Assembly: GCA_016177615.1 (NCBI GenBank)
Contig: JACOUX010000012.1
Span: forward strand, 65,318-97,317
DNA: 32,000 nt
Reading direction: 5' to 3'
DNA from: Candidatus Woesearchaeota archaeon
Lineage (GTDB): Archaea > Nanobdellota > Nanobdellia > Woesearchaeales > GW2011-AR4
In this document: one piece after another, positions 1 to 32,000 of the stretch
How the letters are laid out: each line of letters begins with the position of its first letter
Position numbering within the stretch: the stretch's first letter is position 1
Notes under the pieces: model-generated
Seen by the model: only the letters and a program-made list of their open reading frames with translations
Database searches by the model: none
What the model was told of the DNA's origin: nothing
Translations under genes and position numbers: made by a program

Positions 1-1047
1 AATGAATGCTTGGCAAGAATAAGGGCAGAAAGCCCGAAAATAGTCTCCAAAGAGATGGGCGTTTTCTACAATCATGTCATGAGCCTGAACAGGGACATAT
101 CAATCCTCCTATTGAATTCCATAAACAAAAGTGATATGCAGATAGCAGACCCTTTGGCTGCAAGCGGCGTAAGAAGCATAAGATTCCTTAAAGAGCTAAA
201 GAAAGGCAAGTTGAAAAAAATATTCATCAATGACCATAATAAAGCTGCTGTCAGATCAATAAAAGAAAATTTATCTTTGAATAATATAAATGTTAAAAAT
301 AATAAAATTGAAATAAAAGACCAGGATGCAAACCTGTTTTTGCTAAACTCAAAAGGGTTTGACTACATTGATATAGACCCATTTGGGAGCCCGAATTTCC
401 TCCTTAACAATGCCATTGTCAGGCTTGCCAGGAACGGGATTCTTGCTGTGACTGCGACAGACACTTCTGCCTTGTGCGGCACTTTTCCAAATGCCTGCGT
501 CAGAAAATACTGGGCTGTTCCGAAAAAAGGCGCATTGATGCACGAAATCGGGCTGAGAATCCTTATCAGGAAAGTCCAGCTGGTTGCCGCGCAGTTTGAC
601 AAGGCGCTGGTGCCGATATTCTCCTATGCAAAGGAGCACTACATGAGGGTTTTTTTGAAAAATAACAAGGGAAAAAATAAGGCTGATGAAATCCTAAAAC
701 TGCATGGAATGCTTGGCGATGCGGGCCCTATGTGGCTCGGCAGATTGTGGTATGATAAATTGGCATCGGAAATCTGCAGCCAAGCATTAAAAAATGAGCT
801 TTTTAATAAGGACAAAGAGTTGATAAAATTCCTGAAAATAATAAAAGAAGAGTCAAAAATAGATGCAGTCGGGTTCTATGATGCCCATGATATATGCGAA
901 AAAAATAAAATAGGAAATCTTCAAAAAAAATCAGCCATTATTGAGGGGATAAGGAAATTGAGGTATTCTGCAAGCGAAACTCATTTCAAAGGAGAGGGGA
1001 TAAGGAGCAATATCCCATATCAAAAGCTTTTAAGGATTATGAAATGA
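1..1047 (+). CDS. trm1: tRNA (guanine(26)-N2)-dimethyltransferase Trm1, probably 5'-truncated by the window edge (frame is open back to nt 1; the track start at nt 10 is a TTG)
   Basis: 345-aa ORF with Trm1-typical segments FYNHVMSLNRD, DPLAASGVRSIRF and IDIDPFGSPNFLL (SAM-methyltransferase core). Confidence 0.85.
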   Translation, partial: NECLARIRAESPKIVSKEMGVFYNHVMSLNRDISILLLNSINKSDMQIADPLAASGVRSIRFLKELKKGKLKKIFINDHNKAAVRSIKENLSLNNINVKNNKIEIKDQDANLFLLNSKGFDYIDIDPFGSPNFLLNNAIVRLARNGILAVTATDTSALCGTFPNACVRKYWAVPKKGALMHEIGLRILIRKVQLVAAQFDKALVPIFSYAKEHYMRVFLKNNKGKNKADEILKLHGMLGDAGPMWLGRLWYDKLASEICSQALKNELFNKDKELIKFLKIIKEESKIDAVGFYDAHDICEKNKIGNLQKKSAIIEGIRKLRYSASETHFKGEGIRSNIPYQKLLRIMK

Positions 1048-1111
1048 TCAAGATTTTTCATTGTAATTTGCTTATTAGGAAATAATAGAGATATAGAGAA
1101 CTTCGAAAAAG
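1048..1111. terminator. Convergent intergenic spacer with oligo-T tracts on both strands (archaeal-type termination signals)
   Basis: TTTTT at 1054-1058, 7 nt after the trm1 stop. AAAAA at 1106-1110 is T5 on the minus strand, immediately after the DRG stop (1112-1114). Confidence 0.4.
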
Positions 1112-2245
1112 CTATTTCAGATGTATCTCCACAACATCATTGTCCTGCAAAACATGGTCGAGCCTCCTTACAGGCATTGCGGGAAACTTTGCTGACTTCC
1201 CCCAGAGCCTGGCAAACTTGAACTTTGAAGCGAAATCCTTGTGCAGCTTCAGGCACATGTCTTTCATAGTGCCCCCGTTTCTCATTATCAGAGGTATTTC
1301 CTTATCTGCCCTTTTTCCGGATTCCTTGCAGAACACCCTCATAAATCCAAGCTTCTGGAAGATAAGCTCTTTAAGCTTCTCTGTGTTTACCTTGCGCTCT
1401 GCTGAAACGCATATGTCCGGGTTAACTATTGACTTTACCCTTTCAAGCTCTTTTTCATCAACCATGTCTATCTTATTCAGGACTATTATTCCAGGCACAT
1501 ACCTCTTGTTTCCCTCTATTGCATCAATAAGCTGGTCGTCATTAATGTCCTCCCTTATAACAACGCTGGAATTTTCCAGCCTGAACTCCTTCAGGATTGC
1601 CTTTATTGTGTCTTCATTTATTTTTGTAAGCCTGACAGTATATCCAATATCTATTCCTCCTTTCATCTTCTTGCTTATCTTCACCTGAGGCGGCTTTTGG
1701 TTTAGCCTCAAGCCAGTCTCAAATATTTCTTTTTCTACAACTTCGAGGTGTTCCGGGCTGAAGACATCAAGCAGTATTATCACCAAATCAGCGCTCTGTG
1801 CGCAGGCAAGAACTTCTTTGCCCCTTCCTCTTCCTGTTGCAGCGCCTTCAACTATTCCGGGAACGTCAAGAACCTGTATCTTTGCATGATTTATTTCCAA
1901 CAAGCCTGGAATGCATGTTAATGTTGTGAACGCATAAGCGCCAACAGGGGAGTTTGCGTTTGTAATTGCATTAAGCAAAGTGGATTTTCCCACTGACGGA
2001 AAGCCGACCATTATAGCTGTTGCATCGCCTGTCCTTCTTACGCTGAATCCCTGGCCTCCGCCTTTTGACGCGGCTTTTCTTTGGTAATCCTCCTTCAGCT
2101 TTGCAAGTTTGGCTTTTACCAAGCCTATGTGTCCTTGGGTTTTCTTGTTGTATTTCGTAGTTGAAAGCTCTTCTTCCAGCTCGTTTACTTTTCTGTCATA
2201 AGAGGATTCGTGCTTTTTCGCGTCTTTGAGATTAAGCTGCTGCAT
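1112..2245 (-). CDS. DRG-family (OBG/HflX-like) GTP-binding protein with C-terminal TGS domain
   Basis: G1 GFPSVGKSTLLNAIT, G3 DVPGIVEGA, G4 LNKIDMV. N-terminal KAKLAKLKED helix and C-terminal TGS-like IPLIMRNGGTMKDMCLKLHKDF...ARLWG. Confidence 0.9.
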   Translation of the reverse strand: MQQLNLKDAKKHESSYDRKVNELEEELSTTKYNKKTQGHIGLVKAKLAKLKEDYQRKAASKGGGQGFSVRRTGDATAIMVGFPSVGKSTLLNAITNANSPVGAYAFTTLTCIPGLLEINHAKIQVLDVPGIVEGAATGRGRGKEVLACAQSADLVIILLDVFSPEHLEVVEKEIFETGLRLNQKPPQVKISKKMKGGIDIGYTVRLTKINEDTIKAILKEFRLENSSVVIREDINDDQLIDAIEGNKRYVPGIIVLNKIDMVDEKELERVKSIVNPDICVSAERKVNTEKLKELIFQKLGFMRVFCKESGKRADKEIPLIMRNGGTMKDMCLKLHKDFASKFKFARLWGKSAKFPAMPVRRLDHVLQDNDVVEIHLK

Positions 2246-2335
2246 AACGATAAAGTTAAGGAAAAGTGTATAAAAAGGTTTGTGGTTGGCGTTTGACGGG
2301 AAAGTTTTATTAACACACTATTATTTTTTAATTAA
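2246..2335. promoter_or_regulatory. Divergent promoter region between the DRG gene and the nuclease-like ORF
   Basis: AT-rich spacer with TATA-like strings (gttttattaac, ttttttaattaa) just upstream of the ATG at 2336. No experimental support. Confidence 0.3.
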
Positions 2336-3427
2336 ATGTCAATTATCATTTCAAAAAATGGAAGAGAAGCGAAAAGAATCGATAAATCGGATTTTGGTCA
2401 AGAGGACAAACTTCAAAAGTATATTTATGATAATCCTGAAAGCATACCTCTTTACAATATAAAAGAGAATATACGTCTTCTGATTTTGGCGCGCGAAGTT
2501 TCCACAAAAAGCGGACCTATAGATGCTTTGGGTGTGGATAAAGACGGAACTATTTATATCATAGAAACAAAACTTTACAAAAACAGCGACAAGCGTTTAG
2601 TTGTAGCACAAGTACTTGACTATGGGGCTTCAATATGGCATACCTATACGGATTTCAGTGAATTTTTAAGGATTCTAGACCAACATGTAAATAAGCAGTT
2701 TAAAATCAGTTTAAACCAAAAATTAAGCGAATTTTTTAGTATTGATGATGACCAAAGCCAATTGCTTTTAGATAATGTAAAGAAAAATCTCAACACAGGT
2801 AACTTTAAGTTTGTTGTACTAATGGATAAATTGCATGATCAATTAAAAGATTTGATACTTTTCTTAAACCAAAACAGCCAATTTGATATTTTTGCTGTGG
2901 AAATGGAATATTATAAATATCAAGATTATGAAATAATTATTCCTAGGTTATATGGAACTGAGGTTAAGAAAGAAGTAAGTGTATCTTCAAGAACTACTAA
3001 AGTGTGGGACGAAGAAAGTTTTTTTGAACAAGCAAAAAGTATCTTAAATGAAAGCGAACTGGAAATCTTAAAAGATATCTATAACTTTGCTAAAAAAATG
3101 GGAGATGTGACTTTTGGAACAGGAATTACTGCCACATTTAGGATGGAGGAAAAGTCTTTTGAAAAGAACTTGTTCACTATTTTTTCTAGCGGAAGAGCAT
3201 GGGTTGGGGTTGGTTGGATAAGTCAAATAAACCTAGAGGTAGGGAAATGGTTGGCTCATGAAATTGGAAGGATTGGTATTAACATCCCACAAGGTAAAAA
3301 TTTGGAATCTGCTTACCCAGAATTTAACATTATTAGATTAAATCCAGAACAAATAGAAGTGTTTAAGAAAATTTTTGAAAGCATTTGCCAAAAAATGGAA
3401 AATAATAATTTACAACAAACACAATAA
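2336..3427 (+). CDS. Hypothetical protein with an N-terminal NucS/DUF91-like PD-(D/E)XK nuclease fold and an uncharacterised C-terminal domain of about 150 aa
   Basis: Pattern GPIDALGVDKDGTIYIIETKLYKN (D...E-x-K) followed by VVAQVLDYG (Q...Y). This matches the 'GriDlLa.D..G.lvviElK ... Q.l.Y' layout of NucS-like nucleases. The gene is visibly more AT-rich than its flanks. Confidence 0.55.
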   Translation: MSIIISKNGREAKRIDKSDFGQEDKLQKYIYDNPESIPLYNIKENIRLLILAREVSTKSGPIDALGVDKDGTIYIIETKLYKNSDKRLVVAQVLDYGASIWHTYTDFSEFLRILDQHVNKQFKISLNQKLSEFFSIDDDQSQLLLDNVKKNLNTGNFKFVVLMDKLHDQLKDLILFLNQNSQFDIFAVEMEYYKYQDYEIIIPRLYGTEVKKEVSVSSRTTKVWDEESFFEQAKSILNESELEILKDIYNFAKKMGDVTFGTGITATFRMEEKSFEKNLFTIFSSGRAWVGVGWISQINLEVGKWLAHEIGRIGINIPQGKNLESAYPEFNIIRLNPEQIEVFKKIFESICQKMENNNLQQTQ

Positions 3428-3429
3428 AC

Positions 3430-4080
3430 TCACTTCTTCTTCGGAACCTTTTTCCAGTCTTCCAGGAACTTCTTAATCCCGACATCTGTCAATGTATGCT
3501 TAAATAATTGCTCAAAGACAGAATAAGGCATTGTCGCTATCTCTGCGCCTATCTTTGCAGCTTCAAAAACGTGAATCGGGTTTCTTATTGAAGCGACAAG
3601 TATCTGGGTTGTGAACTTGTAATTGTTGTAAATCAGCCTTATGTCTTTGATTAAGTCCATTCCTACTTCACCTATGTCATCTAATCTTCCTACAAAAGGA
3701 CTTACAATGAAAGCTCCTGATTTTGCCGCCAGCAATGCCTGGTTTGCTGAAAACACAAGGGTTACATTGACTTTTATTCCTTTCTTAGTTAGTTTCTGGC
3801 ATGCCTTCATTCCCTCAACTGTCATCGGGACTTTCACGACAATGTTCTTTGCAATCTTTGAGAATTCTATTCCTTCTTTCACCATCCCTTCTGCATCCAG
3901 TGAAACTGTCTCTGCGCTTACAGGACCTTTTATTATTGAGCAGATTTCCTTTAAAACTTCATTGTATTCTCTTCCAGCCTTGGCAGCCAAGGATGGATTG
4001 GTTGTGCAGCCGTCGCATGCAGATGTCTCTGCTGCTCTTTTTATCTCCGAAGTATCCGCGGAATCAATGAAAAGTTGCAT
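3430..4080 (-). CDS. tal: Transaldolase / fructose-6-phosphate aldolase (short TalC/Fsa type)
   Basis: 216 aa with FIDSAD, TTNPSL, Schiff-base lysine context VVKVPMT and SPFVGRLDD. Confidence 0.9.
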
Positions 4081-4121
4081 TTTTTATCACCTTAGTAGTT
4101 CATTTAGAAAAGAATTCTTGT

Positions 4122-4634
4122 TTATAAGATTTGCCCTTTATCCTGATTGCCATGGCTCTTTTTGCATTTGGAATATCCAGTCTGTTTTGGGCACTCACCA
4201 GAGTCTATATAGCCCCTCATCTTCCCCATTGTTTTTATTAAAAATATTTTCTTTTCTTCGGTATAAGGGATATAAAAAGGATTTCCATTTCGGTACTGCA
4301 AAAACCCATACCTTGGTTTTGTGCCTTTGGTTTCTTCTATAAGCAAACAGTAGGAAATTAGTTGCATCACATGGGAAGGATATGGTTGATGGGGTTTCCT
4401 TGAGTGTTTTATTTCCAAAGGCAGAAGACCATCTTTTGTATGTAATATAAAATCTGGTTTCCCGACAAGCCCGTATTTTGAAGAAAAAAGAGCTTCTATG
4501 GGCTTTTCCTTATGGTCAAAATAAACTGATTTATTTTTATAAACTTGGGTTGGGACTCTTGTTAATCGCAGTAATAAAAATAAAATTAATAATATTGCGC
4601 CAGCCCCTACAATCAGTATATCAATAGTGTTCAT
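4122..4634 (-). CDS. Cas4/DUF83-like PD-(D/E)XK nuclease with an N-terminal transmembrane helix
   Basis: TM segment IDILIVGAGAILLILFLLLRL, then GKPDFIL (motif II D), LPLEIKHS (E-x-K) and QLISYCLL (QhxxY). The C-terminal tail has only two Cys (ECPKQTGYSKC). The ATGA start/stop overlap with the upstream orf78 sits at 4631-4634. Confidence 0.6.
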   Translation of the reverse strand: MNTIDILIVGAGAILLILFLLLRLTRVPTQVYKNKSVYFDHKEKPIEALFSSKYGLVGKPDFILHTKDGLLPLEIKHSRKPHQPYPSHVMQLISYCLLIEETKGTKPRYGFLQYRNGNPFYIPYTEEKKIFLIKTMGKMRGYIDSGECPKQTGYSKCKKSHGNQDKGQIL

Positions 4635-4867
4635 CTTAAAAATCTATAAATAATTAGAGTTGCAATTATGAAGATTGTAATTCTTATACAAAAATAGATA
4701 GTTCTGGCCTTTGATTGGTTTCTTGCGATATCCTGATGGAACGCCTCCCCCTTGCTTATTGCAGGAGTTACTTTAACCCCAGTAGTTCTTTCAGTCCACC
4801 AGCAAACGGGGCAGAAAATATAAGATGCTATCTCACTTGATTTTATTGTTTTCAAAGATATTGTCAT
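4631..4867 (-). CDS. Small protein resembling the N-terminal Cys-containing helix of Cas4, followed by a C-terminal transmembrane helix
   Basis: SSEIASYIFCPVCWW...GEAFHQDIA resembles the Cas4 N-terminal segment (s..l..y..CPr..w ... G..H). It is followed by the hydrophobic IYFCIRITIFIIATLIIYRFL. It appears translationally coupled to the Cas4-like core gene. Confidence 0.45.
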   Translation of the reverse strand: MTISLKTIKSSEIASYIFCPVCWWTERTTGVKVTPAISKGEAFHQDIARNQSKARTIYFCIRITIFIIATLIIYRFLR

Positions 4868-4880
4868 TTTAGGTTGCCAA

Positions 4881-5315
4881 TCAAACGCTCACCAGCACAG
4901 CCCCTATTACAATCATCACAGCGCCTGAAATCACTCTCCACATCTGAGAAACATCAGGAATCTCCTTAAGGAAAATTATTCCCAGCACTACAGCAATCAA
5001 GGTATTAGTGTTATATATTGGCGCAAGCCTTGCAACATCTGCCTTTTGCGCAATGGCAACTGCAACTGCAATAAATCCAACAGCCCATATTATCCCTGAA
5101 ACAAACAGCAGGCTGCTTGACTTCCATTCAAACTGAACATTCGGCTTGAAGAGCAAAAAAGCCGCGTAAGTTAAAACAATGCCGAGCGCAAAGACAAAGG
5201 CAGCATAATAAGGAGTGGAGCTGCTTTTCTGGTAGGCATATTTGTAGATGATTGTCTGTATTCCAAAGCAGAAAGATGCTATCAACCCGTAAATGACCCA
5301 GTTTTCCATTTTCAT
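4881..5315 (-). CDS. Half-size EamA/DMT-superfamily membrane transporter (about 5 TM helices)
   Basis: 144 aa, almost entirely hydrophobic helices, with the EamA-like ending LKEIPDVSQMWRVISGAVMIVIGAVLV. The start overlaps the tktC stop (ATGA, 5312-5315). Confidence 0.65.
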   Translation of the reverse strand: MKMENWVIYGLIASFCFGIQTIIYKYAYQKSSSTPYYAAFVFALGIVLTYAAFLLFKPNVQFEWKSSSLLFVSGIIWAVGFIAVAVAIAQKADVARLAPIYNTNTLIAVVLGIIFLKEIPDVSQMWRVISGAVMIVIGAVLVSV

Positions 5316-6253
5316 TTCTTCTTGACGAACTTCATCGCTTCTTCAGCTATAGATTCTGCGTCCAGCCCATATTTTTTGTACAATTCTTCAGGCTTTCCAG
5401 ACTCTCCAAATTTATCCTGCATTCCGATTCTTTTCATAATGCAAGGATAATTCTCCCCTAATACTTCTGCAACAGCGCTTCCCAATCCGCCAATCACATT
5501 GTGATCTTCTGCTGTTATTACACAATTTGTTTTCCTTGCCAGCTCAATTATTAATTTTTCATCAATCGGCTTTATGGTATGGATATTGGCAACATAAGCA
5601 TCTATATTTTCATTTTTTAGGATTGCGGCAGCTTTCAGGGATTCGTGAACCATAGTCCCAGACGCAAATATGGCTGCGTCTTTTCCCTGCCTCAAAACTT
5701 CTCCTTTTCCCATTTCAAATTTATAGTCTGAACCGTGAATGACCGGAAATGCCGTCCTGTGCACCCTCATATAAGAAGGCCCGTGATAGCCAGCAAGGGC
5801 AAAGACCATTTTCTCGCATTCAACTGCATCAGATGGCTGCAGCACGACCATATTTGGCAAAGACCTGTATATTGCAATGTCCTCGATTGCCTGAGCTGAC
5901 TTGCCATCTTCTCCTGTTGTTATGCCGGCATGGCTTCCTGTAATCTTAACGTTAAGCTTGTTTCTTGCAACAACATTCCTCACGAATTCAAATGCCCTCT
6001 CACTGAAAATTGCGAATGTGCTTGCATATGGAATCTTTCCTGAAACAGAAAGTCCAGCAGCAATCCCTATCATATCCTGCTCCGCTATTCCAGCTGTAAA
6101 AAACCTTTCAGGAAACTGCTTTCCAAAATGCTCTGCCTTTGTAGAATCTCCAAGATCGGCATCTACGACGACAACATTAGGGTTTATCTTTCCAAGGTCG
6201 AGCAGCGCTTTTCCGTAGCCTTCCCTTGTTGCTATTTTTTGGCTTGTTTCCAT
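5312..6253 (-). CDS. Transketolase, C-terminal (pyrimidine-binding) subunit. Start placed at the METSQK methionine rather than the track's 6319
   Basis: TREGYGKALLDLG, AEQDMIGIAAGLS and the C-terminal transketolase domain. The first 22 codons of the track ORF overlap the upstream subunit and look non-native. Confidence 0.9.
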   Translation of the reverse strand: METSQKIATREGYGKALLDLGKINPNVVVVDADLGDSTKAEHFGKQFPERFFTAGIAEQDMIGIAAGLSVSGKIPYASTFAIFSERAFEFVRNVVARNKLNVKITGSHAGITTGEDGKSAQAIEDIAIYRSLPNMVVLQPSDAVECEKMVFALAGYHGPSYMRVHRTAFPVIHGSDYKFEMGKGEVLRQGKDAAIFASGTMVHESLKAAAILKNENIDAYVANIHTIKPIDEKLIIELARKTNCVITAEDHNVIGGLGSAVAEVLGENYPCIMKRIGMQDKFGESGKPEELYKKYGLDAESIAEEAMKFVKKK

Positions 6254-6254
6254 T

Positions 6255-7100
6255 TTATTTAAACTTCTTAACATCAATCTTTTCAATCTCTTCCATTGCC
6301 TTTTTGTATTCTTCCTCATTCGGCGCTTTGCCGTGGAACTTGTAATTTAATTCCATGAACGAAACTCCTTTGCCCTTTATAGTGTTTGAAACTATCATTG
6401 TCGGCTTTCCGTTTCTATTCTTGGACGATTTATCTAAAGCGCCAACAATCTGCCCCATATCATGACCATTGATTTCAATCACGTTCCATCCAAACGCTTT
6501 CCATTTACCAACAACATCGCCAATGTCCATAACATCTTTCGTCTTTCCTGTTTCCTGAACCTGGTTTTTGTCAAGAATTGCAATAAGATTGTCCAATTTA
6601 TGAAATGCTGCTGCCATTGAAGCTTCCCATATTGCGCCTTCCTGTGACTCGCCATCCCCTATCATTGCATACACTCTGGAATTTTTCTTGTCCAATTTTA
6701 ATGCCAGTGCAATTCCAACCGCAAAACTTAATCCCTGTCCCAGTGAGCCTCCTGCAAAGTCAATTCCTGGCGTGCTTAATTCAGGATGGCCTTGGAGCAT
6801 CCTGTTTATTTTTCTGAACCCGTCAAGCTCTGATTTTGGGAAGTATCCTTTGTCAGCAAGAACAACATATAATCCCGGGCTTGCATGCCCCTTGCTCAGA
6901 ATAAATCTGTCCCTGTCTTCCCATTTTGGATTTTTAGGATCAATTTTCAGCCTGTGGAAATAAAGGGCAGTGAGCATGTCAATTTCGCTTAATGACCCTC
7001 CTGGATGCCCAGACTGCGCTTTGAAGACTAAGTCAATTATTTCCTTCCTGAAACCCTTAGCTTTCTGCTTCAATTCATGGATTAAATCCTTCTTCGGCAT
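6255..7100 (-). CDS. Transketolase, N-terminal (TPP-binding) subunit
   Basis: SGHPGGSLS and the GDGESQEGAIWEA thiamine-diphosphate motif. The split two-gene transketolase arrangement is common in archaea. Confidence 0.9.
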   Translation of the reverse strand: MPKKDLIHELKQKAKGFRKEIIDLVFKAQSGHPGGSLSEIDMLTALYFHRLKIDPKNPKWEDRDRFILSKGHASPGLYVVLADKGYFPKSELDGFRKINRMLQGHPELSTPGIDFAGGSLGQGLSFAVGIALALKLDKKNSRVYAMIGDGESQEGAIWEASMAAAFHKLDNLIAILDKNQVQETGKTKDVMDIGDVVGKWKAFGWNVIEINGHDMGQIVGALDKSSKNRNGKPTMIVSNTIKGKGVSFMELNYKFHGKAPNEEEYKKAMEEIEKIDVKKFK

Positions 7101-7164
7101 TTTGGATTGTATAGAATATATTGCTTTTTATATCTTTGGTTAAAAATAATAAAAAATAGAAGAA

Positions 7165-7983
7165 TTATCTCTTTACAACTTCTGCTGCAGGCTTCATTCC
7201 TTTCCAGGCAAGCTCGAACAGGTTTTCAAGGGCGCTTGCAAAGAATGGCGTGTTAACCCAGATGCCAACATCATAGGTCGGATGGACTTCATTGTCATCC
7301 AAGACCATAAAAATGATTTCTTTGCCGTCCACAATGCAGAACCTTGCCTTGTTGTCTGTGTGCCTTACTTCAACAAGCCCCTGGACATCCTTCAATGCAG
7401 ACACTGCCTCTTTTGTGATTGGAGCTGCGATCCTTATCTTGACTCCTCTCTTTTTCAGTTTCTCGAATGTAGGCTTAAGGCCCTCCATTTTCCTTATGAA
7501 CCCTTGCGCAGTCGTCATCAAAGTGACGCTTTCCTCTGCATTCCTTATCGTCAGCTCAAGGTGGTTGTATAAATTATGCCTTCCCCTTAAAGACCCTGAT
7601 AAGTCTGCCGGCTCTACAAGCTCAACTCCTTGTGTGTGCAAAGTGCTTAGCTCATCGATGATTTCGGTGTTTTTCAAATCGCTTAATTTCTTGATCTCGT
7701 CCTTTGCGTATTCCTGAACATTTTTCTTGACTCTCTCGACAACCTCCTTTGGAGGGACTGCGATATACTTGATTGGCTTGCCAAGTTTCATTATTACAAA
7801 CCCCTTCTTCTCCAAAGATTCCAGAACGTCGTAGCTTCTTGACCTGGGAACATTTGCTATGTCGCTTAATTCCCCTGCCGTGGAAACACCCCTGCTCAAA
7901 AGAGCAGTCCATATCTTAACTTCGTACAGGTTCAATGAAAAAAACCTTCTCAATTTGCTCAAAAATTCTTCTTTAACTATCAT
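7165..7983 (-). CDS. trmB: TrmB-family sugar-responsive transcriptional regulator. Start placed at MIVKEEF (nt 7983) rather than the track's 8028
   Basis: N-terminal wHTH LNLYEVKIWTALLSRGVSTAGELSDIANVPRSRSYDVLESLEKKGFV plus a TrmB-like C-terminal effector domain. Confidence 0.85.
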   Translation of the reverse strand: MIVKEEFLSKLRRFFSLNLYEVKIWTALLSRGVSTAGELSDIANVPRSRSYDVLESLEKKGFVIMKLGKPIKYIAVPPKEVVERVKKNVQEYAKDEIKKLSDLKNTEIIDELSTLHTQGVELVEPADLSGSLRGRHNLYNHLELTIRNAEESVTLMTTAQGFIRKMEGLKPTFEKLKKRGVKIRIAAPITKEAVSALKDVQGLVEVRHTDNKARFCIVDGKEIIFMVLDDNEVHPTYDVGIWVNTPFFASALENLFELAWKGMKPAAEVVKR

Positions 7984-7994
7984 GCAAACACACC

Positions 7995-8017
7995 CCCCTT
8001 TTATTATTGAAAAGGGG
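7995..8017. promoter_or_regulatory. Perfect 8-bp inverted repeat (ccccttttN7aaaagggg) 12 nt upstream of the trmB start; candidate operator or 5' hairpin
   Basis: Read directly: cccctttt at 7995-8002, 7-nt loop attattg, aaaagggg at 8010-8017. A T-rich TATA-like run on the minus strand lies just beyond it (about 8017-8026). Confidence 0.35.
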
Positions 8018-8149
8018 ATAAAAATCACTACTATTAAAATGTTGTTATTTTTTATCAGTAAGTGGTAATTCCATTACGAAATGGCACCATCTTATTATAA
8101 CTGACTAGTTAGAACAATATAATAAGTGCTGATATTTAAATGTTTTGGG

Positions 8150-8175
8150 AAAAATTGGAAAAATAGGCGTATTTG
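8150..8175 (-). terminator. Oligo-T termination signals downstream of acs
   Basis: A5 runs on the plus strand at 8150-8154 and 8159-8163. These are T5 tracts on the minus strand, 13-26 nt after the acs TAG (8176-8178). Confidence 0.35.
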
Positions 8176-11100
8176 CTAGTTTACCCTTGTTTTTGCAATA
8201 ATCTCTACCACACCCGGATCAGCCAATGTTGTTATATTCCCGTAATCTGTTTTTCCTTCTGCAATTGCTTTCAGTATCCTCCTCATTATCTTCCCGCTTC
8301 TTGTCTTCGGCAGCTCATCTGCAAATTGGATCTTATCGGGCTTTGCGATTGGTCCAATGTGCTGCGCAACATACTTTCTCAACTCTTCTTTCAGTGCTTC
8401 ATCCTTTGAAATGCCTTTTTTCAAAACGACAAATGCATAGATTGCTTGCCCTTTAACTTCATGCGGATATGGAACAACCGCTGCTTCTGCAACTGCCTCA
8501 TGGCTAACCAAAGAGCTTTCAACTTCAGCGCTTCCTATCCTATGCCCGGCTACCTTAATGACGTCATCAATCCTTCCCATTACCCAGAAATAGCCATCTT
8601 CATCTATCTTTGCGCTGTCTCCGGTTAAGTAAACTCCGAATTTTTCAAAATAAGTTTTCTTGTACATGTCTGGGTTGTTCCAGATTGTCCTCAGCATCCC
8701 TGGCCATGGATTTTTTATGACAAGATAGCCGCCTTCATTGGAATTTGCCTTTGTTCCATCTTCCCTTAAGACTTCGGCAGCAATCCCGAAAAACGGCAAT
8801 GTTGCAGAGCCTGGCTTCAATGGGGTTGCTCCTGGCAAGGGGCTTATTAAAATGCCCCCTGTTTCTGTCTGCCACCATGTGTCCACAATCGGGCATTTTT
8901 TCTTTCCAATCACATTATGATACCACATCCACGCTTCCGGATTTATCGGTTCCCCAACCGTTCCCAGCAGTCTTAGCGGGCTTAAATCACATTTATTTGG
9001 CCAGTCATCGCCCTCTTTTGCCAGTGCCCTTATTGCAGTAGGCGCAGTGTAAAAAATTGTAGCTTTATGCTTTTCAATTATTCTCCAAAACCTGTCTGGC
9101 TTGGGATAAGTCGGAGAGCCTTCATACATCACAACAGTTGCCCCATTTGATAAAGGGCCATAAACAATGTATGAATGCCCGGTAATCCATCCAATGTCTG
9201 CAGTGCAGAAATAAATATCCTTGTCTTTAATGTCAAAAATATACTTAAATGTCTGGTTTGCATAAAGCAAATATCCTGCCTGTGTATGTAAAATACCTTT
9301 TGGCTTTCCTGTTGTGTTATGGGTAATAAAACCATTAACTACATAATTATGATTTTTTCCTGCTGTTAAATCATAAACAAAATCAGAATCATTGCCGATC
9401 TCGTTAATTTCTAAAATCTTCTCTAAAACCATTCCTTTAATGCCAATTAATGCCTGAATTTTATTTCTAATTAATTCCAATTTTCTTGATGTATCCCCTT
9501 CTGCACTATTAATCTTAGCATCTAAGAAAGTCCTGATTGCTATTAATCCATTTTTATCGGTCTCATTATAATAAACAAATTTGATAATTTTATTAAATTC
9601 GCCTTTCCAGTCTACTTTGATCACCTTAGTGACTTCTTTTAGTAAGGAAAAAATGGTAAATCTTTCTTTTGGGATTATTTTTCTTGATAAGAGCTTGTCC
9701 ATTAAATTCTTGAGCCTGACACCTTTATTAATATCAGAAAAATGAATTTCATTATAGAACACATGAAGAGATTCTCTCTGGGATATAATCAAATCAAAAT
9801 AGTTCGTTTCTTTTATTTTACGATTTCTTATTTGCCTTTCTCTGCTTTTTCCATGGTAAACATTGGACACAATACCAAAACGTCTAAGCAATAATTGCAC
9901 TATCCTAATGAGTTCTTCGCTGGTATTTGACAATTTAACAAAGCTACGCCCTATTGTGCCCTCTGCATCAAATATTCCCCTCAAAAACCCAGCAATACAA
10001 ACATTCTCGCTTCTTTGAATTATTTTTGGCACGCCTCTGCTTCTGCTCTTACGAATAATTTCAGAAAAATTATATTTTATGTAATTCGCAAGGATAGAAC
10101 TGTTAACCAGTAATCTTTGCCTTTCTATTTTTCTTATATTACCTGTTAGCTGTAACTCATTTTTTATTAAATCCCTATAAAACATTAGGTTGTTTTTATC
10201 CTTGTCAGTAAATATTATGCTTCTTTTATCGAGATGCCCATCACCCAAAAAATATCCGATAATCTGTGCAAAATTTGCTGTAAGGAAATTATTAATTTTT
10301 GGGATATTTTTTGGTCTATAGGTTGTTATGTTTCTGTAAGTCTTTTCTTGGTTGATATCAGGCAATTTTTGCATTTCTCCTTTTATGTTTATCTTTGACA
10401 CCACAAATACTTTATCTTCTTTATTCAGACTGCCAGCTTCCTTTTCTACTATGTTTCCATACTCATCTAAAGAAAATAATCTATGGTTAGGGGTAAAAAT
10501 ACCTTCGAATGAAGGTGTCCTCACCTTAATCAAAAGAGAGTTGCTAGGATATTTATGATGATGTGTAATACTATCTTCTGTTTGAACAAAATGGTTTGGG
10601 TCTAAATTAATTATACTCGTTTTCAGGTTATTATCATTAATGTCTTTTATTTTTACAATTTCCCCATTTGATAGCTGTATTAAAGAATTGGCGTGGCAAC
10701 ATCCGCTAGTGTAAAGTATAAATAAAGATTCTTCTGCATGCAGGAATTCAGGGGCGCATTCATCTAAAATATTTTTGTCATTTATCAATTCATGCCACCA
10801 ATAATCTCTATCATTAACCATATTAATTTTGTTTTCCGCTCTTTTTACAACTATAACATTCCTTATGCTAGGGCATTCTTGCAATGCGGCATCTGCATTT
10901 TCCTTCAGCGGAAAGATTTTTCCGTTTCTAAAGCTTCCATCAGCAGTTATTAAAATTTCTGCATTGGAATCCTGTATCCTGTCTTTTAATGCGTCAGAGC
11001 TGAAGCCTGCAAAAACAACAGAGTGGATTGCGCCAATTCTCGCGCATGCAAGCATTGCAATCGGCAATTCTGGAATCATTGGAAGGTAAATCTCAACTAT

Positions 11101-11514
11101 GTGCCCTTTTGAAATGCCCCTTCCTTTTAAGACATTAGCAAGCCTGCAGACTTCCTGAAGCAGCTGCTTATAGGTGTAATTCTTTATTTCACCTGATTCT
11201 GATTCCCAGATAAAAGCCAGCTTGTCTTTTTTACCTGATTTTATTATCCTGTCAAGGCAGTTATATGAAACATTGAGGTACCCCCCTTCAAACCATTTGA
11301 AAAACCCCATGTCGTTCCTGAAAACAACATCCCACTTTTTGAACCATTCCAGCTCATTTGCTTTTCCTGCCCAAAATGCTTCTGGATTCTCAATGGATTT
11401 TTTGTACAGCTTTGCATAAGACTGCATATTTTTGATATGGGAGCCTCTGCTGAACTCATGCGACGGATAAAAAACCCTGTTTTCCTTCAGAATTGAATCT
11501 ATATAATCAGCCAT
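8176..11514 (-). CDS. acs: Acetyl-CoA synthetase (AMP-forming) precursor, interrupted by an intein
   Basis: Exteins carry canonical Acs motifs: YTSG|TTGKPKG (split by the insert), TWWQTETGG, YLTGDSAKIDEDGYFWVMGRIDDVIKVAGHRIGSAEVE and PKTRSGKIMRR. N-extein 271 aa plus C-extein 379 aa gives 650 aa, a normal Acs length. Confidence 0.9.
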   Translation of the reverse strand: MADYIDSILKENRVFYPSHEFSRGSHIKNMQSYAKLYKKSIENPEAFWAGKANELEWFKKWDVVFRNDMGFFKWFEGGYLNVSYNCLDRIIKSGKKDKLAFIWESESGEIKNYTYKQLLQEVCRLANVLKGRGISKGHIVEIYLPMIPELPIAMLACARIGAIHSVVFAGFSSDALKDRIQDSNAEILITADGSFRNGKIFPLKENADAALQECPSIRNVIVVKRAENKINMVNDRDYWWHELINDKNILDECAPEFLHAEESLFILYTSGCCHANSLIQLSNGEIVKIKDINDNNLKTSIINLDPNHFVQTEDSITHHHKYPSNSLLIKVRTPSFEGIFTPNHRLFSLDEYGNIVEKEAGSLNKEDKVFVVSKINIKGEMQKLPDINQEKTYRNITTYRPKNIPKINNFLTANFAQIIGYFLGDGHLDKRSIIFTDKDKNNLMFYRDLIKNELQLTGNIRKIERQRLLVNSSILANYIKYNFSEIIRKSRSRGVPKIIQRSENVCIAGFLRGIFDAEGTIGRSFVKLSNTSEELIRIVQLLLRRFGIVSNVYHGKSRERQIRNRKIKETNYFDLIISQRESLHVFYNEIHFSDINKGVRLKNLMDKLLSRKIIPKERFTIFSLLKEVTKVIKVDWKGEFNKIIKFVYYNETDKNGLIAIRTFLDAKINSAEGDTSRKLELIRNKIQALIGIKGMVLEKILEINEIGNDSDFVYDLTAGKNHNYVVNGFITHNTTGKPKGILHTQAGYLLYANQTFKYIFDIKDKDIYFCTADIGWITGHSYIVYGPLSNGATVVMYEGSPTYPKPDRFWRIIEKHKATIFYTAPTAIRALAKEGDDWPNKCDLSPLRLLGTVGEPINPEAWMWYHNVIGKKKCPIVDTWWQTETGGILISPLPGATPLKPGSATLPFFGIAAEVLREDGTKANSNEGGYLVIKNPWPGMLRTIWNNPDMYKKTYFEKFGVYLTGDSAKIDEDGYFWVMGRIDDVIKVAGHRIGSAEVESSLVSHEAVAEAAVVPYPHEVKGQAIYAFVVLKKGISKDEALKEELRKYVAQHIGPIAKPDKIQFADELPKTRSGKIMRRILKAIAEGKTDYGNITTLADPGVVEIIAKTRVN
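9316..10701 (-). mobile_element. Intein of 462 aa with an embedded LAGLIDADG homing endonuclease, inserted in the Acs AMP-binding loop
   Basis: Begins with Cys (CCHANSLIQLSNGE, codon 10699-10701) and has block B TPNH. LAGLIDADG motifs are IIGYFLGDGHL and IAGFLRGIFDAEGT. It ends DFVYDLTAGKNHNYVVNGFITHN (Asn codon 9316-9318) with +1 Thr. Removal restores YTSG-TTGKPKG. Spot counts show 17/60 G+C at 9361-9420 versus 30/60 in extein 8761-8820. Confidence 0.85.
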
Positions 11515-11588
11515 AATAACCTCTTTTTGCAGTTAAACTGGCTTTGCTGTTTAAAAAACTTTTTATATCCAAAAACAAATCCTAAGAT
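11515..11588. promoter_or_regulatory. Divergent promoter region between acs and yjbQ-like/mbf1
   Basis: TATA-like ttttatat at 11561-11568, about 25 nt upstream of the GTG start at 11589. This spacing suits a leaderless archaeal transcript. Confidence 0.35.
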
Positions 11589-11996
11589 GTGGAAGAGATT
11601 ACCTTATCAACCAGGAAAAAGCAGGAATTGATAGACATAACCACGCAAGTGAACTCTATAGTCAAGAAATCAAAAATAATGAATGGCATTTGCAATATAT
11701 TCACGGCGCATGCCACAGGAGCAATAATCATAAATGAAAATTATGACCCGAATATTTGCCTTGACATGATTGATGCCTTAAACAAGCTTGTTCCGGCTGG
11801 AATCTGGCGGCATGACAGGATTGATGGAAATGCAGACGCACATATAAAATCTGCAATTCTGGGCCCTTCAGAAACAATACCTATAAATAACGGCAAACTG
11901 GCATTGGGTCAATGGCAAGCGCTTCAATTTTGTGAATTGGACGGTCCTAGAAGGGATAGAAAAATAATCGTGACAGTAATGGGTGATAAAGAATGA
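11589..11996 (+). CDS. YjbQ/UPF0047-family protein (secondary thiamine-phosphate synthase family)
   Basis: 135 aa with FTAHATGAIIINENYDPNI and GNADAHIKSAILGPSETIPI, typical of the YjbQ family. GTG start; ATGA overlap with mbf1 at 11993-11996. Confidence 0.8.
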   Translation: MEEITLSTRKKQELIDITTQVNSIVKKSKIMNGICNIFTAHATGAIIINENYDPNICLDMIDALNKLVPAGIWRHDRIDGNADAHIKSAILGPSETIPINNGKLALGQWQALQFCELDGPRRDRKIIVTVMGDKE

Positions 11997-12439
11997 ATTG
12001 CGACTTGTGCGGCAAATCTGATGAAAGCCTGAAAAGGGCCGTAATAGAAAGTGTCGAGCTTAATGTGTGCCCAAGATGCAGCAAATTTGGAAAAATTATT
12101 GGAAATCTGGCTAGCCATAAAATTGCGCCAAAGAAAGCTGCAGCCGCTCCAAAGGAAGAAAAAGTTGAGCTGCTGGTTGAGAATTATGCTGAAATAATCA
12201 GGAATAAAAGAGAGTCAATGGGGCTAAGCCAGAAGGACTTTGCGCTTAGAATTAATGAAAAGGAATCTGTTGTTCACAAGATAGAAACTGGCCATTTTGA
12301 GCCGCAGCTGGCAGTGGCAAAAAGGCTTGGGAAGATATTAGGAATCAAGCTTGTCGAGGAGCACGAAGAGGGACATTCGCCAGTCGAAAAGAAAAAATAT
12401 GATGGGTTTACATTAGGCGACTTTATAAAGATAAAATAA
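11993..12439 (+). CDS. mbf1: Archaeal multiprotein-bridging factor 1 (zinc ribbon plus Cro/C1-type HTH)
   Basis: N-terminal C-x2-C...C-x2-C (CDLCG...CPRCSKFG) and C-terminal HTH RESMGLSQKDFALRINEKESVVHKIETG. Confidence 0.85.
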   Translation: MNCDLCGKSDESLKRAVIESVELNVCPRCSKFGKIIGNLASHKIAPKKAAAAPKEEKVELLVENYAEIIRNKRESMGLSQKDFALRINEKESVVHKIETGHFEPQLAVAKRLGKILGIKLVEEHEEGHSPVEKKKYDGFTLGDFIKIK

Positions 12440-12458
12440 TGAATTCTAAATTCTTAGG

Positions 12459-12701
12459 CTATCTGCCAAAAATCAGGTATTCACATCTGCCGGCATTTTC
12501 CCTATATAAAATTTTTAATCTGCTGTTCATCATGGCAACAAGCTTTTTTGTCTCCCCTATACAGCTGTCATCATGCAATGGGCACGGGAGCAAATCGCAG
12601 CTGTTGAACAGGACTGTGCCGGCATCATTAGATTTCGCCTGCAGCCCTTTTGATTTCCCTGAATCATATAAAGGATAATACATAAGCTCGTCCGCTTTCA
12701 T
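12459..12701 (-). CDS. Small Cys-rich hypothetical protein (80 aa), last gene of the glycosyltransferase operon. Choice of strand is uncertain
   Basis: ATGA overlap (12698-12701) with the upstream GT-C gene and a globular-looking composition with CDLLPCPLHDDSC. A competing plus-strand ORF (12439-12678) covers the same DNA. Confidence 0.35.
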   Translation of the reverse strand: MKADELMYYPLYDSGKSKGLQAKSNDAGTVLFNSCDLLPCPLHDDSCIGETKKLVAMMNSRLKILYRENAGRCEYLIFGR

Positions 12702-13759
12702 AACCTGTCAAATCTTAATTGAGGCGCAACCTGGAATATTGACAATGCAAGAATTATAGCCAAAGCTAAATTGATATGCTTTTTGAAAAGTTTGGCAAAA
12801 TAAAGGAGCCCAATGCCTGCAGCTATGTAAAGAAACGGTAAAATCGGTATGAGGATCCTCATTTCCTTGTGGCTGGCCAAAATATAAGGCAGGAAGGGAA
12901 GCAATAGCATCAAAGCAAATGACTTCTTCATGGCATCCTTACTCCTGAAAATGGTTATTATTCCTATAATTGAAAAAATTGAAACGAAATTTTCTTTTGC
13001 GAGCCCGATGAAATAGAAATAAATGCCCTGATGGTAAATCCAGCCCGTATATTTTGTCATAAATGCCTGAAGCTGGAATGGGTAGAAAATGTTCCCATAG
13101 AGGTATAGGTTAAGTAAAAGGTAAGGAAGCACAGGAGCCAAAAATGAAGCTGCAAAAACAATAATGTTTTTTACAGAATATTTTTTCTTATACAGGCAGT
13201 ATAGATAAGCAAAAATTACGGGAATTATTGAAAATATCTGGAAAAACCTTGTTATGAAGGATATTCCCAAAAATAGCCCGGCAAACGCGTGCTTTCTTGC
13301 TACAAAAAAATATATTCCTGCCAGTAAAAAAAATGTTGATATTATTTCTGAATAGAGGATATTTCCGAAAAGAAAAAATGTTGGCGAAAAGGCCAAAAAA
13401 AGACCTGCAAAAAAAGCTGTTTTTCTGCCAAAAAGCTTTGAGGATATTAAATAAGTCAGTATGATGCACCCAAGGCTTGCCAAGCCCACTGTAATCTTCC
13501 CAAACAGAATCGGGTCTAAGCCTATTTTCCAGAAAAATCCAAGCATCAGGGGCCATCCCAACGGCCTTGAAGCTTCCCACAGCCCTGACTGGCCAAAAGA
13601 ATAGATATGCTTGCCCATTCCGATGTAAACTGACGAGTCCCACCACATGTCGCTTTCAACCGAAAAAGAGAATATCCTCGATATGGCTGATAATATTGCT
13701 ACAAGAATAAAAAGCCAGTCAAAATATTGTTCCTTTTTCCTGATAAATATCTTATTCAT
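12698..13759 (-). CDS. GT-C fold membrane glycosyltransferase (GT39/GT83, ArnT/PMT-like)
   Basis: 353 aa with about 10 hydrophobic helices. The first-loop acidic motif is WWDSSVYIGMG, and the overall pattern is that of dolichyl/undecaprenyl-phosphate-sugar-dependent transferases. Confidence 0.65.
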   Translation of the reverse strand: MNKIFIRKKEQYFDWLFILVAILSAISRIFSFSVESDMWWDSSVYIGMGKHIYSFGQSGLWEASRPLGWPLMLGFFWKIGLDPILFGKITVGLASLGCIILTYLISSKLFGRKTAFFAGLFLAFSPTFFLFGNILYSEIISTFFLLAGIYFFVARKHAFAGLFLGISFITRFFQIFSIIPVIFAYLYCLYKKKYSVKNIIVFAASFLAPVLPYLLLNLYLYGNIFYPFQLQAFMTKYTGWIYHQGIYFYFIGLAKENFVSIFSIIGIITIFRSKDAMKKSFALMLLLPFLPYILASHKEMRILIPILPFLYIAAGIGLLYFAKLFKKHINLALAIILALSIFQVAPQLRFDRL

Positions 13760-15020
13760 TCTTCTTCCAGATATTTGGCTGCCTCTTCCTAAAATATTCT
13801 GGCAGGCAGGTTATGTAGATGCACATTATAAGGAGCCAGAAGGGAAACATGAAAACAAATGGTATAAGGTGCCTAAAATCAAACTTCCTGTCAAACTTGA
13901 ATATTGCCAAAAGAATCAACGGGTATGTCAAGAATGTTGAGGCAAGTCCTGCCATAACTGCAAGCGTCAATGGTGTTTGGCCTGAGAATACGCTTACTGT
14001 CCACCTTATAAAGCCAACGATTGAAAGCCACTCAAAAAAGAACCTGAGAACATAGATGTTAAAGTAAATACCCTTCGAGAAAAAGTACGTGATGTATCCG
14101 GAAATTATTTGGTATAATGTGAATGATCCCATTACAACTGCCTGCACATAAGTAAAGAGGAATATAGGCAAAGTATAAAGGTCTATTATTGTATTGTTCA
14201 GTTGAACATGCTTCTTAAGTATGTTTATCACGCCTCTTGCAAATCTTGTCCTCTGCCTGAAAAATCCCTTTAAGTCATACGGCATGTTGGTTTCTGAAAC
14301 TGCGCCTTCTGCAAAGCTTATCCTGCTGCCTTTTCTTATCAGCCTTACAGCAACATCTATGTCTTCTGAAAATCCTTCTGCGCTGAATCCCCCTATCTCA
14401 ACCAAATTCTTTTTTACGTAGGCGCTTAATGGCCCGGGTGTGGTTATATTGGCGCCTATCTTCGAGAACAAAAGGCGCATGAGGGAATTGTAGAGCTGCT
14501 CTATATGAACCCACATGCATACAAATTTGTCTCTGTTCCTGACTTTTACCACGCTGCAGACCCCTGCAACATTGTCTCGTGACAGCTCTTCTGCCACTTC
14601 TGCCAGGCCATTCTTGTTGATTGTGCTGTCTGCATCCACAATAGCTATTATCTCGCCTTTTGCAGCTGAAAGCGCCTTGTTTATGGAAGCTGACTTGCCG
14701 CTATGCGCTGTCCTTATAAGCCTGACGTTCCTGAATTCTCTGGCGATAGAAGAAGTCTTGTCTCTGCTGCCGTCATCAACTACTATTATTTCCTTTTTGC
14801 CGCTAAAATCAGCTGAAATTACAGACTCAATGCATTCCCTTATGTAAGTTTCCTCATTGTGGGCGGGTATTATTATTGTTATGCTGGAAAATTTCTTCTT
14901 TTTTTCCGGCTTTTTTCTTTTTATGAAGAGCAAAACATAATAAGACACTACCACTATCAAAAATAAGACTGTTATAACATATGCTAATTGTTCAAGAATT
15001 CCCATTTTCAATAATGCCAT
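13752..15020 (-). CDS. Family-2 glycosyltransferase, processive-synthase type with C-terminal TM helices
   Basis: IIIPAHNEE, IIVVDDGSRDKT, AIVDADS, SEDIDVA and FRQRTRFARG (a Q-x-x-R-F variant of QxxRW), followed by 4-5 TM helices. Confidence 0.85.
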   Translation of the reverse strand: MALLKMGILEQLAYVITVLFLIVVVSYYVLLFIKRKKPEKKKKFSSITIIIPAHNEETYIRECIESVISADFSGKKEIIVVDDGSRDKTSSIAREFRNVRLIRTAHSGKSASINKALSAAKGEIIAIVDADSTINKNGLAEVAEELSRDNVAGVCSVVKVRNRDKFVCMWVHIEQLYNSLMRLLFSKIGANITTPGPLSAYVKKNLVEIGGFSAEGFSEDIDVAVRLIRKGSRISFAEGAVSETNMPYDLKGFFRQRTRFARGVINILKKHVQLNNTIIDLYTLPIFLFTYVQAVVMGSFTLYQIISGYITYFFSKGIYFNIYVLRFFFEWLSIVGFIRWTVSVFSGQTPLTLAVMAGLASTFLTYPLILLAIFKFDRKFDFRHLIPFVFMFPFWLLIMCIYITCLPEYFRKRQPNIWKKNE

Positions 15021-16245
15021 AGTTGGCTGCCTTTGGCGTGCAGAACCATCTGGGTTTGCTGTTTATGACTGCCCTGAAGAATGCCATGCTGTTGGCTGCT
15101 GCCAGCACGATGCCCAAAGTTACTGAAGATAATAATAGGTATGGGAACTCGCTCAGCTGTCCTTTCCTGTATAAAGCAAGCATCCCGATAAGAAGGAAAC
15201 CGGACGTGAAGAAAAGCCTTGATAACAGTGTTATGAAGTCGCTGATTGTGAACAGGTTCAAGTCGCCGATGAACCAGCCTGCAAGCCCGAACATGGTCAT
15301 CAAAACGACTACTGGAGCTACTATATTTCCAAGTGTCAGGTATGCCACCATCATCTTCCTGCCAAATGAGAGTTTTTTCCCGAATAGTATGCTGAATGCA
15401 TTGTCAAAGAACGCCCTTGCATTCCCATAGCACCATCTCATCTGCTGCTTGATAAATCCTTCAAAGGTTTCAGGCACCTCGCTTTGGGTCTCAAAATCAA
15501 GGTATACGGAATCCCATCCTTTCAGCAATAGGTTTATCGTCAAGTCTGAGTCTTCTGTCAGGCTCTCGGCATTCCATCCTCCTGCTTCCAGGAATGCAGA
15601 TCTTCTTATTGCCCCTGCAGTGCCGCAAAAAAACACGCAACCAATCCTGTTGTTTATCGGCATTATTATTGAATGGTATATAGTAAGCAGGTACGCTCCA
15701 AATCTCGTAATGAGGTTTTTGTCCTTGTTGTAGAAGCCCTGGCCAGCCTGCACTATGGCCACTTTTGGGTCAGAAAACGGCCTTACAATTTTTTTAAGAA
15801 AATCTTTTTCTGGGATCCAGTCAGCGTCAAATATCACTATGATATCTCCTTTGGAAATTTTCATTGCATTTTGCAGCGCTCCTGCTTTGAAATTCTCCCT
15901 GTTATTCCTGTGCAGGTACTTAACTAAAGACGGGTTCTCGGCAGCATGCCTTTTCAGCGCCTGCCTTGTTTTGGCATTTGTGCTGTCATCAACTATTATT
16001 ATCTCATATTTTTCCTTTGGATAGTCGAAGCCTAGGCATTGATTGACGCACCTGTCTGCAACCGGGTCATTGTAAGCAGGTATCTGAACGCTGATAAACG
16101 GAAGCTCCTTCAGCTTTTTGTAACGCTTGCCTTCCTTATAGATGAACAGGTTCGCAAAAGAAAGGAAAATGAAGAGTATGGAGAAGAATATTATTGGCAT
16201 GAGTGTCAGGTTATACAAAAACAGCGTTAATTCGTGCGGCGTCAT
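14992..16245 (-). CDS. Family-2 glycosyltransferase, cellulose/chitin/PNAG-synthase-like processive type
   Basis: N-terminal TM, VQIPAYND, IIIVDDSTN, VIFDADW, TEDSDLT, canonical QQMRWCYG and C-terminal TM helices. It overlaps the next GT2 gene by 29 nt. Confidence 0.85.
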   Translation of the reverse strand: MTPHELTLFLYNLTLMPIIFFSILFIFLSFANLFIYKEGKRYKKLKELPFISVQIPAYNDPVADRCVNQCLGFDYPKEKYEIIIVDDSTNAKTRQALKRHAAENPSLVKYLHRNNRENFKAGALQNAMKISKGDIIVIFDADWIPEKDFLKKIVRPFSDPKVAIVQAGQGFYNKDKNLITRFGAYLLTIYHSIIMPINNRIGCVFFCGTAGAIRRSAFLEAGGWNAESLTEDSDLTINLLLKGWDSVYLDFETQSEVPETFEGFIKQQMRWCYGNARAFFDNAFSILFGKKLSFGRKMMVAYLTLGNIVAPVVVLMTMFGLAGWFIGDLNLFTISDFITLLSRLFFTSGFLLIGMLALYRKGQLSEFPYLLLSSVTLGIVLAAANSMAFFRAVINSKPRWFCTPKAANYGIIENGNS

Positions 16246-16246
16246 T

Positions 16247-16987
16247 TTAGTTTCCTATTGTGTACTCGTGCTCCCTTACGGCTTGCCTGAATTTTGCATA
16301 GCTTGGAACACCGTCAATTACTATATTGGACCTGCCATTTAGCCCTATGTAAAACCTCGGGCTTATCCCCACAATCCCAAAGTTTTCAACCTCGGCAGCA
16401 TCCATCTTTATATCTTTCATATCCGGATTATTAATGCATTCGTCAAATTCTTTTTTTGAAATTTTGTGTTTGTCCAAAAGGCTTCTTATGCCGTCATTCT
16501 GCACATTTAACCTGAGTGCATCAAAATAAAGCCCATAAAATGCTTCACTATTCAGCGAAGATACGCATAGCAAGCTTGCAGCATATATAAACTTATTATT
16601 TTTGGCTGCTATGTCATCATTAGTAATGTAATATTTAGCGTAGAATTTGGCTTTTCCTGTGCTTACATAATCTTTATCAAATCCAGGGAACACATCAAGC
16701 ATGAATTCCCTTGAAGACTCTGAGCCAGGGTCCAAAAATCCTGTCACAGTTATGCTTGCATTTCCGTCTCCATAATAGCTGCGGCCATAAATTGAAGGCG
16801 CTGATACATATAGCCCATAAAAGTTATTTGGGGATGGCTTTAGGCCCTCCTTTATTATTTTGTTGTTTGCGTACCCTTTTTTATAAAAACCATAAATATT
16901 GGCGGTTGAAAATATTAGGAATATAACCAGCAATAAGGCTGGAAAGATTGCTTTATTTTTTCTTTTCTTAGCTGCCATTGCCGCCAC
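16247..16987 (-). CDS. Signal-anchored DsbA/Thioredoxin_4-like protein lacking the CxxC active site
   Basis: FLDPGSESSREF aligns position-for-position with the DsbA-family FsDfqCPfCarF motif, with both Cys replaced by Ser (codons 16712-16723). N-terminal anchor is AIFPALLLVIFLIFSTA. Confidence 0.5.
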   Translation of the reverse strand: MAAMAAKKRKNKAIFPALLLVIFLIFSTANIYGFYKKGYANNKIIKEGLKPSPNNFYGLYVSAPSIYGRSYYGDGNASITVTGFLDPGSESSREFMLDVFPGFDKDYVSTGKAKFYAKYYITNDDIAAKNNKFIYAASLLCVSSLNSEAFYGLYFDALRLNVQNDGIRSLLDKHKISKKEFDECINNPDMKDIKMDAAEVENFGIVGISPRFYIGLNGRSNIVIDGVPSYAKFRQAVREHEYTIGN

Positions 16988-17720
16988 TTCTCCTTGGAAA
17001 GTTCATCAGTTCCTGTGCAGTGAATAGCCTGCCCTGAAAGACTTTATCATTTATTATTATGGCTGGGACTGAATTTATGCCGTAATAGCTCTTAAGGTTT
17101 TTGGTGATTGTTTCTTCTGAATTGAAATCTACCGGGAACATGATAAGATCGCTGCTGCTGGCCAGTATTTTCTTGTTTAACTGGTCTATCTGCTGCCCCT
17201 GCTGCACACATAAAGGGCAGTCATTGGCATAGAAATAAAGCCCGTGTGCTATATTTATGTTGCACTTGTTGTACTGGGTTCTTGCTATAATCCATGTCCT
17301 GATTGAAAGGTGCTCGTATTGCTGTTTCAGCAGCAGGTACTCTTCTGAGGCTATGTTTTTTTCGTAATCCTCAATTCTGTAAGGAAGCTTGCTCCAGTAA
17401 TAACGCAGCTGCCTGATCATCTCATCGCGGGATATGTTCAGGAAATCGCACACTTGCGCTTGGCCAAGCGTCTCAATAAAAGTCTGCTCCAGCTGCATGT
17501 TTTTAAGGTTAGCATCGAGAAACTGGACATAGCTTTGAAGTGATCCGAGAGAGCTTTCAGTCTCTTTTTTGAAGATTTGGATGTCCTGCTTGGTCTCTTC
17601 CTTGACAAACTTGTTTGCATACAGGCCGCTGAGCACTCCAGCCAGATAAAGCACTATTGAAAGGATTATGGTAAAGATAATTATCTTTCTTCTCATTTTG
17701 TAAAATTTTCCTGCTGCCAT
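16968..17720 (-). CDS. Membrane-anchored thioredoxin-fold protein with a CPLC active site
   Basis: N-terminal TM IIIFTIILSIVLYLAGVLSGL and a coiled-coil-like linker. The Trx-like segment is YFYANDCPLCVQQG (Cys codons within 17208-17219) followed by VPAIIIND (cis-Pro loop). Confidence 0.6.
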   Translation of the reverse strand: MAAGKFYKMRRKIIIFTIILSIVLYLAGVLSGLYANKFVKEETKQDIQIFKKETESSLGSLQSYVQFLDANLKNMQLEQTFIETLGQAQVCDFLNISRDEMIRQLRYYWSKLPYRIEDYEKNIASEEYLLLKQQYEHLSIRTWIIARTQYNKCNINIAHGLYFYANDCPLCVQQGQQIDQLNKKILASSSDLIMFPVDFNSEETITKNLKSYYGINSVPAIIINDKVFQGRLFTAQELMNFPRRSGGNGS

Positions 17721-18235
17721 CAGTACCTCTGGCCTATTGATGTTCTTTTTACATGCTCATGCCTATAAGACCTTATTCCAATAACGAAGAGAAATAGGCT
17801 CCAAACAAGAAGCGAAAATTGCCCATAGGGCACCCAACCGAAAAGCAAAAACGGGGATAATGAGCAAAGCGTGATTTTCAGGAAATCAGCAAATTTTATT
17901 TTAGGAAAAAATGGCTTTGCAATGGCGCTTACAGCAAATACCCCAAATGTCCCGATAAAAATATACAAAAATATTATTGATGTTGAGACGCCCATGGAAT
18001 AATTAATCATCCTGAGATAGTTCACATCCAGGCTAAGCGCTATGTCCAGGTAAATTGTCTTAATAACTGAAAGGACCAGATTTGCCAATCCTGCGGCTAC
18101 TGCAACTGCTGCCAGCATCAGCATGTAATATCCAACACATTCCTCAAGTGAAGTTTTGCCTAGGCTGCTGAATTCCTTTTCGGGATTTGAAAGTATTTTC
18201 AACCCTTTTCTGATGTATTGCCTTATCAGTTTCAT
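17720..18235 (-). CDS. Yip1-domain-like polytopic membrane protein. Start placed at MKLIRQY (18235) rather than the track's 18349
   Basis: About 5 TM helices after a short cytosolic N-terminus (ILSNPEKEFSS), as in Yip1/DUF1282 proteins. Its stop overlaps the next gene's start by 1 nt (TGATG at 17718-17722). Confidence 0.5.
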   Translation of the reverse strand: MKLIRQYIRKGLKILSNPEKEFSSLGKTSLEECVGYYMLMLAAVAVAAGLANLVLSVIKTIYLDIALSLDVNYLRMINYSMGVSTSIIFLYIFIGTFGVFAVSAIAKPFFPKIKFADFLKITLCSLSPFLLFGWVPYGQFSLLVWSLFLFVIGIRSYRHEHVKRTSIGQRY

Positions 18236-18317
18236 ATTGGCTGCCGAATAGGAAATGGCAATATAAAGTTTTCTAATGCCAGAAAAGATTATAAGCAGAT
18301 TGAAAGTTCTTATTTTT

Positions 18318-19025
18318 ATGGAAGATTCTAGGATACCTACAGGCAGCAAGATAATTGATGCAATGCTTGAAGGAGGCTATGAAAGAGGTATAGTCACTAC
18401 AATATACGGGCCTGCCGGCTCAGGCAAGACGGTTCTCTGCCTTCTTTGCTCAATCAACATGTCGAGGATGGGAAAAAAGGTGATTTATGTCGATACCGAA
18501 GGCGGCTTCTCAGTTGAGCGCGTCAGGCAGATCTGCGCGCATATCTCCCAGGATTACAGAAAAATCCTTGAGAATATTATATTTCTTAAGCCAACAAGCT
18601 TTGAAGAGCAGAAAAGCTCATTTGAAAAGCTGAAAGACATCGTTAATGACAAGATAGGGATGATAATAGTAGATACTATAGCCATGCTTTACAGGCTTGA
18701 GCTTGGGCAGAATGAGGAAATACAGGAAACCAACAGGGAATTGGGAAGGCAGATTTCGTTCCTGACAGAAATCGCAAGGAAAAGCAGGATTCCTGTGATT
18801 CTGACAAGCCACGTTTATACTGATTTTGACAACAGGGGCAAGGTGCATATCTTGGGAGGGGACATTTTGAAGTACAGCAGCAAATGCCTCCTGGAGCTGC
18901 AGATAACGCCAAGCAACAACAGAAAGCTGGTGATAAGAAAGCACAGGTCAATAAAGGATGAAAAGGAATTGCTGCTGAAGATTGTTGAAGGGGGCGTGAT
19001 AGGGACTGCTGAAAGAGATGGATGA
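18318..19025 (+). CDS. radB: DNA repair and recombination protein RadB. Start placed at MEDSRIPTGS (18318)
   Basis: IPTGSKIIDAMLEGGYERGIVTTIYGPAGSGKT (Walker A), MIIVDT (Walker B), short RecA core without an N-terminal HhH domain. Confidence 0.85.
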   Translation: MEDSRIPTGSKIIDAMLEGGYERGIVTTIYGPAGSGKTVLCLLCSINMSRMGKKVIYVDTEGGFSVERVRQICAHISQDYRKILENIIFLKPTSFEEQKSSFEKLKDIVNDKIGMIIVDTIAMLYRLELGQNEEIQETNRELGRQISFLTEIARKSRIPVILTSHVYTDFDNRGKVHILGGDILKYSSKCLLELQITPSNNRKLVIRKHRSIKDEKELLLKIVEGGVIGTAERDG

Positions 19026-19046
19026 ATGCAAGGGAATTAAATTTAG

Positions 19047-19817
19047 ATGAAAAAAGAAAAACTGGAAAAAATAGACTGGCAGAGGATAGGCAAGCTATTT
19101 GAATGGTTCAATGATTATAAAAATCCTGAATTAAGGGAGCAATTTAAAGACAACCTGAGAGAATTTTCCAAAGATAAAAGATTCCTGAAAAAAATTGGAG
19201 TGAGATATTTAGGTGAAGGGGATATAAAGGATATTACAAATTACCTTGCAAGAACAGAGTCAAGAAGGAACTTTGTCAAAGGCGCGGCAGCTGCAGCTAT
19301 TCTTGCTGCAGCCGGAATCACAAAAGACCATGATCAGCCAATAAAAAAAGATAAGCCTTATCAATCAAATTACAATGGAAGATTGCCTGTCAAGGGAGTA
19401 AATTATGATGTTGGCAGAAGGCCTTCACCTATATCCGATACAAGGCCTGAGCTTGATAGGTCAATTATGGAAAGGGAGCTTAATGTCATAAAAAACAGCT
19501 TGAAATGCAATGCAGTCAGGATATACGGAGAAGACATAAACAGGCTGGTGGAATGCTCAAATGAAGGCGTTCAGGCAAAATATATCCTGGATTTGCTGAA
19601 TATTTATGCTGCAGGAGGGATGTATGCGGCCTTTGTATATACTTTTGTCGAGCCGGGCTATACACATGACGATAAAAATCCAAAACATGACCTGGACATG
19701 GCAAGCTTCAATATCATCAAAGTTTATCCGAAGGAGCATCCGAAATCCTACTGGGATGGGCACATTATTCCAAAAAAATCATTTGAAGCTATAGCTGAAT
19801 TCTACGCCAGTCATTGA
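19047..19817 (+). CDS. Hypothetical protein with an internal twin-arginine-like motif and a TIM-barrel glycosidase-like remnant
   Basis: SRRNFVKGAAAAAILAAAG at residues about 71-89. KGVNYDVG...ELNVIKNSLKCNAVRIYG and the C-terminal AAFVYTFVE...HDLDMASFNIIKV resemble the two ends of a GH-like barrel, with the middle apparently missing. Confidence 0.45.
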   Translation: MKKEKLEKIDWQRIGKLFEWFNDYKNPELREQFKDNLREFSKDKRFLKKIGVRYLGEGDIKDITNYLARTESRRNFVKGAAAAAILAAAGITKDHDQPIKKDKPYQSNYNGRLPVKGVNYDVGRRPSPISDTRPELDRSIMERELNVIKNSLKCNAVRIYGEDINRLVECSNEGVQAKYILDLLNIYAAGGMYAAFVYTFVEPGYTHDDKNPKHDLDMASFNIIKVYPKEHPKSYWDGHIIPKKSFEAIAEFYASH

Positions 19818-19881
19818 TTGATTTTTTAACAAAACGAAGGACGTCAAAACCTTTTTAAACACTTATATATAATCCTTGATT

Positions 19882-21402
19882 ATGGGGGTCAGTAAGGTTA
19901 AAGAGCTTCTCGACATCAAAAAAGAGGCTTCTAGTGACAAGGCTGCTTCCGAATTGCAGCACAAGAAAGGAAAGTTGACTGCAAGAGAAAGGCTGAAGTA
20001 TCTTCTAGATGCTGATTCTTTTGTAGAGCTTGATGCCCTTGTGGAATTGCAGAGCAAGGAGCTTGAAGCCAAAAAGAAGGCAGGTGATGGTGTCATTGTC
20101 GGCCATGGCAAGATAAGCAAAAGGCCAGTTTATGTCTATGCCCAGGATTTTTCCTTCATGGGCGGCTCGATGGGAGAGATGCACAACAGGAAAATAGCCC
20201 ATGTCATGGAGCTGGCGCTGAAAACAGGATGCCCATGCATTGGGCTGCTTGACTCCGGGGGAGCAAGAATCCAGGAAGGGGTTGCTGCGCTCGACACAGG
20301 AGGAAAGATATTTCAGCTAAACACTTTGTCTTCGGGAGTTGTGCCTCAGATATCTGCTATTATGGGACCTTGCGCCGGAATCGCTGTTTATTCCCCTGCC
20401 TTGACAGACTTCATTTTGATGGTAAGGAAAACCAGCTACATGTTCATCACAGGGCCTGAAGTTATAAAGAATGTCACAGGCGAATCTATTGATTTTGAAG
20501 GGCTTGGAGGCTCTTCTGCCCATTCAGAAAAAAGCGGGGTTGCGCATTTTGCCGCAGATGATGAAAAGGAATGCCTTGATATGATAAAGGCTTTGTTAAG
20601 CTATCTTCCCCAGAATAATCTTGAAAACCCCACTTATTATGCCGCTGATTCGATGCGGGAGACAAAAAAGCTTGAATCAATTGTTCCTGAAGATCCAAAA
20701 AAGACTTATGACATCAAAGAAGCCATTTCAGAGATTTTTGACAGGAAAACATTTTTGGAAATTCATGCACATTATGCCCAAAATGCAGTTGTCGGGTTTG
20801 CAAGGCTAAACGGCCATGCTGTTGGCATTGTCGCGACGCAGCCTAAAGTTCTTGCGGGCTGCCTTGACATAAACTCGTCTGATAAGGTGTCAAGATTTGT
20901 GAGATTCTGCGATTGCTTTAATATCCCATTGGTAAATCTTGTTGATGTTACGGGCTACCTCCCAGGCACTTTTCAGGAGCATGGCGGAATCATTAGGCAC
21001 GGCGCGAAGGTACTTTTTGCGTATTCAGAAGCAACTGTGCCTAAAATGTCGCTTGTATTAAGAAAGGCTTACGGAGGCGCATATATTGCACTTGTCTCGA
21101 AAGAGATGGGATTTGACAAGGTCATTGCATGGCCGAATGCAGAGATCGCAGTAATGGGTGCAGAGCAGGCCGTTGGGATCATTAACAGGGATGAAATTGC
21201 CAAAAACCCAAAGTCAAAGGCAGCTCTTGCTGGGCAGTACAGGGAAAGATTCCTCAACCCTTACGTTGCTGCAAAGCTGGGCAAAATCGATATGATAATT
21301 GAACCAAAGGAAACGAGGAATGCGCTTATAAAATGCCTTGAGATGCTTTTGTCTAAGAGGGAGAAAAGGCCTGCCAAAAAGCATGGAAATATGCCGTTAT
21401 AA
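19882..21402 (+). CDS. pccB: Acyl-CoA carboxylase carboxyltransferase subunit (PccB / methylmalonyl-CoA carboxyltransferase 12S type). The track start is a TTG at 19876
   Basis: About 506 aa with VYVYAQDFSFMGGSMGEMH, two crotonase-like halves and RKAYGGAYIA. Confidence 0.9.
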   Translation: MGVSKVKELLDIKKEASSDKAASELQHKKGKLTARERLKYLLDADSFVELDALVELQSKELEAKKKAGDGVIVGHGKISKRPVYVYAQDFSFMGGSMGEMHNRKIAHVMELALKTGCPCIGLLDSGGARIQEGVAALDTGGKIFQLNTLSSGVVPQISAIMGPCAGIAVYSPALTDFILMVRKTSYMFITGPEVIKNVTGESIDFEGLGGSSAHSEKSGVAHFAADDEKECLDMIKALLSYLPQNNLENPTYYAADSMRETKKLESIVPEDPKKTYDIKEAISEIFDRKTFLEIHAHYAQNAVVGFARLNGHAVGIVATQPKVLAGCLDINSSDKVSRFVRFCDCFNIPLVNLVDVTGYLPGTFQEHGGIIRHGAKVLFAYSEATVPKMSLVLRKAYGGAYIALVSKEMGFDKVIAWPNAEIAVMGAEQAVGIINRDEIAKNPKSKAALAGQYRERFLNPYVAAKLGKIDMIIEPKETRNALIKCLEMLLSKREKRPAKKHGNMPL

Positions 21403-21432
21403 TTTTTTGTTTAGAAAAAAATATTAAACCAA

Positions 21433-21819
21433 ATGGAAGAGCTAATTGTCAAGGTTGACGGCAAGGAATACAAGGTTTTTGTAGAGGAAAATGAAGAAGG
21501 AAAAGTAATTGTGCACTGCGGCTCTGATGTTTATGAAGTTGAGACAAAAAAGGATGCAGAGCATTCTGCAATTGAAAGGCTGCATAGGAAATCAGGAGCG
21601 GAAGCAGGAAATGAGATAGTTGCGCCGTTGCCCGGAATAATTTATGATATAAAGTCCAAAGAAGGTGATAAATTAAAGCAGGGCCATGTTTTGTTCACGC
21701 TTATGGCAATGAAGATGGAAAATGAAGTCGCTGCTCCAAGGGATTGCATTGTCAAGGAAATTAAGGTCAAGAAGAATAGCAATGTCAATAGGGGAGATGT
21801 TTTGGCAGTGATTGAATAA
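21433..21819 (+). CDS. Biotin carboxyl carrier protein
   Basis: C-terminal biotinyl domain with VAPLPG and the biotinylation motif LMAMKMENEV (Lys codon 21712-21714). Confidence 0.85.
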   Translation: MEELIVKVDGKEYKVFVEENEEGKVIVHCGSDVYEVETKKDAEHSAIERLHRKSGAEAGNEIVAPLPGIIYDIKSKEGDKLKQGHVLFTLMAMKMENEVAAPRDCIVKEIKVKKNSNVNRGDVLAVIE

Positions 21820-21838
21820 ATTTAAAAGGTGATTTCAA

Positions 21839-22591
21839 ATGGAAAGAAGCAAGATAAAAGGAATGATTTTTGCTGCATTGTTTGCTGCACTTACAGGCGC
21901 GGTTGCGTGGTTTAAGATCCCTCTTCCTTTCACGCCCGTCCCTATTACTTTGCAGACCTTGATGGTTCTCCTGAGCGGAGCAGCCCTCGGCGCTTATTAC
22001 GGCGCTTTGTCAATGATAGTTTACCTGATTCTAGGGGTAATTGGATTGCCTGTCTTTGCAGGCGGCTCTTCAGGAATTCCTGCGCTGCTTGGGCCTACCG
22101 GAGGCTATCTGCTCAGCTATCCTGTTGCAGCATTTGTGGTTGGGAAGATGATTGAAAAGAAAAACCTAAGCGCGTTCCTAAAATACTTTTCATTTGCTGC
22201 AGTGCTGGTTTTTGTCATGTTTGTATTTGTTGATTCTGCACTAAAAATAGGAATAATGAAGCTTGGAAAAGATGCCATGGTCAATGTACTAAGCCAGCAG
22301 CAGAGGGTTATCCTAATTGCGGTAAGCGCTGCTGTTTTGCTCGGGCTTTTATTCCTTGTATATTACTCAAAAAAATCAAAGTCATTTTCCTTGGACACCA
22401 TTCTTGCCATGTTCGCAGGCACTTTGATAATTTATTTAATGGGCTCAATTCAAGGGAAATTCGTAACAGGGTTGCCTTGGAGCGCTGTATTTGTTGGATG
22501 GGTTTTGCCGTTCATTATAGGCGACACACTAAAGCTGCTGCTTGCAGCCTGGATATCAAAAAACATTGATGTTGGCAGATATATGCAATGA
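21839..22591 (+). CDS. bioY: BioY biotin-specific ECF S-component carrying an internal insertion of about 60 aa (two extra predicted TM helices)
   Basis: PITLQTLMVLLSGAALG, GPTGGYLLSYP and LPFIIGDTLKLLLAA. At 250 aa it exceeds the roughly 190 aa usual for BioY. The extra hydrophobic stretches are FSFAAVLVFVMFVFV and VILIAVSAAVLLGLLFLVYY. Confidence 0.85.
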   Translation: MERSKIKGMIFAALFAALTGAVAWFKIPLPFTPVPITLQTLMVLLSGAALGAYYGALSMIVYLILGVIGLPVFAGGSSGIPALLGPTGGYLLSYPVAAFVVGKMIEKKNLSAFLKYFSFAAVLVFVMFVFVDSALKIGIMKLGKDAMVNVLSQQQRVILIAVSAAVLLGLLFLVYYSKKSKSFSLDTILAMFAGTLIIYLMGSIQGKFVTGLPWSAVFVGWVLPFIIGDTLKLLLAAWISKNIDVGRYMQ

Positions 22592-23349
22592 AACCTAAGC
22601 TCATTTTGCTGGATATTTTCTCCTATAGCTGCATGAACTGCATGAGGTCTTTGGAGTTTATTAAAAGCCTGGACAGTGCATATAAGGGATCCGGCTTAGG
22701 GGCTGTTCTTGTGCACCCTCCTGAGTGGAAGTTTGAGAAAAATGGAATGAATATATCTGCTGCAATAAAACGCTATAATATCAAGTTTCCAATCATTATT
22801 GACCGGAATAAAAAGATAATCAGAAAATTTGGAATAAATTTCTGGCCGGCTCAGATTCTGGTTAATGGCAGGAAAATCATTTACAGGCATATAGGTGAAG
22901 GCAGCTATAAAAATCTGGAAAGGCTCATAGCAAAGTCCCTTGGAATAATATCAAAAAAAATATTTGCAAAAGAGCCAAATTATAGCAAATACCAAACCGT
23001 ATATTGCGGAAAAAGAAAAAAAGGAAGAATAGAAAGGCTAAACAAGAATCTGAAATTCGGGGTTGTTTATTCTGATGGAAATTGCAGCCAAAAAGAGGAA
23101 TTTTTGAAGCTATTTCAAGACTCTCCTGTTACCATATTGGCTAAAGGAAAAGCGGTTAATTTTGTAGCACAATCCTTTAATAAAAGGCCGGTTAGTTTGA
23201 ATATAAAAATAAATAACAAAAGCAAGAAAGTGTTATCTGTTGGCATGCCGCGATTATATAAGATTGCAAAGCTAGATAAGAGAAAGAAAAATAAATTAAC
23301 AATAACGCCAAGATCAGATATGGCAGTTTATTCATTTTCGTTCCAATGA
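22588..23349 (+). CDS. Thioredoxin-fold protein (CMNC) with a DipZ-C-terminal-like beta-sandwich domain
   Basis: FSYSCMNCMRSLEFIKSL...VLVHPPEWKFEK...NFWPAQILVNGRKIIYRHIGEGSY matches the DipZ-type redoxin pattern. The C-terminus ends AVYSFSFQ as in that family. ATGA overlaps on both sides at 22588-22591 and 23346-23349. Confidence 0.6.
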   Translation: MKPKLILLDIFSYSCMNCMRSLEFIKSLDSAYKGSGLGAVLVHPPEWKFEKNGMNISAAIKRYNIKFPIIIDRNKKIIRKFGINFWPAQILVNGRKIIYRHIGEGSYKNLERLIAKSLGIISKKIFAKEPNYSKYQTVYCGKRKKGRIERLNKNLKFGVVYSDGNCSQKEEFLKLFQDSPVTILAKGKAVNFVAQSFNKRPVSLNIKINNKSKKVLSVGMPRLYKIAKLDKRKKNKLTITPRSDMAVYSFSFQ

Positions 23350-24044
23350 TACAGGCAAAAAATGTTTATTTCAAGTACGAGGATGAGCTTATCCTGAAAA
23401 ATATAAGCCTTGAAATATATGAAGGCAGCTTCACCGCAATAATAGGCGCAAACGGCTCTGGAAAAACAACCTTGGCAAAGCATTTCAATGCCATTCTTCT
23501 GCCTGCAAAAGGCGATGTCCTTGTTGATGGAATCAGCACAAGAAAAGACGAGCTTAATGCAAGAAAAAACATAGGCTTTGTATTCCAGAATTTTGAGGAC
23601 CAGATTGTTTACTCGACTATTGAGGAGGATGTGGCATTCGGGCTTGAAAATCTTGGGCTGGAGCAGGATAAAATAAAAAGAAGGGCTGCAGATACTCTGA
23701 AAAGGCTAAGCATATCGCACCTCGCAAAAAGAAATGTCAATACTTTGTCGCTTGGGCAGAAGCAGCTTGCTGCATTAAGCGGAGTGCTTGCCATGAAGCC
23801 AAGGTGCATAGTTTTCGATGAGCCAACTACAATGCTTGATTCCAGAAACAAGAAGAGTATAATGGGAATTATCAAGGAATTAAATAAAAAGGATAAAATA
23901 ACAGTAATATTAGTGACAAACGTGCTTGATGATTTAAAATATGTGAATAATGTTGTTGTGCTAAAAGAAGGCAGGACTATATTCAACGATAAAAAATCAA
24001 AATTGAATAATAAAATTCTGAAAGTGGCGGGGTTATATGATTAA
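23346..24044 (+). CDS. ecfA: ECF-transporter ATPase (single copy, BioM/EcfA type)
   Basis: Walker A GANGSGKTT, Q-loop, signature LSLGQKQ, Walker B IVFDEPTTMLD. Confidence 0.9.
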   Translation: MIQAKNVYFKYEDELILKNISLEIYEGSFTAIIGANGSGKTTLAKHFNAILLPAKGDVLVDGISTRKDELNARKNIGFVFQNFEDQIVYSTIEEDVAFGLENLGLEQDKIKRRAADTLKRLSISHLAKRNVNTLSLGQKQLAALSGVLAMKPRCIVFDEPTTMLDSRNKKSIMGIIKELNKKDKITVILVTNVLDDLKYVNNVVVLKEGRTIFNDKKSKLNNKILKVAGLYD

Positions 24045-24753
24045 GCGCTTGACAATAGGCCAGTACAGGGAAAGATATTCCTTCATTCACGGGCTTGACG
24101 CGAGAATCAAGATTTTTTACGTGGTAGTCTTGGGATTTCTGTCATTCAGGCTGAAATTCGGCCTTGAAATGCTTATTTTTTCCCTGTTTGTTTTTGGCTT
24201 GGTATATTCTGCAAAGATGCGGCTTGGAGAGCTGAGCAAAAACCTAAGGCCATTCTATTCTGTTTTCATTTTTCTGGTTGTTATGTATCTGATATTTTCA
24301 AGAAGCCAGATTGAAAAAGGAATGATTTATTTATGGCGCTTTTTGATGCTTATAATAATCTCGCTTGCATTGACTTTTACAACCACGATAATGGATTTAA
24401 TAGCTGCAGTTGAATTCTTTTCAAAGCCGCTGAAGGTTTTTGGAGTGAAATCAAGAAATGTAGCGCTTATGGTTTCTGCAGCTGTGAGGTTCATCCCTGT
24501 GATGTTCATCAATTTTGAAAGGTCAAGGGAGGCAATGTCATCAAGGCTTGCAGACTTTCGCAGGATCAGGCATATAAAAGTCGTTGTTTTGCTTATGCTT
24601 CAAAAAATGCTCAAGTCCGCTTCCTGCTTGAGCGATGCGGTGTATGCCAGGCTCTATGATGAGAATATGGAAATCAATAAAATGCCGAAATTAAAAATAA
24701 ACGACTATATCTCTATGGTGGCCGTGGCTGCCTTTGCTGTTATTATTTACTAG
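24037..24753 (+). CDS. ecfT: ECF-transporter transmembrane T-component (BioN/EcfT/CbiQ type)
   Basis: 238 aa, 5-6 TM helices, coupling-helix region RFIPVMFINFERSREAMSSRLADF. It overlaps ecfA by 8 nt. Confidence 0.8.
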   Translation: MIKRLTIGQYRERYSFIHGLDARIKIFYVVVLGFLSFRLKFGLEMLIFSLFVFGLVYSAKMRLGELSKNLRPFYSVFIFLVVMYLIFSRSQIEKGMIYLWRFLMLIIISLALTFTTTIMDLIAAVEFFSKPLKVFGVKSRNVALMVSAAVRFIPVMFINFERSREAMSSRLADFRRIRHIKVVVLLMLQKMLKSASCLSDAVYARLYDENMEINKMPKLKINDYISMVAVAAFAVIIY

Positions 24754-24970
24754 CATTTCTCTGCCCGAACAGGATGCTGGCAAGTATGTTAAGCATCCAT
24801 GCCTGGAACACATTGATCCTGTACAGGCTCCCAAATACAAAATTCCAGAGCCACATTACAGGAAACGCAAGAATTAAGCCGACTAATGCGCTGATCACAA
24901 TTATCAGAAGGATTGCATAGCCTGTGTCTATAAGCTTCCTAAGGATTGGTATATTCCTGATTATGGACAT
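24743..24970 (-). CDS. Small two-TM hypothetical membrane protein (75 aa)
   Basis: Two clear hydrophobic helices. It is the only sizeable ORF in the spacer and is convergent with ecfT (11-nt overlap). No recognisable family. Confidence 0.35.
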   Translation of the reverse strand: MSIIRNIPILRKLIDTGYAILLIIVISALVGLILAFPVMWLWNFVFGSLYRINVFQAWMLNILASILFGQRNASK

Positions 24971-25046
24971 TAATTTGGGTAAATCGCGGGTTTTTTTAAA
25001 GGTTGCGGGAGAATAAATATAAACAACCTGTCCATGCTATAATGCC

Positions 25047-25445
25047 ATGCACAAAATCGAGCATCGCGTGATTTACGGAGACACTGATGCAGGCGGTGTT
25101 GTCTATTATGCAAATTACTTCAGGTGGTTTGAAAGCGGTAGAAGAGAGCTGTTCAGGAACCTTGGCATTGATTATAAGCTACTCCATGAAAAAGAGATAG
25201 TAAGCCCTGTCGTGGAATCGCACTGCAATTATTTCCATCCGGCAAAGTATGATGATATTGTAATTATTGAGACGAAAATCGCCGATATCAAAGAGAAAAG
25301 TGTAAAGTTTGAAAACATGGTTTTCAGGAAAAAGGGCAAAAAGCTGCTTGCATCAGGCTACACCATTAATGTTTTCGTTGATGCAAAAAAGATGAAGTCC
25401 ATCAAAATACCTGAAGATGTGAGGAAAAGGCTAAAGGTTGGCTAG
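25047..25445 (+). CDS. YbgC/4HBT-type hotdog acyl-CoA thioesterase
   Basis: VIYGDTDAGGVVYYANYFRWFESGRRELFR (catalytic Asp context) and hotdog length of 132 aa. Confidence 0.8.
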   Translation: MHKIEHRVIYGDTDAGGVVYYANYFRWFESGRRELFRNLGIDYKLLHEKEIVSPVVESHCNYFHPAKYDDIVIIETKIADIKEKSVKFENMVFRKKGKKLLASGYTINVFVDAKKMKSIKIPEDVRKRLKVG

Positions 25446-26167
25446 TATCTTATATGAACATCCCCCTCAATGATTTTTATGGTTTTCTTATTATTTAGCT
25501 TAAGCAATAAGCTGCAGTCTTCGGCAACTCCAACTGCCTGTCCGTAAAGAACTTTCTTTTTGCCCGTTGTAACTTTTATATTTTTATTGAGGGTATCGCA
25601 ATTCTCTTTCCATATTTCCAAAATTCCGTTAAATTTATTTTTATCATATATCTTTTCATAGATATTGCTAAATTCTTCTAAAATTAGTAATGATATTTTC
25701 TTGATGGCATATGTTTCGTTTTTAATCAGTTTTAGCGAAGTTGCAATATTTTTAATATCTTCAGGGAATTTATCTTGATTGACATTCAGCCCGATTCCTA
25801 CAACAACGTGATTTTCTTTTCCAAAAATGCCTTCTGTCAGAATCCCGCATAGCTTTTTGCCTTTGTAATGAACGTCATTTGGCCATTTTATTTTTACATT
25901 TATTCCTGTGATTTTTTTAATTGCATTTACGACTGAAACAGCAGCCGCAAAAGTGAGGTATTGGAGATGTTGAGCATTTTTCGGCTTTAACAAAACCGAC
26001 ATCCACAAGCCGCCTTTCGAGGAATGCCACTTCCTTTTGAATCTGCCCCTTCCTCTTGTTTGGACATCTGAAATAATGACTGCGCTGCTTAACCCTTTTT
26101 TGGCAAATTCTTTGGCCTTGTCCTGGGTCGAGGTTAAGGAGTTGAAATGAAAGAGTTTGTAATTCAT
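25442..26167 (-). CDS. birA: Biotin-protein ligase (BirA catalytic core, no N-terminal HTH)
   Basis: QTRGRGRFKRKWHSSKGGLWMS, KIKWPNDV, C-terminal SH3-like domain. Confidence 0.85.
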   Translation of the reverse strand: MNYKLFHFNSLTSTQDKAKEFAKKGLSSAVIISDVQTRGRGRFKRKWHSSKGGLWMSVLLKPKNAQHLQYLTFAAAVSVVNAIKKITGINVKIKWPNDVHYKGKKLCGILTEGIFGKENHVVVGIGLNVNQDKFPEDIKNIATSLKLIKNETYAIKKISLLILEEFSNIYEKIYDKNKFNGILEIWKENCDTLNKNIKVTTGKKKVLYGQAVGVAEDCSLLLKLNNKKTIKIIEGDVHIRY

Positions 26168-26202
26168 TTTGATTTATTTATGAAAATATCAATAATTTAA
26201 AT

Positions 26203-28116
26203 CTATTCCTCAAACATTCCTTCGTTCATCGCTTCCTGCCTTGCGGCCATTATCCAGGGATTAACCTTTCCATTGCCGTTGATTAATTGCTGATTATTTG
26301 CAAGATATTTTGCAACCGCTGTTGTTACAATCAAAACCTTTTTTTCCTTCGTCAGTGCCTCTTTCTGCGGCTTCATGCCTTTCAGCTCTTCCATGATGCT
26401 GTTGTTTTCTATGAATGATGTTGTCACATTGCCCCTTAAGAACTGCCTCTTGCTAAGGGCTGATTGGTGGAAAGGAATTGTTGTCTTGACTCCGTCAATT
26501 ACAAACTCGCCTAATGCCCTTTTCATTCTTGCAACTGCCTCATGCCTTGTGCTTCCCTGGCAGATAAGCAAGGCAACTAAGGAATCAAATTGCGGCAGGA
26601 TTTGGCAGCCGGAATAGCATGAACTGCTTATCCTTATGCCAGGACCGCCTGGGGGAAGGTAATTTACAATTGTGCCTGGAGAAGGTGCAAACTCATTTGA
26701 CGGGTCTTCTGCATTTATTCTGCATTCTATTGCATGGCTGCTCACTTTAATGTCTTCCTGCCTGTAAGCCAGCTTGGCCCCTTCAGCAAGCTTAATCTGC
26801 TCCTTAACAAGATCAATGCCTGTTACCATTTCTGTAACCCCATGCTCAACCTGTATTCTTGTATTCATCTCGATAAAAAAGAAATTTCTGTTTTTGTCAA
26901 GCAAAAATTCAACTGTTCCCGCACCTTCATACCCAATTGCCTTGACAGCCTCAACAGCCGCATTCCCCATTCTTTCCCGAAGCTCATTGTCAAGCGCAGG
27001 GCTTGGAGCCTCTTCAACAAGTTTTTGGTGCCTTCTTTGTATGCTGCAGTCCCTTTCCCAAAGATGGATAGCATTGCCATGCCTGTCAGCCAGAATCTGA
27101 AACTCTATGTGCCTCGGCTCTTCGAGGTATCTTTCAATGTATAACGAGCCGTCTCCAAAGGCATTTATTGCCTCGTTATAAGCACTATCGTAAGCATCAA
27201 AAATGTCTTCTTCCTTTGTAATGATCCTCATACCCTTTCCGCCTCCGCCGGCTGATGCCTTTAGCATGACTGGAAACCCGATTCTTCTTGCTATGTCCAA
27301 AGCGTGCTTCCTGCTCCTTAGGTCCTGCCGTAAGCCTTCTATAATAGGGACATTTGCCCTGTCCATTGCATTTTTAGCTTCTACCTTGTCACCTAGCTTT
27401 TCAATCATTTTTGATGAAGGGCCAATAAACTTGATGCCTTTTTTCTCGCATAATCTTGCGAATTTCGGATTTTGGGAGAGAAATCCATAGCCTGGGTGAA
27501 TAGCGTCGCATCCTGCCTCTATGGATATTTTCAGGATTTTTTTAATGTTGAGGTAGTTTTTTGGCTTTCCTATGTTGTATGCCCTGTCTGCAAACTTTAC
27601 AGCCAAGGAATCTTTTTCATCATCTGCATAAATAACAGCGCTTTCGATTCCCAATTCTCTGCATGCCCTTATGACACGCAAAGCTATTTCTCCCCTATTT
27701 GCTATCAGAATTCTCTTAAAGCGGCCATTGCCCGTGGGTTTTTTATCGCTTCTGTTGATTCCAAATCCGTTGGTTAGCGCTTCCAGAAAGGATTTGCCTG
27801 AAGGATGATTTAATATATGGTCAACGTGAGACTCATCAACATGAGGCAGTCTTTTTATGACACTAGTTGTTATAAAGCTGCCAACATCCCAATCCTTGGA
27901 TAAATTGAAAAAGCTCCTGCCGGGATTAACTATATGCTGCCTAAACAGGCTTTCAAAGTATCTGTAAACTACCGGGAACCTTTCCTTTATTTTAATAAAG
28001 GATGCCTTGGAAAGTGAATAAACATGCTCCATAGGCATTAATGACTTATTCAATAGGTCAACAATATATTTCTGCCTTAAAGTAAGCTCAAGGCGCCCTT
28101 TCTTGCTTTTGAGCAT
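26203..28116 (-). CDS. accC: Biotin carboxylase (AccC/PccA-type ATP-grasp) with an uncharacterised 132-aa N-terminal extension and a 67-aa C-terminal tail
   Basis: The core begins at residue 133: FKRILIANRGEIALRVIRACRELGI, MLKASAGGGGKGMRI, EMNTRIQVEHGVTE. No Met or obvious alternative start is seen at the core boundary, so the extension looks genuinely fused. Confidence 0.9.
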   Translation of the reverse strand: MLKSKKGRLELTLRQKYIVDLLNKSLMPMEHVYSLSKASFIKIKERFPVVYRYFESLFRQHIVNPGRSFFNLSKDWDVGSFITTSVIKRLPHVDESHVDHILNHPSGKSFLEALTNGFGINRSDKKPTGNGRFKRILIANRGEIALRVIRACRELGIESAVIYADDEKDSLAVKFADRAYNIGKPKNYLNIKKILKISIEAGCDAIHPGYGFLSQNPKFARLCEKKGIKFIGPSSKMIEKLGDKVEAKNAMDRANVPIIEGLRQDLRSRKHALDIARRIGFPVMLKASAGGGGKGMRIITKEEDIFDAYDSAYNEAINAFGDGSLYIERYLEEPRHIEFQILADRHGNAIHLWERDCSIQRRHQKLVEEAPSPALDNELRERMGNAAVEAVKAIGYEGAGTVEFLLDKNRNFFFIEMNTRIQVEHGVTEMVTGIDLVKEQIKLAEGAKLAYRQEDIKVSSHAIECRINAEDPSNEFAPSPGTIVNYLPPGGPGIRISSSCYSGCQILPQFDSLVALLICQGSTRHEAVARMKRALGEFVIDGVKTTIPFHQSALSKRQFLRGNVTTSFIENNSIMEELKGMKPQKEALTKEKKVLIVTTAVAKYLANNQQLINGNGKVNPWIMAARQEAMNEGMFEE

Positions 28117-28263
28117 AATCCATTATTTTCTTAACTTTTTATAAAGATTGCGCTGATTTTAGTGTAAAAACCATATAATAAAACAGATAGTTTAGAAAAT
28201 CTATATCAGAGACCATTAGAGCAGAAAGGTATTTAAAGCGACAAAAGTTATAAAATCTGCCAA
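28117..28263. promoter_or_regulatory. Divergent promoter region between accC and the FabZ-like/thiolase genes
   Basis: 147-nt AT-rich spacer. TATA-like gtatttaaag at 28229-28238 lies about 30 nt before the ATG at 28264. On the minus strand, the reverse complement of aactttttataaag gives a TATA-like ctttataaaaagtt roughly 20-30 nt before the accC start. Confidence 0.35.
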
Positions 28264-28755
28264 ATGAGCCAATTCAATGAATTAAAAAATAAAGACGGGG
28301 AGATAGACAAAGAAAGGATAAAAAAGATAATTCCCTATAATGAGCATTTCCTTTTTATTGACAAAGTGCTCAGCCTGGAAGGAAATAAAATTGTGGCCAT
28401 AAAAGATCTAAGTGGCAAAGAAGATTTCCTGAAAGGCCATTTTGTGGGGTTTCCGATAATGCCTGGTGCTTTGACTGTTGAAGGCATGGGCCAAGCTGGA
28501 ACTTTGCTTGCGAGGGGCAATATCCCCAACCATAATGAAAAGGACGTTCTTGCTTATAGGCTTAAAGAAGTAAAATTTTCAGCGCCGATTTTCCCGCATG
28601 ATACTATAAGGTTTGAAGTTGAATCGATAGCCCAAGATGAAAGAAGTGCAATAATGCAAGGCAAAGCTTTTGTTAAAGATGCATTAGTTGCAGAAGCCCT
28701 TATGATGCTTGCAATCGTAAACAGGCAAGAGTTTAGGTCAAAGTTTGGAAAGTAG
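28264..28755 (+). CDS. FabZ/FabA-like 3-hydroxyacyl-thioester dehydratase (hotdog fold)
   Basis: IPYNEHFLFIDKVLSLEGNKIVAIKDLSGKEDFLKGHFVGFPIMPGALTVEGMGQ matches the FabZ signature LPHRyPFLLVDRV...NepfFqGHFP..PvmPGVL.iEamAQ, including the catalytic His and Glu. Confidence 0.75.
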   Translation: MSQFNELKNKDGEIDKERIKKIIPYNEHFLFIDKVLSLEGNKIVAIKDLSGKEDFLKGHFVGFPIMPGALTVEGMGQAGTLLARGNIPNHNEKDVLAYRLKEVKFSAPIFPHDTIRFEVESIAQDERSAIMQGKAFVKDALVAEALMMLAIVNRQEFRSKFGK

Positions 28756-28766
28756 CGGTGTTCTTG

Positions 28767-29702
28767 ATGTACATTAAAGGCGTAGGCATGACAAAATTCG
28801 GGGCTCAGCAGGCTCCGAGCCAAGAACTTATTTACGAAGCTGTAAACGAGGCAGTGTATGATGCTGAGTGCAGCTTAGATGACATAGATGCGATAGTAAT
28901 TTCCTCAATAGACTCTGAAAAGAACGGAGAGAGGCAAAGGCTTTTTCCTAATGTGGTGGCTAGCATTTTAAGAAAAAAAGTTCCTATGCTTAACCCTACA
29001 GCCGTTTGCGGTGGCGGAGGAGCCGCAATATGGACTGCAAACCGGCTTGATTATGGCACAATACTTGTTGTTGGGGTAGAGAAGCTCCTGACAACCACTA
29101 CAATGCAGACCACTGATGAGATAATGATGGCTGCTGAAAGGATTTATGAGCAGGCTGAGGGAATGAATTTTCCTGCTGAAAACGCCCTTGTTGCGCAGCA
29201 GTACCTACTTAAATATGGGGCTACAAGCGATGATCTTGCTTTGGTGGCTTACAAGAACCACCAGAATGCCTACAATAATCCAAAGGCTAGGTTTTATAAA
29301 AAAGAAGTTACGTTAAAGCAGATCAAAAGCTCCCCTGTTGTTGCTTCTCCTTTGAGGCTTTTTGACTGCAGCTTGTCTGTCAACGGAGCTGCGGCAGCTA
29401 TAATTACAAAAGAAAAAACGGATATTGAGATAGCCGGCTCCGCATTATGCACCGATAGGCTTTCTGCATTTGAAAGCGAGGACATGACTTCATGGGAAGC
29501 CTCAAGAAAAGCTGCAGAAGATGCCTATAAGCAGGCAGGGATAGGGCCAAAGGATATAAGCATTGCAGAGCTGCATGACGCTTTTACTTCTGTTGAGCTT
29601 ATCTCCTATGAAGACTTGGGTTTTTGCAATAAAGGCGAGGCAAAGAATATGATAAGGAAAGGCATCACCAATATTGATGGGAAGCAAATGTATTTACTGT
29701 AA
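28767..29702 (+). CDS. SCPx-type thiolase paralog A, C-terminally truncated relative to the family (possible pseudogene or recoding site). The track start is a GTG at 28758
   Basis: IKGVGMTKFG, nucleophile context NPTAVCGGGGAAIW, AELHDAFTSVELISYEDLGFCNKGEA. The ORF stops (..NIDGKQMYLL*) just before the expected LPvNtsGG...GHP...GG segment that carries the C-terminal catalytic residues. Confidence 0.7.
   Translation: MYIKGVGMTKFGAQQAPSQELIYEAVNEAVYDAECSLDDIDAIVISSIDSEKNGERQRLFPNVVASILRKKVPMLNPTAVCGGGGAAIWTANRLDYGTILVVGVEKLLTTTTMQTTDEIMMAAERIYEQAEGMNFPAENALVAQQYLLKYGATSDDLALVAYKNHQNAYNNPKARFYKKEVTLKQIKSSPVVASPLRLFDCSLSVNGAAAAIITKEKTDIEIAGSALCTDRLSAFESEDMTSWEASRKAAEDAYKQAGIGPKDISIAELHDAFTSVELISYEDLGFCNKGEAKNMIRKGITNIDGKQMYLL
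29136..29684 (+). repeat. Direct repeat copy 1 (inside thiolase A), offset 2316 nt from copy 2
   Basis: By direct comparison, 29490-29684 matches 31806-32000 at 194 of 195 nt. 29136 to about 29375 matches about 31452-31691 with clustered mismatches. 29376-29489 is strongly divergent. Confidence 0.85.
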
Positions 29703-31071
29703 AGGCAGCATAATAAAGCAGAAGGGCTCAAGATTAAAGGTGATTGGCATAACCAAAGTTACTATTCCATCTCCTATGCATCCTATAATTCCTTATAACA
29801 TCATTCTTCTTGAAGACGAATTTGGCAACAGGTTGCCAAAAAAAACAATGAGGGAGTTTAAAATAGGGGATAACTACATAGAGCAAAAGGCAAAAACTGA
29901 TGAAGCTGTCTCTGTGGTCAAGATAAAATATGATATTTACGAAGCTATCAAAGAGTCTGTTGAGCTTCTTAACAGCTTTAAATTTGATAAAGATGATAAG
30001 ATCCTAATCAAGCCGAGCATCATAGCTGCAGCATACCCGTATCAAACTGTTAACACTAATCCGGATTTCCTGAATGCACTGTTAATTCTTCTTCTCGAGT
30101 ATGGAATAAAAAAAGAGAACATAATTGTTGCAGAACAGGCGTTAATAGGCTCAAATTCAATAGACTCTGCTTCCAAAGCAGGCATAATCGATGTATGCAA
30201 AAGGCACGGAATTGAATTCGCTGATATTTCAAAAGGTCCTTTTGAGGCAGTTGAATTTGATGGTTACCCATTCAAAATTTTCAAGGAAGCGTTGAAGAGA
30301 AAGCTGGTTAATGTTCCTGTAATGAAGACTAATTTTCAGATTGGAATCTCTGGAGCAATGGAGAACCTTTCAAGGCTCGCTGATGAGCAAACTCAAAGAA
30401 AAATGTACTATGATGGCATTACTAAGGCAATTCCAAAGCTGGCAAGGGCCATCAATGCATTTACAATAGCGGATGCAAGCAATGGCATGCAAGGCCAAGG
30501 CCCGCTTTCTTTGGGCGAGCCTGCTTTCCTTAACCTTGTGTTATCTGGCAAGAATGCTGCTGCGCTTGACAAGGTTTTTTGCAACATTGCAATGCTTCAA
30601 GCTCCTTTTTATGTTAATGCAAGCCTGCCGCTTAAAGAAATTGAAGTTGTTGGAAATGAAATAGATTCATTGAAATACCCGATAAAAGCTCCTGTGGCTG
30701 ATGAAACTCCGCATCCTGACATCAAGGTTATTGACGGCAAAGCCTGCCCTGCATGCCTGAACCTGATGTATGGGCTTACATCAAGGCTTGTAGGGTTAAG
30801 GGGGGAGCAGATGAGCATAGTAATAGGCTCAATGATTACAGAAGATGTTTTGAAAGGCAAAGATAGGGTAATTGCGCTTGGCGATTGCTCTATAAGAAAA
30901 CTGCAGGAGTTGAAGTTGGATAATATTGAGAAAATAAATGAAGATATGGACCATGTTGAGCAGCTTGTTCTGCTTAAGAAGCTCCTGACAACCAAAGGAG
31001 TGCCAAAGATTAGCTCCATAGACAAGGTTAAGTCAAAAATGCAGATGCTTCTTTCGAAGGTGGTTCGCTGA
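29677..31071 (+). CDS. Fusion protein: DUF35-like (half zinc knuckle plus OB fold) N-terminus joined to a DUF362 domain with a Cys-containing C-terminal extension
   Basis: KCIYCKGS...LKVIGITKVTIPSPMHPIIPYNIILLEDEFGNRLPKK...FKIGDNY fits the DUF35 second knuckle plus OB barrel. ILIKPS, TNPDFLNALLILLLEYG, NVPVMKTNFQIGISGAMENL, TIADASNGMQGQGPLSLGEP and LVLSGKNAAALDKVFCNIAML fit the DUF362 pattern. The start region overlaps the thiolase A 3' end in another frame. Confidence 0.65.
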   Translation: MGSKCIYCKGSIIKQKGSRLKVIGITKVTIPSPMHPIIPYNIILLEDEFGNRLPKKTMREFKIGDNYIEQKAKTDEAVSVVKIKYDIYEAIKESVELLNSFKFDKDDKILIKPSIIAAAYPYQTVNTNPDFLNALLILLLEYGIKKENIIVAEQALIGSNSIDSASKAGIIDVCKRHGIEFADISKGPFEAVEFDGYPFKIFKEALKRKLVNVPVMKTNFQIGISGAMENLSRLADEQTQRKMYYDGITKAIPKLARAINAFTIADASNGMQGQGPLSLGEPAFLNLVLSGKNAAALDKVFCNIAMLQAPFYVNASLPLKEIEVVGNEIDSLKYPIKAPVADETPHPDIKVIDGKACPACLNLMYGLTSRLVGLRGEQMSIVIGSMITEDVLKGKDRVIALGDCSIRKLQELKLDNIEKINEDMDHVEQLVLLKKLLTTKGVPKISSIDKVKSKMQMLLSKVVR

Positions 31072-32000
31072 TGTTCATCAAAGGAGTTGGCATGACAAAA
31101 TTTGGAATGCAGGATGATAAAAGTCCTCATATGGTTTATGAATCAGTTATGGAAGCGCTTGATGATTCTGAGATATCCATGAACGATATAGATGCTGTTG
31201 TAATATCAAACAATGATATATTAAGCAATGGAGAGAGGCAAAGGCACAGCGCATCAATGGTAAGCAGCATGTTTCAGAAAAAGATGCCGATAATAGCTGT
31301 GCCGGCAGGATGTGCAGGCGGTGGAACAGCGCTTTGGGCTGCGGCCAATATCCAAAAGTCTGAAAATTACAGAAATATGCTTGTTATTGGATATGAAAAG
31401 ATGGTTTCAAACCTAAGCAAAAGAGTAACAGATGAGATGCTTATGGGAACAGAAAGGATTTATGAGCAGGCTGAGGGAATGAATTTTCCTGCTGAAAACG
31501 CCCTTGTTGCGCAGCAATACATGCTCAGATATGGGGCTACAAGCGATGATCTTGCTTTGGTGGCTTACAAGAACCACCAGAATGCCTACAACAATCCAAA
31601 GGCTAGGTTTTATAAGAAACAAGTTTCAATTGACGACATCAAAAGCTCCCCTGTTGTTGCTTCTCCGCTAAAGCTTTTTGACTGCAGCATTCCGGCTAAT
31701 GGTGCTGCGGCACTTGTATTGTCCAAAGACCCTAGCGATGTTGAATTAGTTGCTTCTGCATCGGAAAGCGATTACCTTGCACCTTTTGAACGGGACGACC
31801 TTATTTCATGGGAAGCCTCAAGAAAAGCTGCAGAAGATGCCTATAAGCAGGCAGGGATATGGCCAAAGGATATAAGCATTGCAGAGCTGCATGACGCTTT
31901 TACTTCTGTTGAGCTTATCTCCTATGAAGACTTGGGTTTTTGCAATAAAGGCGAGGCAAAGAATATGATAAGGAAAGGCATCACCAATATTGATGGGAAG
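31071..32000 (+). CDS. SCPx-type thiolase paralog B, 3'-partial (runs off the window; not in the supplied ORF track)
   Basis: My translation from the ATG at 31071 (overlapping the upstream TGA by 1 nt) gives 310 open codons: MFIKGVGMTKFGMQDDK...PAGCAGGGTALW...AELHDAFTSVELISYEDLGFCNKGEAKNMIRKGITNIDGK. Confidence 0.8.
   Translation, partial: MFIKGVGMTKFGMQDDKSPHMVYESVMEALDDSEISMNDIDAVVISNNDILSNGERQRHSASMVSSMFQKKMPIIAVPAGCAGGGTALWAAANIQKSENYRNMLVIGYEKMVSNLSKRVTDEMLMGTERIYEQAEGMNFPAENALVAQQYMLRYGATSDDLALVAYKNHQNAYNNPKARFYKKQVSIDDIKSSPVVASPLKLFDCSIPANGAAALVLSKDPSDVELVASASESDYLAPFERDDLISWEASRKAAEDAYKQAGIWPKDISIAELHDAFTSVELISYEDLGFCNKGEAKNMIRKGITNIDGK
31452..32000 (+). repeat. Direct repeat copy 2 (inside thiolase B); identity still running at the window edge
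   Basis: Same comparison as copy 1. The single difference in the distal block is g/t in gggata[g/t]ggcc (Gly versus Trp). Confidence 0.85.

What the first reader, a model, noticed from the sequence alone, without database searches (positions are those of the whole stretch)
19876..32000. Self-contained biotin/acyl-CoA-carboxylase supercluster joined to FabZ-like, thiolase, DUF35-DUF362 and thioesterase genes in an archaeon: candidate ACP-independent acyl-chain-building system
Twelve kb encode a full biotin-dependent acyl-CoA carboxylase: a PccB-type carboxyltransferase, a BCCP with the AMKM motif, and a biotin carboxylase. The cluster also supplies its own cofactor through BioY, a single ECF ATPase, a T-component and BirA. 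Alongside sit a YbgC-type thioesterase, a bacterial-type FabZ-like dehydratase, two SCPx-type thiolase paralogs and a DUF35-like/DUF362 fusion. The flanks (Trm1, DRG, TrmB, aMBF1, RadB) mark the host as archaeal. Archaea generally lack ACP/FAS II, and an ACP-independent thiolase/DUF35-based route has only been proposed from comparative genomics. Finding malonyl-CoA supply, a condensing enzyme, a dehydratase and a release thioesterase together is what a CoA-based fatty-acid or polyketide-like module would look like. No ACP, ketoreductase or enoyl reductase is visible in the window, so the pathway is incomplete as seen.
Basis: partly seen in the sequence, partly recalled or inferred. Interest (0 to 1): 0.8.

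Follow-up and report, generated by a model that had tools for sequence, protein, structure and literature searches.

The report
Carrier-protein-free fatty-acid gene cluster in Woesearchaeota
A tiny groundwater archaeon carries a conserved gene cluster that looks like a way to build fatty acids on coenzyme A without the usual carrier protein or condensing enzyme, and the same gene set in ultra-small CPR bacteria may explain their puzzling "incomplete" fatty-acid pathways.

Summary
Window 19876-32000 encodes a three-subunit acyl-CoA carboxylase, BioY plus ATPase plus T-component, BirA, a YbgC-type thioesterase, a FabZ-family dehydratase, two SCP2-type thiolase paralogs and a DUF35-fold::DUF362 fusion. 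The host is a Candidatus Woesearchaeota (DPANN) archaeon.

The linkage is strongly conserved in about 40 related species-level genomes. FabZ-like lies upstream of the thiolase-DUF362 pair in 35/35 loci and biotin carboxylase in 29/33.

These are FabG-type ketoreductases, then GpsA and two PlsC-type acyltransferases. A canonical HMG-CoA synthase/thiolase/DUF35 trio, where present, is a separate module.

The same gene set forms one operon in CPR bacteria, with FabK-like enoyl reductases. This includes the cultured Minisyncoccus archaeiphilus, whose authors call the genes' role "unclear". No ACP or ketosynthase appears in any annotated locus.

The DUF362 part has a LarA-like fold.

Caveats: thiolase 1 and the DUF362 N-terminus are cut by a ~250-nt gap, probably an assembly artefact. 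No enoyl reductase is linked in this clade. Function is inferred, not shown. The idea overlaps published work on a Sulfolobus thiolase/DUF35 synthase and on "bacterial FA genes" in Woesearchaeota.

Verdict: a new variant of a known kind. Interest 0.72.

The parts
19876..21402 (+). Acyl-CoA carboxylase carboxyltransferase subunit (PccB/MmdA-type, 508 aa)
   Evidence: PF01039 scores 593 bits over the full length. The NCBIfam mmdA subfamily scores 714.8, below its 998.8 cut-off. Conserved next to BCCP in relatives.
21433..21819 (+). Biotin carboxyl carrier protein (128 aa) with the AMKM biotinylation motif
   Evidence: PF00364. The motif is read directly in the translation.
21839..22591 (+). BioY biotin-specific S component
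   Evidence: PF02632 scores 130 bits.
22588..23349 (+).
   Evidence: Weak Redoxin, Thioredoxin_8 and Thioredoxin_10 hits. Found at the same position in 9 related loci.
23346..24044 (+). Single ECF-type ABC ATPase (BioM-like)
   Evidence: PF00005 scores 103 bits.
24037..24753 (+). ECF T component (CbiQ/BioN-like)
   Evidence: PF02361.
24743..24970 (-). Conserved 75-aa ORF with two hydrophobic segments, function unknown; not an ACP
   Evidence: Translations. Homologs lie next to BirA in 24 related loci. No Pfam hit on record. No DSL-type phosphopantetheine site.
25047..25445 (+). YbgC/FadM-family acyl-CoA thioesterase (132 aa)
   Evidence: PF13279. TIGR00051 scores 108.1 against a cut-off of 68.7. 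Present in 14 related loci.
25442..26167 (-). Biotin-protein ligase BirA (no N-terminal repressor domain)
   Evidence: PF03099 plus PF02237.
26203..28116 (-). Biotin carboxylase (637 aa) with an unassigned N-terminal extension of about 130 aa
   Evidence: Three BC domains at residues 133-570. TIGR00514 scores 638.2 against 626.5. The extension aligns from residue 1 in Woesearchaeota relatives.
28117..28263 (.). Conserved divergent promoter region between the biotin carboxylase and FabZ-like genes
   Evidence: Length is 146-157 nt in most genomes. Invariant elements TTTTTATAAAG (28136-28146) and AGAAAGnTATTTAAA (28224-28238) lie about 25-30 nt from the two start codons. Reading them as archaeal BRE/TATA boxes for leaderless mRNAs is inference.
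28264..28755 (+). FabZ-family beta-hydroxyacyl dehydratase (163 aa)
   Evidence: PF07977 scores 75.5 bits. Best NCBIfam hits are FabZ models, below their cut-offs. The motif GHFVGFPIMPGALTVEGMGQ keeps the catalytic His and Glu. Present upstream of thiolase 1 in 35/35 loci.
28767..29702 (+). Thiolase 1 (SCP2/archaeal type), truncated after residue ~306 of 372
   Evidence: Pfam Thiolase_N plus only positions 6-80 of 144 in Thiolase_C_1. Orthologs are 372-374 aa.
29677..31071 (+). DUF35-fold zinc-ribbon/OB domain fused to a DUF362 (LarA-like fold) domain; its first ~19 residues are missing here
   Evidence: PF04015. AF2 model of ortholog P0090 has mean pLDDT 82. Foldseek matches the N-terminus to DUF35 chains 6ok1_B, 7pxp, 6esq_F and 5m3k_B (E about 3e-4 to 6e-4). 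It matches the rest to LarA-family racemases (E 5e-8).
31071..32000 (+). Thiolase 2 (paralog, 67% identical to thiolase 1), cut by the window end
29489..29684 (+). Near-identical DNA tract shared with 31805-32000; a second tract 29136-29275 is shared with 31452-31591. These are gene-conversion tracts between the two thiolase genes. The copy-1 tract ends exactly at the deletion junction.
   Evidence: The same pattern occurs in other genomes, with exact runs up to 750 nt.

Best explanation
The window holds the upstream two-thirds of a conserved Woesearchaeota lipid-synthesis supercluster. I think it most likely builds or elongates fatty-acyl chains on CoA thioesters, without ACP or a ketosynthase, and passes them to glycerol-3-phosphate.

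Proposed working:
1. BioY/ATPase/T-component imports biotin, and BirA loads it on BCCP.
2. BC plus BCCP plus the PccB-type carboxyltransferase make malonyl-CoA (or methylmalonyl-CoA).
3. The two thiolase paralogs are held by the zinc-ribbon/OB (DUF35-fold) domain of the DUF362 fusion protein, and they carry out the Claisen condensation. This would resemble the thiolase/DUF35 complexes of Methanothermococcus and Sulfolobus.
4. A FabG-type reductase, encoded just beyond the window in relatives, reduces the 3-ketoacyl-CoA.
5. The FabZ-like protein dehydrates it.
6. An enoyl reductase closes the cycle. This is FabK-like in the CPR versions and acyl-CoA dehydrogenase/ETF in one Nanoarchaeia genome. 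None is linked in the window's own clade.
7. The YbgC-type thioesterase releases or edits acyl-CoA.
8. GpsA and two PlsC-type acyltransferases, 5-9 kb beyond the DUF362 gene in relatives, esterify the chains to sn-glycerol-3-phosphate.

Shown: gene identities, the conserved linkage, the DUF35 and LarA-like folds, and the same gene set as a single operon in CPR bacteria. Inferred: complex formation, CoA rather than ACP as carrier, the direction of the pathway, use of malonyl-CoA, any catalytic role for the DUF362 domain, and the product.
For: - Family assignments are.
- Synteny holds in 44 genome loci plus metagenome contigs.
- Conservation counts are FabZ 35/35, BC 29/33, second thiolase 31/32, SDR 23/24, GpsA 12/16 and PlsC 11/16.
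- An SDR next to the thiolases passes the FabG equivalog cut-off (311.8 against 297.75).
- GpsA and PlsC pass their models.
- In L048 and L049 the thiolase-DUF362-thiolase-FabG genes run directly into PlsC-PlsC-GpsA on one strand. L049 inserts acyl-CoA dehydrogenase plus EtfB/EtfA, which are CoA-specific enzymes.
- CPR bacteria carry thiolase, DUF35::DUF362, FabG, FabZ-like, FabK-like, PlsC, BC, BCCP, BirA and CT as one operon (L055 and L056; L050, L053 and L054). L056 has a FabA::NMO fusion.
- The cultured Minisyncoccus archaeiphilus has MNSC_05910 to MNSC_05980 in the same order (PMC12281837).
- No PP-binding/ACP, FabD or FabH/F gene is listed in the annotated loci L005, L007 and L053-L056.
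- The DUF35 fold of the fusion's N-terminus is supported. The four zinc-ribbon Cys are invariant across archaeal and CPR members.
- A conserved divergent promoter joins the carboxylase arm and the FabZ-thiolase arm.
- An ACP-free thiolase/DUF35/SDR/dehydratase synthase has been reconstituted in Sulfolobus (10.1101/2024.07.05.601840).
Against: - No enoyl reductase is linked in the window's clade.
- SCP2-type thiolases are not known to use malonyl-CoA, and the Sulfolobus enzyme did not use it. The role of the carboxylase is therefore unexplained by precedent.
- The DUF362 domain has few invariant residues and no known function.
- ACP absence could be checked only within about 10 kb of the cluster.
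- In this window thiolase 1 and the zinc ribbon are truncated.
- The conserved methyltransferase and CoA transferase have no assigned step.
- DPANN archaea are generally thought to scavenge lipids.
- 4 of 33 loci lack the carboxylase next to the FabZ-thiolase genes.
Confidence: 0.55

Rival explanations
1. The thiolase, SDR, hotdog dehydratase, acyl-CoA dehydrogenase/ETF and CoA transferases form a fermentative short-chain acyl-CoA pathway. This would be butyrate- or caproate-type chain elongation, or beta-oxidation-like breakdown, serving energy or redox balance rather than membrane lipid synthesis.
For: ACAD plus EtfAB lie in L049. A crotonase and a dihydrolipoamide-dehydrogenase-like gene lie in L038 and L036, and glutaconate-type CoA transferase subunits in L026. 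A family-III CoA transferase is present in 13 loci. Woesearchaeota are described as fermenters (PMC8204110).
Against: An ATP-consuming carboxylase is tightly and divergently linked in 29/33 loci. The reductase is FabG-type and the dehydratase FabZ-type, which are the R-specific, biosynthetic families. GpsA and PlsC acyltransferases sit in or beside the same operon. The ACAD/ETF genes occur in only 1 of 45 loci.
Confidence: 0.12
2. The thiolases and the DUF35-fold protein are an acetoacetyl-CoA-forming entry module for isoprenoid (mevalonate) synthesis. The carboxylase and Fab-like genes are merely neighbours.
For: The N-terminal domain has the fold of the DUF35 subunit of the thiolase/HMG-CoA synthase complex (6esq_F). 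In CPR locus L053 the thiolase-DUF362-SDR genes lie 4-7 kb from HMG-CoA synthase, HMG-CoA reductase and a GHMP kinase. Five Woesearchaeota loci carry HMG-CoA synthase nearby.
Against: In those five loci HMG-CoA synthase has its own thiolase (about 40% identical to thiolases 1 and 2) and its own stand-alone DUF35. 40 of 45 loci have no HMG-CoA synthase within 10 kb. Woesearchaeota are reported to use the MEP pathway (PMC8204110). The strict FabZ/FabG/carboxylase/PlsC linkage is left unexplained.
Confidence: 0.08
3. The cluster makes a specialised acyl product rather than bulk membrane fatty acids. Candidates are a methylated or branched lipid, a polyketide-like molecule, or a PhlABC/MucABC-style acyl-transfer product.
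For: A SAM methyltransferase is conserved and often fused to the SDR (21 loci). A fatty-acid-hydroxylase-family gene occurs in 3 loci. The FabZ-like protein also hits the ApeI-like model. The thiolases resemble PhlC and MucABC-type components. The carboxyltransferase is closest to methylmalonyl/propionyl-CoA-type enzymes.
Against: The cluster is near-universal and syntenic across a whole archaeal clade, sits among housekeeping genes (RadB, ribosomal protein S2) and pairs with GpsA/PlsC. In CPR bacteria it is embedded among PlsY, FakA/DegV and CdsA-like phospholipid genes.
Confidence: 0.12
4. In this particular genome the condensing module is broken. A real ~250-nt deletion has inactivated thiolase 1 and damaged the zinc ribbon, so the cluster is decaying here.
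For: The truncation is in the deposited assembly. P0121 (311 aa) and P0001 (464 aa) are the NCBI proteins. No full-length variant of either was found in the protein collection.
Against: The window ends at 32000, the base homologous to 29684, which is the deletion junction in copy 1. That points to an assembly break at the same repeat k-mer in both copies. Six other MAGs of the same groundwater project have internal gaps in these thiolase genes. For one of them, an independent assembly of reads from the same study contains the missing 49 nt. Independent Logan contigs of the window's own genome stop 30 nt into the repeat.
Confidence: 0.15

Closest known systems
Sulfolobus acidocaldarius ACP-independent fatty acid synthase complex (ketothiolase Saci_1121 / DUF35 Saci_1120 / SDR reductase Saci_1104 / MaoC dehydratase Saci_1085, plus MDR enoyl-CoA reductase Saci_1115; bioRxiv 10.1101/2024.07.05.601840)
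   Same: An archaeal SCP2-type thiolase encoded next to a DUF35-fold zinc-ribbon/OB protein. An SDR ketoreductase and a hotdog dehydratase. CoA thioesters as the presumed carrier. No ACP.
   Different: Here there are two thiolase paralogs flanking the DUF35-fold gene. The DUF35 fold is fused to a LarA-like DUF362 domain. The dehydratase is FabZ-type rather than MaoC-type. No MDR enoyl reductase is present. An acyl-CoA carboxylase is tightly linked, whereas the Sulfolobus thiolase did not use malonyl-CoA. GpsA and PlsC acyltransferases follow.
Archaeal acetoacetyl-CoA thiolase / HMG-CoA synthase / DUF35 complex (Methanothermococcus thermolithotrophicus, PDB 6ESQ/6ET9)
   Same: The same thiolase subfamily (6esq_A, E 5.6e-54) and the same DUF35 fold (6esq_F). 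The expected logic is the same: a partner enzyme pulls an unfavourable condensation forward.
   Different: No HMG-CoA synthase belongs to the conserved set. The partner is a DUF362 domain fused to the DUF35 fold. Where HMG-CoA synthase occurs, it has its own thiolase and DUF35.
Bacterial type II fatty acid synthesis (AccABCD, FabD, ACP, FabH/F, FabG, FabZ, FabI/K) with PlsC/GpsA phospholipid assembly
   Same: FabG passes the equivalog model in relatives. A FabZ-family dehydratase, FabK-like reductases (CPR versions), a biotin-dependent carboxylase, GpsA and PlsC are all present.
   Different: No ACP, FabD or ketosynthase was seen. Thiolases occupy the condensing position. The carboxylase is the three-subunit PccB type. 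The host is an archaeon.
"Incomplete" fatty-acid gene set of the cultured CPR bacterium Minisyncoccus archaeiphilus PMX.108 (MNSC_05910-05980; PMC12281837)
   Same: The same gene set in a similar order: thiolase, DUF362 (with COG1545/DUF35), FabG, FabA-like, FabK, PlsC, AccC, BCCP.
   Different: It is bacterial and forms a single operon, with one thiolase, a short (~340 aa) fusion protein and a linked FabK. The Woesearchaeota version has two thiolases, a ~130-aa C-terminal extension on the fusion protein, a divergent carboxylase arm and no linked FabK.
LarA lactate racemase superfamily (DUF2088, nickel-pincer nucleotide enzymes)
   Same: The DUF362 part shares the overall fold (Foldseek E 5e-8). 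DUF362 and DUF2088 belong to the same Pfam clan, CL0471 (PMC11770544).
   Different: A different Pfam family with no detectable sequence similarity to solved LarA structures. LarA's catalytic His and cofactor-binding residues were not identified. It is fused to a thiolase-docking domain.

Membership tests
Three-subunit biotin-dependent acyl-CoA carboxylase (BC + BCCP + PccB-type CT) | Full-length carboxyltransferase domain | tested here: met
   PF01039 scores 593 bits over residues 28-506 of 508.
Three-subunit biotin-dependent acyl-CoA carboxylase (BC + BCCP + PccB-type CT) | Biotin carboxylase with its N, ATP-grasp and C domains, reaching the accC model cut-off | tested here: met
   Three Pfam domains. 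TIGR00514 scores 638.2 against 626.5, and NF006367 scores 655.1 against 597.
Three-subunit biotin-dependent acyl-CoA carboxylase (BC + BCCP + PccB-type CT) | BCCP with the biotinyl-lysine motif (A/E)MKM | tested here: met
   PF00364. AMKM is read in the translation.
Three-subunit biotin-dependent acyl-CoA carboxylase (BC + BCCP + PccB-type CT) | Substrate is acetyl-CoA (product malonyl-CoA) rather than propionyl-CoA | not tested
   The best NCBIfam model is the mmdA subfamily, below its cut-off. Specificity residues were not examined.
FabZ (3-hydroxyacyl-ACP dehydratase) | FabA/FabZ hotdog domain with the catalytic His...Glu motif | tested here: met
   PF07977 scores 75.5 bits. The motif GHFVGFPIMPGALTVEGMGQ is read directly; comparison with the E. 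coli FabZ motif is from my own knowledge.
FabZ (3-hydroxyacyl-ACP dehydratase) | Reaches the NCBIfam equivalog cut-offs for FabZ | tested here: not met
   NF000582 scores 102.3 against 113. TIGR01750 scores 97.5 against 155.15.
FabZ (3-hydroxyacyl-ACP dehydratase) | Acts on ACP-bound substrates | not testable with these tools
   No ACP gene was seen in any annotated locus. Substrate carrier is unknown.
Thiolase/DUF35 complexes (archaeal ACAT-HMGCS-DUF35; Sulfolobus FAS complex) | SCP2/archaeal-type thiolase with a nucleophilic Cys and a C-terminal GHP His | tested here: met
   Full-length orthologs align end to end with 7yvy_A and 6esq_A and keep these motifs. In the window, thiolase 1 lacks the C-terminal part and thiolase 2 is cut by the window end.
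Thiolase/DUF35 complexes (archaeal ACAT-HMGCS-DUF35; Sulfolobus FAS complex) | Adjacent protein with a four-Cys zinc ribbon plus OB fold (DUF35) | tested here: met
   Foldseek matches 6ok1_B, 7pxp_A/E, 6esq_F and 5m3k_B (E 3e-4 to 6e-4, probability 1.00). C7, C10, C21 and C24 are invariant in 22 sequences. No Pfam DUF35 model reached threshold. The window copy lacks C7 and C10.
Thiolase/DUF35 complexes (archaeal ACAT-HMGCS-DUF35; Sulfolobus FAS complex) | Physical complex between the thiolase and the DUF35 protein | not testable with these tools
   Inferred from gene adjacency (31/32 and 35/35) and from the fold.
Thiolase/DUF35 complexes (archaeal ACAT-HMGCS-DUF35; Sulfolobus FAS complex) | Partner set of the Sulfolobus synthase (MaoC dehydratase, MDR enoyl-CoA reductase) | tested here: not met
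   The dehydratase is FabZ-type. MaoC is present in only 4 loci, always beside the HMG-CoA synthase module. No MDR reductase is present.
Canonical mevalonate-entry module (HMG-CoA synthase + thiolase + DUF35) | HMG-CoA synthase encoded with the thiolase/DUF35 pair | tested here: not met
   Absent from the window and from 40 of 45 loci. In the other 5, HMG-CoA synthase (TIGR00748 439.9 against 353.35) comes with a separate thiolase 3 and stand-alone DUF35.
Bacterial type II FAS | ACP, FabD and a ketosynthase (FabH/FabF/FabB) | tested here: not met
   None appears among the precomputed Pfam calls within about 10 kb in L005, L007 and L053-L056. Whole genomes could not be searched. The Minisyncoccus supplement is stored only in part.
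Bacterial type II FAS | FabG ketoreductase | tested here: met
   The relative's SDR scores 311.8 on TIGR01830 against 297.75. It lies beyond the window, and 23/24 loci have an SDR downstream.
Bacterial type II FAS | Enoyl reductase (FabI/K/L/V) | tested here: inconclusive
   FabK-like NMO genes occur only in the CPR versions. ACAD/ETF occurs in L049. A dienoyl-CoA-reductase/FabL-like SDR occurs in 4 loci, below cut-off. None is linked in the window's clade.
LarA superfamily (NPN-dependent 2-hydroxyacid racemases) | LarA fold | tested here: met
   Foldseek matches 9eia, 9q3j, 7s91 and 6d6z with E 5e-8 to 1e-4, but TM-scores are only 0.29-0.41. The model has mean pLDDT 82.
LarA superfamily (NPN-dependent 2-hydroxyacid racemases) | DUF2088/LarA sequence family with catalytic His and cofactor-binding residues | tested here: not met
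   The domain is PF04015 (DUF362), not DUF2088. A profile search of PDB sequences finds no LarA. Invariant residues in the domain are T143, P145, Q170, K183, N246 and D315, with no conserved His.
Group I ECF biotin transporter (BioMNY type) | BioY plus one ATPase plus a T component in one operon | tested here: met
   PF02632, PF00005 and PF02361 in consecutive overlapping genes. The BioMNY naming is from my own knowledge.

The most novel reading that the evidence does not exclude
The thiolase(s) plus the DUF35::LarA-like fusion protein could be a third kind of fatty-acid condensing machine. It would use carboxylase-made malonyl-CoA directly on CoA thioesters, with the DUF362 domain supplying the decarboxylation or pulling step. 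The machine would be shared, by transfer, between DPANN archaea and CPR bacteria. It would let an archaeon make bacterial-type glycerol-3-phosphate ester lipids. It would also explain how "FAS-incomplete" ultra-small bacteria make or elongate their own acyl chains.
Probability: 0.25. Interest if true: 0.9.

Novelty: new variant of a known kind. Interest (0 to 1): 0.72.

Why it matters
Whether DPANN archaea and CPR bacteria can make their own membrane lipids is an open question. So is how far the archaeal/bacterial "lipid divide" is really fixed. Published surveys note scattered "bacterial fatty-acid genes" (FabG, FabZ, FabI, G3P dehydrogenase) in Woesearchaeota. They call the CPR sets incomplete because ACP and the ketosynthase are missing.

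This cluster offers a concrete candidate for the missing condensing step: an archaeal-type thiolase docked to a DUF35::DUF362 protein. It ties that step to a dedicated carboxylase and to glycerol-3-phosphate acyltransferases. It also gives the uncharacterised DUF362 family its first pathway context.

Because the same operon is present in a cultured organism (Minisyncoccus archaeiphilus), the hypothesis can be tested directly.

Tried and rejected
- **Extending the contig.** Exact-protein look-ups for the window's own contig failed for four proteins. The region beyond 32000 had to be inferred from relatives.
- **DNA search for the junction.** A 50-nt pattern from the DUF362/thiolase 2 junction found nothing in JGI metagenomes.
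- **Independent assembly of the window's genome.** Logan contigs exist but stop at the first thiolase repeat. They cannot settle whether the truncation is real.
- **The 75-aa ORF as a hidden ACP.** Rejected. It has two hydrophobic segments and no phosphopantetheine-site motif, although it is conserved.
- **"KAS III-like" gene as the missing ketosynthase.** Rejected. It is an archaeal HMG-CoA synthase that passes the equivalog cut-offs.
- **Woesearchaeota methyltransferase as a cyclopropane-fatty-acid synthase.** Not supported. It shows no BLASTP similarity to the CMAS-like methyltransferase of the CPR operon and has no NCBIfam hit.
- **DUF362 as the missing enoyl reductase.** Made less likely by the CPR operons, which carry both DUF362 and FabK-like reductases.
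- **Sequence-profile search of PDB with the fusion family.** Only chance-level hits.
- **ACP, AcpS, FabD and FabH in the Minisyncoccus annotation table.** Nothing found, but the stored file covers only part of the genome, so this is inconclusive.
- **tRNA and Rfam scans of the window.** Nothing found.

Full report
**What is in the window**

They are:

- a PccB/MmdA-type carboxyltransferase (19876-21402)
- a BCCP with the AMKM motif (21433-21819)
- BioY (21839-22591)
- one ABC ATPase (23346-24044)
- a CbiQ-type T component (24037-24753)
- a YbgC/FadM acyl-CoA thioesterase above its NCBIfam cut-off (25047-25445)
- BirA (25442-26167, minus strand)
- a biotin carboxylase above the accC equivalog cut-off (26203-28116, minus strand)
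- a FabA/FabZ-family hotdog protein (28264-28755)
- a thiolase (28767-29702)
- a DUF362 protein (29677-31071)
- a second thiolase that runs off the window (31071-32000)

Two genes were missed. One is a redoxin/thioredoxin-like gene inside the transporter operon (22588-23349). The other is a conserved 75-aa ORF with two hydrophobic segments (24743-24970, minus strand).

The flanks carry Trm1, a DRG-type GTPase, TrmB, an MBF1-like HTH protein and RadB. The identical proteins in the public collection are named Candidatus Woesearchaeota archaeon and sit on a 97,318-bp contig.

**A defect in this copy**

Thiolase 1 stops at 311 aa, whereas about 120 homologs have 372-374 aa. It covers only positions 6-80 of the 144-position Thiolase_C_1 model.

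The DUF362 protein starts at KCIYCKG. Every relative starts MIIRWxCxxCxKKWIYPxEKCxYCKG. The four Cys of that ribbon are invariant across archaeal and CPR members. So about 250 nt are missing across the junction at 29684/29686.

I think this is an assembly artefact, for four reasons:

1. The two thiolase genes share near-identical DNA tracts. These are 29136-29275 with 31452-31591, and 29489-29684 with 31805-32000.
2. The window ends at 32000. That base is homologous to 29684, the junction itself. This would be expected if the contig ends there and the assembler broke at the same repeat edge in both copies.
3. Independent Logan contigs of this same genome all stop 30 nt into the first repeat.
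4. Six other MAGs of the same groundwater project show internal gaps in these thiolase genes. For one of them (L005), an independent contig from reads of the same study (L006) carries the 49 nt that the MAG lacks.

I could not retrieve reads or the rest of the contig. A real deletion remains possible, and I put it at about 0.15.

**Conservation**

A search of one genome per species with an alignment of the DUF362 protein returned 44 loci. Nearly all are Woesearchaeota/Nanoarchaeia MAGs. I mapped them by BLASTP against reference proteins.

The recurrent order is as follows, where (-) marks a gene on the opposite strand:

1. [RadB] - CT - BCCP
2. a variable biotin-uptake block
3. small membrane ORF (-), optional thioesterase, BirA (-), BC (-)
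4. FabZ-like - thiolase 1 - DUF35::DUF362 - (FabG) - thiolase 2
5. (family-III CoA transferase) - methyltransferase, alone or fused to an SDR - FabG-like SDR
6. TRAM - LigT - ribosomal protein S2
7. GpsA (-) - PlsC (-) - PlsC (-)

Where enough flank is available, the counts are:

| Feature | Loci with it / loci with enough flank |
|---|---|
| FabZ-like upstream | 35/35 |
| Biotin carboxylase upstream | 29/33 |
| Thiolase immediately downstream | 31/32 |
| SDR downstream | 23/24 |
| GpsA within 10 kb | 12/16 |
| PlsC within 10 kb | 11/16 |

One of the SDRs passes the FabG equivalog cut-off. GpsA and one PlsC pass their models.

In the two most divergent archaeal loci (L048, L049), thiolase-DUF362-thiolase-FabG run straight into PlsC-PlsC-GpsA on one strand. 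L049 also inserts an acyl-CoA dehydrogenase with EtfB/EtfA.

The 147-nt region between the biotin carboxylase and FabZ-like genes is conserved in length. It has two invariant A/T-rich elements, each 25-30 nt from a start codon. From the known architecture of archaeal promoters, I read these as BRE/TATA boxes for leaderless transcripts. That would join the carboxylase arm and the FabZ-thiolase arm in one regulatory unit, under archaeal signals.

**Not the mevalonate entry**

In five loci a gene I first labelled KAS III-like is an archaeal HMG-CoA synthase (439.9 bits against a cut-off of 353.35). It is followed by a third thiolase, a stand-alone DUF35, a MaoC dehydratase and another SDR. The canonical trio therefore exists as a separate, optional module. 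The thiolase 1/thiolase 2/DUF362 set is something else. Woesearchaeota are also reported to use the bacterial MEP pathway (PMC8204110).

**The fusion protein**

An AlphaFold2 model of a full-length ortholog has mean pLDDT 82 and pTM 0.83. I compared it with solved structures.

- Residues 1 to about 100 match the DUF35 subunits of thiolase complexes. These are Ltp2-ChsH2, benzoylsuccinyl-CoA thiolase BbsA, the Methanothermococcus thiolase/HMG-CoA synthase complex, PhlB and MucB.
- The remainder matches LarA-family nickel-pincer racemases (E 5e-8, but TM-scores only 0.3-0.4).

DUF362 and the LarA N-domain family are in one Pfam clan, and DUF362 is used only as an outgroup in the LarA literature (PMC11770544). 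No paper in the library mentions DUF362 together with thiolase.

Sequence profiles find no solved relative. The residues invariant across domains in the DUF362 part are T143, P145, Q170, K183, N246 and D315, with no conserved His. LarA-like chemistry is therefore not established.

The fusion family is small. Only 64 clusters at 50% identity reach E <= 1e-30 among 1.84 billion representatives. They fall into two length classes, about 340 aa and about 480 aa.

**The same system in CPR bacteria**

The short class belongs to Parcubacteria, Nealsonbacteria and related bacteria. In L055, next to NusA, the genes form a single operon: thiolase - DUF35::DUF362 - FabG - OCD - FabZ-like - two FabK-like NMO genes - two PlsC - BC - BCCP - BirA - CT.

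L056 has the same set, together with BioY, a CMAS-like methyltransferase, a FabA::NMO fusion and PlsY. L053 and L054 place the genes among PlsY, FakA/DegV, CdsA-like and isoprenoid genes.

The cultured Minisyncoccus archaeiphilus has MNSC_05910 (thiolase), 05920 (DUF362 with COG1545), 05930 (FabG), 05940 (FabA-like), 05950 (FabK), 05960 (PlsC), 05970 (AccC) and 05980 (BCCP). Its describers write that how these genes support fatty-acid synthesis "remains unclear" (PMC12281837).

None of the annotated loci lists an ACP, FabD or ketosynthase.

**Interpretation**

The best-supported reading is a CoA-thioester-based fatty-acyl synthesis or elongation system. A DUF35-docked thiolase takes the place of ketosynthase plus ACP. 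FabG and a FabZ-like enzyme do the next two steps, and the enoyl reductase is variable. A dedicated carboxylase and glycerol-3-phosphate acyltransferases are attached.

The precedent is the Sulfolobus thiolase/DUF35/SDR/MaoC complex (10.1101/2024.07.05.601840). This system differs from it in several ways:

- the tight carboxylase linkage, although the Sulfolobus thiolase did not use malonyl-CoA
- a FabZ-type dehydratase
- the paired thiolases
- the DUF362 fusion
- its presence in both DPANN and CPR

Open points remain. They are the enoyl reductase in the window's clade, what consumes malonyl-CoA, what DUF362 does, and the roles of the methyltransferase and CoA transferase. Rivals are a fermentative acyl-CoA pathway, mevalonate entry and a specialised product. 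Each explains part of the gene set, but none explains the strict linkage to the carboxylase and to GpsA/PlsC.

**Novelty**

"Bacterial fatty-acid genes" and G3P dehydrogenase in Woesearchaeota have been noted before (PMC8204110, PMC10936187, PMC6431249). ACP-independent archaeal fatty-acid synthesis has been shown in Sulfolobus.

Four things appear to be new:

- the defined architecture
- the thiolase/DUF35::DUF362 candidate for the missing condensing step
- its linkage to the carboxylase
- its sharing with CPR bacteria

I rate this a new variant of a known kind, with interest 0.72.

Noticed in passing
window 8176-11514 (-): An AMP-forming acetyl-CoA synthetase (1112 aa) is interrupted by an intein carrying a LAGLIDADG endonuclease domain. 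It could supply acetyl-CoA to the cluster.
   Followed up: no
window 29136-29275 / 31452-31591 and 29489-29684 / 31805-32000; also L014, L029, L030, L007: The two thiolase paralogs share long exact DNA runs in their C-terminal two-thirds in many genomes: 750 nt in L014, 704 in L029, 327 in L030 and 153 in L007. The first ~360 nt always stay at about 55% identity. This looks like recurrent gene conversion with a protected, diverged N-terminal third. It would fit a heteromer with specialised halves.
   Followed up: partly
L005/L010, L011, L017, L021, L024, L036 (thiolase genes): MAGs of the NC_groundwater project carry frame-breaking internal gaps in the thiolase genes. For L005, an independent Logan contig (L006) from reads of the same study contains the missing 49 nt. 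Deposited proteins from these MAGs may be wrongly split or truncated.
   Followed up: partly
window 28117-28263: The divergent intergenic region has a conserved length and two invariant TATA-like elements. It also has a conserved A/T-rich middle segment that could be a regulator site.
   Followed up: partly
window 24743-24970 (-): A 75-aa ORF with two hydrophobic segments has no family assignment but is conserved next to BirA in 24 related loci.
   Followed up: partly
window 22588-23349 (+): A redoxin/thioredoxin-like protein is encoded between BioY and the ECF ATPase, with overlapping stop and start codons. It holds the same position in 9 related loci.
   Followed up: no
window 27720-28116 (-), N-terminus of the biotin carboxylase: The biotin carboxylase has an N-terminal extension of about 130 aa with no Pfam hit. 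It is conserved in Woesearchaeota but absent from the 508-511-aa CPR enzymes.
   Followed up: no
L049 13542-16914; L038 and L036 ~12.5-14.8 kb; L026 16.0-19.2 kb: Variable CoA-ester enzymes are inserted into the cluster in single genomes. L049 has an acyl-CoA dehydrogenase plus EtfB/EtfA. L038 has a crotonase, and L038 and L036 have a dihydrolipoamide-dehydrogenase-like gene. L026 has three glutaconate-type CoA-transferase-like genes.
   Followed up: partly
L055 (JGI 3300009769) and protein P0242: P0242 is labelled Candidatus Pacearchaeota archaeon at NCBI. It is 85% identical to a Parcubacteria protein, and its JGI contig carries NusA, so the archaeal label is probably a binning error.
   Followed up: partly
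L056 13611-15128: In a Nealsonbacteria genome the FabA/FabZ-like domain is fused to an NMO/FabK-like domain. This is a dehydratase-enoyl reductase fusion, and it supports a functional link between the two.
   Followed up: no
window 19047-19817 (+): A 256-aa ORF between RadB and the carboxyltransferase has no Pfam hit and no counterpart in any related locus.
   Followed up: no
window 4122-4634 (-), 3430-4080 (-), 5312-7100 (-): The upstream flank carries a Cas4-like (PF01930) protein, a transaldolase and a split transketolase.
   Followed up: no

Follow-up and report, generated by a model that had tools for sequence, protein, structure and literature searches.

An open reading frame that joins a DUF35-like OB domain to a domain of the DUF362 family lies here between two thiolase genes, which raises the question of whether the first domain may dock the second onto a thiolase, and of what the second would do there. 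The frame comprises 465 codons (29674..31071, plus strand) of the window, by which we mean the whole stretch of 32,000 nucleotides analysed, and its translation contains each of the segments CIYC, ILIKPS, VPVMKTN, DASNGMQGQGP, CPAC and GDC. NCBI places the start at ATG 29677 and calls a 464-aa "DUF362 domain-containing protein" from a Woesearchaeota MAG (P0001). The original prediction of a gene set between two thiolase paralogs, with overlaps at either end, holds: inspection of the frames gives a 29-nt out-of-frame overlap with thiolase A (29674-29702) and a common ATGA stop/start with thiolase B (31069-31073). The features of the window are the following.

19876..21402, carboxyltransferase (Pfam)
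21433..21819, BCCP (Pfam)
21839..22591, BioY (Pfam)
25442..26167, minus strand, BirA (Pfam), divergent from the operon
26203..28116, minus strand, biotin carboxylase (Pfam), divergent from the operon
28264..28755, plus strand, FabZ/FabA-like hot-dog dehydratase (Pfam FabA, 4.1e-21), first gene of the conserved operon
28767..29702, plus strand, thiolase A of the SCP-x/archaeal type, 3'-truncated (Pfam Thiolase_N and partial Thiolase_C_1)
29545..29684, plus strand, 140-nt exact repeat, copy 1, inside thiolase A
29674..29934, plus strand, residual DUF35-like N-domain of the fusion, aa 1-87 (alignments, AF2, Foldseek, hhalign)
30001..30582, plus strand, DUF362 domain by the Pfam model, aa 110-303, predicted LarA-like fold (PF04015, Foldseek)
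30322..30408, plus strand, motif MKTN220FQIGISGAME230NLSRLADEQTQRKMY245 of the DUF362 body (alignment with mainstream DUF362 and LarA 5huq)
30583..31068, plus strand, C-terminal domain of the DUF362 protein with Cys358-x2-Cys361 (CPAC), Cys405 (GDC) and a helical tail (alignment)
31071..32000, plus strand, thiolase B, 5' 310 codons, running off the window
31861-32000, 140-nt exact repeat, copy 2, in thiolase B, the last 140 nt of the window

The fusion is real and conserved in DPANN archaea (Woesearchaeota and Nanoarchaeota). At E<=1e-3 it has 297 homologs of about 480 aa, far beyond what chance would give, and among the homologs listed identity is 63-73% over 88-99% of the length; altogether about 300 proteins, and 39 species-level woesearchaeotal and nanoarchaeotal genomes, show the conserved fusion. 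The gene order in 39 loci is FabZ-like dehydratase, thiolase A, fusion, in some cases an SDR gene, and thiolase B. The SDR ketoreductase is part of the operon in many of these genomes, and the window stops before any SDR gene. A dehydratase occupies the same position in the homologous loci that reach far enough upstream, its ortholog in L003 scoring 109.4 bits on the NCBIfam FabZ model (cut-off 113). BirA, biotin carboxylase, carboxyltransferase, BCCP and BioY make up an acyl-CoA carboxylase set, and the same neighbours recur in most related loci. A DUF35-DUF362 architecture had been thought to be undescribed; the literature search indeed found no description of it and no function has been assigned to it, yet it is common, being present in hundreds of sequences.

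Against this family the copy in the window is aberrant, being both damaged and shortened. Compared with the homologs, about 250 nt are absent at 29684/29685, a loss that costs thiolase A its last ~62 aa and the fusion its first 19. Thiolase A thus stops after ~310 of ~372 residues, aligns with 1-306/372 of the L003 ortholog and matches only positions 6-80 of 144 of Thiolase_C_1 in Pfam, and its homologs run on past the break point. The missing end, which was not found elsewhere in the window, includes the GHP...NIGG catalytic region, and five foreign codons (QMYLL*) close the frame. On the other side of the junction the fusion is without the first 19 residues of the family (MIIRWxCxxCxKKWIYPxE), and its TTG/ATG start is thiolase A sequence read in another frame. 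The loss therefore leaves a thiolase A without its catalytic C-terminus and a fusion without its own start codon and first zinc knuckle. The gap is either a real deletion, and the gene pair pseudogenised, or a chimeric assembly junction.

That the single-knuckle start and the short thiolase A arose in assembly, as a chimera through a repeat common to thiolases A and B, the real genome being intact, is a possibility to which we give slightly less than an even chance. The longest exact match between the two thiolases in the window is 140 nt (starting at 29545 in A and 31861 in B), and the final base of its first copy is the last thiolase-derived base before the junction 29684/29685; the junction thus coincides exactly with the end of the repeat, and the window also stops at this repeat boundary. 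Other genomes have comparable exact tracts between A and B, 23-750 nt long, related contigs often break within thiolase B (L004, L010, L014, L015, L024), and one contig of 2.7 kb (L029) carries the fusion and one thiolase in circularly permuted form. The missing ~250 nt, moreover, are present in all 24 homologs with a complete gene. However, the two sides of the junction have only ~3 nt (GAA) in common, too short for a k-mer join without spanning reads, and the junction was therefore probably present in some DNA molecule, as a real deletion or as a library chimera; thiolase A is incomplete in L024 as well. In either case the question touches the window copy alone and leaves the architecture of the family unaffected.

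The nature of the N-terminal domain is best read from the full-length proteins, of which 24 were compared, one each from distinct species-level genomes. These begin with MIIRWxCxxCxKKWIYPxxKCxYC, a four-Cys, rubredoxin-like ribbon that comes immediately before the OB domain and extends ~19 residues beyond the start of the window copy, and the family consensus is C7-x2-C10-x10-C21-x2-C24 in 22/24 species, with CxxD as the first knuckle in the other 2/24. The N-domain of the window, as seen in alignments and the AF2 model, consists only of the second zinc knuckle (CIYC) and a five-stranded OB barrel, and the retention of one CxxC knuckle, taken originally as a property of the protein, belongs to this truncated copy, since the full homologs carry two. 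The ribbon is the most conserved segment of the family, with a mean pairwise identity of 81% vs 63% for DUF362.

Neither PF01796 nor PF12172 matches the window protein at E<=1 or any of 23 N-domains even at E<=10, while canonical DUF35 proteins from the same genomes match both, and an HMM search of the PDB with the N-domain reaches 6htj and 6esq_E at E 0.3-0.5 only. In the AF2 model of the full-length protein (pLDDT 83, pTM 0.84), DUF35 chains are the sole Foldseek PDB matches of the N-terminal ~100 aa (7pyt_A, 7pxp, 6ok1_B/D, 6esq_E-G, 6htj and 9vbt). For the N-domain modelled in isolation (pLDDT 85.5), 17/17 top PDB matches are DUF35 proteins (probability 1.00, TMq 0.47-0.57), and the next match falls to TMq 0.22. 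Among the proteins matched by the family models are BbsA, the DUF35 domain of ChsH2, the DUF35 protein of the archaeal thiolase/HMGCS complex, PhlB and MucC, all from thiolase complexes. An hhalign comparison with the canonical DUF35 of the same genomes gives a weak match (E 1.4e-4, probability 52%), in which ribbon and OB fold are in register across 80 columns. The original DUF35-like assignment is thus upheld by Foldseek on the AF2 models and finds no match in the Pfam DUF35 models; predicted structure and this weak profile-profile match, on which it rests, support a very divergent DUF35-type zinc ribbon and OB fold. One of the structures matched, 6htj, is described as a translation recovery factor, and DUF35 folds are not exclusively partners of thiolases.

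Thiolases A and B are of the SCP-x/archaeal class, for which pairing with DUF35 is known, and they stand nearest to thiolases partnered by DUF35, 6esq_A (5.6e-54) together with BbsB, Ltp2 and PhlC. In Woesearchaeota the fusion gene has a thiolase gene as its immediate neighbour; in the distant N-domain subfamilies L044, L045, L046, L047 and L052 a thiolase is encoded directly upstream among otherwise unrelated neighbours, and in L048 it lies at a distance of two genes. As controls, three DUF362 proteins that lack the N-domain were taken, and none has a thiolase neighbour. The idea of thiolase docking therefore gains strong comparative support, in that the N-domain subfamilies all adjoin a thiolase, and one of the class partnered by DUF35. 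We regard it as very improbable that the ribbon/OB module is instead a nucleic-acid-binding or unrelated small domain, its adjacency to thiolases reflecting operon membership only. Such a reading could draw on the silence of the Pfam DUF35 models, on the simple and recurrent pairing of zinc ribbon and OB fold, and on 6htj, annotated as a nucleic-acid-binding Zn-ribbon/translation recovery factor, being the best single Foldseek match of the isolated domain. Yet the top 17 structural matches are all DUF35 and mostly solved with thiolase-fold enzymes, the adjacency spans six distant subfamilies with otherwise different neighbours and is absent for DUF362 proteins lacking the domain, and in the homologs the fusion gene overlaps or tightly abuts the upstream thiolase gene.

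By analogy with characterized complexes, docking on the thiolase is a well-supported candidate role for the N-domain, and the protein would be a further instance of the known DUF35 adaptor fusions. The closest parallel is the ChsH2(DUF35)-Ltp2 steroid side-chain aldolase (6ok1), in which a DUF35 domain fused to an enzyme domain docks on a thiolase-fold partner encoded nearby; 6ok1_B/D is matched by the model of the fusion N-domain at E 1e-3 to 4e-3 (probability 1.00), and Ltp2 is detectably related to the window thiolases. In ChsH2, however, the DUF35 domain is C-terminal, is detected by Pfam and has a MaoC hydratase as its fused partner, whereas here it is N-terminal, escapes Pfam and is joined to DUF362; Ltp2, moreover, is an aldolase, whereas thiolases A and B look like true thiolases. 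The archaeal acetoacetyl-CoA thiolase/HMG-CoA synthase/DUF35 complex (6esq/6et9) likewise couples an SCP-x-type thiolase to an adjacent DUF35-fold gene, its chain A being among the closest solved thiolases and its chains E-G matching the fusion N-domain. In the BbsAB benzoylsuccinyl-CoA thiolase, PhlABC and MucABC (7pxp/7pyt, 5m3k, 9vbt), BbsA, PhlB and MucC match the N-domain, and BbsB and PhlC are relatives of thiolases A and B, yet these DUF35 proteins stand alone, serve aromatic or secondary metabolism and carry no DUF362 domain.

The remainder of the protein is DUF362, as originally proposed: PF04015 matches aa 110-303 over model positions 1-199 of 200 (E 1.1e-23, 84.8 bits vs a cut-off of 24), and the fusion-family profile matches general DUF362 proteins across positions ~90-430. 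The Cys-containing tail (CPAC, GDC), once read as a special feature, proves in the alignment to be the ordinary DUF362 C-terminal domain. Mainstream DUF362 proteins end in CxxC...GxCA...GCPP, of which the fusion family keeps 3/4 Cys, a family-specific helical tail standing in place of the GCPP end. There are also short-form relatives without the C-terminal domain. We know of no equivalent of this C-terminal Cys motif in LarA, the family to which the rest of the body may be compared. The body is modelled with the two-domain LarA fold, its Foldseek matches being LarA 9eia (2.9e-8) and malate racemase (7s91/6d6z) within a set of LarA-like structures (9eia, 9eid, 7s91, 6d6z, 9q3j) at E 3e-8 to 6e-5, and matches to the whole-body fold reaching from 3e-8 to 1e-4; the window protein gives no Pfam LarA match and no sequence-level PDB match. 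DUF362 and the LarA superfamily (DUF2088, nickel-pincer nucleotide enzymes; 5huq, 9eia, 7s91) are alike in this whole-body fold and are placed in the same Pfam clan, CL0471 (PMC11770544). DUF362 had been described as being without an established function; no function is assigned, and the literature search found no activity for any DUF362 protein, but the family does have relatives in this clan and fold.

When motifs are aligned, the mainstream DUF362 signature KTH-x9-K(N)-x14-H corresponds to H174-x9-K184-x15-H200 of LarA (5huq residues 171-200, L. plantarum numbering; His108 lies outside the mapping). In the fusion family His174, Lys184 and His200 are replaced by Asn220, Glu230 and Tyr245 (window numbering), all three invariant in the family alignment. 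With these equivalents lost, a LarA-like mechanism appears unlikely for the fusion family, and the catalysis on thiolase-bound intermediates that the original prediction envisaged is hypothetical. The body is nevertheless under strong purifying selection, with 48 invariant columns in 120 sequences. Such conservation might also reflect a catalytic activity instead of a scaffold.

Taken as a whole, the protein is probably a divergent DUF35 adaptor joined to a complete DUF362 domain and docked on a thiolase, the body serving for binding or as a scaffold rather than as a LarA-type enzyme. Like free DUF35 in the complexes thiolase/HMGCS, BbsAB, PhlABC and MucABC, and in a manner comparable to the DUF35 domain of ChsH2 on Ltp2, the N-domain would clamp the neighbouring thiolase dimer(s) and would thereby keep the DUF362 body at the thiolase. 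There the body could form a bridge between thiolase A and thiolase B, bring in the ketoreductase and the dehydratase, or retain the acyl-CoA product; replacement of the H/K/H triad makes such a binding or scaffolding module more likely than a LarA-type hydride-transfer enzyme.

A possible, if rather doubtful, alternative is that DUF362 is the catalytic point of the arrangement, an enzyme held at the thiolase that would draw the unfavourable Claisen condensation forward by converting the 3-oxoacyl-CoA or the reduced/dehydrated product, for example as the missing enoyl-CoA reductase or as a 3-hydroxyacyl-CoA epimerase, with the help of conserved Cys or of some cofactor that is not covalently bound NPN. 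Two loops of the body, AAYPYQAVNTNP and NGMQGQGPLxLGEPAF, are invariant, flexible and of low pLDDT, as expected of a lid or active site; the woesearchaeal operon shows no enoyl reductase; and hydride transfer is performed by the LarA fold (PMC11770544). Three fused relatives (P0130, P0135, P0138) have both the LarA-like H/K/H motif and the full set of four C-terminal Cys and are likewise encoded directly after a thiolase, so that in the ancestral fusion it was probably an active DUF362 that was brought to a thiolase. In the fusion family, however, Asn, Glu and Tyr stand where LarA has the residues that tether and operate its cofactor, only three of the four mainstream Cys are left, and the literature offers, as noted above, no activity on which to build; the short forms, lacking the C-terminal domain and with motifs more degenerate, still retain the N-domain and the neighbouring thiolase. 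The scaffold remains the reading that we prefer.

At the level of the operon, thiolase, DUF35-like domain, FabZ-like dehydratase and SDR are present from the archaeal fatty-acid synthase gene set, and with the acyl-CoA carboxylase set alongside the arrangement resembles, by analogy, an ACP-independent archaeal fatty-acid synthase. In S. acidocaldarius, DUF35 mediates a complex of a ketothiolase, a ketoacyl-CoA reductase and a hydroxyacyl-CoA dehydratase (bioRxiv 10.1101/2024.07.05.601840), and an SDR ketoreductase and a hot-dog dehydratase are likewise among the partners in the woesearchaeal operon. The archaeal complexes differ in using a free DUF35 of ~130 aa, whereas the fusion lacks the N-terminal segment of canonical DUF35 and adds a DUF362 body of ~380 aa, and in having a MaoC dehydratase, whereas the woesearchaeal operon has a FabZ-like enzyme and two thiolase paralogs flanking the fusion. 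The woesearchaeal loci yielded no enoyl reductase, a FabK-like NMO occurring in L048 only, and the analogy is therefore incomplete. The same genomes encode, apart from the fusion operon, the canonical trio of HMGCS, a third thiolase and stand-alone DUF35, and thiolases A and B might in principle rely on this free DUF35.

A broader proposal, which we consider unlikely as it stands, is the following: DUF362 proteins would be LarA-like enzymes whose substrates, 3-oxo- or 3-hydroxyacyl-CoA, are the products of thiolases, H/K/H would have been present in the ancestral fusion, and in Woesearchaeota the body would have become the scaffold of a two-thiolase ACP-independent synthase. On this proposal, the ancestral state would still be seen in the thiolase-fusion-Acetyltransf_9 trios of sugar-modification clusters, and the synthase would be a fatty-acid or polyketide synthase, unrecognised before and supplied by the acyl-CoA carboxylase next to it.

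The family DUF362/COG2006 is large (the profile used here is matched at E<=1e-3 by 2,949 representatives of 50%-identity clusters), has no known function and is linked to LarA at the level of the clan only. The existence of several independent subfamilies in which a DUF362 body and a putative thiolase-docking module are encoded right after a thiolase supplies a concrete context, at or on the thiolase, and the fusion would be the first functional handle on this orphan family, should the broader proposal prove true. DUF35 adaptors, moreover, appear able to diverge past HMM detection, and domain-architecture databases would therefore under-count them. The operon looks like a variant of the DUF35-organised archaeal fatty-acid synthase and bears on the making of acyl chains in DPANN archaea of reduced genome. 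To our knowledge, these archaea are generally thought to be without lipid-building capacity; if the broader proposal is true, such a capacity would be present among them.

The gene that fuses a DUF35-like N-terminal domain to DUF362 lies between two thiolase paralogs, designated A and B, in the following arrangement.

29674..31071, plus strand: fusion ORF, 465 aa
28264..28755: FabA/FabZ-like dehydratase, upstream of the fusion
28758..29702: thiolase A, upstream of the fusion
from 31071, past the window end at 32000: thiolase B, downstream of the fusion
26203..28116, minus strand: biotin carboxylase, with BirA on the strand opposite to the fusion
farther upstream of the fusion (Pfam): carboxyltransferase, BCCP and BioY

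NCBI starts the window copy at ATG 29677 and records it, on a 97-kb contig of a Candidatus Woesearchaeota MAG, as a "DUF362 domain-containing protein" (P0001). Pfam detects DUF362 (PF04015) at aa 110-303 (E 1.1e-23, 84.8 bits), and every motif quoted in the original prediction was found in the ORF. The database holds 297 homologs, with 63-73% identity over nearly full length among the matches listed. Pfam-based annotation of the fusion proteins gives DUF362 only, and the literature searched contains no description of either a DUF35-DUF362 architecture or this Woesearchaeal operon, which bears out the earlier statement that no such architecture was known. An artefact of gene calling or frameshift, joining separate DUF35 and DUF362 genes, was rejected, as the ORF is uninterrupted in some 300 proteins and in 39 genomes. 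Elsewhere in the window, the biotin carboxylase carries an N-terminal extension of ~130 aa before Biotin_carb_N, which has no Pfam match and which is kept in related loci, where the protein measures 622-639 aa. The acetyl-CoA synthetase (8176..11514, minus strand; 1112 aa; ACAS_N, AMP-binding and AMP-binding_C) is split by an intein (Pfam Intein_splicing, aa 281-733) containing a LAGLIDADG_3 homing endonuclease (aa 506-590).

The genomic context was compared across 39 loci of GTDB species representatives, a set to which the window genome does not belong and in which some genomes are mislabelled Methanosarcinales. All are from Woesearchaeota/Nanoarchaeota, except for one partial match (L043) on a contig labelled Nitrospinota. 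The operon opens with a FabZ-like dehydratase, followed by thiolase A and the fusion; thiolase B comes next, preceded by an SDR in about one third of the loci. Beyond thiolase B there are usually genes for a family-III CoA-transferase, for a methyltransferase and for an SDR. The thiolase A stop and the fusion start lie within a few nucleotides of each other, and biotin carboxylase and BirA are divergent from the operon in the related loci. More distantly related proteins that retain the N-domain also have thiolase neighbors:

P0135, P0138 and P0130: thiolase - fusion - Acetyltransf_9, inside sugar-modification clusters
P0170 ("bacterium" MAG): thiolase - fusion - SDR
P0125: FabA-like - thiolase - fusion - SDR
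P0275 (short form): thiolase two genes ahead of the series fusion - BioY - SDR - FabA/NMO - NMO - acyltransferases

No thiolase occurs near P0147, P0149 or P0178, three DUF362 proteins that lack the N-domain. The thiolases themselves are closest to DUF35-partnered enzymes, first 6esq_A (5.6e-54) and then BbsB, Ltp2 and PhlC. A recurrent trio of thiolase, DUF35-DUF362 (its LarA-like H/K/H motif intact) and Acetyltransf_9 GNAT was observed in L044 (5854-9479), L046 (3231-7798) and L047 (1476-5062), within clusters that include NeuB, epimerases/dehydratases, GT2, polysaccharide deacetylase and radical SAM; the trio may be a route to sugar N-acylation of the acetoacetyl or 3-hydroxybutyryl type. 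Genomes with the Woesearchaeal operon also carry, a few kb beyond its downstream end, the canonical archaeal trio of HMG-CoA synthase, thiolase C and stand-alone DUF35:

L016, 14445-17343: canonical HMG-CoA synthase trio
L021, 11349-13930: canonical HMG-CoA synthase trio
L033, 11257-14272: canonical HMG-CoA synthase trio
L037, 3258-6125: canonical HMG-CoA synthase trio
L042, 12431-15336: canonical HMG-CoA synthase trio

It is followed by a MaoC-like hot-dog protein in L016, L033 and L037 and then by an SDR in L033 and L037, and the stand-alone DUF35 is without a zinc ribbon in L016 and L037.

The window copy is not representative of this family. Full homologs measure ~480-484 aa, and the N-terminus M-I-I-R-W-x-C-x-x-C-x-K-K-W-I-Y-P-x-x-K-C-x-Y-C-K is found in all 24 full-length genes, which come from distinct species-level genomes; the ribbon CxxC-x10-CxxC is complete in 22 of them, the first knuckle being CxxD in the other two. 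Alignment of the window protein to the family begins only at family residue 20. Its thiolase A in turn ends at about residue 310 of ~372, matches only positions 6-80 of the 144 of Pfam Thiolase_C_1, and corresponds to residues 1-306 of the 372 of its L003 ortholog. The end reads ...NIDGK-QMYLL-stop, while the orthologs read on with different sequence; a continuing thiolase A would read ...GGGAAGCTxCCTGT..., and an intact fusion start ATGATAATAAGATGG.... The TTG/ATG that opens the window ORF is thiolase sequence (aTTGATGGGAAG) in another reading frame. With thiolase A cut short and the fusion aligning from residue 20, ~250 nt are therefore absent at 29684/29685, amounting to ~62 thiolase A codons, the stop codon and 19 fusion codons. 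A displaced thiolase A C-terminus or first knuckle was sought elsewhere in the window, and neither piece was found there.

The junction lies directly after the last base of an exact repeat of 140 nt, whereby 29545-29684 equals 31861-32000, the final 140 nt of the window. The two thiolases form a mosaic, in which identity is 55-60% over the first ~420 nt, and the remaining 3' two-thirds contain long exact tracts. Such tracts are as long as 750 nt (L006) and 705 nt (L025), and the concerted pattern was observed in the window (28767..29702 versus 31071..32000), L003, L006, L025, L027 and L039. Their occurrence in several genomes indicates gene conversion between the paralogs, which are direct repeats flanking the fusion gene, and the conversion looks recurrent. 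The same repeats account for contigs broken inside thiolase B (L004, L010, L014, L015 and L024) and for the L029 contig, a circular permutation of fusion and thiolase. Recombination between the repeats was considered as the cause of the loss and rejected, since the deletion begins where the repeat ends and reaches into the fusion gene, instead of spanning the distance between the two repeats. The two sides of the junction have only ~3 nt in common, so that a k-mer assembler should need reads across the junction to join them; the loss is either a real deletion or a chimeric molecule or assembly. The window copy is thus defective or misassembled, and on both accounts the single CxxC knuckle, which the original prediction regarded as retained by the DUF35-like part, falls outside the features of the family.

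The assignment of the N-domain to DUF35 stands on predicted structure and not on Pfam sequence models. No DUF35 match was obtained with Pfam for the window protein or, at E<=10, for 23 N-domains, where spurious RING, HypA and MCM matches alone appeared; as a control, stand-alone DUF35 proteins of the same genomes were matched by PF01796 and PF12172. N-domain and full-length profiles retrieved nothing significant from PDB sequences, and no sequence-level relative among solved structures, with 6htj and 6esq_E ("Pfam DUF35") at a non-significant E of 0.3-0.5. Profile-profile comparison with the canonical DUF35 of the same genomes gave modest scores (E 1.4e-4, probability 52%, 80 columns; E 1.8e-3 with a less diverse N-domain profile), in a register that includes both zinc knuckles, the P-Y motif and the OB strands. 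The AlphaFold2 model of the full-length member P0090 (120-sequence alignment; pLDDT 83.2, pTM 0.84) opens with a ribbon followed by five strands, and for its first ~100 residues Foldseek finds no PDB matches other than DUF35 chains (E 5e-4 to 2e-2, probability 1.00), namely BbsA (7pyt_A, 7pxp), ChsH2-DUF35 (6ok1_B/D), thiolase/HMGCS (6esq_E-G), 6htj and MucC (9vbt). For the N-domain modelled in isolation (pLDDT 85.5), the top 17 matches are all DUF35, with TMq 0.47-0.57, and PhlB (5m3k) and 3irb are now among them; the following match has TMq 0.22. From these models it is concluded that the N-domain is a highly divergent DUF35-fold module, without the N-terminal segment of canonical DUF35. Within the whole protein the zinc ribbon is the best conserved segment, with 81% mean pairwise identity versus 63% in the DUF362 core. 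The first knuckle is C-E-K-D in the fusion genes of two species (L034 and L035), and in P0121, a cluster representative, none of the four ribbon Cys remains (SEDG...RDIYT); not all members of the family therefore bind zinc through the ribbon.

Over positions ~90-430 the family profile aligns with DUF362 proteins in general, and the Cys-containing tail, listed in the original prediction, is therefore the regular latter half of such proteins, outside the Pfam model. Mainstream members carry C-terminal Cys in the order CxxC...GxCA...GCPP; of these, the first three are retained in the Woesearchaeal family, which has helices in place of the GCPP end. The body of the P0090 model matches structures of LarA lactate racemase and malate racemase (Foldseek E 3e-8 to 1e-4), in agreement with the common Pfam clan, CL0471, of DUF362 and DUF2088 (LarA) (PMC11770544). 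The literature on DUF362 uses it as a LarA outgroup only. In LarA (5huq) the motif comprises IESH at 171-174, followed by positions 184 and 200. His174 acts in catalysis, Lys184 anchors the nickel-pincer nucleotide and His200 is a nickel ligand. The mainstream DUF362 motif K-T-H-x9-K-N-x14-H corresponds to this triad and is present in the fused relatives P0130, P0135 and P0138. At the same sites the Woesearchaeal family has K-T-N ... E-N ... M-Y, with invariant Asn, Glu and Tyr, which makes a LarA-type cofactor site very unlikely, as read from the sequences. Short fusions of 335-380 aa (L037, L039, L040 and L041; the P0140/P0143/P0146/P0151/P0163 group) are without the whole C-terminal Cys-bearing domain, and one short-form group combines strongly degenerate DUF362 motifs with a retained N-domain.

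The principle of a DUF35 adaptor, at times fused, which docks partners on thiolase-fold enzymes is already known. The fusion has a precedent in ChsH2, whose DUF35 domain docks its own hydratase onto Ltp2 (6ok1). The operon contains the same kinds of enzyme as the DUF35-organised ketothiolase/reductase/dehydratase complex of S. acidocaldarius (bioRxiv 10.1101/2024.07.05.601840) and has an acyl-CoA carboxylase as well; an enoyl reductase was not found in it. The N-domain would dock on the thiolase and hold the DUF362 body there, as originally proposed, and the idea is supported by the co-variation of N-domain and thiolase neighbor, the thiolase class and the structural matches. A serious rival holds that the body has a catalytic role of an unassigned kind; the body is strongly constrained, with 48 invariant columns in 120 sequences, and includes two invariant loops of low AlphaFold2 confidence (residues 134-140 and 289-300). 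A role of the body in binding or scaffolding is nevertheless favored, given that the family has lost the H/K/H triad and that even more degenerate short forms exist. With the fusion, the orphan DUF362 family gains a testable context, and the operon suggests that DPANN archaea have a conserved module for building acyl chains.
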